Shown: in pieces, positions 1-64,000 of the stretch
Numbering within the stretch: the first letter of the stretch is position 1
Layout of the letters: the number at the start of each line of letters is the position of its first letter
Virus record (IMG/VR): IMGVR_UViG_3300021057_000274
Span: 62,001-126,000 of that record
Length of the DNA: 64,000 nt
Strand: one strand, 5' to 3'
Position numbers and translations under genes: made by a program
The notes under the pieces: model-generated
Database searches by the model: none
What the model saw: only the letters and a program-made list of their open reading frames with translations
Told to the model about the DNA's origin: nothing

Positions 1-66
1 GTTTCTTTTGGATTTACTTTCGCGTAACTTCGTGATAAAATCTCTCAATAGTTCACGGAGGCGTGA

Positions 67-333
67 ATGTCTCGGCAGTTCCAGCTGCTCTCGTTTCGCA
101 CCGATCATGCCCAGTGTGCTTGCGGCTCGCGCCGCGAGACCTCGACGCTAGTCTGGTTCGGAAAGATCGTCCCTACCCTCGCCGAGGCGTGGGAGCACAT
201 GACGACAGACGCAGAGGGGCGGCGCTTCATCTTCGGTTACCGCGTCGAGTTTCGCGTCTCGCGCGACGGCGGCCAGACCTGGAGCGGCAACCTCTTCCAA
301 CAGCAAAACATCCCGGTCTACGACTCGCCGTGA
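67..333 (+). CDS. hypothetical protein
   Basis: ORF with GGAG RBS downstream of promoter-like motif at 14-40. Confidence 0.7.
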   Translation: MSRQFQLLSFRTDHAQCACGSRRETSTLVWFGKIVPTLAEAWEHMTTDAEGRRFIFGYRVEFRVSRDGGQTWSGNLFQQQNIPVYDSP

Positions 334-533
334 AAACTAGCACCCTCAAGGTCGAGACGACCTTCAAGAAGATCGGCTCGGATCAAACCGTCGTCGGCAA
401 GCCGGGCGATCAGGTGCAATACGAGCGCTCCCCGGTCGACATGTCGATCGTCATCTGGCTCGGAAAATTCTCACGGCGCGGCGCGTGGTACACGAAGGTA
501 GAGCCCACCAAGATCCATGAGGTGATCGCTTGA
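330..533 (+). CDS. hypothetical protein
   Basis: GTG start overlapping upstream TGA (GTGA coupling). Confidence 0.6.
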   Translation: MKTSTLKVETTFKKIGSDQTVVGKPGDQVQYERSPVDMSIVIWLGKFSRRGAWYTKVEPTKIHEVIA

Positions 534-630
534 AGCCACGTTACAAGCTGCTCTACAGCTATCGATGGGGCCGCGGTGAGTGGTGGACCCCGAGGCTGAA
601 GCTGGTGGTTCGGTGACTCCGACCGTCGCG

Positions 631-954
631 ATGTGGGTGGTCCTGGTGCCGACCGAGATCCGACGCCCGGTGGGCAAGCGTCAGCACTACTCCGTGCGGT
701 ATCATCGCACGTGGGACGCGAAGGTGCGTGAGATCACCGGGGGCTTGACGATCATGTCACCCGCGAGGGGGCAGTGGGTCGCTCCGAACGGTGAGCTCTT
801 CAAGGAGCGGATGATTCCGGTGCAGGTCATGGCGACGCGAGAGCAGATCGATCAGATCGTCGACCTCACCCTCAAGCACTACGACCAGCTCGCCGTTCTC
901 TGCTACAAGCTGAGCAGCGAGGTCATCATGCGCTACGCGTCGGAGGCCAAATGA
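631..954 (+). CDS. hypothetical protein
   Basis: ORF; ATG at 631 preferred to upstream GTG. Confidence 0.7.
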   Translation: MWVVLVPTEIRRPVGKRQHYSVRYHRTWDAKVREITGGLTIMSPARGQWVAPNGELFKERMIPVQVMATREQIDQIVDLTLKHYDQLAVLCYKLSSEVIMRYASEAK

Positions 955-1214
955 TCGTTTGGGTTGAAGACAGGAAATTTTCGGGGGTCTACAACGCGGA
1001 AAACCTTCCGCAGTGGAATCTTCACGGCCAACTCAAGATCAACTGGAACCTCTGGATCGAGACTCGCCCAGTCTATTGTGACCGTGGACGTTATCTCGCC
1101 AAGACAGACGCCCCGCTCGACGCGCAAGAGGGATTTCCGCGCTATTACTTCGACCTGGAGATCGCCAAGCGTGAGCTTCAAGCGTGGATTGACGCTCGAA
1201 AGGAGTTAAGGTGA
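951..1214 (+). CDS. hypothetical protein
   Basis: ATGA overlap with upstream gene. Confidence 0.7.
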   Translation: MIVWVEDRKFSGVYNAENLPQWNLHGQLKINWNLWIETRPVYCDRGRYLAKTDAPLDAQEGFPRYYFDLEIAKRELQAWIDARKELR

Positions 1215-1513
1215 GAGAGTGGCCCTGGAAGAAGAAAGGTTTTATCGGCTTCAAGTACATCCCTCATGACCGCGGAGACGTCTTCAACAAGCTTCACGAG
1301 ATCATGCTCAAGGGTTGCTATCAAGACTCGATGAATGGCTACTCTCAAGAGTTCGCGAGCTTGGCCGACCTGACGAACCAGTATCAACAGCTCAAGCTGC
1401 TCGGGATTCTGGACGAGGGCGACATGGAGGAGCGGGCGGCCTACGTTGTCTGGTACGCCAACGGGCCGGGACGGGTCTACGTGCGCGACTTCGACTGGGG
1501 AAAGCGCGGATGA
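1211..1513 (+). CDS. hypothetical protein
   Basis: GTGA overlap, GGAG RBS. Confidence 0.7.
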   Translation: MREWPWKKKGFIGFKYIPHDRGDVFNKLHEIMLKGCYQDSMNGYSQEFASLADLTNQYQQLKLLGILDEGDMEERAAYVVWYANGPGRVYVRDFDWGKRG

Positions 1514-1547
1514 GCTGGCCGATCGATGAGGGGCGCTCGGAGGAAGA

Positions 1548-2216
1548 TTGATCGACCACGACCTCGTCAAGCGAGTGCGCACGGCGTTCGGAGATGAGTG
1601 TACCGTCGCTCTGTTCGGGTCGCGCGTCTACGGCACCGACGATCGCTTCTCGGATCATGACTTCATGATCCTCTACAAGGGCTCTCGTAACTTCGGCAAG
1701 AGCTTGAACAAGCGAGCCGCGCAGCTCAACCAGCGCACGATCAACCTCCATGTCTACGCCGCGGCTCAGTTTCAAGCTGCTCTCTACTCGCATGAGCCGA
1801 TCGCGGTCGAGCTCTGGATGCTCCCGAGCGAGTTCGTTCTCCAGGGACCGCACCCGGACAAGATCTGCTGGTGGCAGATCGACCACGGAGGGGCAGGAAA
1901 TTTTCACAAGTTTCATCACGCGTTCACGAAGAACGTCCAGAGCACGTGGAAGAAGGCTGAGAAGCGATTCTGGATCGATCGCCGTAGCTCGTTGAAGTGC
2001 GTCTTTCACGCGCTACGCACTCTCGAGTTTGGGGTTCAGATCGCAAAGCAAGGACGGATCACCAACTGGCGGCGCATGAATCACGTGCTAGCCGCTGTTC
2101 ACCAACCCCCGTGCGTGGAGTGGAGTCAAGTCGGCGCACGCTTTCATGGCCAACTGCAAGAGCTCACTCAGGAGTTTAACCAATCATGCCGTTCTCTGTC
2201 CTCAAGCCGCCGTTAG
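1548..2216 (+). CDS. Pol-beta superfamily nucleotidyltransferase
   Basis: LFGSRVYG...SDHD = GS/DxD motif. Confidence 0.75.
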   Translation: MIDHDLVKRVRTAFGDECTVALFGSRVYGTDDRFSDHDFMILYKGSRNFGKSLNKRAAQLNQRTINLHVYAAAQFQAALYSHEPIAVELWMLPSEFVLQGPHPDKICWWQIDHGGAGNFHKFHHAFTKNVQSTWKKAEKRFWIDRRSSLKCVFHALRTLEFGVQIAKQGRITNWRRMNHVLAAVHQPPCVEWSQVGARFHGQLQELTQEFNQSCRSLSSSRR

Positions 2217-2410
2217 TCCTCTCGGAGGACGACAAGAACGCTCTCGCGCGCTCGACGAACCAGGAGCTCAGCGCGAAGTTTCAGAGGGATCTCAGCATCG
2301 ATCGCCAGATCAACGTGATCCTGCGCAAGCTCGTCGACAAGGTCGAAGCAAAGGTGCTAGAGCGCCAACGAGACAAAGAGAAGAGCCCCGAGACTCCAAA
2401 GGCTCCCTGA
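2186..2410 (+). CDS. hypothetical protein
   Basis: ORF in co-oriented run. Confidence 0.6.
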   Translation: MPFSVLKPPLVLSEDDKNALARSTNQELSAKFQRDLSIDRQINVILRKLVDKVEAKVLERQRDKEKSPETPKAP

Positions 2411-2437
2411 TTTACTTCACGACGATTAGATGATATA

Positions 2438-2713
2438 GTGCACGATATGAAGACTCTCGCCGAGGAAAAGATTCTCACCGTCTTCGACTGGAGAGATCCG
2501 TCGACTCTCCCAAGCGCGGCCGGGCTCTACGAGCGCCGAACGAAGCTGGGAGTCACCGTCGATTATTGGGACGGTGAGGCGTGGTATCGCGCTGGCAAGA
2601 CGAGCGAGCCCCTCATCAAGTGCGCCAACCAACACATCTTTCCTTGGCGCCGATATCTCGTAGCTAAGAACGCGCTGTATCGTCCGCTCGAGGGGATCAT
2701 CATCCGGCGGTGA
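2438..2713 (+). CDS. hypothetical protein
   Basis: ORF after promoter motif 2412-2440; start may be ATG 2447. Confidence 0.6.
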   Translation: MHDMKTLAEEKILTVFDWRDPSTLPSAAGLYERRTKLGVTVDYWDGEAWYRAGKTSEPLIKCANQHIFPWRRYLVAKNALYRPLEGIIIRR

Positions 2714-3339
2714 GATACGGGCGCGAGTACCTCGTCGGGTTTCTCCTGAGATGCGTCGTCTGGGTGTTGATGCACGTCGTCTATCGTCTTACCAAGGTTG
2801 GAGTTGAGAACATCCCGAAGCGTGGCCCGGGGGTCATCGTTTGCAACCACGTCTCGTTTCTCGATGCTCTCGTGATCACGGCCGCTTGTCCGCGTCCGAT
2901 CCGCTGGGTGATGGACCATCGCATCTACCGCACCCCAGTGATGAGCTGGCTCTTCAAGCTGTTGCGTGCGATCCCGATCGCGCCTGAGCGCGAGGACCGA
3001 GAGACCCTAGAGAGAGCTTACGACCGCATCGCTAGAGCCTTGGACAAGGGAGAGCTAGTCGGGATCTTCCCAGAGGGGCGCTTGACCAACACCGGTGACA
3101 TCCTCGAGTTTCGTGGCGGGGTGATGAGAATTCTCGAGCGCTACCCGGTCTACGTCGTGCCGATGGCGCTCTCGGGTCTGTGGCGCAGCCTGTTCGCGCG
3201 CAATCCCGAGAAGTACCGGTGGTGGACGCGAATCTGGCCGCGCGTGCGCGTAGTTGTCGGCGAGCCTGTCCCGCCTCTCGGAGTGACGCCTCAGATGTTA
3301 CACACGATCGTCGCTGGATTGAGAGGGGCTTGGAGATGA
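2710..3339 (+). CDS. plsC: 1-acyl-sn-glycerol-3-phosphate acyltransferase
   Basis: NHVSFLD (HxxxxD) and FPEG motifs. Confidence 0.9.
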   Translation: MRYGREYLVGFLLRCVVWVLMHVVYRLTKVGVENIPKRGPGVIVCNHVSFLDALVITAACPRPIRWVMDHRIYRTPVMSWLFKLLRAIPIAPEREDRETLERAYDRIARALDKGELVGIFPEGRLTNTGDILEFRGGVMRILERYPVYVVPMALSGLWRSLFARNPEKYRWWTRIWPRVRVVVGEPVPPLGVTPQMLHTIVAGLRGAWR

Positions 3340-3434
3340 GTGGTGAGAACGCTCTCCGTAGCGCGTTAGGAATTCCGAACTAGCTCTTCAAAAAGTAGTT
3401 TACCTTTGAAAAGAGCTGTGATATATTCTTCCTC

Positions 3435-3527
3435 GCGGTGGCTATTGGTCGGGTTACTCCCACACATGCCAGCGGCGACGCCCCTCGGGGCTAGCCGCTA
3501 CCAATCACTTGGTCAGATCTCCATCGC
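3435..3527 (+). ncRNA. Y-RNA-like structured RNA, copy 1
   Basis: Ends pair (gcggtgg/ccatcgc); inner stem ttggtcgggt/acttggtcag; 22/23-nt identity with copy 2. Confidence 0.55.
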
Positions 3528-3530
3528 TTT

Positions 3531-3572
3531 AGCGTCGCCCGGTGATCGAGGGTTCGACTCCCTCGCGGCGCT
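3531..3572 (+). ncRNA. tRNA-like minihelix (acceptor stem plus T arm)
   Basis: agcgtcgc/gcggcgct 8 bp; GAGGG-TTCGACT-CCCTC. Confidence 0.6.
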
Positions 3573-3574
3573 CC

Positions 3575-3640
3575 TGCAACGGCTATAGGTCGGGTTACTC
3601 CCATCCTTCATGCGAACACTTGGCCTAATCTTCCGTTGCA
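3575..3640 (+). ncRNA. Y-RNA-like structured RNA, copy 2
   Basis: tgcaacgg/ccgttgca outer stem; taggtcgggt/acttggccta inner stem. Confidence 0.55.
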
Positions 3641-3662
3641 AACAATTCTCCACGGAGGCACC

Positions 3663-5876
3663 GTGACACAGCTCTCGAAGAACATCGTCGCCCTGTCCAA
3701 GGGCCTGGTCGTGATCCCGCGGGGATCTGGCCTCAAGATGCAGTTGCGCGAGGACGTATACGCGGCCTCCCTCCAAGCGTCGCTGATGCAGCTCGGCTAC
3801 ATGCTGAGCCGCGAGGCGTACGCCCTCGCCCTCTCGGCGCCGGCCGAGTGGGTCAAGGAGTTCTACGACGAGGCGATCCCGTACCTCAAGGAGGCGGTCG
3901 GGGCGAAGCGCGACTACCGTGCGATGTATCGCAACTTCCCCCAGCAGGTCATGGACCTGTCACACGTCGATCTGTTCATCAACGCGATCACTCACTATTG
4001 GTCAAACGGCCAGTGGGAGCCGCCGCACGAGCTAGCTGAGCGCGGCGTCAAGTTCGAGAGCACCGAGTTCAAGCTGCTGAAGCCGATCGACGAGGCCGGT
4101 TTTCTCAACCTCTTCACCCAGATGGTGGCGATCGGCCAAGCGCTCACTCCTCAAGACCGCAAGATCGTCGAGTGGTTCATCGACTCGGGGCTGAAGCTCA
4201 CCCTGCCAGAGACGATCCCGTTCAAGGAGACCCTGTGCCTGCTCGCTGCGAAGGGTCTCAACGTTCCGGTGAAGACTCCGACCGACGTGCTCCGCATCGC
4301 GGTTCACCTGTCTGGCGGTGACATCTCGCTGCCGGGCATCCCGTCGGCGAAGGTGAAGGCGCCGACCGGTGGCCGCTACTCCTCCGCTCGCTATTGGGAG
4401 ACCTACTATCGAGAGAGCGCCGAGAGAGCCGCGGCCGCCGCGCGCGAAGCGTTCAAGTTCAGGAAGTTCAAGCGACCGCAGCGACGCCTGCTGCTCGAGA
4501 TGCTTGACCGCGTCGCCGACGTCGCCGAGATGCAACGCTACCTCGGCCGCTGGCTCCGTCTGGGTGAGATCCTCCACCCGGGCGAGTTTGCCGGAAAGTT
4601 CCCACGCGCCCACGCGGCGTTCAAGACCCTTCGTAACCAGGAGGGACCAGACACTCGAGTCCGCACGTTCGACGCGCAGGTCAACCTCGCTTTCGCCGCG
4701 AGCGCGAGGGCTGGTTTGAAGGTTTTGACGACCCGGCCGGGCGAGTTCGCTCGCCGCCTGGATTGGCTGCTCCGCACCCATGACGCCGAAGCGGTCATGG
4801 ACGTTTTCACCGAGATCGCGCCGCGAATCAGCTCGAAGGTGCTGTTCGAGCTGTGGACTCACCTGGTCAATCGTGAGACTCCGGGCGCGGCGCGGACGGT
4901 CATGCTCAAGGGTCGCGGCGCGAAGTTTAAGACCCTTCCGACCCTCCCGGCGCTCCCGACCGACGTCGTGCAGCTCGCGACGCGGACGATCGCTAAGGCC
5001 CTCAAGGGCAAGATCAAGGACGCGAAGCTGCCGAGCCTGGGTAACGTTTGGATCGACCCGCAGCTGGCGACCCTGCCGCTGCCAGCGTCGATGCGTGACA
5101 TGAACACCGGTCTCAAGACGTACGTTCGCGGCACCCGTCTGCCGTTCCGCGGGGACGCGAAGGTGGTTCGCGCGTTCGTGCACTGGTACGACGAGGACGG
5201 GACTCAAGACATCGACCTGAGCTTCTCGTTCCACGGCCACAGCCTGGAGGCGATGGGGCACGTCAGCTTCACGAACCTGCGCGAGGGGGCGTGGGCGGTG
5301 CACTCGGGCGACATCCGTCACCGGGTCGGCTCGTGCGCGGAGTACATCGATGTCAACATCGAGAAGGCTCGCCAGCGCGGCGTCCGCTACGTGATGGTGC
5401 ACTGCTACAACTTCAACGGTCGTCCGATGCACACGGTGCCAGAGTGCCGCTTCGGGATGATGGAGCGCGAGCACCAGCGCTCGAACGAGATCTTCGAGGC
5501 GCGCACCGTGACCAACGCGATGCCCCTGATCAACCAGGGCACCACGGTCCTGGCGTGCATTCTCGATCTCCAGGAGCGCTGCATGATCTGGGCGGACATG
5601 GAGGCGGATCGCTACCTGGCGGTCGTTGAGAACACCGCGAGCAAGGCCGCGGAGGCGATCCGCAAGCTGGTGGGTCGTCCTGCGATCTCGGTCGCCGACC
5701 TGCTGCGCATGCACGCCGAGGTGCGCGGCGAGGTGGTGCAAGACGAGGCTCGCGCAGACACGAAGTTCAAGGCCGAGGACCTGACGACGGATTACGTCAC
5801 GATCGCGGGGCTGATGTCCCTCGACGCGCCGGCCAAGAAGGCGCCGGCGTCTAAGCGAGTGAAGATCGCCGCGTAA
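3663..5876 (+). CDS. large protein with C-terminal TerD-like domain (resembles SCO0854/MXAN_6230-type proteins)
   Basis: GGAGG RBS plus GTG; RPGEFARRLDWLLR; C-terminal DIDLS..HSGDI..AEYIDV TerD-like motifs. Confidence 0.7.
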   Translation: MTQLSKNIVALSKGLVVIPRGSGLKMQLREDVYAASLQASLMQLGYMLSREAYALALSAPAEWVKEFYDEAIPYLKEAVGAKRDYRAMYRNFPQQVMDLSHVDLFINAITHYWSNGQWEPPHELAERGVKFESTEFKLLKPIDEAGFLNLFTQMVAIGQALTPQDRKIVEWFIDSGLKLTLPETIPFKETLCLLAAKGLNVPVKTPTDVLRIAVHLSGGDISLPGIPSAKVKAPTGGRYSSARYWETYYRESAERAAAAAREAFKFRKFKRPQRRLLLEMLDRVADVAEMQRYLGRWLRLGEILHPGEFAGKFPRAHAAFKTLRNQEGPDTRVRTFDAQVNLAFAASARAGLKVLTTRPGEFARRLDWLLRTHDAEAVMDVFTEIAPRISSKVLFELWTHLVNRETPGAARTVMLKGRGAKFKTLPTLPALPTDVVQLATRTIAKALKGKIKDAKLPSLGNVWIDPQLATLPLPASMRDMNTGLKTYVRGTRLPFRGDAKVVRAFVHWYDEDGTQDIDLSFSFHGHSLEAMGHVSFTNLREGAWAVHSGDIRHRVGSCAEYIDVNIEKARQRGVRYVMVHCYNFNGRPMHTVPECRFGMMEREHQRSNEIFEARTVTNAMPLINQGTTVLACILDLQERCMIWADMEADRYLAVVENTASKAAEAIRKLVGRPAISVADLLRMHAEVRGEVVQDEARADTKFKAEDLTTDYVTIAGLMSLDAPAKKAPASKRVKIAA

Positions 5877-5880
5877 GTAG

Positions 5881-5910
5881 TTTACTTTTCGCGCGATCTG
5901 TGATTAAATA
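5881..5910 (+). promoter_or_regulatory. sigma70-like early promoter (representative of recurring motif)
   Basis: TTTACT-N~17-TG.TAAAT; similar at 14, 2412, 3399, 9503, 12724, 17270, 29319, 38798. Confidence 0.6.
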
Positions 5911-5996
5911 TCTTCTACCGTAGTGCGAATCCTGGGGTCCCGGGTGGGATCGCCAGCCATCGAGACGATTTTTCAACGAACCAAGTGGAGAACGTT

Positions 5997-6335
5997 ATGA
6001 AGTCCTAGGTTTCCGAACAAAAGCACTGGACGTACTGCTTCCTCCGCGGTGATCTCCCGATCGCCCAGCAGGCGCTCCAAGCCGGACATGCTCTCCTCGA
6101 GCTCGGCATCAAGCACGGCCCGTCGCCCGACGGTCATCCCAGCATCATCTTCCTGGACACAAAGGACAAGCAAGAGCTCGAAGCTGCTCTCGACTTGACG
6201 CGCTCTCACGGGCTCAAGACGTACGAGTTCCACGAGCCGTACAAGAACTGGGGCCTCACGTCGTTCGCGACGCAACCGATTCCGGAAGATCAGCGTCACC
6301 TCTTCAAGCAGTTCAACCTCTGGAGGAAGTCATGA
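5997..6335 (+). CDS. Pth2-like peptidyl-tRNA hydrolase with in-frame TAG at codon 4
   Basis: GGAG RBS, ATG AAG TCC TAG then 108 sense codons; RGDL..QQALQAGHA and EP...LTSFATQP motifs; missed by ORF track. Confidence 0.7.
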
Positions 6336-6478
6336 ACCAGCAGCTCAAGGATAAGCTCGTCGAGTTTCTCGAGTACGCAGCTCAGCGAGAGGAGGACTCG
6401 GACCAAACCAGTGATCACTACGTCAAGTGGGCGCGAGAGCTCGCCGACGAGGTCAAGAGGGAGAAGCTCGATGCGTAA
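6332..6478 (+). CDS. small hypothetical protein
   Basis: ATGA overlap, GGAGG RBS, 48 aa. Confidence 0.6.
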   Translation: MNQQLKDKLVEFLEYAAQREEDSDQTSDHYVKWARELADEVKREKLDA

Positions 6479-6746
6479 GGAGATGACCGAGCTGGAGCTC
6501 AAGTTCGGCTTTGAGCTCGCATGCGAGCTCAAGGAGATCGTGAAGGCGTACGCGAGAGAGCACAAGCCGGCTGACGTCTGGCATCGCCCCTTCGAGGGCG
6601 AGCCCTCACAGGTCGACTTTGACGGAGGGCTAGTCAACGTTAAGTTCAGCCGCTACATCATGGGCTGCAACGAGTACGAGCACCAGGAGTGCTCGTACGG
6701 CGTCGATGACATCATCGAGTGGTACTTCTGGGGGAGCCATGGGTGA
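6471..6746 (+). CDS. hypothetical protein
   Basis: ORF overlapping upstream stop. Confidence 0.65.
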   Translation: MRKEMTELELKFGFELACELKEIVKAYAREHKPADVWHRPFEGEPSQVDFDGGLVNVKFSRYIMGCNEYEHQECSYGVDDIIEWYFWGSHG

Positions 6747-6855
6747 CTTCTCGCGTTGTCCTCACGACGACTTTCTAGGTTACTGCAAGCAGTGCAACCC
6801 TAACCTTTGCCAGGAGTGCTACATGCAACCGTGTGAGTGTGAAGTTCCGCCGTAG
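6739..6855 (+). CDS. Cys-rich 38-aa peptide, in frame with downstream HD gene across TAG
   Basis: GGAG RBS; 7 Cys; TAG at 6853-6855. Confidence 0.55.
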   Translation: MGDFSRCPHDDFLGYCKQCNPNLCQECYMQPCECEVPP

Positions 6856-6882
6856 GTTTCCCTCGATCAGCTGATCGAGCAG

Positions 6883-7482
6883 ATGAAGACGTGCGAGCAG
6901 GCCCGCGGCCTCTCGATCTACCAGCACGGCCTCGACGTGGCCAACCGCTATCGTGACCTCTACGAGTACCTCGAGACAGGAAAGACCGTCTACAAGTGGG
7001 ACATTCCCGAGGAGTCACTTCTCGAGACTCCCGTTCTCTACCGGGTGGCCCTCCCGCCCAAGGACGTGCGCACGTACCACATCTTCCATGATTGCGGCAA
7101 GCCCTACTGTCTAACGATCGACGCTGATGGGAAGAAGCACTTTCCGAACCACGCCGCCGAATCGGCTCGGGTGTTCCGAGAGCTGTTTATCGAGAATCGG
7201 GAGTTCGACGCGACTAAGGACTCTGGATTGCTGCTCATGACCGAGCAGCTCATCAAGCTCGACATGTGGGCGCACACTTGTCGCGGCGAGGAGATCACCG
7301 AGTTTTGCAAGCATCCGCTGGCGCCGACGCTCCTCCTGACGGCTTGGGCCGAGATCCACGCGAACGCCGAGATGTTCGGTGGCTTCGAGTCCACCTCGTT
7401 CAAGATCAAGAGGAAACACCTGGCCAAGGTCACCAGGCGATTGCACGCTTACCTGTGCGAGCAATTAGAGCTACCGAAATAG
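6883..7482 (+). CDS. HD-domain phosphohydrolase-like protein
   Basis: QHGLDV...FHDCGKP...HAAES. Confidence 0.7.
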   Translation: MKTCEQARGLSIYQHGLDVANRYRDLYEYLETGKTVYKWDIPEESLLETPVLYRVALPPKDVRTYHIFHDCGKPYCLTIDADGKKHFPNHAAESARVFRELFIENREFDATKDSGLLLMTEQLIKLDMWAHTCRGEEITEFCKHPLAPTLLLTAWAEIHANAEMFGGFESTSFKIKRKHLAKVTRRLHAYLCEQLELPK

Positions 7483-7495
7483 GTAACCACCTACC

Positions 7496-8278
7496 TCAGA
7501 ACGGAATGTCCTCAAGTTCAGGCTCCTCACGCCGAGGAGCCTGACGTTGCTTTCTCTTGTAGCTGGGACCAGAGGTAAACTCAGGAAAGTCATCAAGATC
7601 AAGCTCCGCGCGCATGAAGCGGTCATGTACTTGCTGCGGAGTTTCGCCGACCCAGACCGGGTCGATGATCACGATCGTGCCGTCATCTCGCATCATGAAG
7701 TTATCCTCCTTGATGTCAGGCGACCAATCGACGTGGAGGCTGATCTCCATGTACGCCTTGCAGAGCGACTTAAACCAAGGTACCCGGTCGAACAGCTCTC
7801 GCTGCTGGATCTTCATGACAGATCCGTCAGGCATGCGGTACTCGATCTTCGGAGCTTCACGATCTAGCTCATCTTTGCCGTGCTCCATGCGGTTGAGCAA
7901 GCTAGACGCGTTCTCGAGATAGTCCGCGATGAAGCGAGCGATCTCGGCGTGAAGCTCTTTGAGCTTCTCGACCTTGATTACCCATAGAAAGTCCTTGCCT
8001 GAGTCCTCGCGAGTGTGAAACTTGTGAAGCTTCAACGGCCGCTTGACAATTTTCGGGTAGTGCTTGCTAGGATGCTTGATGACGAAATCAATAAAGTCAA
8101 GATAGGCCGGATCGTTCTCGATGATCTTGATCACGTAAGGCCACCTGTCGTGAGTGAAGACCTGTCCATACTCTCCGCTCCCGACGAACTTGATCCCGAA
8201 GCGTCTCGCCATCTTGATGAGATCGCCCGTGCTCTTTCCGTGGAAGCGCTTGACGCCGATGAGCTCATTGAGAAGCAT
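7496..8278 (-). CDS. protein kinase-like fold protein
   Basis: GSGEYGQV Gly loop, VIK, DIKEDN catalytic loop, IIDP; TAAATA upstream. Confidence 0.75.
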   Translation of the reverse strand: MLLNELIGVKRFHGKSTGDLIKMARRFGIKFVGSGEYGQVFTHDRWPYVIKIIENDPAYLDFIDFVIKHPSKHYPKIVKRPLKLHKFHTREDSGKDFLWVIKVEKLKELHAEIARFIADYLENASSLLNRMEHGKDELDREAPKIEYRMPDGSVMKIQQRELFDRVPWFKSLCKAYMEISLHVDWSPDIKEDNFMMRDDGTIVIIDPVWVGETPQQVHDRFMRAELDLDDFPEFTSGPSYKRKQRQAPRREEPELEDIPF

Positions 8279-8320
8279 GACAATATTTAAGCGTGTCAGA
8301 TCTTGTGTTATGATCACGAG

Positions 8321-8911
8321 GTGAAACTTTTCATAGACACGGAGTTCTCAGATTTTCTAGATCCCCATCTCATCTCGCTCGGAGCGGTGACCGAGGACCT
8401 CATGAACGAGTACTACGTTGAGATCAGCGACTACGATCGCCGGCTCTCATCGAGCTTCGTCAGAGAGGTCGTCGAGCCCCTCCTCGATCTCCCAAAGCAC
8501 GGCAAGACGTACATGCAAGCCTCGCTCGAGTTCGGCCTCTGGCTGGGTGAGCTCGCTCAAGGATTGCCTGGGGACGAGAAGCTCTACGTCACGGTTGACT
8601 ATGCGACCGACTGGGAGCTGATGCTCGACCTGCTTCAAACTGACCTGAGCCTCCTGCCCAAGGTTAACAAGGCGTTCACTCTGATCAACAATGATCTGCT
8701 CCATCGCGTCGTGATCCGGTGCAGTCAGCTCGCGGTGCCGAACATGAATCAGAAGTGCGAGGGTGCGGCCGAGGCCTTCGGCCAGGGCCTAATGAGCTAC
8801 TTCGTCGAGAACAAGCTTCCGATCCACCACGCTCTCAACGATGCTAAGGCGAACGCTCACGGGTGGCGGAACGCGATGACGTGGATTGAGAAGAACGTGC
8901 ACCCGATCTAG
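8321..8911 (+). CDS. DEDDh 3'-5' exonuclease
   Basis: FIDTEF...D...HHALND. Confidence 0.85.
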   Translation: MKLFIDTEFSDFLDPHLISLGAVTEDLMNEYYVEISDYDRRLSSSFVREVVEPLLDLPKHGKTYMQASLEFGLWLGELAQGLPGDEKLYVTVDYATDWELMLDLLQTDLSLLPKVNKAFTLINNDLLHRVVIRCSQLAVPNMNQKCEGAAEAFGQGLMSYFVENKLPIHHALNDAKANAHGWRNAMTWIEKNVHPI

Positions 8912-9048
8912 CGTAGTACGTCGACATTCATAAGAAGGATAAGATCGACCTCGTCACTAACATGATCAAGCATTGCAAGGTGCCACACGAGCTAGCGATC
9001 AAGATGCTAGAATACATGAACGCCCGACTCGGCTAGGTAAATAGCCTC

Positions 9049-9471
9049 ATGAAGATTCTTGAAACCCTGCTTAGCGTCGTTGAAGCTAAGACCTCATCTG
9101 ACGACTCAGACCTCGCCAAGAAGGTCAAGGCCGCGCTAGTCGGGAAGACCGTCAAGGCCTTCGGTGGCAAGCCAGGTCTCTACGCCAAGCACGACGGGCC
9201 AGTTAAGTTTGTGATCACGAACACGCGAACGATCACGTACGACCACGACAGCCTGGCTCACTTCGCCTCGCTGAACGTCTACCTCGCGCTTGAGGCTAAG
9301 AATCACATCTACAGGCTAGATTTCATCGGTGACCTGTACACCGACGAAGGCCTCGAGAACGAGATCCGCAAGCTCCTCAAGCCGATCAAGCTGATCACCA
9401 AGATCAGCTACTCCGAGTCGGGCATGCAAGGTAAGGACTTCGTTAACTTCGACCTGCGGCTCGTCGACTAG
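9049..9471 (+). CDS. hypothetical, putative virion internal protein
   Basis: TAAATA at 9038; MKILE N-terminus. Confidence 0.7.
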   Translation: MKILETLLSVVEAKTSSDDSDLAKKVKAALVGKTVKAFGGKPGLYAKHDGPVKFVITNTRTITYDHDSLAHFASLNVYLALEAKNHIYRLDFIGDLYTDEGLENEIRKLLKPIKLITKISYSESGMQGKDFVNFDLRLVD

Positions 9472-9545
9472 TTCTTCTGGACTACACGTCCGCAAAAGGT
9501 GTTTACTTTCTGACTGGACCGTGTTATGATGCTTCCATTGCGGCT

Positions 9546-9553
9546 TATAAATA
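9546..9553 (+). promoter_or_regulatory. T4-type late promoter TATAAATA ahead of tRNA cluster 1
   Basis: Exact TATAAATA 13 nt before tRNA; an early-type promoter also lies at ~9503-9533. Confidence 0.6.
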
Positions 9554-9565
9554 GCCTCAAGCGAT

Positions 9566-9643
9566 AGCGGAGTGGAGCAGCCCGGTAGCTCGTTGGCCTC
9601 ATAAGCCAAAGGTCGTTGGTTCGAATCCAACCTCACGCAACCA
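9566..9643 (+). tRNA. tRNA-Met(CAU), initiator-like 1:72 mismatch
   Basis: Cloverleaf, loop CTCATAA, CCA; bulge in acceptor stem. Confidence 0.8.
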
Positions 9644-9762
9644 GCTCAGCACCTTCCCCGAGGTGCAAAGCTAACTAGCGGTGGATCGCTAGCACAATCT
9701 GAAAAATCAGTCGTTTCTCCACCTAAGCACAAACGACCGTCGGACGCTGTAACCGACATTTT

Positions 9763-9836
9763 GCGGGTGTGGTACAATGGTAGCATGCAACCTTGCCAAG
9801 GTTGAGACGAGGGTTCGATTCCCTTCACCCGCTCCA
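9763..9836 (+). tRNA. tRNA-Gly(GCC)
   Basis: Cloverleaf, loop TTGCCAA, U73, CCA. Confidence 0.95.
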
Positions 9837-9899
9837 GTAGGTAGTTGTAAAAGGTCGACCGCCCACATGGGGCGGCGGATTTGAAGGTACCTACGCAGT

Positions 9900-9970
9900 G
9901 CGGGTGTAGCTCAATGGTAGAGCAACTGCCTTCCAAGCAGAAGACGGGGGTCCGATTCCCCTCACCCGCT
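9900..9970 (+). tRNA. tRNA-Gly(UCC), no genomic CCA
   Basis: Cloverleaf, loop CTTCCAA. Confidence 0.9.
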
Positions 9971-9972
9971 CC

Positions 9973-10046
9973 GAGGTTGTCGTCTAAGTGAAGACGCTGG
10001 GGCCCCAAAATCTCCAGAAACGGTGGTTCAAACCCATCCGACCTCG
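9973..10046 (+). ncRNA. tRNA-like RNA with 11-nt anticodon loop
   Basis: gaggttg/cgacctc acceptor, D and T arms; loop GCCCCAAAATC. Confidence 0.6.
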
Positions 10047-10171
10047 CCGATGCTGGAGTTCAAACGCGAAGCCGGTTTCCGGAGCTAGCTCAACCTGAAC
10101 TCGCAGCAGAAGCATCACAGGGTTGGGGGTTTCGCGGACCTCTGTGTTTCAAGAGCTTTGCTGATGCGTCT

Positions 10172-10247
10172 GGGGAAGTAGCTCAGCTGGGAGAGCGCAA
10201 CGTTCGCAACGTTGAGGTCGAGGGTTCGATCCCCTTCTTCTCCACCA
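10172..10247 (+). tRNA. tRNA-Ala(CGC)
   Basis: Cloverleaf, G3-U70, CCA. Confidence 0.95.
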
Positions 10248-10302
10248 CGTTAGTCCCGTAACTAGTACTCGGGACAGTGATCGGTGAGACTCCGATCAAG
10301 TT

Positions 10303-10378
10303 GGGGCCTTAGCTCAGCTGGGAGAGCGTATGCATGGCATGCATAAGGTCAAGGGTTCGATCCCCTTAGGCTCCACCA
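10303..10378 (+). tRNA. tRNA-Ala(GGC)
   Basis: Cloverleaf, G3-U70, loop ATGGCAT. Confidence 0.95.
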
Positions 10379-10506
10379 ATCGCGCACTGAGCGGAGACGC
10401 TTGGGGCGAAAGAGGGTTCAAAGCTGGTGCTGAGAAGTCGGGGTAAGAGCTAACGCCCAACCCGAGAACCTCAGGATGATGCTCGCTTTGATTGCGTTAG
10501 CACCAA

Positions 10507-10581
10507 GCGGAATTAGTTCAGTGGCTAGAACGAGAGCTTCCCAAGCTCAAGACGCGGGTCCGATTCCCGCATTCCGCTCCA
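10507..10581 (+). tRNA. tRNA-Gly(CCC)
   Basis: Cloverleaf, loop TTCCCAA, CCA. Confidence 0.95.
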
Positions 10582-10683
10582 GCGGGGTCGAGAAGTGGAG
10601 AACTAGGAAGAAATTCTGAGGTTCGCATCTCACTGGCCTCATAAGCCAGACAAGGCAGCGTTCAAATCCTGCCCCCGCAACCA
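10582..10683 (+). tRNA. tRNA-Met(CAU)-like with enlarged D loop
   Basis: gcgggg/ccccgc acceptor, CTCATAA loop, CCA; D stem gaga/tctc encloses ~34 nt. Confidence 0.65.
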
Positions 10684-10759
10684 GTAGAAGCCCGCAACGG
10701 GTCTACGCCAACCGGCTTTAAGAAGAAAGGCTGTTAGCCGGTCAGCCTCAAGGAGCAGT

Positions 10760-11587
10760 ATGATGTACAACAACAAGCTCGCCGTGGCGATCCTCAATAA
10801 CGGCCAGGTGTTGCGCGAACGCGGCGACACCGTCTACCTCCCCTTTGGTTCAGAGTACGCCATCCGCGTCAAGAACCTCAACACGACCAAGGCATCGGTC
10901 AAGGTTGAGATCGACGGCAAGGAGGCGACCGAGGGAGTAGCGCTCATCATCGACCCTAACGAGAGCTTCGACCTCGAGCGCTTCATCAAGAACGGCAACC
11001 TCAACCAGGGAAACCGCTTCAAGTTCATCCAGCGCACCGCGGCAGTCGCGAGGCATCGCGGCGTCAGCATCGACGACGGGCTGATCCGCGTCACGTTCCA
11101 GTTCGAGCGTCCCTACGTGCGCCCGAGCACGTGGCCATGGGTTGAACGTCGACGCAGCAGCTGGACTCTCGGCGGCACTCCCTACGGCAGGCGCTCCACC
11201 GACAACGGGAGAAGCTCTTGGACCGCAGGAGGTCTCGGATCAAGCGGGAGCTCTTACAGCGCTAGCGCCTCTAACTCCGTGCTTCGGTCGAAGTCATCAA
11301 CTGTCTACGACGGTGACGCGCAGTGCTCGCTAGAACCAGATCCGGTCGGAGTCACAGCGGCTGGAAGCGTCTCTGACCAGCAGTTTCAAGTCGTCAGCTC
11401 TCTCAATCTCGATCCTCAAGAGCACGTCATGGTGCTCCGCTTGCTCGGAGAGTCCGCCGAGACGAAGATCAAGGTGACGAAGCCGCTGACGGTCAAGTCG
11501 AAGCCCAAGTGCTCCTCGTGCGGCTTGAAGTGCAAGTCGTCCTGGAGATCTTGTCCGCGATGCAGCACTAGCCTCGAGATCGTCTAG
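10760..11587 (+). CDS. hypothetical protein with C-terminal zinc ribbon
   Basis: GGAG RBS; CSSC..CPRC. Confidence 0.8.
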   Translation: MMYNNKLAVAILNNGQVLRERGDTVYLPFGSEYAIRVKNLNTTKASVKVEIDGKEATEGVALIIDPNESFDLERFIKNGNLNQGNRFKFIQRTAAVARHRGVSIDDGLIRVTFQFERPYVRPSTWPWVERRRSSWTLGGTPYGRRSTDNGRSSWTAGGLGSSGSSYSASASNSVLRSKSSTVYDGDAQCSLEPDPVGVTAAGSVSDQQFQVVSSLNLDPQEHVMVLRLLGESAETKIKVTKPLTVKSKPKCSSCGLKCKSSWRSCPRCSTSLEIV

Positions 11588-11985
11588 TGGGAAGCCGAAG
11601 CCAGCGGCGACGCGATCGCCTCGGAATCCGGGCGACCGGACACACTCCTGAGGGAAAGCAGGTCATGGGCGGGATGTTCAAGCTCGTCAACGAGCACGGC
11701 GTGCCGCTCTCGATCCTGCTCTTCAAGCTTGACGAGAGCGGTTGCGTTCTAGACTGGCAAGACTTCGTGCAAGACGCTCTAGAAGCAGGTTGGACGATCA
11801 AGGGTCTCACCTCACGGGTTGAGGAAGCTCTGATCGACAGCTCGTACAACAAGATCTCGCGTGACGAGATCTTGAGCAGGTTGAAGTTACTCGTCGTAAA
11901 GCTCTACGCCGAGACACAAGAAAGTGAAAAATTCCATGCCAAAGCGCATAAACATCAAGCCGGTCAAGAAGACCAAAACTCCTAA
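11587..11985 (+). CDS. hypothetical protein with AlaRS-helical-domain-like motif
   Basis: FKLVNEHGVPL..E..LD...F resembles AlaRS FRLYDTYGFP motif. Confidence 0.5.
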   Translation: MGSRSQRRRDRLGIRATGHTPEGKQVMGGMFKLVNEHGVPLSILLFKLDESGCVLDWQDFVQDALEAGWTIKGLTSRVEEALIDSSYNKISRDEILSRLKLLVVKLYAETQESEKFHAKAHKHQAGQEDQNS

Positions 11986-12679
11986 GCTCACTCGCATCCT
12001 CTTCGTTCTCGACGAGTCGACCTCGATGGGATCGGTTCGCAACGAGACGATCGCAGGTTTCAACACCTTCCTCGAGGAGCAAAAGAAGATCAAGGGGAAG
12101 GCGACGATGACCCTAGTCAAGTTCAGCTCGGCCCCAAAGATGGTCTTCTCGAACGTTCCGATCGAGCACGTCCAACCGCTCGATCACACGACGTTCACCC
12201 CAAACGGATGGACGGCGCTCTACGACGCGGTCGGCGATGCGATCACGAGCTGCGGTGACCTCAAGCCGAAGGGCGTCAAGACGATCCTCGCGATCCTGAC
12301 CGACGGCGAGGAGAACAAGAGCTATCGCTTCTCGTTCGAGCGCATCACGGCGATGCTCAAGGAGTGCCAGGGCAACCCGAGCGAGCCCTGCGCAGATGAC
12401 TGGGAGGTGCTCTACCTCGGGTCACAGATGGGTGCGCGCCAAACCGCGATCGACATGGGCATCAAGCTCCAGAACGTCGCCGCGTTCGACGTCGGCGCCA
12501 AGGGCATGTCCGACGCGATCAAGACGATGTCGGCGACGGCCTCGTCCTACCGCGGAATCGACCAGAACATCGGTGGAGTCTTCTACGCCGCCGGCGCGGT
12601 AGACACCCAAGCGATGTACGAGACGATCAAGAAGGAGATCACGACCACAACCGTAACGACGAAGAAGGCCGACAAGTAA
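11936..12679 (+). CDS. von Willebrand factor A domain protein
   Basis: LDESTSM MIDAS, TALYDA, TDGEEN. Confidence 0.9.
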   Translation: MPKRINIKPVKKTKTPKLTRILFVLDESTSMGSVRNETIAGFNTFLEEQKKIKGKATMTLVKFSSAPKMVFSNVPIEHVQPLDHTTFTPNGWTALYDAVGDAITSCGDLKPKGVKTILAILTDGEENKSYRFSFERITAMLKECQGNPSEPCADDWEVLYLGSQMGARQTAIDMGIKLQNVAAFDVGAKGMSDAIKTMSATASSYRGIDQNIGGVFYAAGAVDTQAMYETIKKEITTTTVTTKKADK

Positions 12680-12687
12680 CGAAAGCT

Positions 12688-12715
12688 TTCGGGGAGGCTC
12701 GCGAGCCTCCCCGAA
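12688..12715. terminator. GC-rich hairpin, probable terminator
   Basis: 13-bp perfect inverted repeat after vWA stop. Confidence 0.55.
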
Positions 12716-12757
12716 GCCCGCGGTTTACCTCTCGCGTCTCTCATGATATAATTTCTC

Positions 12758-13708
12758 ATGAGCAATTCCTACAACCTTCAATTTCAGAAGGATCGGACCT
12801 TTCTCAAGGCCTACATGTTGGGGAGAGGATACTCCCTCGGGCTCAAGGCTCTCGGCTTCTCAGAGCGACACCACACCGGACTCAGGAAGGACAAGCAGAC
12901 CCCGGAGTTTCATCACCAGGTTCAGATCGCTCTCTCGGTTCTCGATCTCAAGGGGCTCATCAACGAGGAGCTCGCGATCGTCATCGCTCTCCTCCATGAC
13001 GTTCAGGAGGATCACCGCGTTCCGACCGAGGCGATCCGCCGCGAGTTTGGCGACGATGTCGCCTCCGTCAACTGGAAGATGACCAAGAAGTTTGTCGAGA
13101 CCGACGGCACGCTCACGGTCAAGGACAGAGAAGCTTACATCATCGATCTCTCACTTGACGCGACTGGTTCGATCGTCAAGGGGCTTGACCGAGTCAACAA
13201 TCTTCAGACGATGATCGGCGTCTTCACCGTCGAGAAGATGCAGAGCTACGCCGACGAGGCGGAGACGATCTTCCTCCCGATGCTGAAGAAGGCGTCGAAG
13301 CACTTCCCCGAACAACATCACGCGTATCAGGCCGTGCAGCAAACGATGAAGCGCCAGCTCAAGTGGATTCGCGCTTACATCGACTTGCACCAGCGCCTCG
13401 AAGCTCACATCGATCATGTCGAGATGGAGCACGAGGCAACGATCGTAGAGCGAAACGCGGCGCTAAAGACGAACGCTGATTTGCGTCACTTCACAGAAAC
13501 TCTTCAAGAGAAAAATCGAGGACTCGCAGAGATTGCCGCCAAAGGGGTGACGGAAATAAACCGCGCGCTGATTCGTGCCGTTGCTAAAGCGCTTCTCGAG
13601 AACCGCGTGACAGGTGACAAGCATGACAGCGTCTTACAGCGTCTTGCATGGCGTCATGCGCGAGCTGGGCATCTCCGAGCTCGAGATGATCCAATTTCGC
13701 GACGATAA
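12758..13708 (+). CDS. HD-domain (p)ppGpp hydrolase-like (RelA/SpoT HD) protein with coiled-coil tail
   Basis: H.G.RK...P..H, LLHDVQED, K..DRVNN; possible indel near 13645. Confidence 0.8.
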   Translation: MSNSYNLQFQKDRTFLKAYMLGRGYSLGLKALGFSERHHTGLRKDKQTPEFHHQVQIALSVLDLKGLINEELAIVIALLHDVQEDHRVPTEAIRREFGDDVASVNWKMTKKFVETDGTLTVKDREAYIIDLSLDATGSIVKGLDRVNNLQTMIGVFTVEKMQSYADEAETIFLPMLKKASKHFPEQHHAYQAVQQTMKRQLKWIRAYIDLHQRLEAHIDHVEMEHEATIVERNAALKTNADLRHFTETLQEKNRGLAEIAAKGVTEINRALIRAVAKALLENRVTGDKHDSVLQRLAWRHARAGHLRARDDPISRR

Positions 13709-13800
13709 GGTGAGCGGAGACATCAACCAGACCTAACTTTCCTATCTCCCAGCGGCGGCCAGGTTAAATAAGAGGGCCAACTAAAGCTCGGAGATGTGAA

Positions 13801-14208
13801 TTGAAGCTAAACGAACTTAAGGCCGCGATGATCCAGCGGTTCTTTAAGAGCACCAACGGTCTAGGTGACGATCGTCTCGACGAGATCCTAGGGTCTCTAG
13901 GGACCGCGATCACAGAGGAGATCGACAGCTTCTTGACCGTTGGAAGCTCCGAGTCGCATGAGGCTAGCAAAGCCTTCAGTCGATTCATCTCGGGTGACCG
14001 GGCCTTCCTCACCGTCTGCGAGGAGGAGGGCCACAAGAACAAGATCTTCTTCGCGGCGCTCAGGTCAGGAAAGAAGATCTCCTACGTCGACCTGTCGGAC
14101 GGTGAGATCAAGGTTGAGCTAGGTACCTTCGCGCAGATCAAGGAAGCTCTCAAGCAAGCTCAAGCGCTCAACGACGACATCTTCTTTGAGATCGCGGTCG
14201 AGGGATGA
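13801..14208 (+). CDS. hypothetical, putative virion internal protein
   Basis: TAAATA 13765; MKLNEL. Confidence 0.7.
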   Translation: MKLNELKAAMIQRFFKSTNGLGDDRLDEILGSLGTAITEEIDSFLTVGSSESHEASKAFSRFISGDRAFLTVCEEEGHKNKIFFAALRSGKKISYVDLSDGEIKVELGTFAQIKEALKQAQALNDDIFFEIAVEG

Positions 14209-15635
14209 GGATCACCGAGGTTTACCGGCGCAAGACTACCCCCGAGGGGTGGATCGAGATCGGCGAGATCGGCCGGACGATCTTTGGTCAACAAAATCAG
14301 TACTTCGCTCGATACTTCGAGATGCCCGAGATCGTCAAGGACCTGCGGGTGAACGGCGACCCCGCCGACTATCACAGCTGGTCGATCCACCCCGACGACA
14401 AGGACAAGTTCGTTGAGCGCGTGAGAGAGCATTCAAAGAGCAAGGGACTAGCTGAAGCCGACACCCCACCTTCACCCAAGCCGGAAGATCCAGTCAAGCA
14501 GGAGATCAAAGCTGAGGTTACTAAGCGAACGGGGTCGGCGCGCACCAACTTTGCTCAAGAGTACCAGCGACGCTCCGCTCGCCAGGCAGAGATCAACGAG
14601 CTGAGCAAGCAAGGCACCTCCGAGCTCAACATCAAGGAGGCGATCATCAAGATCGCCGAGGACGATAACAAGGCCTACCCCCAGTTTCACGGCAAGTGGA
14701 AGGGCAAGGACTGGCGCGTGATGCGGTGCAACCACCGCGTCAAGACGAAGGGTTACCCAGCCGCCGAGAGGGGGGACCTCGTGCTAGCCAAGAAGGAGCC
14801 TGCGCAGGAGCACGAAAAGCACAAGGGCGACGAGCGTGTCACCTTCTACTCGATCCGGAACGCCGTTGACACGATCAGCATGAAGGCTAAGTCATTCGTG
14901 CCGCTCTCTACCGTGACAGAGAGTAAGACTGAGATCAAGAAGCTCTTTAAGAAGGGTGGCTTCTTAAAGTGGAACAACATCACGAACAAAGAAGCTCGCG
15001 AAGCAGGAATCGCACCTAACGACCTAGTACCTGCGACTTTGAATCAAACTTACGACAAGAAGATCTTGGGGCTTCGCATCGACGGACGGCCTTATCTTCT
15101 CAACGAGGGTCATCCCGGCTTCGACAGCTACTACACGGTGCGACGTGCAGGAGGCTATGAGGAGTACGAGGTCGCGAAGTTCTCGGACCGCAAGGAGCCT
15201 GAGTACGTCGAGTGGGTCAAGAAGAAGGACGACAAGAACTTTGAGTCATCCTCTCACAGCTTCCGCAAGATGGGGCAGCTTGACAAGTCGATCGTCATCG
15301 TCAAGCAGTTCATCGCGGACGGTGAGCCTGACCTCGTCTACTACACCGTCGAGGAGAAGCCAAAGCGTCACGCGGTGAAGCACAAGATGGGCGGCGAGGG
15401 CCCGCAGCCAGACATGTTCTCAGAGGGAAGGTTGGGAGATCTTCAGGCAGAGCTCACTAGACTGAAGGTACCTAGCTTTCACATGAACGCCGTCATGAAC
15501 GCGGCGACGCAAGCCTCCTCCTACACCGATTTCGTCAGCATGCTCAGAAAACGCGAGCTTCTCCTGAAGCACGGCAACGAGGGGATGGAGGAGATCTACC
15601 GCACCGTACGCTCGATGATGAAGAGGACCTCATGA
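14205..15635 (+). CDS. hypothetical, putative virion internal protein
   Basis: 476-aa ORF, MRITE start, coupled. Confidence 0.8.
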   Translation: MRITEVYRRKTTPEGWIEIGEIGRTIFGQQNQYFARYFEMPEIVKDLRVNGDPADYHSWSIHPDDKDKFVERVREHSKSKGLAEADTPPSPKPEDPVKQEIKAEVTKRTGSARTNFAQEYQRRSARQAEINELSKQGTSELNIKEAIIKIAEDDNKAYPQFHGKWKGKDWRVMRCNHRVKTKGYPAAERGDLVLAKKEPAQEHEKHKGDERVTFYSIRNAVDTISMKAKSFVPLSTVTESKTEIKKLFKKGGFLKWNNITNKEAREAGIAPNDLVPATLNQTYDKKILGLRIDGRPYLLNEGHPGFDSYYTVRRAGGYEEYEVAKFSDRKEPEYVEWVKKKDDKNFESSSHSFRKMGQLDKSIVIVKQFIADGEPDLVYYTVEEKPKRHAVKHKMGGEGPQPDMFSEGRLGDLQAELTRLKVPSFHMNAVMNAATQASSYTDFVSMLRKRELLLKHGNEGMEEIYRTVRSMMKRTS

Positions 15636-16138
15636 AGCTTAAGACTGTCTTGACCGAAGCCCCGAAGTGGACAAAGCACCCGACTCGCAAGGGGGTACTG
15701 ACTCGCACGATCTCACCTGAAGAGCGGAAGCGTGAGGAGGAAAAGGAATCTGCTCCCAAGAAGAGCGCGAGCAACGAGCAGAAGTGGCTCCAACCGATTC
15801 CTGAGCTGGACGTCTCGGAGATCAAGAAGGCGTGCAAGAACGGAGGTAATGACATCGGCGCCGAGATCGAGGAGGCCACGCGAGGGCAATCCTTCGTCAA
15901 GGAGGTCACGTACGATCCTGAGCACATCGGGGTCCCTGAAGCGAAGCGGAAGTATAAGTTCAAGAGTGACAGCGACATGCCGAAGCGCAAGGTCGCAGCC
16001 GTCAAGTATGACCTCTTCGTCTACTACGACGCGAAGGAAGCTGGGATCGAGACCGACGCCGATCACGTCGAAGAGATGGTGAAGATCATCATCTATCGTG
16101 ATCCGATTAACCCGAAGCGCTTGATCGGAACGTACTAA
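15632..16138 (+). CDS. hypothetical, putative virion internal protein
   Basis: MKLKTVLTE start. Confidence 0.75.
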   Translation: MKLKTVLTEAPKWTKHPTRKGVLTRTISPEERKREEEKESAPKKSASNEQKWLQPIPELDVSEIKKACKNGGNDIGAEIEEATRGQSFVKEVTYDPEHIGVPEAKRKYKFKSDSDMPKRKVAAVKYDLFVYYDAKEAGIETDADHVEEMVKIIIYRDPINPKRLIGTY

Positions 16139-16139
16139 G

Positions 16140-16697
16140 TTGAAGTTCAAAGCTTTTCTCGCTGAGTCGGTCACCTTCGGCGCGACGATCCATCGCGTAG
16201 AGAAGGACGGGCAGCGCTCGCATGACTTCACTCCGTTCGAGAAGGAGAAGGAGATCGACTGTCGTGAGTGCCACTACCACGGCAAGTCCGAGCACTGCTG
16301 GATGTGCAAGGGAACGGGAAAGGAGAAGGTTTGGGTGACCGACTACGACAAGATTCAGCTCTCAAACTCGGGCGCGCTCGCCTTCTTGAGCGCGATCGGT
16401 GAGAAGGTCAACGGCGACGAGAGCTTAGTCGGCGGGTGGGATAACTCGGAGCTCCCTGAGCTCCGACGGAGGCTCATTCGGATGAAGAACGGCGACCTAA
16501 AGCACCATGAGACGCCACCGAGCGATGAGCAGCGCGTCCGCGGGGTCAAGCATGACGGAAACGTAGCGACGATCGAGCGCGGCCCTCGCATGATCAGTTA
16601 CGGACGAACCGCCGCACAGTACGGCGAGCTGATCGACGACTTGCTCAAGCTCATCGACTTCGCTCAGAAGCACGACGCAGGAGTGAGCTGGGCATGA
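16140..16697 (+). CDS. hypothetical with CxxC..CxxCxGxG zinc finger
   Basis: MKFKAFLAE start; CREC..CWMCKGTG. Confidence 0.75.
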   Translation: MKFKAFLAESVTFGATIHRVEKDGQRSHDFTPFEKEKEIDCRECHYHGKSEHCWMCKGTGKEKVWVTDYDKIQLSNSGALAFLSAIGEKVNGDESLVGGWDNSELPELRRRLIRMKNGDLKHHETPPSDEQRVRGVKHDGNVATIERGPRMISYGRTAAQYGELIDDLLKLIDFAQKHDAGVSWA

Positions 16698-17263
16698 AGA
16701 TCATCGAGCTCGTCGAGGGCGAGGTCATCAACATCGAGGACAAGCTTACCAAGAAGGTCAGGTCAGAATTTCGTGACAAGCTCAGCAAGATTGCCGACGA
16801 CTTGCCTCGCGCTTTCAAGCAGCAAAAGGACCAGGAGAACTGGCTCTCAGACGAGCTCAAGCGAATCAAGGAGATTCCGAACAAGGAGTTCGGAAAGGCC
16901 GAGCTCATGAAGGTGCGTCCGCTCTTCAAAGATCGCGTCGGTGGCTTCCAGATCACCGACGCGATCGTCAGCAACATGCATCGCCTCGAGTGGATCAGAG
17001 ACGGCGAGGAGTACGATAACTCGGCGACCGGCGAGACCAAGGAAGAGTTTGAGCTCGCCAAGAGGTACTTCAGTGAGAACCACGAGAAGCTCATTCAAGT
17101 TCTTCAGAAGCAGATCGACGAGCTGCGAAAGCTCGCCGAGGAAGCTCGCAAGCTGAAGTGGTACGCGCCGTGGGAGCGCTACTCGATGTACGGGTACGAC
17201 CTTCATCAGTACAAGCGTGACCTGGAGTCCCTCAAGCAGTTCAAGAAAGCGTTAAAGCTCTAA
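16694..17263 (+). CDS. hypothetical, putative virion internal protein
   Basis: MKIIELVE start. Confidence 0.75.
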   Translation: MKIIELVEGEVINIEDKLTKKVRSEFRDKLSKIADDLPRAFKQQKDQENWLSDELKRIKEIPNKEFGKAELMKVRPLFKDRVGGFQITDAIVSNMHRLEWIRDGEEYDNSATGETKEEFELAKRYFSENHEKLIQVLQKQIDELRKLAEEARKLKWYAPWERYSMYGYDLHQYKRDLESLKQFKKALKL

Positions 17264-17325
17264 ATTTCATTTACTTTTGAGTGATTTTGAGTTAAAATGC
17301 CTCTATTGCTACTTCGGAGGCGAAC

Positions 17326-17805
17326 GTGGCGCAAGTCTTTGACCTGAATGAGCTTCTTCACGAGGACGCGCTGCCTTGTAGCTTCGCGTATCTCGACATC
17401 GACGAGCTTCAGATGACGGTCGGGGACTTCTTCTCACGCAACTACGCTCGCGACCTGGTCAACTTCACCCCGATCGACTACCCGGGCTCGCAGCACAAGC
17501 GCGTGCTTCAAGCGTTTCTCCTGCGTCAGCCGATTCCCCGTTTCATCCTCGCCAACAATGACTCTAGCGGCGCCCTGAAGATTCTCAAGGGCCACGCGAT
17601 CATCGAGGCGATGGAGTACGTCTATCGCAATTACAAGAGCACCGACAGAGCGCTCGCCCGCCGTGTCCTGACCTCGATGATCACCTTCACGATCGTTCGT
17701 CGACACAGCGAAGCTCACAAACCCTTCGGTCGATTCGGTATCGACAACGAGACGCTCTACCTGAACTTCCTCAAGTTTCTCGACGCGTGCAACGAGTCGC
17801 GCTGA
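17326..17805 (+). CDS. hypothetical, weak DUF262/ParB-like
   Basis: LL..PIP.F.L segment; GGAGG RBS; early promoter upstream. Confidence 0.5.
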   Translation: MAQVFDLNELLHEDALPCSFAYLDIDELQMTVGDFFSRNYARDLVNFTPIDYPGSQHKRVLQAFLLRQPIPRFILANNDSSGALKILKGHAIIEAMEYVYRNYKSTDRALARRVLTSMITFTIVRRHSEAHKPFGRFGIDNETLYLNFLKFLDACNESR

Positions 17806-17987
17806 GTCTCGTCGCTCTCTGCCTCACAGGATGCGCCTCGGTCTGCCCTGAAGACACCCAGCGCCACGTCATCGCGAAGACGGTCGGCGGGCTCACCCAG
17901 TACTCGGTACCTTATGTCAGCCGAATGCCGGTACCGGTCTACGCGGAAATTCCAGTCACCGTCAGCGTCTGCCGCCCGGTCGAGTAG
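17787..17987 (+). CDS. small putative lipoprotein
   Basis: Hydrophobic N-terminus with LTGC lipobox. Confidence 0.55.
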   Translation: MQRVALSLVALCLTGCASVCPEDTQRHVIAKTVGGLTQYSVPYVSRMPVPVYAEIPVTVSVCRPVE

Positions 17988-18049
17988 TTCACAAGAACTA
18001 ACGGCAGTGTTTACAAGCTACTAGATTCCGATTACAATTACTCCAAGTT

Positions 18050-18422
18050 GCACGGAGGTCCGCAAGGCTCAAGTCGGACTAGGCAGGCCCCACAAGGGTC
18101 GAACAGCAGTTCGAGCCTCCCACGCAACCCAGTTACGAAGGTTCTCCGGGTGGACTCCGGGGAAGAGATCGCAGTATAACGCCAGACCCTGTCGGTTAAG
18201 AGCCAGGGACCAACCGGTGAGACCGTGGACGCCGAGAGGCAGAGGTCAAGTCCGGGAACCCCGCAGGGCGGACTGGGTATAGCGGCCGATCGTAACGCTC
18301 TGTGGAATTCGTTTTGGATCCGCGGCTGGTGCAGTACGCAGTTCGCCACTACGCGCTGAGGTACCGAGGTGAAGAGGCTCCAGATAGACGGCCGTCTAGC
18401 TGGAGCGGATAGGGTCCAAAAC
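18050..18422 (+). ncRNA. unassigned ~370-nt structured RNA
   Basis: TTTACA-N17-TACAAT promoter; multiple nested stems, GNRA loops; no credible ORF. Confidence 0.55.
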
Positions 18423-18532
18423 AAATTGCACAAAGTTGTTTACAAGCGAGGGAGACTGTGATACCATCGCTCTTCGAGTTGCACATGATTAACCTTTTCG
18501 GAAAATTGAGCACCGGTATAAATACCAGCACA

Positions 18533-18655
18533 ATGAGAACCTCCTTTACAAAACCAGCGCAAATTAGGACCGCCGCCGGCGAGCATCGAGAGACGATGCA
18601 GCCGTGCGTCAATCCTGATACGCGCTCCTCGATCGGAGGCGGAAGCTCAAACTAA
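18533..18655 (+). CDS. 40-aa putative leader peptide
   Basis: Follows TATAAATA 18517; overlaps antiterminator arm. Confidence 0.5.
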   Translation: MRTSFTKPAQIRTAAGEHRETMQPCVNPDTRSSIGGGSSN

Positions 18656-18718
18656 CGAGATCTTCCGCTAAGGCAGCACCCGGTCGAGGGGTCCAGAGAT
18701 GGACCCCTCATTCGTTTT
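18625..18718 (+). promoter_or_regulatory. attenuator (antiterminator/terminator pair) upstream of main tRNA array
   Basis: 18625-36 pairs 12 bp with 18680-91, which overlaps terminator stem 18686-94/18701-09 plus U-rich tail. Confidence 0.65.
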
Positions 18719-18748
18719 GGAGTCAAGCGGTTGAAGTTGTAGCACGAT

Positions 18749-18824
18749 GCGCCTGTAGCTCAGTGGAGAGAGTGCCGCGCTACGAACGCGGAGGTCGGGG
18801 GTTCGATCCCCTCCAGGCGTGCCA
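18749..18824 (+). tRNA. tRNA-Arg(ACG)
   Basis: Cloverleaf, CCA. Confidence 0.95.
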
Positions 18825-19028
18825 GAGGTTAAGTCGATGACCTCGATGTAACACCTAGAAGTCGACAACGCCGGTGAATCAGGGCGTGGGGAACCAAGTA
18901 CTGGTTGGATGCTGAAATGAAGCCGCGGTTTTACCCTTAAGCGCGGTGGATGACTGAGAAAGGGCGCTGTAGCCGGTCTAGCATGGGTGTCGAAGTCGAC
19001 TCCCCCTCGATCGGAGCGGTGACAAGAT

Positions 19029-19100
19029 ACGCCCGCCGATGGATTTTCGGCGCCAGGTCTTCTAAACCAGGATAGGAGGGTTCGATTCCTTCCGGGCGTG
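19029..19100 (+). tRNA. tRNA-Arg(UCU), no genomic CCA
   Basis: Loop CTTCTAA; A-A mismatch in anticodon stem. Confidence 0.75.
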
Positions 19101-19103
19101 CCT

Positions 19104-19177
19104 TCCCACATAGCTCAATGGTAGAGCCGCTGGTTGTGAACCAGATTGCCCGGGTCCGATTCCCGGTGTGGGACCCA
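19104..19177 (+). tRNA. tRNA-His(GUG)
   Basis: Loop TTGTGAA, C73, CCA. Confidence 0.9.
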
Positions 19178-19193
19178 GTAGTTGCAGTTCAAT

Positions 19194-19286
19194 TCCTCGG
19201 TACTCTAACGGTAAGAGACCTGGCTGTTAACCAGACGTATCCCGCCACCGAGCGGTATGGAGGTTCGAGTCCTCCCTGAGGAGCCA
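19194..19286 (+). tRNA. tRNA-Asn(GUU) with long variable region
   Basis: Loop CTGTTAA, G73, ~23-nt variable region. Confidence 0.85.
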
Positions 19287-19289
19287 AAT

Positions 19290-19364
19290 GGGTGCGTAGC
19301 TCAGTGGTAGAGCGGGAACCTGTTAAGTTCCGGGTCGAAGGTTTGATTCCTTCCGTGCCCTCCA
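19290..19364 (+). tRNA. tRNA-Asn(GUU)
   Basis: Loop CTGTTAA, CCA. Confidence 0.85.
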
Positions 19365-19375
19365 CAATTCAGTAA

Positions 19376-19441
19376 CCGGGAAGTCCTAGTGACGTATTGC
19401 CGCGGCTGCCATCGTTGGCACGTAGGCTAGGACTTCCCGGT
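19376..19441. repeat. 15-bp perfect inverted repeat hairpin
   Basis: accgggaagtcctag/ctaggacttcccggt. Confidence 0.8.
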
Positions 19442-19455
19442 AGAAGTACAACATT

Positions 19456-19530
19456 GGCTCATTGATGAATGGGTTATCATACTACCCTGTCACGGTAGGT
19501 TAGCGGGTTCGAGTCCCGCATGGGTCGCCA
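19456..19530 (+). tRNA. tRNA-Asp(GUC)
   Basis: Loop CTGTCAC, G73, CCA. Confidence 0.95.
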
Positions 19531-19534
19531 AAAT

Positions 19535-19615
19535 GCGCTTCGGGAGGTTGAATCTCAACAGGTCGGGTCGCTCCCGTCTGTAAAACATGGGTTAAATTCC
19601 TGTGGAAGCGCGCCA
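19535..19615 (+). ncRNA. tRNA-like RNA with non-canonical core
   Basis: gcgcttc/gaagcgc-G-CCA, degenerate T arm, no normal anticodon arm. Confidence 0.55.
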
Positions 19616-19660
19616 AAATTAGAGGCTGACGATTCTGGGCGGCAATCTAGAGTCGGCGGT

Positions 19661-19767
19661 TTGTCGTTGAGGGTGGCTCCTCAGGACCCCGAGTAGGACG
19701 GTGAGATCTTGCCGGATCGAGCCGTTTGAAACGGGTCCTGTCGGTGGTTCGATTCCACCACGACTTC
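19661..19767 (+). ncRNA. tRNA-like RNA with expanded anticodon arm
   Basis: gtcgt/acgac, D-like hairpin, ggaccc/gggtcc enclosing ~45 nt, canonical T arm. Confidence 0.5.
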
Positions 19768-19954
19768 ACTCTAACCCTCTTCATGAAGCTGTGGGTAGAT
19801 CACCCTGCCACAAATCGGGTGATGAGGTCCGATCGCCTTCGTCCGTGGCATGCATGGCGCCAGGGCGATACCCCAGCAGTAACTGCGGCCGTCACCGAAC
19901 TTTATGCGAGAAAGTTCAGCGGTGACGAGGAGGAGGCGAACTGCTCGTTCAGTT

Positions 19955-20029
19955 GTCCCATTCGTCTAGTGGCTAGGACACAACCCTTTCAAGGTTGAGA
20001 ACGGGGATCGAAACCCCGATGGGACACCA
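19955..20029 (+). tRNA. tRNA-Glu(UUC)
   Basis: Loop CTTTCAA, CCA. Confidence 0.95.
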
Positions 20030-20033
20030 CTAT

Positions 20034-20109
20034 CTGGGTGTAGGTCAGCGGCGAGACTGCCTGGTCCGGAGCCAGGAGGCCGTGGGTTCGAGTCCCACCA
20101 CCCAGACCA
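20034..20109 (+). tRNA. tRNA-Pro(CGG), C33
   Basis: C1-G72, A73; loop TCCGGAG. Confidence 0.9.
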
Positions 20110-20149
20110 AAGCGGCCCCCAGCGCCGCTCTAAGCCGAGGCTGGGGCAT

Positions 20150-20225
20150 CGGAGAGTCGCCTAGCGGCTATGGCGCCTGCTTTGGGAGCAGGATACCGTG
20201 GGTTCGAGTCCCACCTTTCCGACCA
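20150..20225 (+). tRNA. tRNA-Pro(UGG)
   Basis: Loop TTTGGGA, CCA. Confidence 0.95.
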
Positions 20226-20235
20226 ACACATCAAT

Positions 20236-20310
20236 CGCTTCTTGGCGGCAAGCTGCCGTGCTCCCACTAGAAGGGAGAGCGAGGAGGTTCACGCCCTCCA
20301 GGAGCGACCA
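20236..20310 (+). tRNA. atypical tRNA, UAG anticodon (Leu-like) without long arm
   Basis: Full cloverleaf plus CCA; loop ACTAGAA; D loop lacks GG; T loop TTCACGC. Confidence 0.55.
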
Positions 20311-20311
20311 C

Positions 20312-20385
20312 GGGTCCGTAGTTCAATGGTAGAATGTTACCTCGACACGGTAGAGACGAAGGTTCGATTCCTTCTGGACCCACCA
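20312..20385 (+). tRNA. tRNA-Val(GAC), C33
   Basis: Loop TCGACAC, CCA. Confidence 0.9.
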
Positions 20386-20391
20386 AAATTT

Positions 20392-20465
20392 GGGCTACAA
20401 GCTTTAAGGTGAAGCATCTGGCTCTTACCCAGAAGAACGGGGATCATTACCCCGGTAGCCCACCA
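20392..20465 (+). tRNA. tRNA-Lys(CUU)
   Basis: Loop CTCTTAC, CCA. Confidence 0.9.
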
Positions 20466-20468
20466 GCA

Positions 20469-20617
20469 TTCGGTAGTGACCTAACGTTCAGGACGAAAGG
20501 AATCGTGCGGTCGCCCTAGTACCAGCTCTGGGTGACTAAACGGAGTCGAGTAGGCCTGCTCGCAAAAGGGATCGGTCAGGGACTGGTACTCCAGAGGTTC
20601 GACTCCTCCTACCGGAC
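20469..20617 (+). ncRNA. 149-nt tRNA-like RNA with expanded D and anticodon arms
   Basis: ttcggtag/ctaccgga, agtaccag/ctggtact, GG-TTCGACT-CC T arm. Confidence 0.55.
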
Positions 20618-20625
20618 TAAACTAG

Positions 20626-20702
20626 GGTTCTTTAGCTCAGATGCGTAGAGCGCCGAGCTTACACCTCGGATGTCGGGGGTTCAAGTCCCTCAGGAACCAC
20701 CA
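20626..20702 (+). tRNA. tRNA-Val(UAC)
   Basis: Loop CTTACAC, CCA. Confidence 0.95.
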
Positions 20703-20704
20703 AT

Positions 20705-20780
20705 GGCGATGTGGTGAACTGGCTATCACGCGGCTCTCATAAGGCTGAGTAGACGGGATCGAAACCCTCCATCGCTACCA
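20705..20780 (+). tRNA. tRNA-Met or Ile2 (CAU)
   Basis: Loop CTCATAA, CCA; identity not resolvable by eye. Confidence 0.9.
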
Positions 20781-20881
20781 TTCTAGGAAGTTGGGACTGC
20801 TCAAGCGGACGGAGTCCGGTAGCCCTCGCGGGGAGACCAATGAGTTGTGGTTCGATTCAACGCCTAGCTTTTATTGCGCTT

Positions 20882-20956
20882 CCCTCATTCGTCTAATGGT
20901 CAGGGCCCGTGCTTGATAGGCGCGTGACGGTGGTTCGATTCCATCATGAGGGACCA
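20882..20956 (+). tRNA. tRNA-Ile(GAU)
   Basis: Loop TTGATAG, CCA. Confidence 0.9.
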
Positions 20957-21046
20957 ACAGCAGCCGAGAAGCAGGCCCGTCGGTCGGTTAGAGAGCCTTC
21001 CGCACGTGCGCTCCGTGAAGCCACGGCAAACGGACTGCTGCATTAT

Positions 21047-21121
21047 CAGGGTGTAGCTCAGTGGGAGAGTGCTACGTCGGGAACGTAGAGGCCGCAGGTT
21101 CAATCCCTGCCACCCTGACCA
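21047..21121 (+). tRNA. tRNA-Pro(GGG), C33
   Basis: C1-G72, A73; loop TCGGGAA. Confidence 0.9.
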
Positions 21122-21224
21122 ATAGCTGGCTTGCAAGTGACGAGAGGTCATCATGCTTCGGAGCGCACGCTGGGGATAAGCTCCCAGCGCAGCGACCTAG
21201 ACGGCAAGCTGGCGGGCCTTATTT

Positions 21225-21295
21225 CAGAGCGTAGCGTAGTGGTAGCGTACCTGGCCTGGAACCAGGAGGTGTTGGTTCGATTCCAGCCGCTCTGA
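21225..21295 (+). tRNA. tRNA-Pro(UGG), C33, no genomic CCA
   Basis: C1-G72, A73; loop CCTGGAA. Confidence 0.85.
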
Positions 21296-21297
21296 CC

Positions 21298-21385
21298 GGG
21301 GGAAGATGTAGGTTCGAATCCTATCCAATGGCCATAAGCCCGTGAGGGTGGCTGGCAGGTAGCTCAACCGGCAGAGCAGCTCCCC
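21298..21385 (+). ncRNA. circularly permuted tRNA-like RNA (T arm before D arm; YrlA-like topology)
   Basis: GTAGG-TTCGAAT-CCTAT precedes TAGCTC-AACCGGCA-GAGC; ends gggga/tcccc pair. Confidence 0.6.
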
Positions 21386-21391
21386 TTTCTG

Positions 21392-21467
21392 GTACATTAG
21401 CTCATGGGGTTAGAGCGCGCGCCCGATAAGCGCGGGGTGGAAGGTTCGAGTCCTTCATGTACCACCA
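21392..21467 (+). tRNA. tRNA-Ile(GAU), C33
   Basis: Loop CCGATAA, CCA. Confidence 0.9.
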
Positions 21468-21600
21468 GACAACACCGTTGCTTCTCACCGAGAGAAGCCA
21501 GCTAGCAAGCGAAGCAGACATTCGTCTAGATCACTGCGACTGGACCCGGAATCCCTCGCGTGGTGGCCGATTGTCGGCTAGGACGGATTCGTTGTCTACT

Positions 21601-21673
21601 GGGGGATGTAGCCGGGGCACAGGAACGCCTTGCAAGCGATCCGCGATGGGTTCAACTCCCATATCCTCCACCA
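21601..21673 (+). tRNA. tRNA-Ala(UGC), atypical D and anticodon stems
   Basis: G3-U70, loop CTTGCAA, CCA. Confidence 0.75.
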
Positions 21674-21774
21674 GATCTTTAGCTCAAACGGGTAAGAGCG
21701 GCGGGACAGATAACCCGCGTCAAGGTGAGCTACGGCGAGCCGAGTGCGGCGACCCCATGCCGTAAGATCTACCA
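21673..21774 (+). ncRNA. tRNA-like RNA with 8-nt anticodon loop and replaced T arm
   Basis: agatctt/aagatct-A-CCA, canonical D arm, gcggg-ACAGATAA-cccgc, tacggc/gccgta arm. Confidence 0.6.
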
Positions 21775-21778
21775 AACT

Positions 21779-21849
21779 GGGCTGTTAGTTTAGCGGGAAA
21801 ACACTGCGCTTGCACCGCGGAATCCGGGGTTCGACTCCCCGACGGTCCA
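21779..21849 (+). tRNA. tRNA-Ala(UGC), no genomic CCA
   Basis: G3-U70, loop CTTGCAC. Confidence 0.9.
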
Positions 21850-21863
21850 CCCACAGATAGGAG

Positions 21864-22052
21864 ATGATCATGTTACCGATCGACGAAGCTGTCAAGCTCA
21901 CCGACATGGATGAGCTGGGTCGTGAGGAGTGGGAGCGTCTCTTCATCTCGACGAACCCGATGTGGAACGTCAGCCCGACCGAGGTCATGAGCGAGGTCAG
22001 AAGGTTGGGTGAACGTCGTAAGGAGCTCCTCAAGGGAGTTCGCTGGTTCTAA
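21864..22052 (+). CDS. small hypothetical protein inside tRNA array
   Basis: AGGAG RBS, 62 aa. Confidence 0.65.
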   Translation: MIMLPIDEAVKLTDMDELGREEWERLFISTNPMWNVSPTEVMSEVRRLGERRKELLKGVRWF

Positions 22053-22057
22053 GCTGT

Positions 22058-22131
22058 TGGGGATTGGTGAAATGGTATCATGTGAGATTCTGACTCTCAA
22101 GTCGTAGGTTCGATTCCTACATCCCCTGCCA
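22058..22131 (+). tRNA. tRNA-Gln(CUG)
   Basis: Loop TTCTGAC, G73, CCA. Confidence 0.95.
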
Positions 22132-22180
22132 CACAACGTCCCTCCACGCCTCTCAACGATGCGCACCCAGGAGGGCCTCT

Positions 22181-22253
22181 GTGCCTCAGACCAATCTGGT
22201 GATGGACCGAGCCTGAAAGCCTCGGAAGCTCGGTTCGATTCCGAGGGGGCACA
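22181..22253 (+). tRNA. tRNA-Phe(GAA), no genomic CCA
   Basis: Loop CTGAAAG; C31-C39 mismatch. Confidence 0.8.
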
Positions 22254-22255
22254 CC

Positions 22256-22348
22256 GGTAGGTGGCGCTGGCGCGCGGCTGGGCCTTATAGACCCGGGAGA
22301 CTGGCCGGACTGGCTGGAACGGCGAGGGTTCGAATCCCCGACCTACCA
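22256..22348 (+). tRNA. tRNA with UAU anticodon (Ile-type) and long variable arm
   Basis: ggtaggt/acctacc-A; loop CTTATAG; ~25-nt variable region. Confidence 0.65.
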
Positions 22349-22453
22349 CCTGTAAGAATCTCCCGAGGTTTGACCCGAGGAGTCGTTAGAGAAGATGATA
22401 TCTCGCTGGCGACGGCCAGAGAACCCCGGGGATGACAGACTCCCGGGACGATT

Positions 22454-22529
22454 GGCCCTTAAGCTAATCAGGTGAAAGCGCCGGTCTGAAAAGCCGGAGA
22501 GTCTGGTTCGATACCAGAAGGGGCCACCA
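22454..22529 (+). tRNA. tRNA-Phe(GAA)
   Basis: Loop CTGAAAA, CCA. Confidence 0.95.
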
Positions 22530-22547
22530 ATACAGGAGGATCGCCAA

Positions 22548-22634
22548 ATGTTCAAAGCTTGGTGGGACAATGGGGCAACGAGAGGCTTTGGGATGCGCTT
22601 ATTCCGGAGCTGGCTTTGTGGTGATTGCTGCTAG
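22548..22634 (+). CDS. 28-aa Trp/Cys-rich peptide
   Basis: AGGAGG RBS; MFKAWWDNGATRGFGMRLFRSWLCGDCC. Confidence 0.45.
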   Translation: MFKAWWDNGATRGFGMRLFRSWLCGDCC

Positions 22635-22653
22635 AGCGATTCCGGACAGACAG

Positions 22654-22731
22654 ATGACATGGAGCTGGTACTTCTTTCTCGGATTTCGCGTACGTGGAAA
22701 GCACTTAATTGATTTTCGCTGGACGAAGTAG
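22654..22731 (+). CDS. 25-aa aromatic-rich peptide
   Basis: MTWSWYFFLGFRVRGKHLIDFRWTK; weak RBS. Confidence 0.35.
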   Translation: MTWSWYFFLGFRVRGKHLIDFRWTK

Positions 22732-22737
22732 ATCTGT

Positions 22738-22810
22738 TGGGGTGAGGATTGGCATCTACGGATGGCTTTGAACCATCTCGGACACGGTTCGATTCCGTGC
22801 GCCCCTGCCA
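22738..22810 (+). tRNA. tRNA-Gln(UUG)
   Basis: Loop CTTTGAA, G73, CCA. Confidence 0.85.
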
Positions 22811-22966
22811 AGGTTGATGGAATGATCATCGACGCCTAGAAGAGCGTGCACGCTTCCTCCAGAGCGGCTAGACGTGAGGAGGATTTTGGATGAAGGGCTA
22901 TCCTCGTTCGATTCGAGGCGTCCTGAACGAAACGGCGCCGAGTCGGTGGAAGCCCGGCGCCTGCAT

Positions 22967-23038
22967 GTCCCGTTGGATTTCCGGGTAGATCGCTGGGACT
23001 TCACCCCAGAGAGACGGGTTCAACTCCCGTACGGGACG
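22967..23038 (+). tRNA. tRNA-Glu(UUC), C33, no genomic CCA
   Basis: Loop ACTTCAC, G73. Confidence 0.85.
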
Positions 23039-23045
23039 CCCCCAC

Positions 23046-23134
23046 GGGGCGCGACGCTGAAGACACCGCCGCGGGCTCAACGCTAGGCCACCGCGGTAAG
23101 ACTTCGGGGCGGACGGTTTCCGCGCGCTCCACCA
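23046..23134 (+). ncRNA. Ala-acceptor tRNA-like RNA resembling a tmRNA TLD with no mRNA domain
   Basis: ggggcgc/gcgctcc with G3-U70, A73, CCA; stemless D region; accgc/gcggt arm. Confidence 0.55.
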
Positions 23135-23151
23135 AATGATACAATAGCTAG

Positions 23152-23907
23152 ATGCTCTACGTAGGAACCAGCGGCTTCCAGTACAAGCACTGGAACGACG
23201 GCGTGTTCTACCCGTCTGGCGTCAAGGATCGCTTGGCGTTTCTCAGCCAACGGATGAACGCTCTCGAGATCAACGCGTCGTTCTACAGCATTCCAAAACC
23301 GGGGAGCGTGCGGCGCTGGAGCGAGAAGCTTCCGCAGAACTTCAAGCTAACGCTCAAGGCTCCTCGGTCGGTCACGCACCGACGTCGCCTCAAGCTGCGG
23401 AGCGACCCGACGATCAAGCAAGGCTGGGACCTCCTCCGCTACTTCTCGGAGGGCGTTCTTCAGATCGCTCCGCAGCAGCGAGGACCTGTTCTCGTGCAGT
23501 TGGAGCACAGATTTAAGATCGATCTCGACCGCTTAGAGGCCGTGCTGGAGTTCTTCAGAGTTCTCCAGCTGACCGTTGCGCTCGAGGTAAGGTGTACCTC
23601 CTGGCTTCGGATGGAGACGCTCAGGCTGCTTCGAGAGTATCGAGGCGCGTTGGTCTCCGCGGATTGGAGGGAGTGCACGGTGCCGATCTACGACACGGGA
23701 AGCTTCGTGTACGTGCGCCGCCACGGGTCGCTCGGACGATACTTCGGGTCATACTCGAGGGCCAAGCTCCAGGCTGATCTCGACGCGGTAGCGCCGTACC
23801 TAGAGCAAGGGCGCGACGTCTACGTCTTCTTCAACAATGACGGCGGCGGCGCGGCCCCGAGGAACGCAGTAAGCATGCTTAAGTTAGCAGATGTCCGATT
23901 CGTCTAG
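23152..23907 (+). CDS. DUF72 (YecE-like) family protein
   Basis: YVGTSGFQY.HW..FYP, EINASFY, KAP..TH, FFNN. Confidence 0.9.
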   Translation: MLYVGTSGFQYKHWNDGVFYPSGVKDRLAFLSQRMNALEINASFYSIPKPGSVRRWSEKLPQNFKLTLKAPRSVTHRRRLKLRSDPTIKQGWDLLRYFSEGVLQIAPQQRGPVLVQLEHRFKIDLDRLEAVLEFFRVLQLTVALEVRCTSWLRMETLRLLREYRGALVSADWRECTVPIYDTGSFVYVRRHGSLGRYFGSYSRAKLQADLDAVAPYLEQGRDVYVFFNNDGGGAAPRNAVSMLKLADVRFV

Positions 23908-23967
23908 TGGTAAGGACGCTAGCCCCTCAAGCTGGAAACCCGGGTTCGATTCCCGGCTCGGACGCCA
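23893..23967 (+). tRNA. tRNA-Glu(CUC), C33
   Basis: Loop CCCTCAA, CCA; overlaps DUF72 stop. Confidence 0.9.
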
Positions 23968-23968
23968 C

Positions 23969-24042
23969 GCGGATTTGGTCTAATGGTATGACGTGAGATC
24001 GCCAGTCTCAAAGCGCGGGTTCGATTCCCGCAATCCGCTCCA
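23969..24042 (+). tRNA. tRNA-Gly(GCC), C33
   Basis: Loop TCGCCAG, U73, CCA. Confidence 0.9.
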
Positions 24043-24117
24043 ACGTTGGTCGCGCGCTTGACCGTTCCGCGAGATAAGAGAGGAGGTCTCTAAAATGAGA
24101 TCCGCCAACGTTTCAAT

Positions 24118-24192
24118 GGTACCCATGGTGTAATGGAAGCACTTCTCCCTGTGAAGGAGGTAGCACCGGATCGATACCGGTTGGGTACCCCA
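24118..24192 (+). tRNA. tRNA-His(GUG) with G-1
   Basis: G-1:C73, loop CTGTGAA, CCA. Confidence 0.95.
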
Positions 24193-24195
24193 TAA

Positions 24196-24270
24196 CTCGC
24201 TGTGGTGAAACGGACATCACGATCCTCTCCTAAAGGGTAAGTCCAGGTTCAATTCCTGGCAGCGAGGCCA
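24196..24270 (+). tRNA. tRNA-Arg(CCU)
   Basis: Loop CTCCTAA, CCA. Confidence 0.95.
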
Positions 24271-24271
24271 T

Positions 24272-24346
24272 CTCCGGTCCAGTGGCATTCTGGCACAGCG
24301 GCTACGAACCGCAGTTGCGGGAGTTCGATTCTCTCACCGGGGTCCA
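24272..24346 (+). tRNA. tRNA-Arg(ACG)
   Basis: Loop CTACGAA, CCA. Confidence 0.8.
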
Positions 24347-24353
24347 AACACAT

Positions 24354-24427
24354 GTCGGTGTGGTCCAATGGCAGGGCGATTGGCTGCAACCCAATAGACG
24401 GGGGTTCGATTCCCTTCACCGACTCCA
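24354..24427 (+). tRNA. tRNA-Cys(GCA)
   Basis: Loop CTGCAAC, U73, CCA. Confidence 0.95.
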
Positions 24428-24630
24428 AAGAAAAAGCGGCGCCCGATGAGTTGGGCGCCGCTGGAGGACCGGCCCTTCGCAGGGAGGGGAGGAGGGGCCG
24501 GTTGGACGAATTTCAATGTATCACTCTCTCCCGAGAAAGTAAACAGATTCTTGCAAGAAGAAAGCACTTCGACCTCAGCCTGGCCGGGCGGTCGAAAAGT
24601 TGGGGTAAGAGCCCTCATGGCTAGGCGCAG

Positions 24631-24704
24631 GCCCGGTTCGTACAGTGGTAGTACGCCTGTTTCGTAAACAGGATGCGGGGGTCCGATTCCCTCACTGGGC
24701 ACCA
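24631..24704 (+). tRNA. tRNA-Thr(CGU)
   Basis: Loop TTCGTAA, CCA. Confidence 0.95.
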
Positions 24705-24705
24705 T

Positions 24706-24780
24706 CTCGCTGTAGTGAAGTGGACATCACGGTCTCCTCCGAAGGGACAAGCCCAGGTTCGATTCCTGGCAGCGGGGCCA
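24706..24780 (+). tRNA. tRNA-Arg(CCG)
   Basis: Loop CTCCGAA, CCA; body nearly identical to Arg(CCU). Confidence 0.95.
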
Positions 24781-24798
24781 AGCTACATAAATAGCCTC

Positions 24799-25125
24799 AT
24801 GAAGCTCTCAGACCTCTTCGAGACCAAGTCCAACTTTTACGTGAAGCTGTGGGGGAAGGTGAACGACGTCCAGATCGACGGCGTCTCCGACCTCGAGGAC
24901 CTCCACGAGAAGATCGGCACAGGCGCTTCGAATCCGATCAAGAAGAAGATTGAGGCGGCGTTCGCCGAGCTGGTCAACGCTAAAGGCGACCACTACGCCG
25001 CCGAGATTCAAGAGGTGATCTGGGAGCACAATGACGAGTTCTTCGGCGTTGACCTCTACGTCAGCACTCCAGACCTTGACGGTGAAGCTCCCCGCACGGT
25101 GCGCGGCGAAGTTCACCAGTCGTGA
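24799..25125 (+). CDS. hypothetical, putative virion internal protein
   Basis: TAAATA 24788; MKLSDLFE. Confidence 0.75.
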   Translation: MKLSDLFETKSNFYVKLWGKVNDVQIDGVSDLEDLHEKIGTGASNPIKKKIEAAFAELVNAKGDHYAAEIQEVIWEHNDEFFGVDLYVSTPDLDGEAPRTVRGEVHQS

Positions 25126-25454
25126 GACTCAACGAGATCTTCTCCTACGAGGACGACGAGGAGCGTCGCATTCAAGCTCGTCGCAAGCGCGACACGTACG
25201 GTGCTCCACTACATCCCAGCAAGGCCAACACCTTCGTCGCCAAGTTGCTCGACAAGCATGACGGCAACCCGAAGGCGGCACTCGCTGAGCTCGTCGACGA
25301 GATCGACGACTACCAGCGGAGCCGCGGCAAGAACGGCCCGATGATGACGCTCTACACCGCGATGCACCAGATGCTCTTGGACTACGTCAAGAACCCAAGC
25401 GCCTTTCAGCGGTTCATGCAAAAGGTTGTCAAGACTCCGCCCGATAAACTTTGA
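25122..25454 (+). CDS. hypothetical, putative virion internal protein
   Basis: GTGA coupling; MRLNEIF. Confidence 0.7.
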   Translation: MRLNEIFSYEDDEERRIQARRKRDTYGAPLHPSKANTFVAKLLDKHDGNPKAALAELVDEIDDYQRSRGKNGPMMTLYTAMHQMLLDYVKNPSAFQRFMQKVVKTPPDKL

Positions 25455-25513
25455 CGGTGAAGCCTTCTCTTGTAAAGAAGCGGAAGTCGGTTCGAATCCG
25501 GCATCGGGCACCA
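25439..25513 (+). tRNA. tRNA-Thr(UGU)
   Basis: Loop CTTGTAA, CCA; overlaps upstream CDS end. Confidence 0.9.
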
Positions 25514-25524
25514 AACTCAACAAC

Positions 25525-25598
25525 GCTCTTGTAGTCCATTGGTAAGATGCATCCTTGGTAAGGATGAGAACAGGGTTCGATTCCCTGCTGGAGCACCA
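25525..25598 (+). tRNA. tRNA-Thr(GGU)
   Basis: Loop TTGGTAA, CCA. Confidence 0.9.
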
Positions 25599-25614
25599 CG
25601 TAGAAAGTCATCAA

Positions 25615-25854
25615 ATGAATCTCAAGGACATGGTCTCAGGCAACAAGCTCGTGCGGTTCTCCTTTTACCGTGAGGGCCAGCTCTGGTACAAGACGGAGTG
25701 CGGCTTCGAGTTTCCCGTGCCCACCGATCCCAACGAGATCGGCACCGCCGTCTTCCTCGCGGAGGACAAGGCGCTGCTCTTCATGCGGTACATCAGGAAG
25801 CACCTCGACTATCTCAACAAGGCCAAGCAAGAACAAGCTGGAGATGCCGGTTAA
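25615..25854 (+). CDS. hypothetical protein
   Basis: 79-aa ORF with phage-like codon use. Confidence 0.7.
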   Translation: MNLKDMVSGNKLVRFSFYREGQLWYKTECGFEFPVPTDPNEIGTAVFLAEDKALLFMRYIRKHLDYLNKAKQEQAGDAG

Positions 25855-25969
25855 GACCCGGCCGGGCGCGCGTGAGTTACCGCGGCACGTAGTTTAAACC
25901 TAGAACGCCAGCTACTCACTTAGGAGTCAAACATGACGCACCTCCGAAAACATCCCGCTACACCTCGAC

Positions 25970-26675
25970 GGGAGAGTGGTGTTAACGGTTGAGCACAGCG
26001 GACTTATTCATGAGCTTGATGCGCTATGTAAAATAGACGTCATGCTCATGTGTCAGCACTGCAATAGATCCACATCGCAACGTCAAGCGCTCATCATGCA
26101 TGAGCGGTCGTGTAAGCAGAATCCTAATAGAGTGCCCGGGAAGAATTCCTGGTCCAATCCAACCTACAAAATGTCGGAAGAGACTAGGCAGAAGCTTCGT
26201 GAGAGCACGATCCGAAGAAATCGAAGCATGTCTCTAGAGTGCGCAGGAAGATCTCTGAGGGGCGGATCAGGTATCTGCGTGACCATCCTGAGATGGTGCC
26301 ATACAAACTCAATCATAAATCTAAGGGTAGATCTTTCCCGGAGAGATACTGGGGAGAGCTCCTGAAGAAATACGGTCTAGAGTTCGTCGAGCAGTTTCAG
26401 GAATCTACCTACACGCTTGACTTCGCATTCCTTGATCGCAAGATCGACCTCGAGATTGACGGAGAACAACACTACGTCGATCCTAGGATTGTTTCCTCTG
26501 ATCAGCGCCGAAATGCTTTTCTTGAGGGACGAGGATGGAAGATTGTTCGAGTGCGCTGGTCTAAGTACCAGCAGCTTTCTGGAGATGATCGCGAAAAGTT
26601 CGTCACGAATCTCGTTGAAAGCCTGACGACAGGTTAATCCGACAGGTCTCGGTTCGAATCCGAGTTCTCCTACCA
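25970..26675 (+). tRNA. tRNA-Lys(UUU) split by 628-nt insert (exons 25970-26005, 26634-26675)
   Basis: Joined exons give gggagag/ttctcct-A-CCA and cgga-CTT|TTAA-tccg. Confidence 0.8.
26042..26637 (+). CDS. EDxHD/DUF559 homing endonuclease with Zn finger and NUMOD3-like repeats; one -1 frameshift near 26239
   Basis: CQHC..HERSC; SEETRQKL; ER..LDF..LEIDGEQH..DQRRN..GWK.VR. Confidence 0.8.
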
Positions 26676-26749
26676 CGTAATTGTGTGTGTTCTTTTGAGT
26701 GATTTTGAGATATAATGTCTCATATTCAACGGTCCTGGAGGCGGGAAAC

Positions 26750-27148
26750 GTGGAAAAGATCACCAAGTTCGACAAACACAATCTTCAACTCCTTCGCCAA
26801 GAGATGAACGCCGCGCTAGCCACAGTCGGGGCGAAGTACGGCATCAAGGCAAACATCGGTAACATCAAGTACAGCGAGTCGGCATTCTCTTGCCCGCTAG
26901 CGGTGATCGTTGAATCCGCGGTCGCAGATCCCCGGCTCGAGAGCGTGGCGCCAGAATCGATCATCCACCTCAAAAAGAAGTGCGGTGACAAGGCCCTCCT
27001 CAAGCAGATCACCTACAACGGCCGCAAGATGGTGGTCGTCGGACTACGCGGCAGCAATTTTCTGGTGCGTGTTGACGGTGTCGACGGCGTCCGGAAGTTC
27101 AAGGGCCGTTGCTTCAGCGAAATATACGACGCGATCCTGAACCAATAG
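26750..27148 (+). CDS. hypothetical protein
   Basis: GGAGG RBS, TATAAT promoter upstream. Confidence 0.75.
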   Translation: MEKITKFDKHNLQLLRQEMNAALATVGAKYGIKANIGNIKYSESAFSCPLAVIVESAVADPRLESVAPESIIHLKKKCGDKALLKQITYNGRKMVVVGLRGSNFLVRVDGVDGVRKFKGRCFSEIYDAILNQ

Positions 27149-27359
27149 AATCGCATAAATCGAATGATGCCTCCCGGGTAACCGGGAGCGCAAGCGGAGC
27201 TAGATGACCTGATCTAGCTTCGGCCGTCTCTGGAATTAGCGTCGAGCGTCACGTTGACGCGCGCAAGCTAAGGAGTTACTCCTGAAGCCTCGCGTGATGC
27301 CGCACGCCGGACCCAGTTGGGGCGTATCAGGTAGCTTGCATTTTTCTAGGGAGCAGATC

Positions 27360-28025
27360 GTGCTGTACACGTTTGTCGGAGATGTCCACGGAAAGTGGGA
27401 GGCCGTCGAAGCGGCCCTGGCCAACGACGGCCAGGTGATCTTCGTGGGTGACATCGTCGACTCGTACGGAGATCGAGGAGTAGAAGATTATCGCCGCTGT
27501 TACGATCTCATCCTCGCCGCGATCGAGAAGGGTAAGGCTCGCGCGATCTTCGGTAACCACGAGCTCTCGTACTACATGCCGTATACACATGCGGCGTCAG
27601 GGAAGACAGACGCGTCGATCGACATGATGAAGGAGTACGAGGCCAAGCTCATGCAGAAGTTCGAGCCGTTTATTCTGCTTAACTCGCGATTTCTGGTGTC
27701 ACACGCCGGGCTCAGCAATGAGATCTGGGAAGCTGGATATCTCGATCAAGCCGATGACTTGCAAGCTCGCCTCACGATGTGGTGGCATGATCTTAAGTCA
27801 CCTATGCACTGGATCGGTGTCGTGCGTGGCGGAAAACAATTCGTCGGCGGGATGTTCTGGTGCGACTTTCGCCGGGAATTTCAACCAGTATCTGGGTTGA
27901 CTCAAGTGTTCGGTCACACCCGCGGGCGTGACATCCGCTTCGCGGAAGATCCAGTCAAGGGTGGGTCTTATTGCATCGACTGTCTAGACTTCACGGAGAA
28001 CAAGTTCCTCCAGCTAGACGTCTAA
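27360..28025 (+). CDS. calcineurin-like metallophosphoesterase
   Basis: GDVHG, GDIVD, GNHE, HAG, GHT. Confidence 0.92.
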   Translation: MLYTFVGDVHGKWEAVEAALANDGQVIFVGDIVDSYGDRGVEDYRRCYDLILAAIEKGKARAIFGNHELSYYMPYTHAASGKTDASIDMMKEYEAKLMQKFEPFILLNSRFLVSHAGLSNEIWEAGYLDQADDLQARLTMWWHDLKSPMHWIGVVRGGKQFVGGMFWCDFRREFQPVSGLTQVFGHTRGRDIRFAEDPVKGGSYCIDCLDFTENKFLQLDV

Positions 28026-28034
28026 GAAGTAACC

Positions 28035-28108
28035 GCCTCTGTACGTCAATGGCAGACCACCGCTCCCACACAGCGGGAACTCTGGTTCGATTCCAGACAG
28101 AGGCACCA
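28035..28108 (+). tRNA. tRNA-Val(CAC), C33
   Basis: Loop CCCACAC, CCA. Confidence 0.9.
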
Positions 28109-28140
28109 GTCTCACCTGCCACGTGTAGGAGGAGCATCGG

Positions 28141-28174
28141 AGGGCCTTAGGCAGAGATGCCTAGGGCCCTTTGT
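28141..28174 (+). terminator. intrinsic terminator-like hairpin
   Basis: agggccttaggca/tgcctagggccct plus TTGT. Confidence 0.55.
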
Positions 28175-28217
28175 CATTTCTGGAGTCTCGTTCTGAGAGT
28201 CCAAAGTAAATACTCGC

Positions 28218-28862
28218 ATGAAACTCACCGAAATTCTCCTTGAGCGTCGCGGCTACTACGCACCGCACTACAATGACGAGGACAAGCGCCAGGTCGGTTA
28301 CACGAAGGACTGGCTTGACCAGCTCGGCGTGACCCAAGCTGACATCGATCAAGCGATCGTAAAGGCCAAGCAGACCAAGGCCTTCAAGGATCTCATAGAA
28401 GCTGGCTTCAAGTATGACGGCACCAAGCGCACCGAAAAGAACGGCACGCTTCGCTTCGCGCTTCCAATTTTCCTCGACGTGCCTGCTGGGCACCGCAAGC
28501 GTACTGGAGAACGTTGGTATCAGATCATGGCGAACGGCCTGATCAGGCAAGAGGATGAGACCAAGGGCGTTCTCAAGGGTCGCGGCCCGATGAAGTCGCC
28601 GAAGACTCGCGTCGTGCCGGGCAACGCGGTTAAGTCGCTCGTGCGCACGTACGAGACCGCGATGGAGGAGCTAGCGAAGAAGAAGGTGCGCAACAAGGCG
28701 GTGAGAGAAGCGCTGAATCCGCGCGGCAACCTCAAGGAAGATGACACTTGTCCGAGCTGCAAGAAGGGCGTTCTAGAGGCAGGTCGAGTACGAGACTCGA
28801 GCATGCCAGACGCCGATTGGCTCCAGTGCTCTGATTGCGACTTTCAAACGGATCCAGAGTGA
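28218..28862 (+). CDS. hypothetical, putative virion internal protein with C-terminal Zn ribbon
   Basis: TAAATA 28207; MKLTEILLE; CPSC..CSDC. Confidence 0.8.
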   Translation: MKLTEILLERRGYYAPHYNDEDKRQVGYTKDWLDQLGVTQADIDQAIVKAKQTKAFKDLIEAGFKYDGTKRTEKNGTLRFALPIFLDVPAGHRKRTGERWYQIMANGLIRQEDETKGVLKGRGPMKSPKTRVVPGNAVKSLVRTYETAMEELAKKKVRNKAVREALNPRGNLKEDDTCPSCKKGVLEAGRVRDSSMPDADWLQCSDCDFQTDPE

Positions 28863-29056
28863 AACCCTCCCTCAAGAGCTATCTCAACGAGACCCCGAGC
28901 GTGGCGACCGATAGCCAGATCCAGCACGGCTTTGACAAGCTAGACGGAAAGATCGAAGCGCTCGCGAGGGAGCTCGCGAAGCTCACCAAGGACAACGGCG
29001 GCGATCCAGCCGAGGTGGCGAAGTACTTCGTCAAGAAGTACATGCTCTTCGTATGA
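28859..29056 (+). CDS. small hypothetical protein
   Basis: GTGA coupling; LKSYLNE. Confidence 0.6.
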   Translation: MKPSLKSYLNETPSVATDSQIQHGFDKLDGKIEALARELAKLTKDNGGDPAEVAKYFVKKYMLFV

Positions 29057-29256
29057 GGTTCAAGGCCATGCTCACAGAAGCTGCTACAAAGTACGTGACG
29101 GTAACCGTAAACGTTGAGACACACAAGATCTTGAGCGTCGACGGGGTCTTTAGCAGCGTGGCGGAGGCGCAAGCCCACGTTGACAAGATGAACGAGTTTC
29201 ACGGCAGGGACGTCAAATACAAGACCACCGTAGAACCAGTCACCAAGCCGCGATAA
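29053..29256 (+). CDS. small hypothetical, putative virion internal protein
   Basis: MRFKAMLTE. Confidence 0.65.
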   Translation: MRFKAMLTEAATKYVTVTVNVETHKILSVDGVFSSVAEAQAHVDKMNEFHGRDVKYKTTVEPVTKPR

Positions 29257-29270
29257 TCGCTAAATTTACG

Positions 29271-29304
29271 AGAAGGCTCTCTTTATTGAGAGCCTTCTTC
29301 ATTT
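29271..29304 (+). terminator. intrinsic terminator
   Basis: gaaggctctc/gagagccttc plus TTCATTT. Confidence 0.7.
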
Positions 29305-29381
29305 ATGCAACATGCTTGTTTACTTTTTGTCAGCATTTTGATACAATTCTCCTATCATAAACGTTCCGGAGCTCTAGGAAT

Positions 29382-30887
29382 ATGACGGTAGCCCAGGCGG
29401 TTCAGCAAGCTTTCGAAGATTCCGAACAACAAGCTGCGTTCTTCGCCTGGGTCAGAGACGGCTTCGGCTCCTGCATCCTCGAAGCGGTCGCCGGCGCCGG
29501 CAAGACCTCCACCCTCCTCAAGGCGCTCGCGATGATGGTCGGTACCATCTTCTTCGGCGCTTACAACAAGGGCATCGCGGTCGAGATCAAGGCCAAGGCC
29601 GCCTCGATCATGCGCCCTGGCCTCTTCATCAGCACCATGCACGCCGCCGGCCTGAAGGGCTGCCGCAGCAAGTGGAATAAGACCGAGGTCGACAACTCCA
29701 AGTGCACCAAGATCTTCCGCCGCATCCCCGAGGGCGACCCGCGACGCCAGTTCGAGGGTCAAGTTCTCTCCCTCGTGTCCTACGCCAAGCAAGCCGCCTT
29801 CGGTGTCACCGGGCAGCCAGCGATCGAGAACACCTCCGCGTGGGTTCGTCTCGCCGAGCACTTCGACGTCGAGTGCGGCGAGAGCAACGAGCACCTCGAC
29901 ACGATCATCAAGCTCGCTCAGCGCCTCCTGGTCGCCTCGAACGCCGCCTGCGCCGAGTCGCTCGACTACGACGACATGGTGTACGCGCCGCTGGTGCACC
30001 GCGTCAAGATGTGGAAGCACGACTGGGTGCTCATCGACGAGGCGCAAGACACCAACGCGGCTCGTCGTCTCCTCGCGCTCGCCATGCTCAAGCCGAACGG
30101 CCGCCTCGTCGCCGTCGGTGATCGTCACCAGGCGATCTACGGCTTCACCGGCGCTGACCACGACGCGCTCGACCTGATCGGCGCCGCCGTCAACGCCCAG
30201 CGCATGCCCCTCACCGTGACCTTCCGCTGCCCGCAAGAGGTCGTCAAGGTTGCCCAGCGGTACGTGTCGCACATCCAAGCCGCTCCGACCGCTCCGATGG
30301 GTGTGGTTCGTGAGCTCAAGACCGACCTCATCACCGAGGCCAAACCGGGCGACGTCGTCCTCTGCCGCTTCAACAAGCCGCTCATCGAGAACGTCTACGC
30401 CTTCATCGCCGCCGGCGTCCCGGCCAAGGTGGAGGGCCGTGAGATCGGCAACGGCCTCAAGCAACTGGCCGGGCGCTGGAAGGTCAAGTCGTACGACGCG
30501 CTCCTCTCCCGCCTCGACGCCTTCGTCGAGCGCGAGACCAAGAAGCTGACCGAGCGCGACCAGCTGACCAAGCTCGAGGGTGTCCTCGACCGCGTCGAGT
30601 GCCTGAAGGTGATCATCGGTCGGGCCATGGCCAAGAAGCCGAGCACGTCCACCCCGGTCGAGGACGTCAACGCCGAGATCGACGCGATCTTCGCCGATAA
30701 CGTCCACGGCGGGAAGGTCGTGACGTTCTCGACGATCCACAAGGCCAAGGGCCGTGAGTGGAACAAGGTGTGCTGGCTCCAGATGCCGCCCTCCCCGTTC
30801 GCCAAGCAGGACTGGGAGATGCAGCAAGAGACCAACCTGATGTACGTCGCAGCGACCCGCGCTAAAAAGGAGCTCGTTCTGTGCTAG
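29382..30887 (+). CDS. UvrD/Rep-family SF1 helicase
   Basis: AGAGKT, DEAQD, GD.HQAIYGF.GA, TIHKAKG.EW, YVAATRA. Confidence 0.95.
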   Translation: MTVAQAVQQAFEDSEQQAAFFAWVRDGFGSCILEAVAGAGKTSTLLKALAMMVGTIFFGAYNKGIAVEIKAKAASIMRPGLFISTMHAAGLKGCRSKWNKTEVDNSKCTKIFRRIPEGDPRRQFEGQVLSLVSYAKQAAFGVTGQPAIENTSAWVRLAEHFDVECGESNEHLDTIIKLAQRLLVASNAACAESLDYDDMVYAPLVHRVKMWKHDWVLIDEAQDTNAARRLLALAMLKPNGRLVAVGDRHQAIYGFTGADHDALDLIGAAVNAQRMPLTVTFRCPQEVVKVAQRYVSHIQAAPTAPMGVVRELKTDLITEAKPGDVVLCRFNKPLIENVYAFIAAGVPAKVEGREIGNGLKQLAGRWKVKSYDALLSRLDAFVERETKKLTERDQLTKLEGVLDRVECLKVIIGRAMAKKPSTSTPVEDVNAEIDAIFADNVHGGKVVTFSTIHKAKGREWNKVCWLQMPPSPFAKQDWEMQQETNLMYVAATRAKKELVLC

Positions 30888-31099
30888 ACTACGAAAGACT
30901 TGAAATCATGCGAAAGTTCAACCGCGAGGCGATGGGAACGAACGCTGTGCTGCTCGCCCTGGGATCGATGACTTTAGTGTTCACAGGCCAAATGGACGGG
31001 TTTCTGGCGGCTCTCGCGATCGCCTTTCTGTCCGCCTCGTGGGTCGCTTACAACGCCGACGTCGCCGTGGTTTTAGGGATGACCGACAATGAGACCTAA
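30881..31099 (+). CDS. small membrane protein
   Basis: Two hydrophobic segments. Confidence 0.6.
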   Translation: MLDYERLEIMRKFNREAMGTNAVLLALGSMTLVFTGQMDGFLAALAIAFLSASWVAYNADVAVVLGMTDNET

Positions 31100-31346
31100 C
31101 TTCAAGCGCTTCATGCGCACCGGCAACCCACTGGATCTCTACCGCGAGGACCCGAAGCCAGCCCTCGTCGTCAAGGAGGGGGTCGAGGGCTACTACCGCT
31201 ATCACCTCGCGGAGCAGAGCAAGTACCTCTCGCTCTGTGGCAAGCGCGTGATGAACACCAGCGTGCCAGTTCGTGCGTGGGGCACCCGTACTCACCTCGG
31301 TGAGAAGTGGTGCGACCGATGCAAGCAGCTAGAGAACCAGCGATGA
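31089..31346 (+). CDS. hypothetical protein
   Basis: Coupled ORF; H..C..C..C. Confidence 0.7.
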   Translation: MRPNFKRFMRTGNPLDLYREDPKPALVVKEGVEGYYRYHLAEQSKYLSLCGKRVMNTSVPVRAWGTRTHLGEKWCDRCKQLENQR

Positions 31347-31687
31347 GATTCTGGGCAAGCTGGTGGTCTGGTAATTACGCTGACGAGGGATGCACGAAGC
31401 CACCCTTCGAGACCTGGGTCACCGGGCAGCGCTTCCGCCAGGGCGACGGGCTTAACAAGGCTCAGCTCGAGGAAGCGAGCAAGATCACGAATCAGCGTAA
31501 GTACGACGCGTACCTGAACAAGCACTCGCGAGACGACTGCTCGATGTGCGCGGTGATCGACGCCGAGAGCGAGGATGATGTCGAAAAGCTCGTGCGCCAG
31601 CACTTTCCAGACGCCGAGATGCGATTTTGCGAGGTCCGCCCAGCAGATTACGATCCTCGCAAAACTTCAGGTGGGAGGTTCAAGTGA
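31343..31687 (+). CDS. hypothetical protein
   Basis: ATGA coupling. Confidence 0.7.
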   Translation: MRFWASWWSGNYADEGCTKPPFETWVTGQRFRQGDGLNKAQLEEASKITNQRKYDAYLNKHSRDDCSMCAVIDAESEDDVEKLVRQHFPDAEMRFCEVRPADYDPRKTSGGRFK

Positions 31688-31842
31688 GAGAGGTTTATCT
31701 CGAGCACCACCTCTGGACCGAATCACTCGGCTGGATAAAGGTGGGTGAGTACGCGCTCACCGAGGACCAGGCTGAAGCGAAGAAGCTCGAGATCAAGAAG
31801 CGCAACCCCGAGGATGACGTCAAGTTCGTGGAGCGCAAGTGA
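31684..31842 (+). CDS. small hypothetical protein
   Basis: GTGA coupling, GGAGG RBS. Confidence 0.55.
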   Translation: MREVYLEHHLWTESLGWIKVGEYALTEDQAEAKKLEIKKRNPEDDVKFVERK

Positions 31843-32327
31843 GCCACAGAGGCGACACCAAGATCTTCAACCGTCCGATCTGTGTTGATGATTACGGTAC
31901 AGAGGTCTACGTGTGTCACTGGACCAAAAAGCTCGTTTGGGCGGATGAGGCGATCCTCTTGGGATCGTTTTACCCAGGAATTCACGGGGTCTATGTCTCG
32001 GCCCCAGATTCGCATGAAGCTCGGCGCAACTCTCACCGGGCCTTCAACGAGATGGACCGGAACTGCAACACTTGCAAGCATCTCAAGCGAATCAAGTTTG
32101 ATCCTGTCGGAATCGTGCGCGTTCCGCTGGTGAAGGACGGCAAGCCAGCAGGTTTCAGGGATGTCAGGGTCACCTCTGGATTCATCCCAGCGCTGTGCAC
32201 GAGCACGCCGCTTGCTCACCCTTACCCGGTGACCTTTGACGGGCAGGGGCCCTTCAGCATTAAGTTTCACCCGGATGACGCGATGAACATGCCTTGCTAC
32301 GAGCCGAGGGACCCGTGGAGACCCTGA
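31839..32327 (+). CDS. hypothetical protein
   Basis: GTGA coupling; CNTC. Confidence 0.7.
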   Translation: MSHRGDTKIFNRPICVDDYGTEVYVCHWTKKLVWADEAILLGSFYPGIHGVYVSAPDSHEARRNSHRAFNEMDRNCNTCKHLKRIKFDPVGIVRVPLVKDGKPAGFRDVRVTSGFIPALCTSTPLAHPYPVTFDGQGPFSIKFHPDDAMNMPCYEPRDPWRP

Positions 32328-32488
32328 GCGAAAAGTCGATGGTCACTTGGGAGTTCTTCCAGCAGCTGAAAGGCCAGACCGTGCAGGACGTCACGCTCAG
32401 GCGCGAAGGCGATACCATTACCGACGTGACGCTGAAGTTCACTAACAAGCGTGCCGTCACCTTTAACATCTCCCAACGAAAAACTTGA
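32315..32488 (+). CDS. small hypothetical protein
   Basis: ORF in run. Confidence 0.5.
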   Translation: METLSEKSMVTWEFFQQLKGQTVQDVTLRREGDTITDVTLKFTNKRAVTFNISQRKT

Positions 32489-32572
32489 TGAATTCGCGAG
32501 AATTCACACAAAAAGAAGAAATTTTGAGAGAATTTGTGATATAATTCTCTTGTACCACTCACGGAGGCGTGG

Positions 32573-32767
32573 ATGGCCAAGGCGATTCAAGCAGGAGAGC
32601 TGAAGTGCGGCGACGTCATGCTAGTCGGCGACCCCGAGCTTCAAGCCGACGCGACACGCACCGTCCTCACCGCGGAGCAAGTCGAGATGGACGTCACTCA
32701 CGTCGTCTTCACAGACGGCACAGACCAGTGGCTCCCCCGCACCACCGTCGTCGCGATCGAAGCATGA
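32573..32767 (+). CDS. small hypothetical protein
   Basis: GGAGG RBS after TGATATAAT promoter. Confidence 0.7.
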   Translation: MAKAIQAGELKCGDVMLVGDPELQADATRTVLTAEQVEMDVTHVVFTDGTDQWLPRTTVVAIEA

Positions 32768-33312
32768 CCGATACCGCCAACTGGGATCCATACGAGGGCA
32801 GGAGCAACCCCGCCGCAGGCGCCCGCTTCGTTCCGCTCGTTTTCGCCGAGGTGCGCAAGCTTCTCGAGGACGAGATGGGGTTCGAGCGCGTCCAGGTCGC
32901 TAAGACTCGCGAGCTCGTCTGGCAACGCCGCGTCACCGTCAAGGACGTACCGACTCACTACGCCGTTCGTGTCTACTCTACCTTGGAGCCGGACGGAATT
33001 TGCCGCAACAACGGAGCAGACGCTATCCGCGTTTGCCTCGTTGACCTCGAGCAGGGAGAGTGGATCCTCTCCGTCGAGAAGAAGGTTCTCCGCACCAAGA
33101 GCGCGCTCGAGAACCTTCGGCAACGAGCTCGTGACGTGTACGGCTACGTCCTCAACAAGAACCACCGCTGCCCGAAGTGCAACAGGTTGATGGTGGTCAA
33201 GAAGGCGAAGAAGGCCGGCACCACCGCGAGCTACTTCTTCGGTTGTCTCGGTTACTTCCGCGACCCGAAGTGCACCCACTCAACCAGCCTCATCCCGGAG
33301 ACCGCCAAGTGA
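32764..33312 (+). CDS. hypothetical with topoisomerase-type C4 zinc finger
   Basis: CPKC..MVVK....FFGC..Y...C. Confidence 0.75.
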   Translation: MTDTANWDPYEGRSNPAAGARFVPLVFAEVRKLLEDEMGFERVQVAKTRELVWQRRVTVKDVPTHYAVRVYSTLEPDGICRNNGADAIRVCLVDLEQGEWILSVEKKVLRTKSALENLRQRARDVYGYVLNKNHRCPKCNRLMVVKKAKKAGTTASYFFGCLGYFRDPKCTHSTSLIPETAK

Positions 33313-33560
33313 AAGCCGCTATCCATGTTCCGCTGAACACCCAACACGGGCGCTATCCGCGCCTCCAGGTCAACAAGCACGGCGAGGTCGTTCTGGTTAT
33401 CGAAAACCGTGGCTTGCTGTCGACTGAAATTTTGGTCGGCAAGCTGCCCGGATCGAAGTCGACAGTGCCGCTCGGGAAGCGCTTCGACGACTGGGAAGTC
33501 GCTGGTGAGCTAACCGATTACGATGGCGAGGTTACCATCTCGCTCAAGAACGAGCAATGA
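33309..33560 (+). CDS. hypothetical protein
   Basis: GTGA coupling. Confidence 0.6.
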   Translation: MKAAIHVPLNTQHGRYPRLQVNKHGEVVLVIENRGLLSTEILVGKLPGSKSTVPLGKRFDDWEVAGELTDYDGEVTISLKNEQ

Positions 33561-33880
33561 TTTCGATCCTCAAGTTGCTCTTCGTGCTCAGTTGTCTCTA
33601 CCTCGCGTTCAAGTGGGTGCTAAACCGGGGCATTCGAGCGATCATGCGCGAGACACAGCTCTTCATGCTCGTCAATGAGAACGGCGAGATCGACGATCCC
33701 CAAAGCCGGTACATCCAGCGCAAGTACGTCAACGACTACGGCTGGCATGGCAAGTTCTACATCACCGAGTGGGCTCGCGTAGTGCTTCTCCGCGACGGCA
33801 CGTTCAAGATGGCGAGCGACTGGTTTCGCGCTGGCCCAGAGTTCAAGGGATTCAAGTTTCAACCGATCGCTCGCAACTAA
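33557..33880 (+). CDS. hypothetical with N-terminal TM
   Basis: ATGA coupling; hydrophobic N-terminus. Confidence 0.7.
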   Translation: MISILKLLFVLSCLYLAFKWVLNRGIRAIMRETQLFMLVNENGEIDDPQSRYIQRKYVNDYGWHGKFYITEWARVVLLRDGTFKMASDWFRAGPEFKGFKFQPIARN

Positions 33881-33918
33881 ATTTTCTCTAGAGCCGTTGA
33901 AGTGATAAGATAGTCACG

Positions 33919-34368
33919 ATGGCTAGAGAGCAAGTTGAAAATCCCGTAACCTGTGCGCTCGCGGTGATCGTTCCCGGGCGCCGGGTTCTCCTCGCTCACC
34001 CGACAGGCGCCAACTACGTCAACGGCTGGACCCTTCCGAAGGGAATCAAGGAGCCGAGCGAGACCGAAGCTGAGGCCGCCGCTCGAGAGTGCTTCGAAGA
34101 AACTGGTCTAGACTTAAGAGAGCGTGCAGGCAAGCTGCGAGATCACGGTCGCTTCAAGTACCAGCCCCACAAGGACTATCATCTCTTTTCGGTTCACCTC
34201 GCTGACGAGGTCCCTCTCGCGCGCTTGAAGTGTGAGTCGATGTTCATCTCGAACATGATCTTCTACCCCGAGGTAGATGCCTTCACCTACATTCGCCTCG
34301 ATCAAGCTCACATGCTCTTGTCGAGGAGACAGGGAAAGATCTGGGAAGCGGTTTGGAACCAGCTCTAG
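33919..34368 (+). CDS. NUDIX hydrolase
   Basis: PKG..E..E....AARECFEETG Nudix box. Confidence 0.92.
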   Translation: MAREQVENPVTCALAVIVPGRRVLLAHPTGANYVNGWTLPKGIKEPSETEAEAAARECFEETGLDLRERAGKLRDHGRFKYQPHKDYHLFSVHLADEVPLARLKCESMFISNMIFYPEVDAFTYIRLDQAHMLLSRRQGKIWEAVWNQL

Positions 34369-34403
34369 GTATACAAGTACACCTTCTCATGTTACAATGC
34401 ACT

Positions 34404-34668
34404 AGCTTCGGTCTCGATCCGTCGCGCCCGCAAGGGTGAGGAAAGTCGGGACTGCACAGAGTGGGTGTCCAAGCTCTAGGGCAGGCGAAAGCCGTAAACC
34501 GGCCTCACGGTCGGCAACCGTAACTTGGCCCGCAGCAACCTAAACAGGAGATGATGACTCTACTCGACGAGTCTCCGGGTTGGGGCACGATCGCGAGAGC
34601 GTCGGGCGGCCGTAACCGCCAGTCGAATGACGGAATAAAACAGAATCCCGCTTACGGGGACCGAAGCT
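34404..34668 (+). ncRNA. rnpB: RNase P RNA, compact (reduced S domain)
   Basis: P1 agcttcggtctc/gggaccgaagct; GAGGAAAGTC and ACAGAATCCCGCTTA form P4. Confidence 0.9.
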
Positions 34669-34684
34669 GTTTTGTGGGGGAACG

Positions 34685-35773
34685 ATGACCGAAGAAAAAG
34701 TTAGCATCAAGATCTTAGGGGCTGGACGAGTTGGAATCGCAGTCTCGCTGATGCTCGAGGAGCTTAACGCGCGGCGAGATCTAGGATGGCGGATCTCACT
34801 CGTTGACAACAACCCCGACTTAGGTCTCGTGCGTGATCTAAGAGACGTCAAAGTCATCACTGACGAGATCAAGAGCGCAACAACCGTCATCTGTTGTCTC
34901 CCGGTGTCAGTGATGAGGGCGGTGAAGCCTGGCATGATCTGTGCGAACCACGGAGTCAATTACATCGACATCACCGAGGATGTCGATCTGAGCTTGATGC
35001 ATCGGACGTACGGCGCGGTCGCCGAGAGCAACGGCTCCGTTCTCATGCCCCAGTGCGGATTAGCGCCAGGGATCATCAACATCGCGGCTGGCTCGATCTA
35101 TCGTCGCTTCGCCGACGGTGAGGAAAACGGGTGTCTTGACCTCTTTCTCAGGGTAGGTGCCCTGCCTCTCTTTCCGACCAATTCGCTCAAGTACGGGCTC
35201 ACTTGGAGCTTGGAGGGACTGATCAACGAGTACATCAATCCCTGTGACGCGATCGAGGGGTGGAAGCGAGTACGCGTTCCAGCGCTCGAGGATCTAGAAG
35301 AGCTGATGATCGCTGGAGTTCACCTCGAGGCGTTCTCAACCTCAGGTGGACTGGGATCACTCGCCCAATCTCTGAAGGGTAAGGTTCGCAACCTCAATTA
35401 CAAGTCGGTCAGGTATCCCGGTCATCACCACTTGATCAAGTTCATGCTCCAAGAGCTCGCTCTATCTAGAAAGAAGATCGAGGGCCTGCTGAGGAACACC
35501 CTCCCTCAGGTGAGCGATGACGTCGTTTACATCTCCGTCATCGGGAAGGGCGTCGTCAACGGCCAAGCTAAGCACGAGGTGTGGAGCACCGCCGTGACTG
35601 GAAAGCGGGGGTTGACGGCTCTCCAGTTGACCACGGCGCTCGGCGCCTCGGCGATGGTCGAAAACATTCACGTTAACGGCTTCTCTAGGAAGGGGTTGGT
35701 TCTCCAAGAGGACCTTGACTTGACCGCTGTCATCTTCGGATCAGACATCAACAACCAATGGAACGTCTTTTAA
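34685..35773 (+). CDS. saccharopine dehydrogenase-family oxidoreductase
   Basis: LGAGRVG Rossmann motif, NYIDITE, QCGLAPG, YKSVRYPGH. Confidence 0.88.
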   Translation: MTEEKVSIKILGAGRVGIAVSLMLEELNARRDLGWRISLVDNNPDLGLVRDLRDVKVITDEIKSATTVICCLPVSVMRAVKPGMICANHGVNYIDITEDVDLSLMHRTYGAVAESNGSVLMPQCGLAPGIINIAAGSIYRRFADGEENGCLDLFLRVGALPLFPTNSLKYGLTWSLEGLINEYINPCDAIEGWKRVRVPALEDLEELMIAGVHLEAFSTSGGLGSLAQSLKGKVRNLNYKSVRYPGHHHLIKFMLQELALSRKKIEGLLRNTLPQVSDDVVYISVIGKGVVNGQAKHEVWSTAVTGKRGLTALQLTTALGASAMVENIHVNGFSRKGLVLQEDLDLTAVIFGSDINNQWNVF

Positions 35774-36168
35774 CTCGTGAAGAGTTCAAGGTGCTCGTCT
35801 TCAAGCGAGACAAGCACACCTGCGTCGTGCCTAAGTGCGGGCGTCCTGCGGTTGACGCTCACCACATCCTCGACCGCAAGCTCTTTAAGGACGGCGGATA
35901 CTACCTTGCTAACGGAGCCTCGCTCTGTGGAGCGTGCCACTGGGACGCTGAGACGGGAGTGATCACTGTCGAGCAAGTTCGTGAGTACTCGAAGATCGAG
36001 ATCGTCATCCTTCCGCCCGGCTTCAATCCTAGATTCACCTACGATAAGTGGGGCAACAGCTACCACGCGGTCGACCACGGCACGAAAGCCATGAAGGGGC
36101 CGCTCTTTCATGACGCTGGAGTTCAAAAGATCTTGAAGCAAACGGGACGAATTCGGTACTTCTTTTAG
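35758..36168 (+). CDS. HNH endonuclease-like protein
   Basis: RDKHTC..C....AHHI....LC..CH. Confidence 0.75.
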   Translation: MERLLTREEFKVLVFKRDKHTCVVPKCGRPAVDAHHILDRKLFKDGGYYLANGASLCGACHWDAETGVITVEQVREYSKIEIVILPPGFNPRFTYDKWGNSYHAVDHGTKAMKGPLFHDAGVQKILKQTGRIRYFF

Positions 36169-36233
36169 TGTACATCGCTAAATTTACATGATATGATCGG
36201 CACCGTGAGTCAACAACGTCAGAGGGAGATCTC

Positions 36234-36887
36234 ATGAGCTTCGCGACAGCTGCAAACGTTTTCGCTCAAAACCGCGTCTTACGCAACACGTTCTTTCTGC
36301 TCGCTCTCAGCTTCATCACCACGATCGCTGGGACGATCGGCGGCATCATGGCAGGGTTGCCAGCCTGGGGTAGCGAGAACCCCGTCACCTTCGCGGTGAT
36401 CAGCCTGGTCGGCGCCATCGGCTTGATCTTCCTGACCCACGCGTTTCGAGACGACGCGTTGGGAGTTCCTCTCTTCCTCGCCTTCTCTCTCTTTGAGGGT
36501 GGCGCGATCTGCGGGTTGATCAATCAGGTCTGGACCAACCCAGGCGGCCCGATGATCATCGCGAACGCGTTCGCTGGCACCGCGCTCGTCACCGTCGGCT
36601 GTTCGATCTACGCGATGGTCACCAAGCGCGACTTCAGCGTCTTCGGCGGCTTTCTCTTCGGAAGCTTGTTAGCGCTTCTCGGCCTGATGGTCCTCGCGCT
36701 AGTCTTTGGCTTCTATGGCACGTGGATCTCTTACCTCGCGATTCCGCTCTTCTCGTTCTACCTGATCTGGGACGTGCAACGAGTCGTCGACGGTGGCGAA
36801 GACAACTACATCTCAGCCGCGATCGGCATCTACCTAGACGTCCTGAACATCTTCTTGCACATGCTCAACATCGGCAAGGATGATTGA
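36234..36887 (+). CDS. Bax inhibitor-1/YccA family membrane protein
   Basis: 7 TM, NYISAAIGIYLDVLNIF. Confidence 0.9.
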   Translation: MSFATAANVFAQNRVLRNTFFLLALSFITTIAGTIGGIMAGLPAWGSENPVTFAVISLVGAIGLIFLTHAFRDDALGVPLFLAFSLFEGGAICGLINQVWTNPGGPMIIANAFAGTALVTVGCSIYAMVTKRDFSVFGGFLFGSLLALLGLMVLALVFGFYGTWISYLAIPLFSFYLIWDVQRVVDGGEDNYISAAIGIYLDVLNIFLHMLNIGKDD

Positions 36888-37022
36888 CACCTCTCCTAAG
36901 ATCGGTGAGCTCGCCTTCGGTTGCTTTTCAATCGGAGTCGGGCTCGGCTTCGGCACGCCGTTGGGGTGGTGGCGATTCCGATCGCGATCGGGCTCTTTTT
37001 CATCCTTCCTGCGAGGTAACCA

Positions 37023-37526
37023 ATAGACAAGAGACACCGCATCAATCGAGAGATCACCGCACCGCAAGTTAGAGTCGTCTCCGCCTCTGGCGACCAGATG
37101 GGCGTCATGACGGTCTTCGAAGCTCTCACTCTAGCTGAAGAGAAAAATCTTGACCTAGTCGAGTTCGCCCCCACCGCGGTGCCGCCCGTTTGCAAGATGA
37201 TCGACTACGGGAAGTTCCTTTACCAGCTCCAAAAGAGCACCCAACGTCAGAAGACGCCTGAGCTGAAGGAGATTCAGCTACGTCCGTCGGTCGACGAGGG
37301 AGATTACAAGATCAAGGTGCGAAAGATCATCGAGTTTCTCACTGACGGTCACAAGGTAAAGGTCGCTCTCAGGTTCAAGGGGCGCGAGATCACTCATCGA
37401 GAGATCGGCGACGCTTTGCTCACGCGGCTTCAAGATGACACCAAGGCCCACGGCAACGTCGAGAGCTATCCCAAGCTCGAGGGCAAGCAGATGATCATGG
37501 TCCTCTCACCCCAGAAAAAACACTGA
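37023..37526 (+). CDS. infC: translation initiation factor IF-3, non-canonical ATA start
   Basis: INREI..VRV, DLVE..P..PPVCK..DYGKF, KVKV..RFKGRE; GAGGT RBS before ATA. Confidence 0.92.
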   Translation: MDKRHRINREITAPQVRVVSASGDQMGVMTVFEALTLAEEKNLDLVEFAPTAVPPVCKMIDYGKFLYQLQKSTQRQKTPELKEIQLRPSVDEGDYKIKVRKIIEFLTDGHKVKVALRFKGREITHREIGDALLTRLQDDTKAHGNVESYPKLEGKQMIMVLSPQKKH

Positions 37527-37714
37527 TGTACTGGCTCGTCACGTACGAGCACCAGGGACAGCTCGGGGAGGAAGTGTGGAGAGGGTCTCTAGGAAAGTGG
37601 CGTCTTGATGCTCTCAGACTCGAGGAACGTGCGCAGTCAGGGCCGTACTTCCTCGTGAACGCCGTCACGATCTCCGAGGATGAGTATTACCAGCTGGAGC
37701 ACAAGATCGGATAA
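37526..37714 (+). CDS. small hypothetical protein
   Basis: TGATG coupling. Confidence 0.6.
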   Translation: MYWLVTYEHQGQLGEEVWRGSLGKWRLDALRLEERAQSGPYFLVNAVTISEDEYYQLEHKIG

Positions 37715-37742
37715 ATAGCAGTCTACCTCTACGGAGACTGCT

Positions 37743-38630
37743 ATGACCGGGCTTTCGGACTACTTCTCGTCGTTCACGATGACGCCTGACTACAAGGCGC
37801 CGTCGCTCTCGTTCTCAAAGGTCTGGGATCAGGCCGACACCTACTACTTCACGTATCCGACCGCTGGCGTTTGGGCCGCGGACGTGATCACGTTCACCGC
37901 TAAAAACCACAACCTGATTTCAACCGACTCGGTCATCGTCGAGAGCAACGTCGACGCGTGGAACATCGGTGCCGTCACCGCAACTGTCACGAACGCGAAC
38001 ACCTTCACCGTCCCCCGCGTCGGTGATCCGGTGATCGCCTTCCCAAACCGCGCGTCGGTGACTCCGAACGGGTCGGTCAGTCCAACCCCGCCGTGGACGC
38101 GACAGACTGGACCCACCGGTGGCACCGCGAACGGCACGCTGACGAAGGTAGTTGCGAATCGCGCGAGCGCGATCGCTGAAACATGGACGCTAACCTCTAC
38201 CAACGCCACTACGTTCACCGTGGTTGGCTCGCTGTCGGGCTCAAAGGCAAACGCCACCGTCGGTGTCGACTATGACAATGGGATCATCGCCTTCCTCTTG
38301 ACCGCTGGAACGACCGCGTTCCACACAGGTGGAGCTACGGTCTTCACGATCACCGTGATGGGCGGCAATCTGCTCTGGACTAGGGTGTCTTGCAAGAAGT
38401 ACTCGCGCTTGATGTTCAAGCCGACGGCCATCCAGATCGCCGCTGCTACTGGCGGCGGAACGTTGAAGGTGATGGGAAAGTTGCATCCTGACGCGGGGTG
38501 GCACGAGATCGTTGCGGCCTCTGGGGCGGCAGCGCTTCACACCTATCCGACATTTCAGTACAACCTGGTGCGACTTGAGCGAGTAGGCGGAAGCGATTCC
38601 GACATGCCGATCTGCTACACCCAGAGCTAA
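37743..38630 (+). CDS. putative structural protein
   Basis: TAAATA 37712; Thr/Gly-rich beta composition. Confidence 0.7.
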   Translation: MTGLSDYFSSFTMTPDYKAPSLSFSKVWDQADTYYFTYPTAGVWAADVITFTAKNHNLISTDSVIVESNVDAWNIGAVTATVTNANTFTVPRVGDPVIAFPNRASVTPNGSVSPTPPWTRQTGPTGGTANGTLTKVVANRASAIAETWTLTSTNATTFTVVGSLSGSKANATVGVDYDNGIIAFLLTAGTTAFHTGGATVFTITVMGGNLLWTRVSCKKYSRLMFKPTAIQIAAATGGGTLKVMGKLHPDAGWHEIVAASGAAALHTYPTFQYNLVRLERVGGSDSDMPICYTQS

Positions 38631-38631
38631 G

Positions 38632-38808
38632 ATGCGCGCGGTTGTGTTCGTAGGGCTCTGGCTGCTCGGATTCATCACCGTCGTCACGGCCATCGAACCT
38701 CCGCCGCCGCCCTTCGAAATGTGTGTCGGAAAGCACGTCTATCTCGTGAAAAACAACGAGATGACAAGATCCGCAAAGGCTTGCACCGGCAAGACGTGGT
38801 TTACTTAA
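38632..38808 (+). CDS. small protein with N-terminal TM
   Basis: 58 aa, hydrophobic N-terminus. Confidence 0.5.
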   Translation: MRAVVFVGLWLLGFITVVTAIEPPPPPFEMCVGKHVYLVKNNEMTRSAKACTGKTWFT

Positions 38809-38834
38809 GAGATTGGCGGTGATACAATCTCCGG

Positions 38835-39236
38835 GTGAGGCGCGATTGGGAATTCGATCCGAGTGAGCTTCCAGCTGACCTAGCTCTCCCAGAGGGGGCA
38901 TCCTGGAAGCCTGAGGTCTTCAAGCGAAAGGTCAGCCGACGCACGATCGTTCCGAAGATCTCGTGCTACGAGCTCAACGGGGTGCGTCTCAAGGATCTCC
39001 ACGCCTTCTTATCGAAGCTCATCCGTGACAACAATCCCAAGGCGGATTCTCCTCTCTTCATCGACGACGTCATCATGGGTCACGACTCCGACTATGATGA
39101 GTCTTGGCTGACGATCTGCGTCGACACCCCCGAGACCGACGAGGAGTACTTGACTCGACTCCGTCAGCATCGAAAGCGGCTGATCAGCTCGCTCAAGGGG
39201 CGTCAAGCTGCCGCGGCCAAGCGAGCTCAAAGGTGA
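38835..39236 (+). CDS. hypothetical protein
   Basis: Early promoter upstream. Confidence 0.7.
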   Translation: MRRDWEFDPSELPADLALPEGASWKPEVFKRKVSRRTIVPKISCYELNGVRLKDLHAFLSKLIRDNNPKADSPLFIDDVIMGHDSDYDESWLTICVDTPETDEEYLTRLRQHRKRLISSLKGRQAAAAKRAQR

Positions 39237-39991
39237 GCTTCATCCCGAAGGTCCACGCCTCTCTCGCTCGCGGCGCGACACGCACGGTGCTTCGTGAGGG
39301 GCGGAGGGACATGGAGGAGCGGATCAGCAAGATCCCTGAGTGGGTGCCTGTCCGCGACGAGCGAACCGCTCGCCGAAGCTATCCGGTGCTCCGACGGTTC
39401 TTCGACAAGACAACGATCATCGGGAGGGTCGAGTACGCCAAGAAGCACTCCTCGATCAAGATCGTCTCTCTCGAGCCGCGGCGCAGAGGTGAGTTCGACG
39501 AGCTCTACGCGAGCTCGACGGTCGCAGGTAACGGGATCTTTCAAAGCAAGTGGATGAAGTTCAGAATTACTCACCACGCGATCGATCGATTTCAACAACG
39601 TCACTCCGGGGTCCTTCAAGATCTCGAGACGCTGATCGACGAGTTTGCTCCCACGGTCATCGCCGGTACTACCGTCGAGGAAGAGAAACCTCAGAACGTC
39701 TTGCTTCCAGCGGTACACGGAGCATGCATCATGAGCTTCGAGGAGGGGTCAGGCGAGCGCTACGTCTCGACCTACCTCTCAGACAATGAGCTTCGCCCCG
39801 AGCAGCTCGCGGAGCGAGAGAGACTGATGGAGAGGGTGATCAGCCTCGCGTGCGGAAGCGCGCTTCCGCTAGCTCGCCGAGGTACCTTCGCAGGACGAAA
39901 CGACACCGTCGAGTGCTACCTGCGCTCGTCGTTGCAGCCACGCGTCGCGGCGCGAGCTCTATCTCACCAGAAGGCCAAGAACAAATCTTGA
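39233..39991 (+). CDS. hypothetical protein
   Basis: GTGA coupling; start uncertain. Confidence 0.65.
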   Translation: MSFIPKVHASLARGATRTVLREGRRDMEERISKIPEWVPVRDERTARRSYPVLRRFFDKTTIIGRVEYAKKHSSIKIVSLEPRRRGEFDELYASSTVAGNGIFQSKWMKFRITHHAIDRFQQRHSGVLQDLETLIDEFAPTVIAGTTVEEEKPQNVLLPAVHGACIMSFEEGSGERYVSTYLSDNELRPEQLAERERLMERVISLACGSALPLARRGTFAGRNDTVECYLRSSLQPRVAARALSHQKAKNKS

Positions 39992-40290
39992 AGTTGATGT
40001 GCATCGACGGAATTCCGTCGAGGGGTCTCTTCAGCGGAAGCGTATACGAGCAGCTAGCCTACCACGCGTGCTGCGGGATCAGTCCCTTTCCGCTGATCAG
40101 CGTCGATCGCTCGACGGGGCGGACCTTGCCCTGCGTTTGCAAGAGATGCCAGACTAGGGCTCCAGATGCCCCCAACGGGTGGTACAACGCGCGCCGCTTC
40201 ATTCCCTTCAATCCAGACGTAGAGAAGCTGGGCGATCTCGTCGATGAGATCATCCCGGAGCCTCTAGTCGAGGAAATTCTGAGTAAATAA
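39988..40290 (+). CDS. hypothetical Cys-containing protein
   Basis: TTGA coupling. Confidence 0.55.
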   Translation: MKLMCIDGIPSRGLFSGSVYEQLAYHACCGISPFPLISVDRSTGRTLPCVCKRCQTRAPDAPNGWYNARRFIPFNPDVEKLGDLVDEIIPEPLVEEILSK

Positions 40291-40361
40291 TCGCACCCAG
40301 CTGTGGCGTGGCCTCTCTCGGCTGCTCCGATAACTAACTTAGAAAAGAGGATCTGCTTGAG

Positions 40362-40748
40362 ATGCAAGAAATTTCTGGAGGTGTCGGGCTTCACCTGCTG
40401 TTAGACCTACACGGCGTCAAGCCTGAGCTTCTGATCGACCTCGAGTCGATCAAGAAGATCTTGGTAGAAGCTTCGAGAGCTACTGGAGCTACAGTTCTGA
40501 GCTGCGAGGGAAGATCCTTCGGCGAGGGACTGGGAGTCACGGCGATGACGATTCTCTCAGAGAGCCATTGCTCGATTCACACGTGGCCAGAGCTAGGTAA
40601 GGCTATGCTCGACATGTTCACGTGCGGAGCATGCAATCCTCGACGCAGCATTCCTGTCTTTGATCGTTACTTCAAGCCAGAGTACATGAACGTCGATCTC
40701 CTTCACCGCGGCTCAACCATAGGCCTCGTTCCAAATTATGACTTCTAA
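40362..40748 (+). CDS. speD: S-adenosylmethionine decarboxylase proenzyme
   Basis: GLHLLLDL; LSESH.SIHTWPE; DMFTCG. Confidence 0.95.
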   Translation: MQEISGGVGLHLLLDLHGVKPELLIDLESIKKILVEASRATGATVLSCEGRSFGEGLGVTAMTILSESHCSIHTWPELGKAMLDMFTCGACNPRRSIPVFDRYFKPEYMNVDLLHRGSTIGLVPNYDF

Positions 40749-41106
40749 TCCTCGTCTAGCGTTCACCTCCGCCACGCTCGAGCGCATCAAACAGCTCGAA
40801 GAACGCTTGCATCAGCTTGGAGTGAGGAGCGTGAGCATGACCGTCAACTCTCTCATGGGGGCCGGCTCTTGCACCTCTGATGAGCTAGCAAACAGTTTTC
40901 TAGATCTCATCGAGGCAGGGTTAGACGGGAAGACGAAATCGATGAAGATCGAAGATACGATGAGGATCGAAGATCCACCAGAGGTCCAGCTAAATGTACC
41001 AAGGCCCATAGGTAGGTTACCATTTACCTCTCAACAGGTGTTCCAGCCTGTCATTGCACCAACGCCTACCTTAAGGGAGAACGATGAAGTTGGAAAAAGG
41101 TTTTAA
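40738..41106 (+). CDS. hypothetical protein
   Basis: Coupled ORF. Confidence 0.65.
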   Translation: MTSNPRLAFTSATLERIKQLEERLHQLGVRSVSMTVNSLMGAGSCTSDELANSFLDLIEAGLDGKTKSMKIEDTMRIEDPPEVQLNVPRPIGRLPFTSQQVFQPVIAPTPTLRENDEVGKRF

Positions 41107-41317
41107 GTGCCCGGGCGCGCTGAAGACGATGATCATCACGATGAACATGAGCCCCGCGGCCAAGAAGACGATGATGCTCGCCGAGCAGACGCGCGCCAAC
41201 AAGCACCGCGAGATGCTCAAGCGCAAGTGGGTTGACGTCGTGAGCGACTCAACGACGCCGAAGCAGCGCCGCAGCACGACGAACGTCGCAAACGTCGTGA
41301 TCGGTGATCCCGAGTGA
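41084..41317 (+). CDS. small basic hypothetical protein
   Basis: ORF; start uncertain. Confidence 0.5.
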   Translation: MKLEKGFKCPGALKTMIITMNMSPAAKKTMMLAEQTRANKHREMLKRKWVDVVSDSTTPKQRRSTTNVANVVIGDPE

Positions 41318-41523
41318 AGAGGTCCCCAAAGCCTGGCGACATCCAGGTCGGTGACACCGTCAAGTGGAACTTCGGCAGAGTCGAGGTGATCGACGAGGCG
41401 ACCGACCTCGCCGCGATCGGGCCTGGGCGGTGGTTCATGATCAACGAGGACGGTGGAGTTTGGGTGAGTGAGGAAGCTGTTCTACGACGGTATGCTTCTG
41501 CTCACCGCAAGAAGAACTGGTGA
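41314..41523 (+). CDS. small hypothetical protein
   Basis: GTGA coupling. Confidence 0.6.
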   Translation: MKRSPKPGDIQVGDTVKWNFGRVEVIDEATDLAAIGPGRWFMINEDGGVWVSEEAVLRRYASAHRKKNW

Positions 41524-42014
41524 TGGGAGCTCGAACCTTTTCAACTAGCCCCAGAATTTACTCGGACATGGACGGGGTCGTCGCTGACTATGAGAGGTCG
41601 GCGGATGAGAAGGGCTTGAGCTATCGCGAGGCTCGCTTCGTGCCTGGCTTTTACCTTGAGCTTCCAGTGATGCTTGGCGCTCAAGACGCGATCACAGCTC
41701 TTGACCAGGCGGGGTTTGAGATCTTCTTTCTCACGAAGCCGCCCTCGAAGAATCCCTACGCAGCCTCGGAAAAGCTCATGTGGATGATGCGGCACTTTCC
41801 CAAGTACTACGACCGCGTCATCATCACCCCTGACAAGGGATGCGTCGGTTACTCGACCGACTTCCTGGTCGATGATCATCCAGAGTGGGCGAACGCTCAC
41901 ACGTTTCGCGGGAAGGTGATTCACTTCGGCCAGCAACCCCACGAGAACTGGGACGCGATCGTCACCTGGTTTCTCGAGATGAACTACATCGAGCAACTCG
42001 TAAAAGCGCTGTGA
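41520..42014 (+). CDS. HAD-family 5'(3')-deoxyribonucleotidase
   Basis: DMDGVVADY, K..W...HFP, LVDD. Confidence 0.88.
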   Translation: MMGARTFSTSPRIYSDMDGVVADYERSADEKGLSYREARFVPGFYLELPVMLGAQDAITALDQAGFEIFFLTKPPSKNPYAASEKLMWMMRHFPKYYDRVIITPDKGCVGYSTDFLVDDHPEWANAHTFRGKVIHFGQQPHENWDAIVTWFLEMNYIEQLVKAL

Positions 42015-42226
42015 AGTTCATCGTTTGGCTCTTGATCTCGTTTCCGCTAGCTAACCCTAACGCGATTGACTATGTCGGTTATGCTGATGAGACAAGTTGC
42101 AAGATCTGGGCCGCGATCACTAACATGATCAAAAATCCACGGTATTACTCGTACTGCCAGCCACTTACGGTTCACGAGACACCTATCAAGGATATCGAAG
42201 ATATCTTAAAGGATGATCTGAAGTAG
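42011..42226 (+). CDS. small hypothetical protein
   Basis: GTGA coupling. Confidence 0.5.
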   Translation: MKFIVWLLISFPLANPNAIDYVGYADETSCKIWAAITNMIKNPRYYSYCQPLTVHETPIKDIEDILKDDLK

Positions 42227-42229
42227 GCG

Positions 42230-42260
42230 TGAAAAAGGCCGCATAATGCGGCCTTTTTCA
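42230..42260. terminator. bidirectional terminator between convergent units
   Basis: tgaaaaaggccgc-ataat-gcggcctttttca. Confidence 0.85.
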
Positions 42261-42276
42261 ATCTGCACCTCAACTA

Positions 42277-42861
42277 TCAGTCGAGGAAGTCCTTGATCGC
42301 CTGAAGGATCGCGCCCTTAGCAGCGGTCGCTTCGGCCGTGTTGGTCAGCTTACGCACGTCACGCCCATTGATCGTCAGGACGTCAATGACGCCGTGCTCA
42401 CCGTCGACCGAGGTCGCGATCGCGTGGGTCTTGCCTGCCGCGGTCAGAGCTGCAAGCAAGCCGCCGCCCGTGCCCGTCGTTCCGTCCGAGATCGAGATCG
42501 TCGAGTCCAAACCTGTGGTCTTGGCCACGGTGCCGCTAGTGATCTTGAGGTCGCCGCTGACGACCGCGCAGGTCGTGCCGCCGACAGCTGCATTCAAATC
42601 AGTTTGGAGCTCGGACGCGAGAGCGGTGAACGTCTGAACATCGGATCCAGTCACCGTGCAGACAGTATCGGCAGCTCCGTCGATCGATACCTTGAGCGTG
42701 TAAGTGGTCGCGTCGTTCGCGAGACCCGTCGCACCGCCGCCGGTGATGTTCGGGGTGAAGTTGATCGTTTGGTGACCGCTTGCGTTAGCAGCGCCGCCGT
42801 CAGAGGCAACGTTGAAGAGACGTGCGCTGATCAGAACTTCTTGCGTCTTAGTCTTAGCCAT
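42277..42861 (-). CDS. putative structural protein
   Basis: TAAATA 42924-42919; Thr/Gly-rich. Confidence 0.75.
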   Translation of the reverse strand: MAKTKTQEVLISARLFNVASDGGAANASGHQTINFTPNITGGGATGLANDATTYTLKVSIDGAADTVCTVTGSDVQTFTALASELQTDLNAAVGGTTCAVVSGDLKITSGTVAKTTGLDSTISISDGTTGTGGGLLAALTAAGKTHAIATSVDGEHGVIDVLTINGRDVRKLTNTAEATAAKGAILQAIKDFLD

Positions 42862-42971
42862 TCAAATTCTCCTGGGGTAAAGGTAAACTCCTCTGCTCAG
42901 CGCAGAAGTTTGTCGGTCTATTTATGAGGAAGCTATCCTGCTTCACTCAAGACCTGATATAATGAACTATT

Positions 42972-43487
42972 ATGAACATTAGAATCGAAGACGACGGCGT
43001 CACTCACGTCAACGTTTACTCTCGAGGTCGAACCGAGCTCGGGAGGCTTCTCAGTAACTTTTCTAACCTTCCGTTCATCTTCGAGGAGCAGATCTACGCT
43101 AGCGTCGAGGCGTGGTGGTACGTCAACAGCCTCGTGCTCTGGGGTTGCGTCTTTGACGAGGAGACGCGAGAGGCCGTCAGCTCTCTCAAGTTTATGCACG
43201 GAGCCTCGGCAAAGACCCTAGGCAGAGGATTGCACTCCCTCTTGCTAGGAACAGAGCGTACACAGCCTCCCTCTCGCGAGGTTCTCAAGGCGGTATACCA
43301 CGCCAAGATCGACGCTTATCCGCGACTGAAGAGTGACCTTCTGGGATGCAAGCTTCCGTTTGACCACTACTATGTCATGAGTGAGAGAATCGTCCACACC
43401 CCGAAGCATCGGTGGACGGGACAGCTGTGGAACGAGGTGCGAGCAGACCTGCTCGCTGAGAGCGGGATCTTTACTTCTTCCGCTTAA
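42972..43487 (+). CDS. NADAR-like protein
   Basis: LSNFS..PF....YASVEAWW resembles NADAR motif; own TATAAT promoter. Confidence 0.55.
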   Translation: MNIRIEDDGVTHVNVYSRGRTELGRLLSNFSNLPFIFEEQIYASVEAWWYVNSLVLWGCVFDEETREAVSSLKFMHGASAKTLGRGLHSLLLGTERTQPPSREVLKAVYHAKIDAYPRLKSDLLGCKLPFDHYYVMSERIVHTPKHRWTGQLWNEVRADLLAESGIFTSSA

Positions 43488-43995
43488 TCAGCTCATCGAA
43501 CATGGCGTGAGCCTCGGTACGCTTCTTAGGCTCAGGCTTAGGCTCTGGCTTCTTTGGCTCAAGCGTTGACTCTGTTCTAATCGGCTCTGGGGTCGGAGGA
43601 GGAGGCGCCGAGGGTGCTGTCTGGATCGGAGGAGGTGTCGGCGCGCCCATCGTTACCTTGAACGCGGGAGCTTGCGAACCCGAGGGCTTCACGGAGATTC
43701 CAGAGACCGTCGGCTTAGGTGCGAGCTTAAGCTCGCACGTGTCGCTCGCCGGGACATAATAGTGGTCACCGATGACGACGCTGATGTTGCAGGAGTAACT
43801 GCCAGGAGCTAGGAACTTGTCAAGCACCGGCACCTTCACCTCGTAGACTCCAGAGCTCTTCTCCACCGCCGGGAAGGACAAGGTCATGTCACCGGCGTTG
43901 ATGTTGAAGCAGGTCTGGAGGGATCCCTGGAGATCTCCAGTGATCAGCATCTCAAACTCGAAGGTAGCAGCTTCGCCGCACTTGAACTCGATCAT
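43471..43995 (-). CDS. hypothetical late protein, paralog of 51378-52256
   Basis: TFEFEM.ITG shared N-terminus; TAAATA upstream. Confidence 0.75.
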   Translation of the reverse strand: MIEFKCGEAATFEFEMLITGDLQGSLQTCFNINAGDMTLSFPAVEKSSGVYEVKVPVLDKFLAPGSYSCNISVVIGDHYYVPASDTCELKLAPKPTVSGISVKPSGSQAPAFKVTMGAPTPPPIQTAPSAPPPPTPEPIRTESTLEPKKPEPKPEPKKRTEAHAMFDELIKRKK

Positions 43996-44004
43996 AGCAG
44001 CTAT

Positions 44005-44343
44005 TTATCTCCAGAAGAGCTTGATGAAGTTCCTGACTGGAGTTACGACAAATTTATCAACCGCGATCGACACTCTCTCGTTAGCCGACTTGAGAGAGGT
44101 AAGCTTCATCTGAACGACGTGAGCTGTCTTAGGGGTGACCTCAAAGGTATTTCTGAACGACTTTTTACCTACCCTCATGTGAAAGTGAAGATAAGCGGTC
44201 TGGCGTTCTTCTTCAGGTCTTCGATGCGGAAACCCGCCAGGACTGACTGGGGGTTGTTCAATTACTACCTCTACCTCAACTCCGAAGATCAGCTTCATGC
44301 GAAACATCTTGGAGTTGAAGAGCTTAGCTCCGAACAGCTTCAT
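44005..44343 (-). CDS. hypothetical protein
   Basis: C-half resembles C-terminus of 52253-54862. Confidence 0.65.
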   Translation of the reverse strand: MKLFGAKLFNSKMFRMKLIFGVEVEVVIEQPPVSPGGFPHRRPEEERQTAYLHFHMRVGKKSFRNTFEVTPKTAHVVQMKLTSLKSANERVSIAVDKFVVTPVRNFIKLFWR

Positions 44344-45038
44344 GAGTCATCAAACGTCGGGTTAACCCTGTTTCCGTTGACGTCGTACTGCATCTGGATC
44401 CGGTCCTTGGTGCCGTCCATCGACTTGAAGGTCTCGGTAGACGTACCGACCCCAGACGTCCGGCCGAACAGCGCGGCGACCATGCGCTTGACGTAGGTGA
44501 TGACAGGGAGTCCCTCAGAGACGTAGTTCCAGACTTGAGCGACGAGAGATGGGGTGGCAGACGGAGTAGAAACCGTACCGTCGATTCCGAGCCGGTGACG
44601 AATCTGAGCGCGCTCATCTGACGACCAGTCCGTTGATCCCTCAGCGGCGTTAGTGATCGTCGAGTTGACTGAGCCTAGCGTGAAAACATTGACGTAGCTA
44701 GTCGGAAGCACGGCGTCCATAGTTTCGTTGGACGCGTTGACGGCGACAAGATTTCCACCCTTGATCTTGGCGGTAACGAAGGTTGGGCCTGGCCTAGCTT
44801 GAAAGGATAGCTTGGCGTTGAGGAGAGTCGCCGTGATCCCGAGAGTGACCCCGTCGCCCAGGTCGTCCTTTCCAGACGCGCTGACGATGTGGGGGTACTG
44901 AATGTTGCTCAGCTTTTCCTCGTTGAACCGGCAAGTATCAACGAGGTCTTGGATCAAGATGTCAAGCGAGGGTGAGAGAACGGTGATGATCCGCGGGCTC
45001 ACGTTCCAGTCGATGACGACATCATTTCTTACCGACAT
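44340..45038 (-). CDS. putative structural protein
   Basis: ORF in late operon. Confidence 0.75.
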   Translation of the reverse strand: MSVRNDVVIDWNVSPRIITVLSPSLDILIQDLVDTCRFNEEKLSNIQYPHIVSASGKDDLGDGVTLGITATLLNAKLSFQARPGPTFVTAKIKGGNLVAVNASNETMDAVLPTSYVNVFTLGSVNSTITNAAEGSTDWSSDERAQIRHRLGIDGTVSTPSATPSLVAQVWNYVSEGLPVITYVKRMVAALFGRTSGVGTSTETFKSMDGTKDRIQMQYDVNGNRVNPTFDDS

Positions 45039-45201
45039 CTCGGATGGCCTCTAGCTCGTATAATATGCGCGTCTCTCGCTCGATCGCGACCCTCTCGTCG
45101 ATGATCGCGGACTCAAAGACGCCTATGTTCTGCTTGCGGCGATCAATCTGCCGCTTGAGCGCCTCGATGTCGTATCCTAGCTCCTCCTTGGTCAGAGCCA
45201 T
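45022..45201 (-). CDS. small coiled-coil protein
   Basis: MALTKEELGYDIEALKRQI..., 59 aa, not in ORF track. Confidence 0.6.
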   Translation of the reverse strand: MALTKEELGYDIEALKRQIDRRKQNIGVFESAIIDERVAIERETRILYELEAIRDVGKK

Positions 45202-45206
45202 GGGAG

Positions 45207-47675
45207 TTAGGTTACGATGGTGTCGGGCGTGCGGATGATGTTGTTCGACAGACCTGTGTTTACCACCGTAGCCTCGGTCGAGTACGGGAGCATGCTGCCC
45301 TTTTGGCGTGCGCGCACCAGGACAGGGATGTCAGCCAGATAAGTCAAGCCCGCCGACTCGGTGCCAGGCGTTCCGTCTGACCCAGTAGTCTCGTAAGAGT
45401 TGAGGAGCGGAACGTAATAAGTGTCGGACGTCGTGGTAGCCACGGGGAGAGTGTTGATCGTGTAAGAATCACCTGTAGTTTGCCCTGCGATCGCCGGAAA
45501 GATCTCGACCTGGTTGTCGCTGACGACGGTGGTGATGTAAGAGATCGCGGAACGAGTAGAGTTTCTGATCAGGTCACCGACCTTGGCGCCAGCAAAAGCT
45601 CCGGCATCCACGATCGTGTCAGTGTCGGTGCCAGCGTCGGCGGTCAGCGCGCCAGAGGATGCGAGAACGAACGTGGTGGTCGCCCACGACGAAAATCGCA
45701 GGCGGTACTCGACGTTCGCCGACACGTCGACCAAGATGATCGTGCCACCGGTAGAGCGACCGACGGTGTCAGCCGGGATAGTTCCGCCGGTGACGACCGA
45801 CGTCGCACCCAGCGACTGAGCGGTTCCGGTAAACATGTCCTTCTTGATCGAACCGCCGGCGCCGGTCAGCTTGAAGACCGACACCTTGTCGCCCGCGCGG
45901 GTGTTAGTTACCGAGACGGTGATCTTGGTCGGAGCCGAAACGACGGTACCCAAGTCATCTAGAGCCTGGAAGTTGTTAGCGTCGGCTGCCAGGTAGTTCT
46001 TCAAGATGACGCCAGGTGCTAGGAACCACTTGCCACCGGCGAAGGTGCCGAAGGGAGCGGCCTTGATCGGAGTGATCGAGGTGCAGACGGGGGTTGAGAC
46101 GTAGTTCGAGCCGTCAACCCTGATGTCGTCGGTGTTGTTGAAGGTGCCGCGCGTGTTGCGTAGCACGAGGATCTTGTCAGGCAGAGTGCCGCCGGCGAGG
46201 TGATGAGCGACGACCACACCGGTCGCGTTTGAGTTAAGCTGAGTGACCGTAGCCCCCTCAGCGATCGTGCCGGTGAGCGTACCGTAGGTGATGCGATACT
46301 CGGTGCCGATGTACCGTTCGCCCTGAATGCCGTCGGTGTCAGTCGTGTCGGTGTTGCCACGGCGGAAGAGGTACTTCGTCCGCTCATAACCCTGCTTCAC
46401 CGTGTAAGTGCTCGCCAGGTCGATCGCGATCGAGTAGTTCTCGTTGGTTCCGTCCTCGTTCAGGTCGACCGATTCGTCTTGAGCGTGGGTGATCGTGACC
46501 GTCGAGTAAGTGGCGGGACCCGCGTTGGCCGGCGTTCCTGCGGTGCAGGTCGCGTCGCCGTCTGCGATGCCTGTGTACTCCTTGATCGCGTCACCGTTCG
46601 AAAAGTCAGTGATGACTCCCCCGGTGCCGCCGATCAGGTAATACGTGATCGTCGGGGTGGCGCCTGTCGTCGCCGCGGTGATGCGGGCTCGCTTACCGCT
46701 CGTGGTCGCCGCTGCCCAGTTCGCTCCGACGTAGAGGTAATTACCGACCGTGAAGGTGCCCGTGCCCGCGGATCCGGTGAAGGTGCGATAGCCGGTGTCA
46801 TTGTTTAGATCCCCTCCGGTCGACAGCGGGATCGGGTTGCGGCCACCCGCAGATAGATCGACGATGTAGTTGTCTTGCGTGTTGCCGTACTCGCGGGCAA
46901 ACACCGTGACGTAACCCTGGTCGACCAGCGTGCCGGTCTCCTTGACGTTGACCAAGATGTCGATGTGGCCATCGCTCCACCAATCTTCGGTCGTGCTCTT
47001 GTACTTCCTGAGAACCGCCGCGGGCGACCCCTGGTAGACGTAGAGGTGAGTGAAGTCGACCAGCGAGCCGATCGAGTAGATGTTCGCCCAGAGCGACTCG
47101 CCTGAGACAGCGGCCGACGCTTGGGTGACGCTTCCAGTGCCGCCCGTGACCGAGACGGTACCAGAGGTCGAGTCCCAGTCGTTTGCGGCCGCGTTAGACG
47201 CCGGGCGGATCCACGCGTACTTCGTGGCGCCGACGTTGTTGAAGTCGAGGAGAGTGCCAGAGTCACCGCCGGTCGCGTTCGTGACGGTCTTGCCGATGTC
47301 AGACGCGACGAAGTCGGTGCCCGTCGTGTAGGTGATGCGAACGATGCCGGTGTTCGTGCCAGTGGAGCGAGCCCACGAAGCGGTCTTGAGCGAGCCACCC
47401 TTGAGGTACTCGACCGAGGTGCGGTCGATGAACCACGGATCCTTGTCGCCTGACTCGATGATGCCGATCGTGTACTCGGTCGGCGTTTGAGCCGACATCG
47501 GAATGCCGTCGTCCATCTGAGTGAGCTCGTCGAACAGGTCTTGAAGAGCCGAGTAAACCTGGTTGGCGGTGTCGATCGTCGTCGGAGAGACAGAAGTATC
47601 CCGAACGAGCCGCTTCTGACGATTCTCAGCTTCGTAGTAAACTATCCAACGGCCACCTAGGATCGTGTCGCTCAT
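45207..47675 (-). CDS. putative tail/surface structural protein
   Basis: 822 aa, Thr/Gly-rich; TAAATA upstream. Confidence 0.8.
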   Translation of the reverse strand: MSDTILGGRWIVYYEAENRQKRLVRDTSVSPTTIDTANQVYSALQDLFDELTQMDDGIPMSAQTPTEYTIGIIESGDKDPWFIDRTSVEYLKGGSLKTASWARSTGTNTGIVRITYTTGTDFVASDIGKTVTNATGGDSGTLLDFNNVGATKYAWIRPASNAAANDWDSTSGTVSVTGGTGSVTQASAAVSGESLWANIYSIGSLVDFTHLYVYQGSPAAVLRKYKSTTEDWWSDGHIDILVNVKETGTLVDQGYVTVFAREYGNTQDNYIVDLSAGGRNPIPLSTGGDLNNDTGYRTFTGSAGTGTFTVGNYLYVGANWAAATTSGKRARITAATTGATPTITYYLIGGTGGVITDFSNGDAIKEYTGIADGDATCTAGTPANAGPATYSTVTITHAQDESVDLNEDGTNENYSIAIDLASTYTVKQGYERTKYLFRRGNTDTTDTDGIQGERYIGTEYRITYGTLTGTIAEGATVTQLNSNATGVVVAHHLAGGTLPDKILVLRNTRGTFNNTDDIRVDGSNYVSTPVCTSITPIKAAPFGTFAGGKWFLAPGVILKNYLAADANNFQALDDLGTVVSAPTKITVSVTNTRAGDKVSVFKLTGAGGSIKKDMFTGTAQSLGATSVVTGGTIPADTVGRSTGGTIILVDVSANVEYRLRFSSWATTTFVLASSGALTADAGTDTDTIVDAGAFAGAKVGDLIRNSTRSAISYITTVVSDNQVEIFPAIAGQTTGDSYTINTLPVATTTSDTYYVPLLNSYETTGSDGTPGTESAGLTYLADIPVLVRARQKGSMLPYSTEATVVNTGLSNNIIRTPDTIVT

Positions 47676-47725
47676 TCAATGATCTCCAAAGATGGTCTAT
47701 TTACTCCTACGCGGTAAGCGGGCTC

Positions 47726-48148
47726 TTAAGCGATCGAATCTGGGATCTGGACAACGAATACCGAAGTTCCTGGAGAGATCTGGATGAATCCAGTTGGCGT
47801 CACCGACGCCACCGTCGTGAACGGTTGATATTTTTGTGACGAGCTACCCTTGCGCAGCTTGACCAAAACGGTGTTGTCACCGATCGGGCCAAACCATGAT
47901 ACTTGAATAGTTTGAGGGTCGGACGATATGGTACCGCTAGCAAGCACCTCGTTGTTAGACTGCCGCAGTATCGCGTATCTGGATCCGATCTGCGCATTTT
48001 GCAATACAAAGCCCACCGTAAGCCAAGCTGCGGCTGGATCTCTTGGTCTAGAAATTACCGCGTTATTATGTGGATACGCCCCCTTGAATCCCGAATCTAC
48101 GGTGTTAGTGGCCGGTAAGAACGGAGAGTGACTTATCAGTGAAGCCAT
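47726..48148 (-). CDS. hypothetical structural protein
   Basis: ORF in fibre module. Confidence 0.65.
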   Translation of the reverse strand: MASLISHSPFLPATNTVDSGFKGAYPHNNAVISRPRDPAAAWLTVGFVLQNAQIGSRYAILRQSNNEVLASGTISSDPQTIQVSWFGPIGDNTVLVKLRKGSSSQKYQPFTTVASVTPTGFIQISPGTSVFVVQIPDSIA

Positions 48149-50382
48149 TATGTCAGATCTAATTCCGGATTGATGAAGATATACTTACCGTTGGTCGAAG
48201 CTGGACAGACGCCGTGATAACTCAAAGTGGCTGTTATCTCCGTATTCTGTTTGATAGCAAATTCAGTTGTCAACGTCAATTTTTTCGAGAAATAGTTATT
48301 GTAAGGTGACGACTGCGTCCAAGCGGGGCCAGCTGCATACTGCGTGGTGGACCCATACTTGGTCTGTTGCTTTCTGATGTTACCAGAGCTGTCGATATAG
48401 CAGATCGACAGCCGAAGATTGCAGGGATTGATATCTGCTTGGGCGATGTCGTCAGAGCATAGGATGTAGACGTTCACCGTTTTTGTAGCTGCGGTCGCGG
48501 TGTAAAACATGTTTAGTCTAGCTGCGGTATATGTGCAGTGAAGACCTAGATATTGACCGAACCACAATGACCTCAAGGACCATAGAGTTCCGTCATCTAG
48601 CATCGCGTTGTAGTATGGCCACGGGGACTCGGCGCCGATCCACTCGGTATACCCGACCGGATTTTCATATCGATATATCTTCCGATCTTTAGTGGTTAAC
48701 AACCCGTAGCTGAGCAACTCAGGACTTGGATTAGTACCGGTGTACTTGCCTAGGATACCGAAAGAGATATCAGCTGGAGCTGTCTTTAGTGAGCCACCGC
48801 AGTTCTCGAACACAATTTGATTCAGAGCGGTCGCCGCCTGGGTGCCTTGAAAGCCTCCGTCAAATAATTTGAATGTCTTAGTAGCATCGTCTTCATCGTA
48901 GAAGACGCAATCTTTTATTCTCAATATAGTTCCATTAGGCGTAGTATTGCCATTAGGCTTTACTATGCCAGCGGTGGGCTGTGACAACAACCCCTTCCAT
49001 GTAAACTCGCAGCCTTCCAGAACATCTCCCATTCTCGGGGATGCATGCTGCCCGTAGGGTTGGATAGTATTTCCAACAAAGTTATTAGACTTTAGGTTTC
49101 TAAGCTTGCAATAACGGTATTGATGGAAAGTAGTGGAAGAGCTATGAGCGGGAAGTTGAATACACGCAAACGCTCCTGAAGTTGAGCTATTGTTAATACG
49201 TAGTTCTAAACCTTCCATTATATTGTACCAAGTGTTACCACCAGTACCATGACTTCCTAACGAAAACATCTTTGTACTAGTGCTTTGTACATTAACATCA
49301 ATAACGAATCTACCATTGCCGACAAACTTTAGATTCCTACCAGCAAAGTGGGTTCCGTGAGCGAAAGAGGAGTTCGTTATGTAGATGGTAAATGTCCCAG
49401 CTTCTGACCACTTTAAACCATCATCGATGATGATAGTGACTTCTCGATTTGAAGTTGGGCCTAGCGTAGACGATGAATAAGTGTGAGAGAAGCACTTTGA
49501 ACCTACCGCGGTGTGAGTGCCTGACTGAGAACCTGAAGTGTTTACCGCTGATCCACCCACCGTCGTTGAAATCTGAAAAGCATCCGCGGTGAGACCTGAA
49601 GAGATGACAAAATAGGTCGTACCAGCGGTTATCCCAGTGGGTAAAGCACCTGTTGTGCTGAATACAACTGGGGCTCCTGAGGTTAATCTATGGTTAGTCC
49701 AAGAAATAACCCCAGGAGAAGCAATTGTTATCGTTACAGTGGATGACGTAGCAGATCTGACGTGAATCTTATCACCCGCCCCCGTTCCGTTCCCCCACAC
49801 CGTCGAAATCCATGCTCCATAAGTAGCGACCGTCACCGCGCCGCCGTTGATGGTTTGAGGCAAGGAGGCTTCATTGTAAAAATAGCGCCATGGGCCAGAG
49901 ACCCCGCCTGTAAATTGGTTCGTCGTGATAGTTCCAGAGTGCCCAGCGAAGTTTGGGATGATGCTTGTATTGGCTCCTGAATCATTTAACTTCGTGGTGG
50001 CTACCCTGGCCATGATCTCGCACACGGCGCCTGTCGCTCTCGCCCATACCGTGGTGTTGACCCGCGGCGCGCTATAAGTGCCGTCAAACCAAGCCGAGGT
50101 GATCACGGCCGTGGACGAGTTGATGGCGCTAGCCATGTTGGTTGCCATGGTCGCAGGAGTAGCATTGTACGTGGGCGTGATCACAGTTGATCCAAAGATC
50201 GAAACTCCGCCGCTAGTCGGAGCAGAACCCTGAGACGCAAAGTCGACAGAGGCCGTAGCTACGGTGCCGCCCGTGGCGGCCTTGCCGTCTCCGTCCTCCG
50301 GGGTGTTCCACGTTGGGGACGAGGCAGGGTATCCACCAGAGTGGTACTGAGCCGCGTTATGATCACAGTAAAAGTCAGGCAT
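48148..50382 (-). CDS. putative tail fibre / receptor-binding protein
   Basis: 744 aa; ASPGVISW.NH.L..G..V.F.TTG.LP.G..AGT.YFV module typical of tail proteins. Confidence 0.7.
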   Translation of the reverse strand: MPDFYCDHNAAQYHSGGYPASSPTWNTPEDGDGKAATGGTVATASVDFASQGSAPTSGGVSIFGSTVITPTYNATPATMATNMASAINSSTAVITSAWFDGTYSAPRVNTTVWARATGAVCEIMARVATTKLNDSGANTSIIPNFAGHSGTITTNQFTGGVSGPWRYFYNEASLPQTINGGAVTVATYGAWISTVWGNGTGAGDKIHVRSATSSTVTITIASPGVISWTNHRLTSGAPVVFSTTGALPTGITAGTTYFVISSGLTADAFQISTTVGGSAVNTSGSQSGTHTAVGSKCFSHTYSSSTLGPTSNREVTIIIDDGLKWSEAGTFTIYITNSSFAHGTHFAGRNLKFVGNGRFVIDVNVQSTSTKMFSLGSHGTGGNTWYNIMEGLELRINNSSTSGAFACIQLPAHSSSTTFHQYRYCKLRNLKSNNFVGNTIQPYGQHASPRMGDVLEGCEFTWKGLLSQPTAGIVKPNGNTTPNGTILRIKDCVFYDEDDATKTFKLFDGGFQGTQAATALNQIVFENCGGSLKTAPADISFGILGKYTGTNPSPELLSYGLLTTKDRKIYRYENPVGYTEWIGAESPWPYYNAMLDDGTLWSLRSLWFGQYLGLHCTYTAARLNMFYTATAATKTVNVYILCSDDIAQADINPCNLRLSICYIDSSGNIRKQQTKYGSTTQYAAGPAWTQSSPYNNYFSKKLTLTTEFAIKQNTEITATLSYHGVCPASTNGKYIFINPELDLT

Positions 50383-50388
50383 GCGCTA

Positions 50389-50910
50389 TTAACCGTCTAC
50401 GATTAGGTGGCTTGGAACAAGATGCTTAGCAGAGGGAGGAATTGAAGACGCAGGAATGACGCTTTCTTGGCCAACAGCGTTGCTCAAGCAGCAAGCCACC
50501 GACTTGTCTTCGAGAGCGTAAATTTCATGCTCGGTCTCCTTGGCGATGTATAAGATCTTTGGAGCCTTGAAGATATTTTCCTTGCCGTCTACCTTGACCA
50601 TAAATGAACCAGCAACCAGCATCAAGGCGTGTTCATACGGGTGCCTGTGCTCAGGATAGAACGTTCCCTTCTTGGGGAAGTGCATCAAGAACACTCCAAC
50701 CTCTCCTATGACCGCCGTAGAGAGCGATATCACGTTGGCCGGAATTCCATCATCCAAATTGGGGTCTGGCTCATAAACGTGGTCATGGTCATGAAAATCA
50801 AAACCTATCCATTCTGTCTTTTCGCCGTTGTACATGTGAATGAGGCGATTTTCATCCCGAACATGATGTGTTAAGTTACGACACGTGTCCTTGCAATAGA
50901 CCTTATACAT
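50389..50910 (-). CDS. cupin-domain protein
   Basis: HRHPYEH..L..G, HEI. Confidence 0.75.
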   Translation of the reverse strand: MYKVYCKDTCRNLTHHVRDENRLIHMYNGEKTEWIGFDFHDHDHVYEPDPNLDDGIPANVISLSTAVIGEVGVFLMHFPKKGTFYPEHRHPYEHALMLVAGSFMVKVDGKENIFKAPKILYIAKETEHEIYALEDKSVACCLSNAVGQESVIPASSIPPSAKHLVPSHLIVDG

Positions 50911-51331
50911 AGAGAATTTGATTTGCTCTTTCTTGCGTTAGGATCCCAACAGAAACTAGATGGGCCATGCTCTGGAGAGTCTCACTGCTAGTGTTTGTCA
51001 CCTTCCTCCCAGAGGCGGCTGCGATATCCAGAAGGTGGATGATGTCCTCCGCGACGGGATCAGTTTTTGCCCTCGTTCTGATGGTTACTCGCTCTTGGAC
51101 GGTAAACCTATTCAAGAAGACGAAAGGATCCCATTCTCGATATTCTTGCGCTACAACTACTTCCGGTTCAATAACTTCAGTGTGTCCATGAGTATCAAAT
51201 TCTTGGCTTTGCCACTCTACTGGAGCATCAGTGTCTGAGTTATAGACGTGCAAAATTCGATTAGCTAGCCGCACCGACTCATGTGCAGGGTCGGTACAAT
51301 TTGCTAGACATCTAACCTCGAATGTTTTCAT
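50903..51331 (-). CDS. putative tail-fibre assembly/chaperone protein
   Basis: F..RFT..ER..I...GILT.ER..QIL C-terminus. Confidence 0.55.
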   Translation of the reverse strand: MKTFEVRCLANCTDPAHESVRLANRILHVYNSDTDAPVEWQSQEFDTHGHTEVIEPEVVVAQEYREWDPFVFLNRFTVQERVTIRTRAKTDPVAEDIIHLLDIAAASGRKVTNTSSETLQSMAHLVSVGILTQERANQILYV

Positions 51332-51377
51332 TTACGATCGATTATTTGAATACAAGCTCATTGTTTCAAACATTTTT

Positions 51378-52256
51378 CTAGTGAAATTTCTTCAACATTT
51401 GCCCTAGAAGAGCATCTACCTCTTGCTTCTTCTTCTCTTCAACCGGACGTACAGCTCTCTTAGCACCTACATAAGCAGCGAAAGACCCAGGCTTTTTCTC
51501 CTCAAGTCGCTTCTCTTCTAGCTTCTTCCTCTCAGCTAACTTAGCTTCTAACTTTCTCTTTTCCTCGAGCAACTTAGCTTCTAGCTTTCGCTTTTCCTCA
51601 AGCTTACGTGTTTCGTGCTGCTTTTCTTCTGGTAAACCAAAGATTCTTCTAAGCTTCTCTTCGGGTGTCTCTCGAGGTGGCTCCTCAGTCTTCAAGGGAG
51701 CTTCTGGAATGGATTTTTCTTCTGACTTCGCCCCCACGGACGTCTCAATTAACGGTTCAAACTTCACTGGCTCTGGTTGCACCTCGATGACCTTAGGCTT
51801 CTCCTCAGGGAGGTTGATCGGGGCTTTAATTGTGGGAGCCTTTTCTTCGGCCCTCATCTCGTCCTTCTTCTCCTGAGGCTTCTCGGTTCCAGGCTCCATC
51901 ACCTGAACGGTCACCGACGGAGCCGCGAGATCGTCGAAGTCAGAGGTAATCTTAGCCCCTGAAACGACTGGTTTGTCGTTCTCTCGCACCTCACACGTGT
52001 TGACGATCGGAACGAAGTGATGACCGCCGATGACGATCGCGATCTCACAAGGGTAAGTACCGACGTCGAGGTAACGATCTAGCGGAGGAACCGTGACCTC
52101 CCAGACCCCTGCGCTCTTCTGGTTCGCAGGGATCGAGATCGCGACGCTCTCCGGGTTTTTGATCGTGAAGTGCCCCACGGGAACCCCGCTCACGGTTCCC
52201 GTGACCTGCATCTCAAATTCAAACGTGGTTGGCTCGCCGAGTTTGAAGATCATCAC
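51378..52256 (-). CDS. hypothetical late protein with Glu/Lys-rich tail, paralog of 43471-43995
   Basis: TFEFEM.VTG; KLEAKL/KLEEK repeats. Confidence 0.75.
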   Translation of the reverse strand: MMIFKLGEPTTFEFEMQVTGTVSGVPVGHFTIKNPESVAISIPANQKSAGVWEVTVPPLDRYLDVGTYPCEIAIVIGGHHFVPIVNTCEVRENDKPVVSGAKITSDFDDLAAPSVTVQVMEPGTEKPQEKKDEMRAEEKAPTIKAPINLPEEKPKVIEVQPEPVKFEPLIETSVGAKSEEKSIPEAPLKTEEPPRETPEEKLRRIFGLPEEKQHETRKLEEKRKLEAKLLEEKRKLEAKLAERKKLEEKRLEEKKPGSFAAYVGAKRAVRPVEEKKKQEVDALLGQMLKKFH

Positions 52257-54862
52257 TGACTATTTAGCCTTAACTTAATAGCCACATTAATCTCTTCGTC
52301 TGGCGTCTTGCTCGCAGATCTCCGCTTGACGTAGACCCTTGGATTGCCTGGCTCGATCTCGATCCTCTTGAGGTAGGTCTCTCCGTCAAAGAGGATCTCG
52401 AAGGTGAGATAGTCCCTTTCGGTTGTCCTGTCATCATCACCTCTAAAGCTAGCTGGTGACGCGCGGGTGTTAGAGTCAACCCGCGCGACGGCTACGAGGC
52501 TAGCTGATCCGAGGAGCGTCGACTTGCCGCTGACGATCTTGGACGCGGAGGCTGAGACGGCGCTCTCGCCAGCCAACTCGCCTTGGGCTCTGTTCTCCGT
52601 CGTCGCTGAGGGAGTGACGGCGCTAGAGCTTGAGAGAGTCGTGCTCCCTCGGCTCTCGTTTGAAGCTTCTGGCGTGACCGTGCTGTTGCTCGAGAGCGAC
52701 GCGGTCGCCCTGATCTCCTTTACCGCAGCTGCTGATAGCGCGCCGATGCCTGGCAGAGCCGCGGCCGCGCGCTTCTCGAGCTTACCTGCCCCCGACAGCG
52801 CGCTTGAGCTCTCGAGCGTCGAGACAGCTCGACTCTCGTTGCTAGCGACCCCAGACAGAGCGCCGATGCCTGGCAGAGTGACGGCGGCTCGAGCTTCGTT
52901 CTGAGCCGTCGCGATGATCGCCGCGGACCCAGAGAGAGAAGCCGCGCCGCGGCTATCGATCGTCGCCGCTGGGGTGAGCGCGCTGTTGCTAGACAGCGCC
53001 GCCGCACCCCGGCTCTCGCTTGCAGCGGCGCTTTCTAGGGAGCTCTGACCAGCTAGCAGCGCCGCAACGTTTCTGATTCGCGAAGCTGTAGCGGTTAACG
53101 CGCCGGTGCCAGAGAGGGACGCGCCGGCGCGGCTCTCGCTCGAAGCTGTCGGCGTAACCGTACCGTCACCGGTCAGGGACGCGCTCGCCCGATTTTCATT
53201 GGTGGCGGTCCCCGACAGAGCGCCAGCCCCCTCAAGCCCAGCAGCTGCCCGGCTTTCACTTTGAGCAGTTGCGGCCAGGATGGCCGCCCCGTTAAGCGAT
53301 GAAGCTCCGCGATTTTCATTTCTGGCGGAGGCGATGATCGAGCTGCTGCTCGCAAGCTGAGCGGTCGCGTTAGCTTCGCTTCGCGCCGCGGCCTCTAGCG
53401 TGCTTGCAGCCGCGAGAGCAGCAGCCGCACGCTTTTCAATCTTGCCTGTCGCAGCTAGAGCGCTCGCGCCCTCGAGAGTAGAAGCTCCTCGATTTTCGTT
53501 GCTAGCGTGGGCGTTGATCGAGCTAGCTCCTGCTAGCGACGACGCTGACCTAGCTTCGTTCTGAGCCGCGCCCACGACGGCGCTCGCAGACTCGAGAACC
53601 GCCGCAGCTTGATTTTCGTTCTGAGCCGCGGCTGCCAGAGCGCTTGATCCTGCTAACGTCGCCTCGCCGCGAGTCTCGATCTTGCCTGTCGCAGATAGGG
53701 TGCTTGCTCCGTCAAGAGCTGCAGCTCCCCGAGCCTCGCTTCGCGCGACAGGCACGACCGCTCCCTCGCCCGTTAACGAAGCCGCGGCTCTAACCTCCTT
53801 CCGGGCTGAAGCTGCTAACGTCGAGCTAGAAGCTAACGTCGCGGCGGCGCGGCTCTCGCTCTGGGCGACCGCGACGAGCGCGCCGACACCGTTTAGAGAA
53901 GCCGCTGCGCGGCTCTCGTTGGTCGCCGAGCTGCTTAGAGAGCCCTGCCCGCTTAGCGACGCGGCGGAGGCTAGAACCAGAACGGAAGCCGCGGACAGGG
54001 TTCCTGCGCCAGCGAGCGTAGTAGAGCCGCGGCTCTCGTTCGTCGCTGCGGCCGAGAGAGCGCTTGCTCCGCTCAGAGTCGCAGCTGCTCGGCTCTCGCT
54101 CCGAGCTGCGGCGGTGACGGTGCTTGCCCCTGCTAACGTAGCTTCGGCGCGGGTCTCGATGCTTCCTGACGCGCTAAGAGCGCTAGAACTTGATAGCGAA
54201 GCCGCAGCTCGACTCTCGACTGTGCCTGCTAGAGCGATCGAGCCTGCTCCAGCTAACGTCGTAGCGGCTCGATTTTCGTTTTGAGCTGATGGAGATAGCG
54301 TTGAGCTGCCGGCGAGAGAGGTTGACCCGCGGCTCTCGTTTGTAGCGACAGCCGCAACGGTGCCGGTACCTGTCAGCGTCGCCGAGGATCGAGCTTCACT
54401 CTGCGCCGAAGCTGAGAGAGTTCCAGCTCCAGCTAGCGCGCTAGCTGCGTCGTGTGTCCGAACGACGGAAGCGACCGCCGAGACGCTGCCTGCGCCGGCT
54501 AGACTTGAAGTTGCTCGGTTTTCGTTCTTAGCCGCGGCGGCGACGGTGCTAGATCCGCTGAGAGCGGTCGCTGCGCGGTTTTCATTGACAGCCGTCGGTG
54601 TGACCGTCCCTGCGCCAGCCAACGTGGCGACAGCTCGGCTCTCGTTGCTAGCTGCTGGAGCGACCGTTCCTGCGCCAGCTAACGTGGCAGCGGCGCGGCT
54701 CTCGTTTCTTGCGACAGCCGAAACGGTACCTGCGCCAGCAAGAACTGCGGCTGACCGGTTTTCGTTGTTAGCTACCGCGGAGAGAGAACCGGAGCTGCTT
54801 AGGGTAGCAGCTCCGTCATGTACAACTCCACCCCCACCCTGGTTCGCAAGGAGCAGGGACAT
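52253..54862 (-). CDS. Ala/Ser/Gly-rich protein with ~40 tandem 20-aa repeats
   Basis: NE(S/N)RAAATLAGAGTVSAxAx unit repeated. Confidence 0.85.
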   Translation of the reverse strand: MSLLLANQGGGGVVHDGAATLSSSGSLSAVANNENRSAAVLAGAGTVSAVARNESRAAATLAGAGTVAPAASNESRAVATLAGAGTVTPTAVNENRAATALSGSSTVAAAAKNENRATSSLAGAGSVSAVASVVRTHDAASALAGAGTLSASAQSEARSSATLTGTGTVAAVATNESRGSTSLAGSSTLSPSAQNENRAATTLAGAGSIALAGTVESRAAASLSSSSALSASGSIETRAEATLAGASTVTAAARSESRAAATLSGASALSAAATNESRGSTTLAGAGTLSAASVLVLASAASLSGQGSLSSSATNESRAAASLNGVGALVAVAQSESRAAATLASSSTLAASARKEVRAAASLTGEGAVVPVARSEARGAAALDGASTLSATGKIETRGEATLAGSSALAAAAQNENQAAAVLESASAVVGAAQNEARSASSLAGASSINAHASNENRGASTLEGASALAATGKIEKRAAAALAAASTLEAAARSEANATAQLASSSSIIASARNENRGASSLNGAAILAATAQSESRAAAGLEGAGALSGTATNENRASASLTGDGTVTPTASSESRAGASLSGTGALTATASRIRNVAALLAGQSSLESAAASESRGAAALSSNSALTPAATIDSRGAASLSGSAAIIATAQNEARAAVTLPGIGALSGVASNESRAVSTLESSSALSGAGKLEKRAAAALPGIGALSAAAVKEIRATASLSSNSTVTPEASNESRGSTTLSSSSAVTPSATTENRAQGELAGESAVSASASKIVSGKSTLLGSASLVAVARVDSNTRASPASFRGDDDRTTERDYLTFEILFDGETYLKRIEIEPGNPRVYVKRRSASKTPDEEINVAIKLRLNSQ
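52480..54830 (-). repeat. degenerate 60-bp tandem repeat array (coding)
   Basis: Recurring cggctctcgtt/gattttcgtt at 60-nt spacing. Confidence 0.85.
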
Positions 54863-54891
54863 GGATTAATCCTCTATAGTGTCGCTACCTG

Positions 54892-55302
54892 TTATGCTAC
54901 GGTGATGTCTAGGTCACCAGCCAAGAAGCGGAAAGTGTCACCGGTGTTGACCGTCTTCGCTTGGGTGAGCGCGCCGTACATCAAGACGTTGACGTTCGTG
55001 CCCCAGGTCGTGTTCGTTAGGTGGTCGACCACCGCGACGTGAGTTACCGTGCCCCAGTCACCTGTAGCGGTGGTCCAGTCAACGTTGCTTGAGTTTTGAG
55101 TCGCTCCGCCAGACGCCGCGTCTAGGGTAACCGCCATTCTGGCGTAAGAGCCGCCGCTGACCTCGGCCGACGGGTTGTTCGCCTCGAGGCCGGTGACAGC
55201 CGTAAAGAGCGCCAGATAGACCGTCGACGGCGGAGTGAACGCCTGGTTCCGCAGCATGTGGTTGATGATCTGATTTTCAAAGTAATCACTAAATGCGGAC
55301 AT
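54892..55302 (-). CDS. small phage tail-fibre-associated protein
   Basis: SDYFEN..L...AFT.PSTVYLALFT..EVSGGSYAR; TATAAATA upstream. Confidence 0.75.
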   Translation of the reverse strand: MSAFSDYFENQIINHMLRNQAFTPPSTVYLALFTAVTGLEANNPSAEVSGGSYARMAVTLDAASGGATQNSSNVDWTTATGDWGTVTHVAVVDHLTNTTWGTNVNVLMYGALTQAKTVNTGDTFRFLAGDLDITVA

Positions 55303-55384
55303 TTGATTTCCCTAAGAGGATCGTGAAACTATTTATAGCTCGGTGAGAGTGTACTTTTCCATCTCGATAGTTTAAGATAAACCG

Positions 55385-56374
55385 GTGAGCGGAAATCTTC
55401 GAGTCGGGTTAGTCGGACGAAAGCCAGCCAAGGTCACAGATGACATCACCGACCTCGAGCGCTTGATGCGCGAGGTCGCGAGGGTGATCGCTCACCATGG
55501 AAAGCTCATCGTTGAGGAGAGCACGTACAACTACCTCTTCACTCGCGACAACATCACGAAGATCGGCCTGATCGGTGAGTGGTCATCGCTCAGGGGAGCA
55601 AATCTCGATCTAGCGGTTGTGGTCGGAGGTGACGGCACGATGCTAGAGGCGGCGCGAAATCTCTACAACATTCCGTTGATCGGCGTCAACATGGGGCGAC
55701 TAGGCTTCATCACCGACCTCCCCAGAGTCGGAGCCGCGCAGGTCATTGATCTCATCCTACGCGATTGGGCCGCGTGGGATCGAGAGCGATCGAGCGACGG
55801 TCCTGTTCCAGCATACCCGAAGAACGTCACCCTCGAGAGACGCGCGCTCATCCACGCCGAGAGAGACAACGTCTCTTGGGGAGACGCCCTCAACGACATC
55901 GTCATCTCAAAGACGGGCGGACGCATCCTCGAGTTCAAGGTCTTCGTGGATGAGAAGTTCGCTTACAAGGTTCGAGCCGACGGGTTGATCATCTCCACCC
56001 CGACCGGCTCTACGGCTTACGCCTACTCCGCGGGTGGGTCAATCTTGAGCCCCGGGTCACACACCCTACAACTCATTCCGATGATGCCCCAAACACGATC
56101 CTACAGTCCGCTGATCATCAGCGACAGGGAGTGCGTCAGGGTTGAGATGGTGGCTGGTGAGGCTCGGATCTGGGCCGACGGCATCGATTCGGGAACGATC
56201 GTGCAACCAGATCTGGTCAAGCCAGCGATCTCCCGCAACAGCTCCTGGGTGAACGTGTGTCGCTCTTTTCATGACGCGGTTTTTGTTCACCCCCACTTCT
56301 CGGATCTGGATTACGAGTACTTCCAGACCCTCCGAGAAAAACTCAACTGGCATCTCGAGCCAGGAACACGATGA
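55385..56374 (+). CDS. nadK: NAD+ kinase
   Basis: GGDGT, LNDIV, TPTGSTAY..SAGG. Confidence 0.95.
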   Translation: MSGNLRVGLVGRKPAKVTDDITDLERLMREVARVIAHHGKLIVEESTYNYLFTRDNITKIGLIGEWSSLRGANLDLAVVVGGDGTMLEAARNLYNIPLIGVNMGRLGFITDLPRVGAAQVIDLILRDWAAWDRERSSDGPVPAYPKNVTLERRALIHAERDNVSWGDALNDIVISKTGGRILEFKVFVDEKFAYKVRADGLIISTPTGSTAYAYSAGGSILSPGSHTLQLIPMMPQTRSYSPLIISDRECVRVEMVAGEARIWADGIDSGTIVQPDLVKPAISRNSSWVNVCRSFHDAVFVHPHFSDLDYEYFQTLREKLNWHLEPGTR

Positions 56375-56604
56375 ACAACCAAAAAGAGCAACAGAGTCAG
56401 GTAGCAAACGTCGTCGGTGACGTGATCACCACGGCAGCAGAAGTCGCGATAATCGTCGGATCAAACGCCGCTCAGGCTGGAGAGAAGGCTGCTGAGCTAG
56501 CGGCTGAGCTCGCGAGCGGCGTAGTTGAGGTCGCAAGTGACGTGGCTGGAAATGTCGGTGAAGCTGTGGGCGAAGTGCTCGGCGGCTTGACCGACATCCT
56601 CTAG
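56371..56604 (+). CDS. small acidic Ala/Val-rich protein
   Basis: ATGA coupling. Confidence 0.6.
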   Translation: MNNQKEQQSQVANVVGDVITTAAEVAIIVGSNAAQAGEKAAELAAELASGVVEVASDVAGNVGEAVGEVLGGLTDIL

Positions 56605-56879
56605 TGCCTGTCAACCTGAAGGTCGCAGCAGCCAAAACTCGCGACCTTCTCAAGCAAGCTCAGTACCAGCTCGGTCCGATCTATTCTGGCGACCCCTCCC
56701 TCTCTCTGGAGCACTTGATCGAGATGCTTGACAAGCTCGAGTCTGGAGAAATTGACGGCGAGAAGGGACACCGCTGGCTTGGTTGGGCACAATGCCTCAT
56801 GTGTGCGCGCGACGTCGCCTCTCTAGAAGACTTGAAGATCATCAACAAATCTTCAAAGATCTCGCAAGAAGCCGGATAA
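56604..56879 (+). CDS. hypothetical protein
   Basis: K.HRWLGWAQ motif. Confidence 0.65.
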
Positions 56880-56928
56880 TCTAGCAGTACTGGTATACTT
56901 TTCCACAGGATGTGGTTATAATTCTCCT

Positions 56929-58035
56929 GTGGACCCCAAGATCTATCTGGTAGGCGGCGCTGTACGAGACCACGTGCTGGGAGTTCTCAGCAAGGATCGT
57001 GACTACGTCGTCGTCGGGGCCACTCCCGAGTGGATGATTGAGCGCGGCTTCAAGCGGGTGGGAGCCGACTTCCCGGTTTTCTTGCACCCTGAGACCAGGT
57101 ACGAGTACGCCCTGGCGCGGCAAGAGCGCAAGACCGGCCCAGGCTATCACGGCTTCGACACTCGGTTCGACCCCAGCATCACGCTGGAGGACGATCTGCG
57201 TCGTCGTGACTTGACGATCAACGCGATGGCGATGACCGACGAGGGTGAGATCATCGACCCGTTCGGCGGCTTGACCGACCTGAAAGCTGGCGTGTTGCGT
57301 CACACCAGCGAGGCCTTCGCCGAGGATCCGTTGCGCGTCTTGCGCGTCGCTCGCTTCGCCGCTCGCTATGATTTCACGATCGACCAGACCACCGTCGAGC
57401 TGGCGCGGAAGATCGTCGCTTCAGGCGAGCTGAACTCCCTGCCGCGCGAGCGCTTCTGGACCGAGCTGTGGAAGGGTTTCAACGAGAAGCATCCCTCCAA
57501 GATGATCTCCGCTCTGGAGAACATGAACGCGATTGCGACGGCACCGCTGAACCAGTACTTCGGCAGAAATTTCTCTCTGGACGTCACCGTCGAGAAGATG
57601 AAAGCCGCCGAAAAGAAGTCACTCCCGGCGATCGCCGTTGCAGCTCTGACCCTGGGGCCGATAGACGCCGACAAAGCGAACGAGCTGCGGGTGCCCTCAG
57701 ACGTGTACCGCGTTCATGTCTGGGCCAATAAGCTGGCGATGCTGCACACCCATGACACGGCTGAGAAGATGATCAAGTTCATGGGAAGCATCAAGTATGA
57801 CATCACCAACCCCGACTACTATGCGGCGCTGAGAACTAGCGAGCTGATCGCGTCGCTGATGCTGGACGATCGCAACTTTTCTCGGTGGCACGAGATGAGC
57901 GGCCGAATGGTCATGGTCGACGCCGAGCTGAAGAAGACCAACTTCAAGGAGGTCGCCGAGAACGGGCCGAAGGCGACCATCAGGGAGCGGATTAACGCCG
58001 CTCGCTTAGCCGCGGCCCGGAGAGCTTTCAGCTAA
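56929..58035 (+). CDS. cca: tRNA nucleotidyltransferase (CCA-adding enzyme, class II, no HD domain)
   Basis: [36 protein letters not shown]. Confidence 0.95.
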
Positions 58036-58047
58036 CGGAGACGCCAC

Positions 58048-58251
58048 ATGGATGAGGAGATGTACAAAGAGGTGAGGCAGATGTTTTGGCTCAAGACCTT
58101 CGACTCGGCGGTGCGCTCGGCGGATTGCGCGAACGCGCCCCACGCGACTGCGAGGCTCGCTGGCGAGATCGCTGATGCCGCGTGCAACGAGCTGGACAAG
58201 CGGATGAAGCCGAAGCCGAAGACCGAGCCGCGCGGCACGAAGGCAACCTGA
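58048..58251 (+). CDS. small hypothetical protein
   Basis: GGAG RBS. Confidence 0.6.
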   Translation: MDEEMYKEVRQMFWLKTFDSAVRSADCANAPHATARLAGEIADAACNELDKRMKPKPKTEPRGTKAT

Positions 58252-58529
58252 TGCGCCGCCTCGAGCGAGTCATTCCGGACGCGCCGCGTCCCTTCCGCAT
58301 CTACAACTCAAAGGCGCGTCGCTTCTTCCGCTGGTACCTCTTCAAGTACAAGGACCGCGCGATGAAGCAAGCCTTCTGGATCGCGCACTGGGTACCTGGC
58401 GTCGCGGTCGAGCTGATCGATATTCGCAACGGCAATTGCCACGGCGTCTACGTCGGGCGACGCGTCGGCGAGAAGATCGTCGTTGAGGCGGTCCGTGAAA
58501 CCATCAAAACGCACAAGGAGTTCAAATGA
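58251..58529 (+). CDS. hypothetical protein
   Basis: TGATG coupling. Confidence 0.65.
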   Translation: MRRLERVIPDAPRPFRIYNSKARRFFRWYLFKYKDRAMKQAFWIAHWVPGVAVELIDIRNGNCHGVYVGRRVGEKIVVEAVRETIKTHKEFK

Positions 58530-58909
58530 AAGGTGACCGCAAGCGGCTAGCCGCTCTCAAGAAGGCCCAGCAAGCCGCACAAACTCCCTCCGCTCAGGCC
58601 AAGCGCACTGCCGGCATCCGCGCCTACCACGCTCGGCGCCGAGCTCAGCAAGCTGCCCAGCAACAGCAGGGCGAGCGCCTCGGTAGGGCGCAAGACAAGC
58701 GCCTCGCCGCGGCGCAAGCCGAGCAAGTTCGCTACCCCGTCGCCGAGTTCATTCCCGGCGGCAGGCAGCCCAACCTCGAGCTCGAGGGCGACCGTCCGCG
58801 TCCGGCGACCTCGTCCAAGCTGATCCAGAGCGCCGAGCAGCGCTTGGACCTGGCGAGGGCCCTAGTCGCGACGGTGCACGAGCTCATCAACCCCAAGAAG
58901 CGATCATGA
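58526..58909 (+). CDS. basic hypothetical protein
   Basis: GGAG RBS; Ala/Gln/Arg-rich. Confidence 0.7.
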   Translation: MKGDRKRLAALKKAQQAAQTPSAQAKRTAGIRAYHARRRAQQAAQQQQGERLGRAQDKRLAAAQAEQVRYPVAEFIPGGRQPNLELEGDRPRPATSSKLIQSAEQRLDLARALVATVHELINPKKRS

Positions 58910-59199
58910 AGTCGAAGAAGTCATCCCTCTCGCGAGCGAAGCAGCTCGCGCTAGCCCGCAAGAGCGCCGCGAAGAAGAGCTCTCGCTCTCGTAAAGCTAC
59001 GAGAGCTCTTCGAGGCAAGCCTGCGGCGTCCGTCAGGACGGTGAAGATGACGGACGTCTTCAAGGACCTTCGTCCGAAGATCAACGACCTCCCGGAGACC
59101 GTGCCGGTGCGCATCAACCCGGACGAGATTTACACCGGCTTCTGGCAGACCAACCTCATCCGGCTGACCCGGATGGAGGGAGGAGGCAACCTACCGTGA
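58906..59199 (+). CDS. basic hypothetical protein
   Basis: Lys/Arg/Ser-rich N-terminus. Confidence 0.65.
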   Translation: MKSKKSSLSRAKQLALARKSAAKKSSRSRKATRALRGKPAASVRTVKMTDVFKDLRPKINDLPETVPVRINPDEIYTGFWQTNLIRLTRMEGGGNLP

Positions 59200-59459
59200 G
59201 GATGCGCTGGGCGGTTCCTGTTAGACACGAGTACAACCACCCCCGCAAGCACGAAGAGCTTCTGTGCTACTGGGTACGGTACCCAGATCACAAGAAGCTC
59301 GAGGTGACGAGCGGGAAGTCGCCCTCAAGGTGGACCGAGGTGCCGCTCGTCAACGTCTTTGAGCCCTTGACTCAAGCCTGCGGCTGCTGCCTCCTGAAGA
59401 AGGGTGAAGTGCCAGCAGATCTCCCCGAGAACAAAATCTTAACTCGGACCAAGTTTTAG
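59196..59459 (+). CDS. hypothetical protein
   Basis: GTGA coupling, GGAGG RBS. Confidence 0.65.
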   Translation: MRMRWAVPVRHEYNHPRKHEELLCYWVRYPDHKKLEVTSGKSPSRWTEVPLVNVFEPLTQACGCCLLKKGEVPADLPENKILTRTKF

Positions 59460-59509
59460 TTGCTCAAGCTAGCAACTGTAAATAGAGGAACCACTTACCG
59501 AGGTTCCCT

Positions 59510-60289
59510 ATGAAGGCTTTTGAGATCGGACTTACCGAAGAGCGCCAGAGCGGGCACAGCTTCGTCTACACCTTCATCTCTCCGATGGGATTCTGCATCG
59601 ACGAGGGCATCGCGGAGCAAATCCTCGGAAATCTCGACTCCGACACGATCACTGACTCCGAGTGGAAGAAGGCTCGCGACGCGATCTGTGACTGGAACAC
59701 CTTCTTCTCCTTCGACGCGCACGAGGTCCGCGGCATCATCGAGGAAGCGCTCTCAAACAGCAAGCATCAAATGAATGACAAGGATGAGGACGATCCCGAG
59801 ACCGAGGTCGAGGAGAATCGTCCCAGCCGACATGATCGCTTCAAGCAAGATCCGGTCGAGGACGCGATCGCTGACGCGGAGGCTTTCGAGAAGGACATCA
59901 ATGATGCGGTCGAGGACGCGATCGTCGAGCTAGCCAAGGACGGCAACGAGGCTGAGCTTCATCAGTACGTCCACCATGAGACCCTCAAGGAAGCTGTCAA
60001 GCTCATCCGCTTCCGCGTCCGCAAGAACGCGACGATGGGCTCTCACTACGCGCTCTTCTCTGACGTAGTTTGCTCACGACGCCTCGAGAAGGAGGAGGTC
60101 AAGGAGCTGAAGGAGGAGCTCTCGGGCCAGTTCTCCGACGGCTGGGGTGAGGGAGTCGAGCAACGCTCCTTCGGCGATCGTCACGGCACCGGGCGCGGCG
60201 GACCAGGACTCTTCTACATCAAGCTCTGGTGGTCTAGCCACGGCGAGCACGAGAGAAACTTGCCGAAGTGGAGCATCCAAGAGATCTAA
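59510..60289 (+). CDS. acidic hypothetical late protein
   Basis: TAAATA 59479. Confidence 0.75.
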   Translation: MKAFEIGLTEERQSGHSFVYTFISPMGFCIDEGIAEQILGNLDSDTITDSEWKKARDAICDWNTFFSFDAHEVRGIIEEALSNSKHQMNDKDEDDPETEVEENRPSRHDRFKQDPVEDAIADAEAFEKDINDAVEDAIVELAKDGNEAELHQYVHHETLKEAVKLIRFRVRKNATMGSHYALFSDVVCSRRLEKEEVKELKEELSGQFSDGWGEGVEQRSFGDRHGTGRGGPGLFYIKLWWSSHGEHERNLPKWSIQEI

Positions 60290-60344
60290 TTTTCCATCTC
60301 TTGATTCGGTGATAAAATTGACTCTCTCATCACACGGAGAGTCG

Positions 60345-60995
60345 ATGACGAAGCCACTCAGGGTTGTGAACTTTTTTGCAGGGCCTGGCACCGGAAAGAG
60401 CACCACCGCGACCGCGCTCTTCGCTGAGCTCAAGTACCAGGGCTACAACACCGAATACGTCTCAGAGTACGCGAAGGACGCGACCTGGGAGCGCCGCGGC
60501 GAGAAGGTCTTCAAGTCTCAAGAGTACATCTTCGGCAAGCAACACTTTCGCCTCTCGCGCGTCGCGGAGGAGGTCGACTTCGTCATCACCGACAGCCCGG
60601 TCCTCCTCGCGATCGCGTACACTCCCTCAGACTACTACATGCCCTCTCTCATCAAGACGATCAAGGAGGCGCACGACAACTACGAGAGCATCAACATCCT
60701 GCTCGAGCGCTCAGATCAAAAGGCCTACAATCCTGCCGGTCGCAACCAGACCGAGGCCGAGGCCAGGGAGAAGGACGTCGTGATGAGGGGTGTCGTCGAG
60801 AAGAACTGTCCCTTCTACTACACGATGCCGTTCGGGCGCGTCAACCCGTGGCAAGTGATCGACCTGATGTTCGATCACGGTTGGATCGAGGACGTCAGCA
60901 AGGCGCTCCAAGCTACACAGAGCGCGATCTCAGCCGCGCAAGAAGCCGCCAAATTTTACGAGAGAAGACTCGCCAGGCTCGCCGAGTGCTCCTGA
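60345..60995 (+). CDS. NadR-type (AAA_28) P-loop kinase/ATPase
   Basis: AGPGTGKST, EYVSEYAK, ITDSP. Confidence 0.8.
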   Translation: MTKPLRVVNFFAGPGTGKSTTATALFAELKYQGYNTEYVSEYAKDATWERRGEKVFKSQEYIFGKQHFRLSRVAEEVDFVITDSPVLLAIAYTPSDYYMPSLIKTIKEAHDNYESINILLERSDQKAYNPAGRNQTEAEAREKDVVMRGVVEKNCPFYYTMPFGRVNPWQVIDLMFDHGWIEDVSKALQATQSAISAAQEAAKFYERRLARLAECS

Positions 60996-61180
60996 GGCTA
61001 CGTTGGAATTGTGTCACTTCGTTTTTCAGTGCTTTCAAGACATCGATGTAGAGGCGATCCTTTACTTAGTGTTAGCTGGGATATTTGGAAGCGTGCTTAC
61101 TATGACTTTAAACCGAGAGAAAAGATGAGAATTGAGTAGAAAAGCGGCGAGATCTGTGATATAATCTCTCTACTTTAACT

Positions 61181-61255
61181 GCTCCCTTAGCTCAGCGGCA
61201 GAGTACGGGACTCTAAATCCTAGGGTCGTGGGTTCGAATCCCACAGGGAGCACCA
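61181..61255 (+). tRNA. amber-suppressor tRNA (anticodon CUA)
   Basis: Cloverleaf, loop CTCTAAA, A73, CCA; own TGATATAAT promoter. Confidence 0.88.
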
Positions 61256-61269
61256 CTTAGGAGACCAGG

Positions 61270-61986
61270 TTGACCTGGCTCAAGACGACCGGTAAGCTGT
61301 CGTACGTTGACGAGCGGGCGCTCACGGACGGCAAGGCCTTCAAGAAGACCTGGAAGTCGCGGACCCTCATCGCGAACCTTCCGCGCCACTGTCACCTCGA
61401 CCAGTACTACATCTGGCTGCTCACTCGCCGCTTCGGTCCGTGGGCTGAGCTGACGCGCCCCCTCTTCGGTCTCCACGTCACGATCATTCGCGGTGACGAG
61501 CGCTTCGACCAGAGGTACGAGGAGCTCTGGGGCCGCTGGGCTGGCACGAAGATCGACATCGAGTACAACCCGATCCCGCAGCTCAACTGGCGATTCTGGT
61601 CGCTAGAGGCGCGCTCGAACGAGTTCGGTGAGCTGCGCGAGCGCTTCGGTCTCAACCCGGTCATCAACTTCCACATCACGGTCGCGCGCGCCAACACGAG
61701 CATCATGATGAGCAAGAACGCGCGAAAGCGTGACCCGGAGATGGTGATCCGTGAGTTGCTCAAGCAAATTCCCGGCGGTCGGGGCGGTCGTTACGACTTT
61801 CGCAAGGACCTCGAGCGCACCGCTAGCGAGATCAAGCTCGGATTTCTTCGCGGCACCCAAGCGTGGGATCGCATCATCGAGATCGTGTTCGCGCACCTTC
61901 CCAAGCCCCAGGCGGATTGGGAGGCTCAAGTCGTCGCGTACATTAACATGGTACCTGTCCACCAAGTCATGGAGAAGGCCGCATGA
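61270..61986 (+). CDS. 2H-phosphoesterase-like protein
   Basis: Two HxT motifs: LHVTII and FHITVA. Confidence 0.6.
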   Translation: MTWLKTTGKLSYVDERALTDGKAFKKTWKSRTLIANLPRHCHLDQYYIWLLTRRFGPWAELTRPLFGLHVTIIRGDERFDQRYEELWGRWAGTKIDIEYNPIPQLNWRFWSLEARSNEFGELRERFGLNPVINFHITVARANTSIMMSKNARKRDPEMVIRELLKQIPGGRGGRYDFRKDLERTASEIKLGFLRGTQAWDRIIEIVFAHLPKPQADWEAQVVAYINMVPVHQVMEKAA

Positions 61987-62207
61987 GAGAACGCTACAAG
62001 CTAGTTCGCAGCTCGCTCTCCGCTCACTGCTGCTTCGTCGGGACGGTCATCGACACCGATCGCCCGCACTTTCAAGATAACGCGAAGACGGTGCAGATGG
62101 TCGTGAACGGCGAGCTGCTCTACGAGAGCATCTGCGAGGTTTTCGACGAGAGGGACGGCGAGAAGATCGTCCAAGCTCTCAACCTCCTCGAGAAGCTCAG
62201 GTCGTGA
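61983..62207 (+). CDS. small hypothetical protein
   Basis: ATGA coupling. Confidence 0.65.
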   Translation: MRERYKLVRSSLSAHCCFVGTVIDTDRPHFQDNAKTVQMVVNGELLYESICEVFDERDGEKIVQALNLLEKLRS

Positions 62208-62518
62208 GCGACGTCCTGATCCTCGCCGGGATGTGCTTTCTCGCGATGGTAGCCTACGGCTACTACCGCAAGGTCAAGTATGGTCCGGTGATCTTAAAGG
62301 TTAGAGTGCTCGACTACGTCGACGCCCTCGAGATCCCCTCTCGAGAGGCTCGCAAGCCTGGAAAGCCCCACTACGCCTCTAAGTCCGAGATAAAGCGTTG
62401 GTGCGACTCGAGCGTCGTCATGATCAACGGGCGGCCTCGCGGGTGGCGAGAGCAGGTGAAATTTCCTGTCAACAGCCTGGTCTTCTTCCCGAAGGGGAAG
62501 CGGATCACGATCTTCTAA
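62204..62518 (+). CDS. hypothetical, N-terminal TM, S4-like motif
   Basis: SKSEIKRW....V.ING. Confidence 0.55.
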   Translation: MSDVLILAGMCFLAMVAYGYYRKVKYGPVILKVRVLDYVDALEIPSREARKPGKPHYASKSEIKRWCDSSVVMINGRPRGWREQVKFPVNSLVFFPKGKRITIF

Positions 62519-62715
62519 TGCGCCCCGAGCCCAAGTTTGGCTTCGATTGGCTTGTCGAGGACACGACAGGCAAGCGCTACGTTGTGGTTGATCGCAACTG
62601 GAGCGAGCAAGACGAGACCTGGTGGTACAGGCTCGTCCCGCAATGGTCTCTGCCGCCGGGGAGGTTTCACCGGCTGTACGGGCTCCCCGAAGATTCACTA
62701 AAGGAGGTAACATGA
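62518..62715 (+). CDS. small hypothetical protein
   Basis: TAATG coupling. Confidence 0.55.
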   Translation: MRPEPKFGFDWLVEDTTGKRYVVVDRNWSEQDETWWYRLVPQWSLPPGRFHRLYGLPEDSLKEVT

Positions 62716-63263
62716 TCGAGCAACGAAACGGCGACGTCCTCAACGTCCCCGAGGGCATCATCGTTCACGGATGCAATTGCCTCGGGGTGATGGGCGCCGG
62801 CGTCGCTCTCCAGGTAAAGAGCCGCTTTCCTGAGGCCTTCAAAGCTTACCGCAAGCAATTCGAGTCCTCCTACGTGTTCGGCGTCGACCCGTTCATGAAG
62901 AAGTACCACGAGTACAACGGTCTCAACCTCGGCGACATCATCGCGGTTCAAGTAGGCGAGAAAAAGTGGATCATCAACGCGATGACGCAGGAGAAGTTCG
63001 GCACGGACAAGCGGCACGTCAACTACGAAGCCGTAGCTACCTGCTTCGAGAAGGTCAGTGAGTTCGCGCGATCGGTGCTCGCTGAATTTTATGGACGCGG
63101 AGATGGAACGCTCGACCTCCAGAGAGCGATCGATCACCCTCTCCAGATCTGCTTTCCAGCGATCGGAGCAGGTCTCGCTGGAGGAAACTGGAAGATCATC
63201 GCAAACATCATCGACAACACCGTTCCAGACACCTTCAAGAAGGTCCTCTATGTCTACACGTGA
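62712..63263 (+). CDS. macro domain (ADP-ribose binding/hydrolase) protein
   Basis: GD....IIVHGCNC.G.MGAGVA; FPAIGAGLAGG.W. Confidence 0.92.
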   Translation: MIEQRNGDVLNVPEGIIVHGCNCLGVMGAGVALQVKSRFPEAFKAYRKQFESSYVFGVDPFMKKYHEYNGLNLGDIIAVQVGEKKWIINAMTQEKFGTDKRHVNYEAVATCFEKVSEFARSVLAEFYGRGDGTLDLQRAIDHPLQICFPAIGAGLAGGNWKIIANIIDNTVPDTFKKVLYVYT

Positions 63264-63462
63264 ACGTTGCGCTGGTTGTCCGTACTTCGTCGTGCACTAC
63301 CCGGAGTACCGCGGGCACGGTGATCGCCCAGCAAAGCTGAAGCAGCCGCCTCGATAGAAGGCGGCTATTTAGGCGGGCGACTCTGGAAAACACCGCCTCT
63401 TGAGCGTGATAAATACCTGCAACGTCGGTGAGACGTTGCCAATCACCTCAGAGGAATACCAG

Positions 63463-63678
63463 ATGACGCCAGAAGAAGTCAGAGCCAAGCTTCGCGACAC
63501 GATCAACGCGCTCATTAAAGATGAGCCGGAGCAAGCCACCAAGTCCCTCCACGACGTGCTCGCCGCAAAGATGCGCGATCGCGTTAACCCACCCGAGCCG
63601 GTTGATCCCGCGGCTACCCCCGAGCCGGTTGATACAGACACGACTCCAGAGCCCAAGCCAGAGGCTGAGGTCGAGTAA
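63463..63678 (+). CDS. small late protein
   Basis: TAAATA 63410; GAGG RBS. Confidence 0.65.
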   Translation: MTPEEVRAKLRDTINALIKDEPEQATKSLHDVLAAKMRDRVNPPEPVDPAATPEPVDTDTTPEPKPEAEVE

Positions 63679-64000
63679 TGCTGGTAGTGCCCGTTCCCGG
63701 AGACAAGGTGAGGACGGTTGACGACAGCTCACCGCGCGTCGTCAGCTCCTTCACCAGTCTCAAGGATCAGCCTGCGGTTTACCTTGACCAGGAGACCTCC
63801 AAGGAGCGGTTCATCTACTTCTCTGACATCGTCGAGATCAACGGGGTCACCGTCGAGTACCAGTCTGACAGCAAGGTGTTCAGCGCGCTCGGGCCCCTCA
63901 AGCGCAAGTACAACATCCCGCAGCCGAAGGATGTCATCGTTGTACGGCTGCTCGAGAAGCCACACAACGACGAGAAGGAAGAAGTTGAGGTCACCAAGAT
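63678..64000 (+). CDS. hypothetical protein (runs off window end)
   Basis: TAATG coupling; open to 64000. Confidence 0.65.
   Translation, partial: MLVVPVPGDKVRTVDDSSPRVVSSFTSLKDQPAVYLDQETSKERFIYFSDIVEINGVTVEYQSDSKVFSALGPLKRKYNIPQPKDVIVVRLLEKPHNDEKEEVEVTK

What the first reader, a model, noticed from the sequence alone, without database searches (positions are those of the whole stretch)
9566..61255. Self-contained tRNA maturation and translation-rescue toolkit
Seen: ~45 tRNAs, RNase P RNA, CCA enzyme, Pth2-like hydrolase, IF-3, suppressor tRNA and HD/metallo/2H phosphoesterases. Seven canonical tRNAs end in CC-N rather than CCA. Inference: the phage can rebuild a tRNA pool after host tRNA destruction.
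Basis: partly seen in the sequence, partly recalled or inferred. Interest (0 to 1): 0.6.

Follow-up and report, generated by a model that had tools for sequence, protein, structure and literature searches.

The report
Jumbo phage with its own RNase P
A 396-kb soil phage carries about 45 tRNA genes plus its own stripped-down RNase P ribozyme, a CCA-adding enzyme, IF-3 and an orphan antitoxin RNA. The gene set is a known type for giant phages, but a phage-borne RNase P RNA appears not to have been described.

Summary
The window lies in a soil jumbo myovirus of about 395.7 kb. Its nearest isolate is Ralstonia phage RsoM2USA (DNA polymerase 44% identical).

- 41 tRNA genes by strict detection, 45 by relaxed detection
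- an amber-suppressor tRNA
- a class II CCA-adding enzyme
- IF-3
- an HD (Rel/SpoT-hydrolase-like) protein and a metallophosphoesterase
- a 265-nt RNase P RNA at 34406-34670 with its own promoter

Not in the window: Pth2 (it sits at genome 380 kb) and any 2H enzyme (only Acb1, at 280 kb). CC-N ends number six, and only 2-3 belong to good tRNAs.

The ribozyme looks functional. Its E-value is 1e-21. Across it and three relatives (233-282 nt), 20 pairs in P4/P5/P15/P16 are 100% paired, eight with compensatory changes. P10-P14 of the S-domain are almost gone. No RnpA gene is present.

At least 19 other viral contigs, including two complete 369- and 385-kb phages, hold RNase P RNA inside tRNA arrays. 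I found no paper reporting this.

An orphan abiF antitoxin RNA sits inside the array.

The kit is not self-contained: it has no synthetases, no RnpA and no good tRNA-Ser.

The parts
9567..10581 (+). tRNA cluster I: Met(CAU), Gly(GCC), Gly(UCC), Ala(CGC), Ala(GGC), Gly(CCC), plus a weak tRNA-like unit at 9973-10048 that directly abuts Gly(UCC).
   Evidence: ARAGORN and Rfam. The relaxed ARAGORN run and the 3' ends are.
12758..13708 (+). 316-aa protein with an HD_4 (Rel/SpoT-type hydrolase) domain at residues 31-174. It is a candidate small alarmone hydrolase.
   Evidence: Pfam PF13328, E = 3.7e-10. Weak PDB sequence hits to Rel/SpoT hydrolase domains, Mesh1 and small alarmone hydrolases.
18749..25598 (+). 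tRNA cluster II: 33 tRNA genes by strict detection, 37 by relaxed detection. Small unknown ORFs and a DUF72 gene are interspersed.
22140..22176 (+). abiF RNA motif, the antitoxin RNA of the AbiF type III toxin-antitoxin and abortive-infection system. It lies in the 49-nt spacer between tRNA-Gln(CUG) and a tRNA-like unit.
   Evidence: RF03085, 48 bits against a gathering score of 37, with a perfect loop and a compensated stem. It is the only copy in the genome, and the genome has no Abi_2 gene.
23152..23907 (+). DUF72 (YecE-like) protein encoded inside the tRNA array. Its function is unknown.
   Evidence: Pfam PF01904, E = 2.5e-51. The literature search gave no function.
27294..28025 (+). Calcineurin-like metallophosphoesterase, ending 9 nt before tRNA-Val(CAC).
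   Evidence: Pfam PF00149, E = 1.5e-10. No PDB sequence relative was found.
28035..28108 (+). tRNA-Val(CAC).
34370..34398 (+). Sigma-70-type promoter (TATACA, 17 nt, TG-extended TACAAT) ending 8 nt before the 5' end of the RNase P RNA.
   Evidence: 1 site found against 0.1 expected in shuffles.
34406..34670 (+). RNase P RNA of bacterial type A with an intact catalytic domain. P4 with its bulged U, CR-I, CR-V, J5/15 and the GGU of L15 are present. In the specificity domain, the model's 105-nt P10-P14 stretch is replaced by 25 nt.
   Evidence: cmscan alignment. Covariation across four phage copies. A syntenic orthologue lies in L271. The stretch is contiguous with 0 differences in the contigs of two runs.
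37023..37526 (+). Translation initiation factor IF-3. The probable start is an AUA codon at 37023 with a GAGG Shine-Dalgarno at 37011-37014. The ATG at 37098 would cut off part of the N-domain.
   Evidence: Pfam IF3_N and IF3_C. The nearest bacterial IF-3 proteins are only 49-56% identical.
56929..58035 (+). Class II tRNA nucleotidyltransferase (CCA-adding or A-adding enzyme), 368 aa, without an HD domain.
   Evidence: Pfam PolyA_pol head plus RNA-binding domain. The GGAVRD, RRD and EDPLRVLR motifs align to T. maritima 3h37. It is 58-59% identical to the enzymes of phages RsoM2USA and phiN3.
61181..61255 (+). Amber-suppressor tRNA (anticodon CUA) of unknown amino-acid identity, with an encoded CCA.
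   Evidence: ARAGORN and Rfam, 65.4 bits. It is at most 71% identical to any other phage tRNA. The genome shows no sign of TAG recoding.

Best explanation
This is the translation-support and counter-defence region of a complete jumbo myovirus of about 395.7 kb from soil. Its host is probably a proteobacterium.

WHAT THE PHAGE DOES (proposed)
- It transcribes two dense arrays of tRNA genes whose anticodons match its own G/C-ending codon preference.
- It matures these tRNAs partly with its own parts.
- A separately promoted 265-nt RNase P RNA cuts the 5' leaders. This RNA keeps the whole catalytic domain and the L15 GGU that binds 3'-CCA, but has lost most of the T-loop-reading specificity domain. 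It presumably works with the host's RnpA protein.
- The cuts also separate abutting units.
- A class II nucleotidyltransferase then adds the missing A (or CCA) to the few tRNAs that end in CC, and repairs damaged 3' ends.

OTHER PARTS
- IF-3 and the suppressor tRNA act on initiation and termination.
- A 37-nt orphan abiF antitoxin RNA lies directly in front of a tRNA-like unit, so the same processing would release it. It would neutralise a host AbiF HEPN RNase.
- The HD_4 protein may hydrolyse alarmones or pyrophosphorylated tRNA ends.
- Pth2, Rnl2-type RNA ligases, a P-loop kinase and Acb1, elsewhere in the genome, belong to the same strategy.

SHOWN: the genes and RNAs, their conservation and covariation, and their arrangement.

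INFERRED: activity of the ribozyme, use of host RnpA, the decoy role of abiF RNA, and the claim that the purpose is to keep translation running when host tRNAs are depleted or cut.
For: PHAGE IDENTITY AND COMPLETENESS
- Baseplate, virion and T4-like polymerase PHROGs.
- The nearest isolates are RsoM2USA and XacN1.
- Two independent assemblies of 395,730 and 395,674 bp have different start points.

tRNAs
-.
- The anticodon set matches preferred codons, for example AAG 54.5 against AAA 4.3 per 1000 codons with only tRNA-Lys(CUU) present.

RNase P RNA
- Full-length match at E = 1.7e-21 with CR-I and CR-V intact.
- Own promoter.
- A syntenic orthologue lies in a relative whose neighbouring protein is only 48% identical.
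- Further reduced copies of 233-286 nt sit in or beside tRNA arrays.
- 20 pairs in P4/P5/P15/P16 are 100% paired. Eight have changes on both sides. 0 of 500 shuffles reach this, and slid controls give 34-49%.
- The GGGU of L15 is invariant.
- 37 of the 47 + strand tRNA calls encode CCA, which fits a CCA-reading type A enzyme.

Wider pattern
- 19 of 42 IMG/VR contigs that carry the RNase P core pattern have 5-33 tRNAs beside it.
- Two of them are complete phage genomes with direct terminal repeats and a terminase.

CC-G ends
- These occur where a tRNA abuts the next unit's 5' G, at 9972/9973 and 22255/22256.

abiF RNA
-.
- The same spacing to a downstream tRNA (33-38 nt) recurs in about 20 other phage tRNA operons.
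- 0 of 40 abiF-bearing viral records encode Abi_2.
- The antitoxin role of this RNA is published (10.1101/2025.04.15.648962; PMC12737573).

Counter-defence context
- Rnl2-family ligases, a kinase, Pth2 and Acb1.
Against: - There are no expression data: only two DNA runs hold the phage.
- The RNase P RNA scores below Rfam's gathering threshold (71.7 against 100 bits).
- It lacks the S-domain elements that bacterial enzymes use to read the T-loop, so activity and specificity are unproven.
- No phage RnpA exists, so function depends on an unknown host protein accepting this RNA.
- The covariation test rests on only four sequences.
- The nearest isolates, RsoM2USA and XacN1, have no RNase P RNA, so it is not essential to this type of phage.
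- The tRNA set equally fits a plain codon-supply role.
- The HD_4 and metallophosphoesterase assignments are at domain level only.
- The suppressor tRNA has no identified target: there is no excess of in-frame TAG.
Confidence: 0.6

Rival explanations
1. Plain translation-capacity model. The tRNAs, RNase P RNA, CCA enzyme and IF-3 only raise the supply of adaptors for a very large phage proteome whose codon usage differs from the host's. Host defence plays no part.
For: - The anticodon set follows the phage's most used codons.
- Nearly all tRNAs carry CCA and look like ordinary substrates.
- The RNase P RNA has its own constitutive-type promoter.
Against: - The same genome carries dedicated anti-defence parts: orphan abiF RNA, Acb1, RNA ligases and an alarmone-hydrolase-like HD protein.
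- Published experiments show that phage tRNAs rescue infection from tRNA nucleases (PMC11464382, PMC11555353).
- The two models are not exclusive.
Confidence: 0.3
2. Altered-specificity ribozyme. The S-domain was lost so that the phage RNase P cuts substrates that the host enzyme handles poorly. Candidates are abutting or degenerate tRNA-like units, the abiF-tRNA junction, and possibly phage or host mRNAs. On this view it does not simply add capacity.
For: - The S-domain reduction is conserved in four phage copies while the C-domain covaries.
- The array holds several weak tRNA-like units and directly abutting units.
- The abiF RNA sits 4 nt before a tRNA-like 5' end.
- Other huge phages keep full-size RNase P RNAs, so reduction is a lineage-specific trait.
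Against: - No biochemical data exist.
- Reduction could be simple genome streamlining, as in the archaeal T-type RNAs, which still process ordinary tRNAs (PMC7191817).
Confidence: 0.2
3. The RNase P RNA is a decaying passenger captured from a host and has no function.
For: - Its score is below the Rfam threshold and it has large deletions.
- It is absent from the nearest isolates.
Against: - The helices are 100% paired, with eight compensatory pairs across divergent copies.
- The catalytic motifs and the L15 GGU are invariant.
- It has a promoter at the right distance.
- Its position is syntenic in a relative whose flanking protein is 48% identical.
Confidence: 0.05
4. The record is not a phage but a provirus remnant, plasmid or cellular fragment, so these are ordinary cellular genes.
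For: IMG/VR labels the record 'provirus'.
Against: - It has phage structural and replication genes.
- Most ORFs have no family.
- It has no aminoacyl-tRNA synthetases and no RnpA.
- The assemblies of about 395.7 kb are circularly permuted.
- Jumbo-phage relatives exist.
Confidence: 0.02

Closest known systems
Translation and RNA-repair gene sets of jumbo and huge phages (Iyer et al. 2021, PMC7824862 section 3.4.9; Al-Shayeb et al. 2020, PMC7162821)
   Same: - Large tRNA complements sit alongside a CCA-adding enzyme, Pth2, IF-3, Rnl-type RNA ligases, kinases and phosphoesterases.
- These sets are interpreted as a counter to host RNases and as redirection of translation.
   Different: - Neither paper mentions RNase P: 0 occurrences in each.
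- This phage adds its own RNase P RNA and an orphan abiF RNA.
- It has no aminoacyl-tRNA synthetase of the three families searched.
Phage tRNAs as counter-defence against tRNA nucleases: anticodon-loop variants (PMC10264068), PARIS (PMC11464382), retron/PtuAB (PMC11555353), and Cas12a3 cutting tRNA 3' tails (PMC12851939)
   Same: Phage-encoded tRNAs replace host tRNAs that defence systems cut. A CCA-adding enzyme would logically repair trimmed tails.
   Different: - Those cases concern one or a few tRNAs with tested nucleases.
- Here the set is near-complete, the host and its defences are unknown, and nothing has been tested.
Bacterial type A RNase P RNA (Rfam RF00010; E. coli M1 RNA)
   Same: - P1-P5, P7-P9, P15/P16 and P18, and the P4 pseudoknot with its bulged U.
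- The CR-I sequence GAGGAAAGUC and the CR-V sequence ACAGAAUCCCGCUUAC.
- The J5/15 CAA and the L15 GGU that pairs with 3'-CCA.
   Different: - It is 265 nt against the 367-position model.
- The P10-P14 stretch of 105 model positions is replaced by 25 nt, and by less in the relatives.
- P3 is short and P17 is not conserved.
- It scores below the gathering threshold.
- It is encoded by a virus, without an RnpA partner.
Archaeal type T minimal RNase P RNA (Thermoproteaceae; described in PMC7191817, citing Lai et al. 2010)
   Same: Nearly all of the specificity domain is missing while the catalytic domain is kept. The T-type RNA is reported to remain active.
   Different: - The phage RNAs have a bacterial type A catalytic domain and still keep P7-P9 and a CR-III-like stretch.
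- The reduction is an independent event in a bacterial-type scaffold.
- PMC7191817 states that the T-type occurs only in archaea.
Theta (HDV-like) ribozymes next to phage tRNAs (PMC10879173)
   Same: Phage-encoded catalytic RNAs placed in tRNA gene clusters and proposed to mature phage tRNAs, including suppressor tRNAs.
   Different: - Theta ribozymes are small self-cleaving RNAs that act in cis on 3' trailers, found in gut phages with TAG recoding.
- Here the RNA is a trans-acting RNase P for 5' ends, in a soil phage with no sign of recoding.
AbiF/AbiFr type III toxin-antitoxin system (10.1101/2025.04.15.648962; PMC12737573), and phage antitoxin mimics such as pseudo-ToxI of phage phiTE (my own recollection of Blower et al. 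2012; not checked here)
   Same: The 37-nt RNA matches the abiF antitoxin motif, which binds and neutralises the AbiF HEPN RNase. A phage copy without the toxin would work like pseudo-ToxI.
   Different: - There is no toxin gene here, nor in 40 of 40 other abiF-bearing viral records.
- The copy is single, not tandem.
- It is embedded in a tRNA operon directly upstream of a tRNA.
- The cyanophage S-CREM1 paper noted phage abiF sRNAs but proposed no function (PMC9964418).

Membership tests
Bacterial RNase P RNA, class A (RF00010) | Score at or above Rfam's gathering threshold (100 bits). | tested here: not met
   The window copy scores 71.7 bits at E = 1.7e-21, with the full model span 1-367. 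The relatives score 75.8-84.5 bits, and L274 scores 139.8.
Bacterial RNase P RNA, class A (RF00010) | Catalytic core: the P4 pseudoknot with a bulged U, formed by CR-I and CR-V. | tested here: met
   GAGGAAAGUC and ACAGAAUCCCGCUUAC align to the model. All 7 P4 pairs are paired in 4 of 4 copies, with one G-C to C-G double change.
Bacterial RNase P RNA, class A (RF00010) | L15 GGU motif that pairs with the tRNA 3'-CCA, flanked by P15 and P16. | tested here: met
   GGGU is invariant in 4 of 4 copies. P15 (3 pairs) and P16 (6 pairs) are 100% paired, with 6 compensatory pairs between them.
Bacterial RNase P RNA, class A (RF00010) | Complete specificity domain (P10-P14 with CR-II). | tested here: not met
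   A 105-position stretch of the model is replaced by 25 nt in the window copy. In L271 and L278 even less remains.
Bacterial RNase P RNA, class A (RF00010) | Partner protein RnpA and pre-tRNA cleavage activity. | not testable with these tools
   The genome has no PF00825 hit, so a host protein would be needed. Activity requires a biochemical assay.
Class II CCA-adding enzyme | Pol-beta head domain with the GGxVRD, DxD and RRD motifs, the EDxxR nucleotide-selection motif, and a neck/RNA-binding domain. | tested here: met
   PF01743 at 4.6e-20 and PF12627 at 6.9e-06. [15 protein letters not shown] and EDPLRVLR are seen in the alignment to 3h37.
Class II CCA-adding enzyme | Adds the full CCA, as opposed to A only, CC only or poly(A). 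| tested here: inconclusive
   The best solved relatives include both CCA-adding and A-adding enzymes at equal E-values of 3e-24 to 4e-24. Sequence alone does not decide.
Translation initiation factor IF-3 | IF3_N and IF3_C domains. | tested here: met
   PF05198 at 3.1e-19 and PF00707 at 2.2e-32. The full N-domain is recovered if the start is AUA at 37023.
Peptidyl-tRNA hydrolase Pth2 | A PTH2 domain encoded in the window. | tested here: not met
   The only PF01981 hit is at genome 380455-380901 (76.9-79.4 bits), outside the window.
2H phosphoesterase (LigT-like) | A 2H domain encoded in the window. | tested here: not met
   PF13563 gives only 15.4 bits, at genome 280412. That protein is Acb1 (PF23474, 89.6 bits), an anti-CBASS enzyme.
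abiF RNA (RF03085), antitoxin of AbiF | Hairpin with the conserved loop, scoring above the gathering threshold. | tested here: met
   48 bits against 37. The loop GCCUCUCAACGAUGC is identical to the consensus and the stem change is compensated.
abiF RNA (RF03085), antitoxin of AbiF | Encoded next to an abiF (Abi_2) toxin gene. | tested here: not met
   The genome has no PF07751 hit, and neither do 40 other abiF-bearing viral records. It is therefore an orphan antitoxin-like RNA, not a toxin-antitoxin locus.
T4-type tRNA repair (polynucleotide kinase/phosphatase plus RNA ligase) | An RNA ligase and a 5'-kinase/3'-phosphatase in the genome. | tested here: inconclusive
   Two PF09414 RNA-ligase-family proteins (97 and 39 bits) and an AAA_33 kinase (56.6 bits) are present, all outside the window and dispersed. 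No phosphatase partner was identified and there is no RtcB.
Small alarmone hydrolase (Rel/SpoT HD hydrolase) | HD_4 domain related to (p)ppGpp hydrolases. | tested here: met
   PF13328 at 3.7e-10. PDB hits to Rel/SpoT hydrolase domains, Mesh1 and SAH at 1.8e-07 to 5e-04. The substrate was not tested.
Stop-codon-recoded phage (TAG read as sense) | In-frame TAG in genes and depletion of TAG as a stop codon. | tested here: not met
   TAG ends 24 of 156 long ORFs. Junctions that would be bridged by TAG read-through are not in excess: 38 for TAG against 62 for TGA and 30 for TAA.

The most novel reading that the evidence does not exclude
Huge phages with tRNA arrays commonly carry their own RNase P ribozyme, and one soil lineage that includes this phage has evolved the smallest bacterial-type RNase P RNAs seen so far. 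These RNAs are 233-286 nt. They have a complete catalytic domain and CCA-binding loop but almost no specificity domain, which parallels the archaeal T-type. Together with host RnpA, this enzyme matures the phage's tandem and abutting pre-tRNAs. It also releases an orphan abiF antitoxin RNA that disarms host AbiF HEPN RNases. On this reading, tRNA operons double as delivery vehicles for RNA anti-defence decoys.
Probability: 0.4. Interest if true: 0.85.

Novelty: new variant of a known kind. Interest (0 to 1): 0.68.

Why it matters
RNase P is regarded as a cellular housekeeping ribozyme. A virus-encoded copy under structural selection would extend the list of translation-system parts that viruses own to include a catalytic RNA.

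The reduced copies are natural experiments on how little of the specificity domain a bacterial-type RNase P needs. A 233-265-nt RNA can be tested directly in vitro and by complementation.

The recurring placement of an orphan abiF antitoxin RNA in front of phage tRNAs suggests a general way for phages to express RNA decoys against a toxin family that is ancestral to Cas13.

For the tRNA counter-defence field, this phage shows which steps a phage takes over (supply, 5' cutting, 3' CCA) and which it leaves to the host (charging, RnpA, tRNA-Ser).

Tried and rejected
- **Near-identical DNA in GenBank phages.** None was found for an 8-kb stretch or for the RNase P RNA.
- **A full-size phage RNase P RNA against GenBank phages.** It hit only records that look bacterial. 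'Microcystis phage MaAM05' carries fabI, engB and mtgA beside the match. The Acinetobacter 'phage' contigs carry coaD and a LysR regulator. I therefore claim no cultured phage with RNase P RNA.
- **Relatives through the neighbouring gene.** The IMG/VR search with the neighbouring saccharopine-dehydrogenase-like protein found nothing. The protein database and contig look-up found the syntenic relative instead.
- **A second IMG/VR pattern scan** for the reduced lineage gave 0 hits.
- **Nearest relatives.** RsoM2USA, XacN1 and three related IMG/VR records have no RNase P RNA.
- **TAG recoding.** Rejected.
- **Whole-molecule folding.** The minimum-free-energy fold is uninformative for this RNA, with a z-score of -1.0.
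- **The five-sequence MAFFT alignment** misaligned P1-P3, so those helices were left out of the formal count.
- **Window ORFs without a family.** PHROGs and Pfam gave nothing for about 40 of them, including all small ORFs inside the array.
- **Solved structures.** No relative was found for the metallophosphoesterase or the 224-aa RNA ligase.
- **DUF72.** The literature gives no function.
- **Expression.** It could not be tested. Only two DNA runs of soil metagenomes hold the phage, and they may be its source.

Full report
**What the sequence is**

The window is bases 62001-126000 of a 389,331-bp virus record that IMG/VR labels 'provirus'. Several results show it is a phage.
- Large genes elsewhere in the record match PHROGs for baseplate hub, baseplate wedge, virion structural proteins, an SbcC-like nuclease, endolysin and a T4-like DNA polymerase.
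- By polymerase, the closest isolate is Ralstonia jumbo phage RsoM2USA at 43.7% identity. Xanthomonas phage XacN1 follows at 33%.
- The same sequence was assembled twice, as JGI Ga0196981_1000006 (395,730 bp) and as an ENA contig (395,674 bp). The two have different start points.
- That pattern fits a complete, circularly permuted genome of about 395.7 kb rather than an integrated prophage.
- The DNA comes from soil metagenomes, and only DNA runs hold it.
- The stretch 32500-37600 lies in one piece, with no differences, in the contigs of both runs.

The best named homologues of two window proteins are proteobacterial. The saccharopine-dehydrogenase-like protein is 37-40% identical to Achromobacter, Bordetella and Cupriavidus proteins. 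IF-3 is 49-56% identical mainly to proteins of Proteobacteria such as Steroidobacteraceae, Azospirillaceae and Burkholderiales. The host is therefore probably a proteobacterium, but this is inference.

**Checking the observation**
- **tRNAs.** ARAGORN finds 41 tRNA genes in the window and 48 in the genome. The other seven (four Leu, Tyr, two Trp) cluster at genome 372.7-374.8 kb.
- Rfam passes 36 window tRNAs at its gathering score.
- **Confirmed proteins and tRNA:**
  - CCA enzyme at 56929-58035
  - IF-3 at 37098-37526
  - suppressor tRNA(CUA) at 61181-61255
  - an HD_4 protein at 12758-13708
  - a metallophosphoesterase at 27294-28025
- **Pth2 is not in the window.** The genome's single PTH2 gene is at 380455-380901.
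- **No 2H enzyme is in the window.** The only 2H-type protein is Acb1, the anti-CBASS phosphodiesterase, at genome 280178-280717.
- **CC-N ends.** 37 of the 47 + strand calls in the window end in CCA. Six calls within the finding's range end CC-N, and only three of those pass Rfam as tRNAs.
- Two of the CC-G ends arise because the tRNA directly abuts the 5' G of the next unit, at 9972/9973 and 22255/22256.

**The RNase P RNA**

The intergenic gap between a NUDIX gene and a saccharopine-dehydrogenase-like gene holds a full-span match to bacterial class A RNase P RNA at 34406-34670. It is 265 nt and scores 71.7 bits at E = 1.7e-21, below Rfam's gathering score of 100.

The alignment shows these features:
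- P1, P2, a short P3, P5, P7-P9, P15/P16 and P18
- the CR-I sequence GAGGAAAGUC and the CR-V sequence ACAGAAUCCCGCUUAC
- a 105-position stretch of the model (P10-P14) replaced by 25 nt

A sigma-70-type promoter (TATACA, 17 nt, TG-extended TACAAT) ends 8 nt before the RNA's first base. The genome has no RnpA gene.

**Is it functional or a relic?**

A relative answers this. A 51.5-kb contig of an NCBI metagenome-assembled genome (L271) has the same gene order: UvrD helicase, NUDIX, a gap, the saccharopine-dehydrogenase-like gene, and an NT5C nucleotidase. It also carries 13 tRNAs, and its flanking protein is only 48% identical. Its gap holds a 237-nt RNase P RNA.

A pattern scan of metagenome contigs found further reduced copies:
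- L275, 282 nt, inside a 30-tRNA array on a 112-kb contig
- L278, 233 nt
- L274, 286 nt

I marked P4, P5, P15 and P16 by hand on an alignment of four copies. All 80 cells form standard pairs, and eight of the 20 pairs change on both sides. No shuffle of 500 reaches these values, and sliding the partner strand drops pairing to 34-49%. One of the double changes is in the catalytic P4 helix (G-C to C-G).

The GGGU of loop L15, which in type A enzymes pairs with the tRNA 3'-CCA, is invariant. The CAA of J5/15 is also invariant. This fits tRNAs of which about four in five encode CCA.

I conclude that the RNA is maintained by selection for the RNase P fold. Four sequences is a small sample, and I could not align P1-P3 reliably with MAFFT, so those helices are not in the count.

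**How unusual is a phage RNase P RNA?**
- The nearest isolates, RsoM2USA and XacN1, and three related IMG/VR records have none.
- A scan of IMG/VR for the CR-I/P5 core pattern hit 42 contigs.
- In 19 of them, 5-33 tRNA genes lie in the same fetched stretch.
- In all 14 large contigs examined (80-385 kb), Rfam finds an RNase P RNA in or beside a tRNA array. Most are full size (209-277 bits) and some are divergent (73-86 bits). Several also have a tmRNA.
- Two of these records are complete genomes with direct terminal repeats and a terminase, of 369,475 and 385,394 bp.
- Phage-borne RNase P RNA is therefore recurrent in huge phages with tRNA arrays. The lineage of this window is a reduced form of it.

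I found no report of it. 'RNase P' does not occur in the two main surveys of huge and jumbo phage gene content. Four full-text searches gave nothing relevant. The theta-ribozyme paper on phage tRNA maturation mentions RNase P only as a cellular enzyme. GenBank 'phage' records that match a full-size copy look like bacterial DNA. Absence from a searchable library is not proof of novelty.

The closest structural parallel is the archaeal T-type RNA. It lacks most of the S-domain, stays active, and is said to occur only in Thermoproteaceae (PMC7191817).

**The orphan abiF RNA**

Rfam also reports an abiF RNA at 22140-22176, at 48 bits against a gathering score of 37. Its loop is identical to the consensus and its stem change is compensated. 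It sits in the 49-nt spacer between tRNA-Gln(CUG) and a tRNA-like unit. It is the only copy in the genome, and there is no Abi_2 gene.

The abiF RNA is the antitoxin of the AbiF HEPN RNase, a type III toxin-antitoxin and abortive-infection system related to the ancestor of Cas13 (10.1101/2025.04.15.648962; PMC12737573).

The exact loop core occurs in more than 117 IMG/VR contigs.
- In 30 of them a tRNA lies within 300 nt.
- In about 20 a tRNA, usually Arg(UCU), starts 33-38 nt after the core. The spacing in this window is the same, at 34 nt.
- In those contigs the motif often sits at the head of a tRNA operon, behind a consensus promoter.
- None of the 40 such viral records I tested encodes Abi_2, and 13 of them are at least 90% complete.

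The best reading is a toxin-less antitoxin decoy released by tRNA processing. This is inference. An earlier paper noted abiF sRNAs in four phages without proposing a function (PMC9964418).

**The other parts**
- **CCA enzyme.** It is a class II nucleotidyltransferase with the GGAVRD, RRD and EDPLRVLR motifs. It is 58-59% identical over the head domain to the enzymes of RsoM2USA and Sinorhizobium phage phiN3. Whether it adds CCA or only A cannot be told from sequence.
- **IF-3.** It probably starts at an AUA codon at 37023, behind a GAGG Shine-Dalgarno, because the conserved N-terminal sequence continues upstream of the annotated ATG. Bacterial infC genes also use a non-canonical start for autoregulation (established knowledge; not tested here).
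- **HD_4 protein.** It resembles Rel/SpoT hydrolase domains, Mesh1 and small alarmone hydrolases. A role in removing alarmones or tRNA 3'-pyrophosphates is possible but untested.
- **Suppressor tRNA.** It resembles no other phage tRNA, and the genome shows no TAG recoding. Its target is unknown.
- **Outside the window.** The genome has two Rnl2-family RNA ligases, an ATP-dependent DNA ligase, a P-loop kinase, Pth2 and Acb1. It has no RtcB.
- **Synthetases.** There is none of the families PF00587, PF00133 or PF00152.

**Interpretation**

The anticodon set follows the phage's own strongly G/C-ending codon usage. Examples are Lys-CUU only, with AAG at 54.5 against AAA at 4.3 per 1000 codons, and Leu-GAG for CUC at 42.5. 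The set lacks a credible tRNA-Ser. This looks like replacement of the bulk tRNA supply rather than a top-up of rare codons.

The phage can supply and partly mature its own tRNA pool, and it can repair or protect that pool. It still depends on the host for charging, for RnpA, for 3' trimming and for some isoacceptors.

The idea itself is established for jumbo phages (PMC7824862) and for single phage tRNAs (PMC10264068, PMC11464382, PMC11555353). The new elements are the phage-borne, S-domain-reduced RNase P RNA and the abiF RNA embedded in the tRNA array.

**Verdict**
- The kind of system is known.
- The ribozyme component is a new variant that is worth testing at the bench.

Noticed in passing
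IMG/VR loci L154-L270 (for example L255:1603, L161:42, L241, L267): The abiF RNA loop core occurs in more than 117 viral contigs. About 20 share one layout: a consensus promoter, a small hairpin, the abiF hairpin, about 8 nt, then tRNA-Arg(UCU) followed by more tRNAs. None of the 40 records tested has an Abi_2 toxin gene.
   Followed up: partly
L140:5070-5488 (-), IMG/VR contig of 385,394 bp: A GOLLD RNA (212 bits) lies among tRNA genes, about 2 kb from a divergent RNase P RNA (L140:2784-3119, 86 bits). The record is a complete huge phage with direct terminal repeats.
   Followed up: no
window 34685-35773, 40362-40748, 36234-36887, 55385-56374: Metabolic and membrane genes are scattered through the region: a saccharopine-dehydrogenase-like enzyme, an AdoMet decarboxylase, a Bax1-I/YccA-type membrane protein and an NAD kinase. 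The first two may form a polyamine pathway.
   Followed up: no
window 35758-36168 and 26239-26637: An HNH endonuclease gene sits one gene downstream of the RNase P RNA. A DUF559/MTES_1575 endonuclease-like gene lies between tRNA cluster II and tRNA-Val. Both are possible homing endonucleases, like the one reported to amplify tRNA and anti-defence loci in T-even phages (PMC13096335).
   Followed up: no
window 23152-23907: A well-conserved DUF72 (YecE-like) gene (E = 2.5e-51) sits between tRNA-Glu(UUC) and tRNA-Glu(CUC) in the array. The literature search gave no function.
   Followed up: partly
window 37011-37100: IF-3 appears to start at AUA (37023), behind a GAGG Shine-Dalgarno, and not at the ATG at 37098. 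This imitates the non-canonical start of bacterial infC.
   Followed up: partly
genome 280178-280717 (outside the window; L017:6679-7218): Acb1, the anti-CBASS cyclic-oligonucleotide phosphodiesterase (PF23474, 89.6 bits), is the genome's only 2H-type protein.
   Followed up: no
window 48001-52000: GC content drops to 0.47-0.50 against about 0.57-0.60 elsewhere. The dip spans minus-strand genes that include a 744-aa ORF, and a Gp80 fibre-protein gene lies about 3 kb further on at 54892-55302. It may be a recently exchanged host-recognition module.
   Followed up: no
whole record: The IMG/VR label 'provirus' is probably wrong. Two assemblies of 395,730 and 395,674 bp carry the same genes at different offsets, as expected for a circularly permuted free phage genome.
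   Followed up: partly
GenBank MW495066.1 112823-117917 (L359): The record named Microcystis phage MaAM05 holds an RNase P RNA-like stretch next to fabI, engB and mtgA. This part of the record looks bacterial.
   Followed up: no
window 19194-19286: One of the two tRNA-Asn(GUU) genes is 93 nt long, so it carries an insertion. A weak Y-RNA-like (YrlA) match overlaps its 3' part (22 bits, E = 0.41), which is probably chance.
   Followed up: no

What the first reader, a model, noticed from the sequence alone, without database searches (positions are those of the whole stretch)
18023..18422. Unassigned ~370-nt multidomain structured RNA with its own promoter
Seen: TTTACA-N17-TACAAT, then three closed domains (ggagg/cctcc; acccagtt/gactgggt; ttttggatcc/gggtccaaaa) with many hairpins and GNRA loops (gcaa, gaga), and no credible ORF. 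A second similar promoter follows at 18441, and both are followed by GTTGCAC. Known: large ncRNAs such as GOLLD and ROOL sit beside phage tRNA clusters. I cannot match it to a family.
Basis: partly seen in the sequence, partly recalled or inferred. Interest (0 to 1): 0.72.

Follow-up and report, generated by a model that had tools for sequence, protein, structure and literature searches.

The report
Orphan promoter-driven leader before phage tRNAs
The stretch is a real non-coding, promoter-fed region in front of a giant soil phage's tRNA gene array, but only its last third (a long hairpin) folds better than random sequence, and it has no relatives, covariation or transcript evidence, so it is best read as a variable operon leader with a processing hairpin and not as a new large structured RNA.

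Summary
These are a strong sigma-70-type promoter (18010-18038), a second one (18439-18467), AGTTGCAC after both, the three complementary pairs, and no coding potential in any frame.

The window lies in a 389-kb jumbo phage from a soil metagenome. The region sits in a 761-nt gene-free gap before the main tRNA array.

Support for a ~370-nt multidomain structured RNA is weak:
- Rfam gives no match, even at E<=10.
- The whole region folds no better than shuffles (z about -1), and 18046-18297 gives z = -0.2. Only the 3' hairpin domain (18298-18435) is significant (z about -3.4), and equally so on both strands.
- There is no terminator before 18686-18709.
- No homologue was found in GenBank phages, IMG/VR, JGI metagenomes, GTDB genomes or eight syntenic relatives.
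- No RNA run holding it was listed. One soil metatranscriptome does carry neighbouring tRNA-spacer RNA.

The relatives keep the downstream module (TATAAATA, small ORF, terminator, tRNA-Arg). In the upstream slot they carry different promoter-driven RNAs closed by 17-28-bp stems that covary.

Best reading: a lineage-specific untranslated leader of the tRNA operon, with one long-stem processing or stability hairpin. Interest is low to moderate.

The parts
17787..17987 (+). Last protein-coding ORF before the gap. It is 66 aa with a lipoprotein-like signal and lipobox (L-T-G-C). It marks the upstream edge of the 761-nt non-coding gap.
   Evidence: codon LLR +0.15; lipobox read directly from the translation
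18010..18038 (+). Promoter P1: TTTACA-N17-TACAAT. The expected transcript start is near 18045-18046.
   Evidence: 10/12 match; nine exact sites of this type in the 389-kb genome, all on +; the same TGTTTAC...TGnTAnnAT promoter type recurs in the syntenic relatives
18046..18297 (+). It is GC-rich (63% over 18054-18282) and lineage-specific, with no fold beyond chance.
   Evidence: z = -0.23; helix probabilities unstable; no coding signal; no tRNA similarity; no homologue
18298..18435 (+). An imperfect 24-bp stem (arms 18298-18321 and 18412-18435) closes about 90 nt, including a near-perfect palindromic hairpin at 18377-18406. The 3' arm overlaps the TTGCACAAAG element just upstream of P2.
   Evidence: I1, I2; z about -3.4; pair probability 0.8-1.0
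18439..18467 (+). Promoter P2: TTTACA-N17-TACCAT with a TG extension. It is preceded by TTGCACAAAGTTG, an upstream element shared with promoters of the related phages.
18477..18484 (+). Second copy of AGTTGCAC (the first is at 18046-18053). In four relatives the matching leader motif (GTTGTTGCAC or GTTGTTGTAC) pairs with a downstream GTGCAAC to close a variable insert.
18517..18524 (+). TATAAATA box. It is conserved as T[AG]TAAATA in all eight relatives, in most of them 5-10 nt before the small ORF's ATG, and is a probable phage-specific promoter.
18534..18656 (+). Small ORF of 40 aa, conserved in position in all relatives (33-43 aa; shared M-K/R..F..., ...IGG pattern). It has atypical codon usage.
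   Evidence: LLR -0.39
18686..18709 (+). Intrinsic terminator (10-bp GC-rich stem followed by a T-rich tail). It is the first terminator downstream of P1 and is conserved in the relatives.
18749..18824 (+). tRNA-Arg(ACG), the first gene of the main tRNA array. A tRNA-Arg(ACG) also follows the module closely in most relatives.

Best explanation
The interval is the untranslated, promoter-proximal leader of the main tRNA operon of a 389-kb jumbo phage. It is not an autonomous large structured RNA.

Proposed mechanism:
1. Host RNA polymerase starts at P1 (inferred from the consensus match and from the strand-consistent recurrence of this promoter type).
2. There is no terminator, so transcription continues through P2, the TATAAATA/small-ORF module and the terminator at 18686-18709. 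By read-through it then enters the tRNA array (inferred).
3. The first ~250 nt (18046-18297) is lineage-specific filler without a defined fold (shown by shuffles).
4. The last ~140 nt (18298-18435) forms a long imperfect 24-bp stem closing a three-way junction (the fold is shown computationally).
5. By analogy with the 17-28-bp covarying stems that close the small RNAs in the same slot in related phages, this hairpin most likely serves as a double-stranded processing or stabilising stalk. An RNase III-type cut there would separate the leader from the downstream RNA (inferred, untested).
For: - The gap is non-coding.
- P1 and P2 match a promoter type that is enriched and strand-consistent in this genome and is shared with relatives.
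- There is no terminator between P1 and 18686.
- Only 18298-18435 folds beyond chance.
- Eight syntenic phage loci keep the TATAAATA, small ORF, terminator and tRNA-Arg module. Upstream of it the sequence is variable in length (about 260-770 nt) and content.
- In relatives that slot holds stem-closed RNAs with 10 compensatory pairs in a 23-bp stem across only three sequences and z of -4 to -8.
- The AGTTGCAC start of P1 transcripts and the segment at 18296-18313 resemble the two strands of the leader stem of four relatives.
- The tRNA array is transcribed and processed in a soil metatranscriptome. One contig starts 2 nt after the CCA of tRNA-Arg, and an adapter-bounded fragment ends at a tRNA 3' end.
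Against: - There is no direct transcript evidence for 18046-18435.
- RNase III cleavage is an analogy only.
- The hairpin is equally stable on the minus strand, so a DNA-level role is not excluded.
- The hairpin has no detectable sequence homology to the relatives' stems.
- A functional fold for 18046-18297 cannot be excluded by energy statistics alone.
Confidence: 0.45

Rival explanations
1. One reading: a discrete, functional, novel multidomain structured small RNA of about 370 nt (or two RNAs, 18046-18297 and 18298-18435). It would be made from P1 and released by processing, with a function of its own, for example a decoy, a regulator or a protein scaffold.
For: - It has its own strong promoter and is non-coding.
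- The same slot in relatives holds genuine structured RNAs with covariation.
- Domain 3 is significantly stable.
- The domain-2 closing helix reaches P = 0.82 in one context.
Against: - The overall fold is at chance level, and 18046-18297 gives z = -0.23.
- It has no terminator.
- No homologue was found anywhere, so there is no covariation.
- There is no Rfam resemblance at E<=10.
- Nothing lies on it in the metatranscriptome that carries neighbouring spacer RNA.
Confidence: 0.2
2. Evolutionary debris: a decayed remnant of stem-closed or tRNA-like RNA genes and a duplicated promoter. It would be kept only because it is harmless, in a region shuffled by homing-endonuclease-driven exchange.
For: - The slot is hypervariable among relatives.
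- Relatives' tRNA clusters are full of GIY-YIG/NUMOD3 endonuclease genes.
- P1 and P2 share the -35 context and AGTTGCAC, as after a duplication.
- The 12-mer ATTCGTTTTGGA recurs at 18307 and 18710 (I6).
- The first 250 nt are indistinguishable from random sequence.
Against: - Phage genomes rarely keep 400 nt of junk under a strong promoter.
- The core between the repeats shows no residual similarity to the P2 unit (z about 0.8-1.1) or to tRNAs.
- The domain-3 stem is well preserved (24 bp, 3 mismatches).
Confidence: 0.25
3. A DNA-level element. The 18298-18435 inverted repeat, with its central palindrome at 18377-18406, would be a protein-binding or cruciform site that regulates the adjacent P2 promoter, or marks a recombination or replication site.
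For: - The fold is as stable or more so on the minus strand (z -4.7 against -3.5).
- The 3' arm overlaps the conserved TTGCACAAAG upstream element, 3 nt from the -35 box of P2.
- The centre is a near-perfect palindrome (I2).
Against: - The arms are 90 nt apart, and G-U pairs contribute on the + strand.
- No such palindrome lies beside the equivalent promoters in relatives.
- No candidate binding protein is identified.
Confidence: 0.1

Closest known systems
Leader and spacer segments with processing stems in polycistronic stable-RNA operons (rRNA operon RNase III stalks; phage T4 tRNA-cluster precursors with their two extra small stable RNAs). This comparison rests on general knowledge and was not tested here.
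   Same: It is promoter-proximal untranslated RNA in front of a stable-RNA array, with a long double-stranded stem flanking an insert and no terminator of its own.
   Different: No cleavage has been shown. There is no sequence relationship, and the hairpin closes a 90-nt three-way junction, not a mature RNA of known function.
Stem-closed, often tRNA-like small RNAs in the same slot of related jumbo phages (L040 7512-7680, L038 14440-14606, L033 14498-14648, L041 8790-8935, G001/L031 minus strand). They are undescribed as far as I could find.
   Same: They hold the same position between the last ORF and the TATAAATA module, use the same promoter type, and are closed by a long stem.
   Different: Their stems are perfect over 17-28 bp, start at the transcript 5' end, covary and usually enclose a T-arm-like GGTTCGAAYCC hairpin. 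Here the stem is imperfect, starts 250 nt into the transcript and has no T-arm. Profile searches find no similarity.
GOLLD (RF01998) and ROOL (RF03087) large RNAs
   Same: They are large non-coding regions next to tRNA genes in phage DNA.
   Different: There is no covariance-model match even at E<=10 in a 1.4-kb search space. The region is also smaller, and no conserved multi-stem architecture is shown.
Bacterial Y RNAs (YrlA, RF02553; Chen et al. 2014, PMC4201824)
   Same: The relatives' RNAs share the general design of a long stem plus a tRNA-like module. YrlA-like RNAs are known in phages.
   Different: The genome has no TROVE/Ro60 gene. There is no YrlA model hit in the region or in L038. 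The region has no GNCGAAN0-1G motif and no D- or T-arm.

Membership tests
Any Rfam 15 family (including GOLLD, ROOL, RNase P RNA, tmRNA, 6S, SRP, group I/II introns, T-box, HEARO, raiA) | Covariance-model match at or near the gathering score | tested here: not met
   No hit at gathering score in the window. No hit overlapping 18073-18655 at E<=10 in 17800-19200; the only match touching the finding is a 10-bit chance hit to a vertebrate lncRNA model at 17997-18072, E 0.9. The tmRNA model finds only tRNAs genome-wide.
Discrete bacterial/phage sRNA gene | Own promoter | tested here: met
   P1 matches 10/12 consensus positions, and the promoter type is enriched and strand-consistent. This is a consensus match only, not an activity assay.
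Discrete bacterial/phage sRNA gene | Own terminator or defined 3' end | tested here: not met
   No terminator-like site lies between 18046 and 18686 on the + strand.
Discrete bacterial/phage sRNA gene | Detected transcript | tested here: inconclusive
   No RNA run was listed for 18040-18430. The X3 metatranscriptome has contigs on neighbouring spacers but none here, at depth of only 2-4.
Structured RNA (general) | Folding energy below dinucleotide shuffles | tested here: not met
   Not met for the region as a whole: z -0.7 to -1.0 for the whole region, and -0.23 for 18046-18297. Met only for 18298-18435, with z about -3.4.
Structured RNA (general) | Covariation in homologues | not testable with these tools
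   No homologue was found in GenBank phages, the related 345-kb phage G001, eight syntenic loci, IMG/VR, JGI metagenomes (only the source contig) or GTDB genomes. The DNA runs show no variants.
Relatives' stem-closed tRNA-like RNAs | 17-28-bp terminal stem formed by the transcript's 5' and 3' ends | tested here: not met
   The 5' end pairs at best over 7-11 bp with 18298-18309, and that pairing competes with the domain-3 stem.
Relatives' stem-closed tRNA-like RNAs | T-arm-like hairpin next to the 3' strand, or sequence-profile similarity | tested here: not met
   No GGTTCGA-type T-arm. No tRNA similarity beyond shuffles. The nhmmer profile gives no hit in the genome.
Relatives' conserved 134-nt RNA between terminator and tRNA-Arg (model R1) | Covariance-model match | tested here: not met
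   The relatives score 80-153 bits. The best hit in window 17900-19200 with filters off is 9 bits, on the terminator.
YrlA / Y RNA | Ro60 (TROVE) gene within a few kb, Rsr-binding motif, D/T-arm mimic | tested here: not met
   PF05731 is absent from the 389-kb genome. The only YrlA hit in 17800-19200 is an 18-bit chance match on a T-arm at 19076-19127, outside the region. The defining criteria are taken from PMC4201824.

The most novel reading that the evidence does not exclude
XacN1-like jumbo phages may place a hypervariable cassette of promoter-driven, stem-closed small RNAs in front of their tRNA arrays. Some are tRNA-like and all differ between phages. They could be decoys or regulated precursors that interact with host tRNA-processing or tRNA-targeting defence enzymes. 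On this reading, 18046-18435 would be this phage's own functional, lineage-specific version of such an RNA.
Probability: 0.15. Interest if true: 0.6.

Novelty: new member of a known kind. Interest (0 to 1): 0.3.

Why it matters
Taken as found, it is an ordinary if unusually long untranslated leader with a processing-type hairpin in a phage tRNA operon. It removes one candidate from the list of new large RNAs.

The comparative work points to something more useful. Jumbo phages related to this one carry real, covarying small RNAs in the same neighbourhood: stem-closed tRNA-like RNAs and a 134-nt conserved RNA. They also keep a conserved TATAAATA, small ORF and terminator module in front of their tRNA arrays. 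These are better targets for study than the orphan region itself, and they could bear on how giant phages express and protect their own tRNA sets.

Tried and rejected
**Known RNA families.** Rfam was run at gathering score and at E<=10 and the tmRNA model genome-wide. Nothing matched. RNase P-like motifs that I noticed by eye (GGTTAAGAGCC, GAGGTCAAGTCCGGG) have no covariance-model support and occur in the wrong order.

**Coding and pseudogene.** Pfam on the 131-aa antisense ORF and the short sense ORFs, blastx against all ORFs of the genome and relatives and codon statistics all reject coding.

**Decayed tRNA.** ARAGORN, the tRNA covariance model, and local alignment to all 48 phage tRNAs are no better than shuffles.

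**Tandem paralogy of the P1 and P2 units.** Only the promoter, AGTTGCAC and one 12-mer are shared. The core similarity is at chance.

**Homologue hunts that found nothing:**
- blastn against GenBank phages;
- exact-peptide scans with two neighbouring proteins;
- a protein search with the adjacent 159-aa gene, which found only itself;
- the promoter+AGTTGCAC pattern in IMG/VR, which gave only chance coding hits in AT-rich phages;
- blast against the related phage G001;
- nhmmer against eight syntenic loci;
- two-anchor patterns in metagenome, genome and viral collections;
- the relatives' promoter pattern in IMG/VR.

**Y RNA idea.** The genome has no TROVE gene, there is no YrlA hit, and the 275-aa and VWA proteins upstream show no TROVE signal.

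**Relocated copy of the relatives' conserved 134-nt RNA.** The covariance-model search was negative.

**Genome-wide long-stem scan.** It needed exact 9-mer seeds, so it missed domain 3, and its counts were only about twice the shuffles. It was not used as evidence.

Full report
**Context.** The window is bases 62001-126000 of a 389-kb IMG/VR virus record (98% complete). It was assembled from soil metagenomes; the source contig is Ga0196981_1000006. It is a jumbo phage with 41 tRNA genes in the window and 48 in the genome. It also encodes a CCA-adding-enzyme-like protein and an NAD kinase. Its terminase is 58-64% identical to a handful of IMG/VR contigs, including a complete 345-kb phage, G001. 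More distant protein matches are to Xanthomonas phage XacN1, Ralstonia phage RsoM2USA and huge uncultured phages.

The finding lies in a 761-nt gene-free gap (17988-18748). The gap sits between a 66-aa lipoprotein-like ORF and tRNA-Arg(ACG), the first gene of the main tRNA array.

**Check of the observation.**
- P1 (TTTACA-N17-TACAAT) lies at 18010-18038.
- P2 (TTTACA-N17-TACCAT, with a TG extension) lies at 18439-18467.
- AGTTGCAC follows 8-10 nt after each -10 box. These are its only two occurrences in 64 kb.
- The three complementary pairs are present.

The promoter type is not a chance match. The scan found 10 sites in 9 kb against 3.1 +/- 1.7 in shuffles. Nine exact TTTACA-N16-18-TAnnnT sites exist in the genome, all on the + strand and several directly before genes.

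The region is non-coding. Codon log-likelihood is negative in all six frames, while neighbouring genes score +0.15 to +0.69. Pfam finds nothing for the ORFs, including the 131-aa antisense ORF that spans the whole region. There is no pseudogene similarity.

**Is it a structured RNA?** Rfam 15 gives nothing at gathering score. It also gives nothing meaningful at E<=10 in a 1.4-kb search, where even very weak resemblances would be listed. Folding energies are as follows.
- The 380-nt region: z = -0.7 to -1.0 on either strand.
- The first 252 nt together: z = -0.23.
- Ensemble probabilities: the GGAGG/CCTCC helix is improbable (0.06-0.41), and the domain-2 closing helix depends on context (0.24-0.82).

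Only the third domain is robust. Its stem extends to a 24-bp imperfect inverted repeat (18298-18321 / 18412-18435) that closes about 90 nt. That insert includes a near-perfect palindromic hairpin at 18377-18406. For this domain z is about -3.4 and pair probability is 0.8-1.0. It is equally or more stable on the minus strand (z = -4.7).

There is no terminator between P1 and the strong terminator at 18686-18709. A P1 transcript therefore cannot end at 18422 unless it is processed.

**Transcription.** One public RNA run (X3, a soil metatranscriptome) holds identical contigs from this phage. They cover part of an upstream gene (16342-16534), the spacer 18826-19090, which starts 2 nt after the encoded CCA of tRNA-Arg, and 19507-19932. 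An adapter-bounded fragment (20088-20222) ends 3 nt before the ARAGORN 3' end of tRNA-Pro(UGG). These ends look like processed RNA, so the tRNA array is expressed in that sample.

Nothing lies on 18046-18435, and a search with the region alone listed no RNA run. Depth is only 2-4 and these are contigs, so this is weak negative evidence. It does argue against a highly abundant stable RNA.

**Homologues.** None was found.
- blastn against 50,697 GenBank phages gave no match.
- BLAST against the related phage G001 gave only chance hits.
- nhmmer against eight syntenic loci found nothing.
- Exact two-anchor or 21-mer patterns in JGI metagenomes, GTDB genomes and IMG/VR found only the source contig.
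- The adjacent 159-aa gene has no relative among 5.8 billion proteins.
- The nearest relatives of the conserved HD-domain gene 4 kb upstream are 60% identical or less.
- The DNA runs show no variants.

Covariation therefore cannot be tested.

**What the relatives show.** I fetched the neighbourhood of HD-gene homologues. Together with G001 this gave eight syntenic loci. All keep the gene order VWA protein, HD protein, a few small genes, gap, tRNA array, and in most the array starts with tRNA-Arg(ACG). All also keep a module that in our window is 18517-18709:
- a T[AG]TAAATA box;
- an ATG a few bases later, opening a 33-43-aa ORF with a recognisable shared pattern;
- a strong terminator.

TATAAATA is over-represented in our GC-rich genome: 8 copies, 7 of them on +. 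One lies about 13-16 nt before the first tRNA of the other cluster. In the relatives the box followed by N5-ATG precedes many genes. It is probably a phage-specific promoter.

Upstream of the module every phage differs, in length (about 260-770 nt) and in content. Several relatives carry one to four units there. Each unit has a promoter of the same type (TGTTTAC...TGnTAnnAT) followed by a 150-250-nt RNA closed by a 17-28-bp perfect stem. Most of these RNAs enclose a T-arm-like hairpin. One scores 30 bits with the tRNA model, and one ends in a CCA-bearing acceptor-like stem. Across only three homologous copies, 10 of 23 stem pairs show double compensatory changes. Their z-scores are -4 to -8. 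These are genuine structured RNAs.

Five relatives also carry a conserved RNA of about 134 nt between the terminator and tRNA-Arg, with 16 of 33 pairs covarying. A covariance model of it scores 80-153 bits on the relatives and nothing in our window.

Our region matches neither class by sequence profile. It has no T-arm and no tRNA similarity.

**Positional homology.** In four relatives, the transcript from the promoter nearest the module begins with GAAGTTGTTG[C/T]AC. This pairs with a downstream GTGCAACATCTTGAAACC to close a variable insert of 46-130 nt. In our phage the P1 transcript starts with AAGTTGCACGGAG. The segment 18296-18313 resembles the relatives' 3' strand in 13 of 18 positions by my own reading. 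It can pair with the P1 5' end (7-11 bp; P = 0.76 when the RNA is cut at 18423) or with the TTGCACAAAG element before P2 (P = 0.8 in longer contexts).

So 18046-18297 occupies the place of the variable insert in the leader. The hairpin plus P2 looks like an extra unit inserted before the module. An alternative mapping is P1 = the relatives' first promoter and P2 = their second. Both mappings put the finding in a hypervariable slot.

**Interpretation.** The best-supported reading is that the interval is a lineage-specific untranslated leader of the tRNA operon, fed by P1. Its one defined structural element is the 18298-18435 hairpin. By analogy with the covarying long stems of the relatives, and with processing stalks of stable-RNA operons (general knowledge), this hairpin probably acts as a double-stranded processing or stabilising element.

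What is shown: the region is non-coding, it has a promoter consensus, it lacks a terminator, the hairpin is stable, and the slot is hypervariable. What is inferred: transcription from P1, read-through, and RNase III-type processing.

The rivals are listed with confidences in the report sections:
- evolutionary debris in a region churned by the homing endonucleases that crowd the relatives' tRNA clusters;
- a DNA-level palindrome regulating P2.

**Comparison with known systems.** The region is not GOLLD, ROOL, RNase P RNA, tmRNA or any other Rfam family. It is not a Y RNA. The genome has no TROVE gene, there is no YrlA match, and the features that define YrlA in PMC4201824 are absent. It resembles leader and spacer RNA of stable-RNA operons in how it would work, and the relatives' stem-closed RNAs in where it sits.

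**Verdict.** The novelty of the region itself is low: it is a new, orphan example of a leader with a long hairpin. Interest is 0.3. The more interesting material is in the relatives and in the side observations listed separately.

Noticed in passing
window 22140-22176 (+): A clean match to the abiF RNA motif (RF03085): 48 bits against a gathering score of 37, full length, with the conserved loop. It sits between tRNA-Gln and tRNA-Phe inside the phage tRNA array. A phage-borne copy of an RNA normally found beside abortive-infection genes could be a counter-defence decoy.
   Followed up: partly
window 19194-19286 (+); also L031 9419-9512 (-), L040 about 8419-8511, L041 about 9448-9540: A 93-nt tRNA with a GUU (Asn) anticodon and a long extra arm sits next to a normal 75-nt tRNA-Asn(GUU). 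The long-arm version is conserved in the related phages. A class-II-shaped tRNA reading Asn codons is unusual.
   Followed up: no
window 61181-61255 (+): A tRNA with a CUA anticodon (amber suppressor; ARAGORN labels it Pyl), scoring 65 bits with the tRNA model. It hints at TAG read-through or recoding in this phage.
   Followed up: no
window 18826-19100 (+): A 200-nt spacer is followed by a cryptic tRNA-like element (19028-19100; UCU in the anticodon-like loop; tRNA-Sec model 28 bits; missed by ARAGORN). The soil metatranscriptome X3 has an identical contig covering 18826-19090, starting 2 nt after the CCA of tRNA-Arg. This spacer persists as RNA.
   Followed up: partly
window 18517-18709 (+); L033 14818-15000, L034 14734-14900, L036 16800-17000, L038 15042-15215, L039 15427-15630, L040 7862-8045, L041 9119-9320, L031 minus strand: A conserved module lies in front of the tRNA array in all nine phages: a T[AG]TAAATA box, a 33-43-aa ORF starting a few bases later (shared M-K..F / ..IGG pattern, odd codon usage), and a strong terminator. 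The whole P2 unit has MFE z about -5.
   Followed up: partly
window 9546-9553 and 18517-18524; genome-wide: TATAAATA occurs 8 times in a 57%-GC genome, 7 of them on +. One copy lies about 13-16 nt before the first tRNA of cluster 1. In the relatives, T[AG]TAAATA-N5-ATG precedes many genes, including GIY-YIG endonuclease genes. This is probably a phage-specific (T4-late-like) promoter that gives leaderless mRNAs.
   Followed up: partly
L040 7512-7680, L038 14440-14606 and 14606-14782, L033 14498-14648, L039 15054-15202, L041 8790-8935, L031 (minus strand) about 10590-10840: Related phages carry promoter-driven 150-250-nt RNAs closed by 17-28-bp perfect stems. Ten of 23 stem pairs are compensatory across three copies, and z is -4 to -8. 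Most enclose a T-arm-like hairpin. They match no Rfam family and look like an undescribed class.
   Followed up: partly
L033 15030-15163, L040 8074-8206, L038 15246-15386, L034 14930-15057, L031 9779-9929 (-): A conserved RNA of about 134 nt lies between the terminator and tRNA-Arg in five relatives, with 16 of 33 predicted pairs covarying. It matches no Rfam family and is absent from this window (model R1).
   Followed up: yes
window 19375-19441 (+); genome 373300-373374: Perfect 16-bp and 23-bp (21 pairs) hairpins lie in tRNA-cluster spacers of this phage. They are further candidates for processing stems.
   Followed up: no
window 17787-17987 (+): A 66-aa ORF with a lipoprotein signal and lipobox (L-T-G-C) overlaps the end of the preceding gene. 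It has no homologues.
   Followed up: no

Follow-up and report, generated by a model that had tools for sequence, protein, structure and literature searches.

Attenuators and phage tRNA clusters described so far

Amino-acid operons of Proteobacteria (trp, his, leu, pheA, thr, and ilvGMEDA) are controlled by attenuators with three features. A short ORF near the promoter carries the regulatory codons, an intrinsic terminator precedes the first structural gene, and an alternative helix can form between the 3' part of the ORF and the 5' arm of the terminator. The phage locus described here shows all three at the level of sequence. A single thr or ilv leader senses several amino acids, and the phage device would likewise be multivalent. 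It differs from the amino-acid operon attenuators in that it regulates tRNAs rather than enzymes. No single codon is repeated in the phage ORFs, which instead sample 10–27 anticodons and at most 17 amino acids. The phage mRNA is apparently leaderless and has no clear 1:2 partner, and the device probably responds to the supply of tRNAs and not of amino acids.

The pheST operon of E. coli, with its pheM leader, is also a case in which leader-peptide attenuation governs a component of the translation apparatus. Its target, however, is an aminoacyl-tRNA synthetase and its sensor a run of Phe codons; neither tRNA genes nor the sampling of many codons are involved. T-box riboswitches also report the state of the tRNA pool through an antiterminator/terminator switch, but each T-box recognises a single uncharged tRNA by direct contact with a specifier codon and a conserved T-box sequence, has no ORF, and targets synthetase or amino-acid genes, unlike the phage tRNA arrays. 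In erm/cat-type leader peptides and in the pyrBI attenuator, which senses ribosome-polymerase coupling, the position of the ribosome on the leader ORF likewise sets the RNA fold. These systems respond to drug-stalled ribosomes or UTP-dependent polymerase pausing, not to the decoding of chosen codons.

The T4 tRNA cluster is also phage-encoded, transcribed as a unit, and processed, and it shares with the present phage the TATAAATA promoter motif and a T4-type portal protein. T4 late transcription uses TATAAATA. The T4 cluster is not known to have a leader ORF or attenuator, and none was found in the full-text literature searched. That literature also gave no report of a leader-peptide attenuator of tRNA genes or of phage tRNA arrays, and tRNA operons go unmentioned in a survey of premature terminators. 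The mechanism belongs to a known class; what is new is the kind of gene regulated, the design of a sampler for many codons, and the occurrence in a phage.

The phage genome and its tRNA arrays

The window, which is the whole stretch of 64,000 nucleotides that was analysed, corresponds to bases 62001–126000 of a 389,331-bp IMG/VR virus record (soil; 57.8% G+C). The phage encodes a T4-type portal protein (Pfam Portal_T4, E = 7e-93), a tail sheath, a family-B DNA polymerase, and a ribonucleotide reductase, and because these genes are present it is regarded as a T4-related jumbo phage. Its nearest named relatives, XacN1, Xoo-sp13, and SCTP-2, are about 25% identical in one protein only. ARAGORN finds 41 tRNAs in the window. 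The tRNA features of the phage are as follows (window positions unless stated).

9570–10581: array 1, Met, Gly x3, Ala x2 (ARAGORN)
18749–25598, + strand: array 2, the genes proposed to be regulated, 33 tRNAs (default ARAGORN), with tRNA-Val(cac) in addition at 28035–28108
18749 (start): tRNA-Arg(acg), the first tRNA of array 2
28138–28173, + strand: strong terminator closing the array-2 unit, 16-bp stem, 30 nt past the last tRNA
61181–61255: tRNA with a CUA anticodon
372777–374811 of the genome, outside the window: array 3, Leu x4, Tyr, Trp x2, Ser x4 at the relaxed ARAGORN threshold

Several other elements were observed in and around the arrays. The CUA-anticodon tRNA is of the amber suppressor type (labelled 'Pyl' by ARAGORN), and the relative G001, described below, also encodes one (reverse-complement coordinate 82495). 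A tRNA nucleotidyltransferase (window 56929–58035, + strand), a PrkA-type kinase (genome 353245–355170), and a 1022-aa RCC1-repeat protein (genome 202845–205913) are phage-encoded. Array 2 contains a DUF72 (YecE-like) gene at 23152–23907 (+ strand). Its best homologues are from Oxalobacteraceae bacteria (about 57% identity) and none are from phages, which gives a hint of the host group. The Rfam abiF RNA motif lies in array 2 between tRNA-Gln and tRNA-Phe (22140–22176, + strand; 48 bits against a gathering score of 37). At 25971–26676, relaxed ARAGORN reports a tRNA-Lys(ttt) with a 628-nt insert that holds two overlapping ORFs of about 130 aa; it could possibly be an intron-containing tRNA, which would supply the missing AAA reader. 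A tRNA-like element at 19028–19100, with a canonical T arm, reaches 28 bits against the tRNA-Sec model, and T-arm-like sequences occur in array-2 spacers, for example at 21303–21323, 22327–22350, and 26651–26675.

Putative promoters and start of the array-2 leader

The region immediately upstream of array 2 contains the following parts, all on the + strand; the upstream region of array 1 is included for comparison.

18438–18467, + strand: sigma-70-like promoter (GTTTAC, 17 nt, TG-n-TACCAT), a possible second, upstream promoter of the leader
18517–18524, + strand: TATAAATA, a T4-late-type promoter motif, with the ATG of the leader ORF 8 nt downstream
18533–18655, + strand: leader ORF, 40 codons plus TAA (ATG at 18533, TAA at 18653–18655), peptide MRTSFTKPAQIRTAAGEHRETMQPCVNPDTRSSIGGGSSN
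18556–18626, + strand: P1, a long irregular hairpin within the ORF, found in the MFE and centroid folds and abutting segment 2
18625–18636, + strand: segment 2, the 5' strand of the antiterminator, ORF codons 31–35
18639–18668, + strand: inner hairpin within the 2:3 helix, whose loop holds the stop codon
18680–18691, + strand: segment 3, the 3' strand of the antiterminator, whose last 6 nt are the start of the terminator 5' arm
18686–18719, + strand: predicted attenuator terminator, 10-bp stem (7 G-C pairs), GAGA loop, tail AUUCGUUUUG (terminator scan)
9501–9553, + strand: upstream of array 1, GTTTAC...TATGAT followed by TATAAATA at 9546–9553, with tRNA-Met from 9570

A preliminary description of this locus had listed the TATAAATA motif, a 40-codon ORF, a terminator, and the first tRNA. 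All of these parts are present, and the span given for the ORF was correct.

The genome has seven + strand copies of TATAAATA and a single - strand copy, an enrichment with a strand bias; the expectation of about 1.5 copies per strand from base composition is our own estimate. One copy is located 16 nt upstream of array 1. In G001, the strands carry 19 and 2 copies, of which 6 lie within 260 nt upstream of tRNA genes, and the motif stands 11–18 nt upstream of three tRNAs. The tentative T4-late-type reading of TATAAATA rests on this strand bias, on its position before tRNAs and genes in two phages, and on the presence of a T4-type portal. The pattern GTTTAC-N16-18-TAnnnT has 32 matches in the genome, 28 of them on the + strand, and promoters of this type are also found upstream of arrays 1 and 3. 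Array 1 has both promoter motifs upstream, yet 9501–9553 contains no ORF and no hairpin.

The gap of 8 nt between TATAAATA and the ATG at 18533 would make a nearly leaderless mRNA; this is an inference, without 5' end or translation data. At 8–9 of the 32 promoters, a start codon follows the -10 element by 5–8 nt and opens an ORF of 54–316 aa, which suggests that leaderless starts are normal in this phage. One of these genes is an HD-domain gene at 12758 with a Pfam match. The leader ORFs of arrays 2 and 3 lack a Shine-Dalgarno sequence, and both start at the distance seen in the leaderless genes of the phage. Further in-frame starts exist upstream of the array-2 leader ORF (ATG at 18485 and GTG at 18458). 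The longer ORFs were considered less likely, as they add two Leu codons and GTG 18458 lies within the sigma-70-like promoter.

The phage promoter family GTTTACttt ... TGaTAcAAT is strong, sigma-70-like, and genome-wide (for example, window 12723–12760). A second member at 18009–18038 is followed by about 390 nt (18045–18437) without a convincing gene, and the structure of this ORF-poor stretch is ordinary (z = 0.16). The 12-mer ATTCGTTTTGGA that directly follows the attenuator hairpin (18710) recurs at 18307.

Codon content of the array-2 leader ORF

At this G+C content, an open frame of 40 codons would not be remarkable; the significance of this one lies in its codon content. The amino acids of the leader ORF are exactly the 17 that have a tRNA in array 2, and Leu, Trp, and Tyr are absent. 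In a null set of 3689 ATG-started, stop-free 40-codon windows taken from six frames of the whole genome, only one window has all 17 amino acids and no Leu, Trp, or Tyr, namely the leader ORF itself. The ORF uses 32 distinct codons, a number reached by 26 of the 3689 windows. It contains a cognate codon for 23 of the 27 array-2 anticodons, which alone is a modest statistic (72/3689).

The match extends to isoacceptors. Thr is encoded by ACC, ACA, and ACG, and the tRNA-Thr genes of array 2 have anticodons ggt, tgt, and cgt. Pro is encoded by CCA, CCG, and CCT (tRNA-Pro tgg, cgg, and ggg), and Gln by CAA and CAG (tRNA-Gln ttg and ctg). Arg likewise appears in different codons that match array-2 isoacceptors. 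The match is imperfect in that the leader ORF has five Ser codons, yet most Ser tRNAs belong to array 3, and in that its AAA (Lys) codon lacks a clear cognate tRNA in array 2. A possible 75-nt tRNA(tag) at 20237–20311 (relaxed ARAGORN) is not sampled by the ORF. The codon and composition statistics were framed after the pattern had been seen, and the other units were examined afterwards with the same kind of measure.

Predicted alternative RNA structures of the array-2 leader

The array-2 leader is unusually structured in comparison with shuffled sequences (z = -5.85). The terminator hairpin is made of GAGGGGTCCA (18686–18695), the GAGA loop, and TGGACCCCTC (18700–18709), and is followed by ATTCGTTTTG; its U-tract (AUUCGUUUUG) is interrupted. 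It is predicted, by sequence only, to be an intrinsic terminator 30 nt upstream of tRNA-Arg. On the + strand of the whole genome, just two terminator-like hairpins stand 90 nt or less upstream of a tRNA, and they belong to arrays 2 and 3.

The preliminary description had also proposed a 12-bp pairing between 18625–18636, inside the ORF, and 18680–18691 that excludes the terminator. This part held. The helix has 12–13 bp including two G-U pairs, overlaps the terminator 5' arm by 6 nt, and is stronger than chance. The duplex of segment 2 with 18680–18695 has an energy of -24.6 kcal/mol. Shuffling the upstream leader with its dinucleotides preserved gives -17.5 +/- 2.3 kcal/mol, and the observed value is reached in 20 of 3000 shuffles. 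No significant upstream partner was found for the array-2 terminator 5' arm alone. The 2:3 helix appears in the MFE of the nascent RNA once 18691 has been transcribed, and is the default nascent fold of the array-2 leader. In full-length folds, the form with the terminator has -85.4 kcal/mol against -81.3 kcal/mol for the full antiterminator, a margin of only about 4 kcal/mol. A hairpin with the stop codon in its loop inside the 2:3 helix is shared by the array-2 leader, leader A of G001, and the G002 leader.

A third element of the preliminary description, an upstream atcgag (18584) that can sequester segment 2, was not supported: in every predicted fold, 18582–18598 forms its own small hairpin inside 18556–18626. 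P1 is a possible pause or anti-antiterminator element that would be melted by the translating ribosome, a role that is inferred. A convincing 1:2 anti-antiterminator was not found in the array-2 leader, and it follows that this leader, when untranslated, may read through by default.

RNA data for the phage are very thin. The single RNA library that contains it yields five short contigs at a depth of 2–4. Of these, four map shortly after the hairpin and the leader has none; DNA carry-over is not excluded. Those within array 2 are at 18826–19090, 19507–19932, and 20088–20222. The library is too thin, and kept as contigs, to show termination. The 265-nt contig at 18826–19090 starts exactly past tRNA-Arg and fills the spacer up to the tRNA-like element, and may possibly reflect a processed stable RNA or an odd tRNA.

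A second leader unit before array 3

The same phage contains a second unit with the layout of array 2, in which a promoter, an ORF, and a hairpin precede tRNA-Leu (genome 372565–372776). The promoter is of the GTTTAC...TAnnnT family, and the ATG follows the -10 element by 8 nt. The ORF has 21 codons (MTNVLSLSLSWSLSSYLGERP) with the core LSLSLSWSLSSYL. The 10-bp hairpin consists of CTAGGGCCTC, a caagt loop, and GAGGCCCTAG, with the tail TCGTTTTT (also given as UCGUUUUU), and tRNA-Leu begins 44 nt past its stem. The stop codon of this ORF is TAG, and the frame beyond it is open through the terminator.

The gaps of array 3 are occupied, at the relaxed ARAGORN threshold, by four long-arm tRNA-Ser genes, three of which look convincing. 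These candidates (positions 1055–2262 of locus L003; genome 373054–374261) have non-canonical T loops and were missed by Rfam and default ARAGORN.

The ORF core is a run of 13 residues made only of Leu, Ser, Trp, and Tyr. No other run of this kind is as long among the 778,658 six-frame codon positions searched in the 389-kb genome, and the runner-up has 9 residues. The codons of the ORF cover 10 of the 10 array anticodons, as do only 2 of 5327 null windows, the other being an antisense frame. The end of the ORF is an exact 10-nt copy of the terminator 3' arm and forms a perfect 10-bp antiterminator, whose duplex energy with the terminator 5' arm alone is reached by none of 3000 shuffles. In the MFE fold of this leader, a clear 1:2 hairpin covers the antiterminator strand. 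No Rfam family was found for the leaders at the array-2 and array-3 loci. The window has no match to the T-box model (RF00230) at the gathering threshold, nor do 17700–19200, with E up to 5 allowed, or the array-3 locus.

Leader units in related phages

Two distant relatives, with portal proteins 65% and 45% identical, hold three more leader units.

G001: 360,227 bp, terminal repeats, 46.9% G+C, portal 65% identical, found via the portal protein
G001 leader C (class-II array): TATAAATA, ATG 5 nt on, ORF MNTFNISLLSSSLLSYSLYSELRGVGLKVDM (core SLLSSSLLSYSLYS), 13-bp hairpin, tRNA-Leu
G001 leader A: TATAAATA, 44-codon ORF MFTNFPQPSVKWHQQPTQTFIRKNNEVEIRDD..., 11-bp hairpin, then 27 tRNAs
G002 leader (portal 45% identical): ATAATAAATA, ORF MKSFVRNSNSNSNPVNNPVVASRPSNSTIALRGLTKM (MKSFVRNSNSNSNPVNNPVVASRPSNS...), 11-bp hairpin, Pro-Asn-Pro-Asn-Ser array

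Leader C of G001 precedes Leu/Tyr/.../Ser tRNAs, and its 14-residue run of Leu, Ser, and Tyr is the longest in the G001 genome. Leader A precedes an array of 27 tRNAs for Glu, Phe, His, Gln, Lys, Asn, Ile, Asp, Trp, Pro, Thr, and Val, and all 12 of these amino acids, Trp included, are present in its ORF. tRNA-Trp belongs to this 27-tRNA array in G001 and to array 3 in the present phage, and the Trp codon shifts along with it. Ala, Gly, Cys, Leu, and Tyr, for which G001 has its tRNAs at other places, are missing from residues 1–32 of leader A. This composition was matched in only 1 of 4823 windows. In the G002 ORF, Pro, Asn, and Ser make up 17 of 36 residues, which is equalled by 1 of 4290 windows of G001 and 12 of 3890 windows of the present phage. 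The antiterminator duplexes of the two G001 leaders have energies reached by 7 and 24 of 2000 shuffles, and that of G002 by 28 of 2000. The antiterminator is statistically supported in all five units of the three phages. The arrays of G001 are also closed by strong terminators, after Val(tac) and after Leu(taa).

The composition of the leader ORF tracks its own array in all five units. When leaders were scored against arrays, the true pairing ranked 1 of 120 permutations, with a summed -log10 P of 19.1. Neither nucleotide nor peptide sequence is conserved between homologous leaders, while their architecture and composition are kept. These findings suggest that selection acts on the codons and the structure and not on the peptide. 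Covariation in relatives had been named beforehand as a check, but the nucleotide alignment of the leaders was too poor for column-wise counts.

The device is not universal. It is absent from array 1, from several arrays of the relatives, from G004 (portal 40% identical), and from XacN1. The latter is a published 385-kb phage with 60 Rfam tRNA matches and about 24% identity in one protein; its tRNAs are interleaved with small genes, and its upstream motif differs. A third G001 array (Ala, Pro, Arg, Gly; reverse-complement 349895–350180, locus L041) has the same TTTTCCA-N7-TATAAATA promoter but no attenuator. In place of one there is a long hairpin, together with a hydrophobic 51-aa ORF that has a ribosome-binding site and ends just upstream of the first tRNA.

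Further searches did not extend the set. No relatives were found in viral contigs through three neighbouring proteins, and the exact terminator sequence had no viral-contig match. The leader-adjacent protein has no homologue among 5.8 billion proteins except itself, on a contig identical to the window. In metagenomes, a degenerate class-II leader pattern recovered no contigs beyond the two source contigs, and GTDB genomes gave no match. The G001 promoter pattern matched 39 viral contigs, and tRNAs lay downstream only at the three loci of G001 itself.

Proposed mechanism

A ribosome-mediated transcription attenuator probably gates the phage tRNA array, with the leader ORF acting as a codon sampler. 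The evidence is computational only, without transcript-end or translation data. The analysis shows the parts and their order, a statistical excess of the alternative pairing, a match in codons, and the presence of five such units in three phages. The promoter and start site, translation of the ORF, termination, the sign of the response, and the behaviour of the untranslated RNA are inferred. Attenuation of the trp type with a sampler ORF is, by inference, the most economical reading.

Transcription would start at TATAAATA, and perhaps also at the upstream sigma-70-like promoter, and the 40-codon ORF would be translated from a nearly leaderless AUG. When all codons are decoded fast, the ribosome would keep pace with RNA polymerase and cover segment 2 and the stop-codon hairpin. 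With segment 2 masked, the 2:3 helix would not form, the hairpin at 18686–18709 would fold, and transcription would stop about 30 nt before the first tRNA. When any sampled codon is slow, the ribosome would lag, and segment 2 would pair with 18680–18691, removing 6 nt of the terminator 5' arm. The disrupted terminator would let polymerase enter the array, and more tRNA would be made, which amounts to a negative feedback on decoding capacity.

The preliminary description had inferred that the progress of the ribosome on the leader sets transcription of the array through the competing 2:3 and 3:4 helices. Computation supports this claim through the match between ORF and array, the second unit in the phage, the three units in relatives, and the rank of 1 in 120 permutations, while termination and its dependence on translation remain inferred.

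Alternative explanations

The leader could be a self-contained small RNA or micropeptide gene that happens to precede the array. The hairpin would then be its ordinary terminator, the tRNAs would come from constitutive leak-through or another start, and the codon match would be a coincidence or by-product. The leader is indeed compact, highly structured, and about 185 nt long, with a terminator at its end, and it has no RNA contig in the thin library. Phage tRNA clusters are known to co-encode small stable RNAs, such as species 1 and 2 of T4. However, the 39 nt between hairpin and tRNA are too short for a promoter, five units in three phages retain an array-specific composition match despite drift of peptide and nucleotide sequence, and an alternative pairing competes with the terminator in all five. 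This explanation is considered very unlikely. Control of timing is also a very unlikely alternative. It holds that the hairpin stops early transcripts of the host polymerase, that a phage late or antitermination factor reads through, and that the array is a plain late gene set to which the ORF is irrelevant. The tandem sigma-70-like and TATAAATA promoters upstream of arrays 1 and 2 and the T4-type core genes of the phage speak for it. Against it, the codon content of five ORFs and the antiterminators that use the 3' end of the ORF are left unexplained, and since TATAAATA lies upstream of the array-2 hairpin, late transcripts meet this hairpin too.

A T-box-like element with multiple specifiers would need no translation, as free tRNAs would bind the codon triplets through their anticodons and thereby stabilise one of the folds. 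The triplets are cognate to the array tRNAs and an antiterminator/terminator switch is present, as in T-boxes. On the other side, the leaders match no T-box or other Rfam family at any threshold used, the triplets stand in a single frame whose ATG is positioned as in the leaderless genes of the phage, the stop codon has a consistent position relative to the 2:3 helix, and many codons are buried in stems. There is very little probability that this explanation is correct.

Significance for large phages

How large phages control near-complete tRNA sets, and why they carry them, is an open question. An array-matched leader ORF makes for a concrete claim, that phage tRNA supply is set by feedback from decoding speed. 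Ribosome-mediated attenuation by a sampler ORF would take leader-peptide attenuation beyond amino-acid operons to tRNA genes, beyond one or a few amino acids to as many as 17, and beyond bacteria to phages. If it works as proposed, the leader would be a natural, compact sensor of translational capacity and a potential reporter, and it would tie to the arms race over tRNA-cleaving defence systems.

A bolder reading can be hypothesized, in which a clade of T4-related jumbo phages gauges the decoding of the cell codon by codon and turns on the matching block of tRNAs. It is tentative, and the present evidence leaves it less likely than not. If it were true, there would be one sampler ORF per array, and loss of host tRNAs, which could stem from host shut-off, starvation, or anticodon-nuclease defence systems, would be sensed for each isoacceptor group and answered by making replacement tRNAs. 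The leader would then be the first attenuator known for tRNA genes and would provide these phages with a built-in counter-measure to tRNA-targeting defence.
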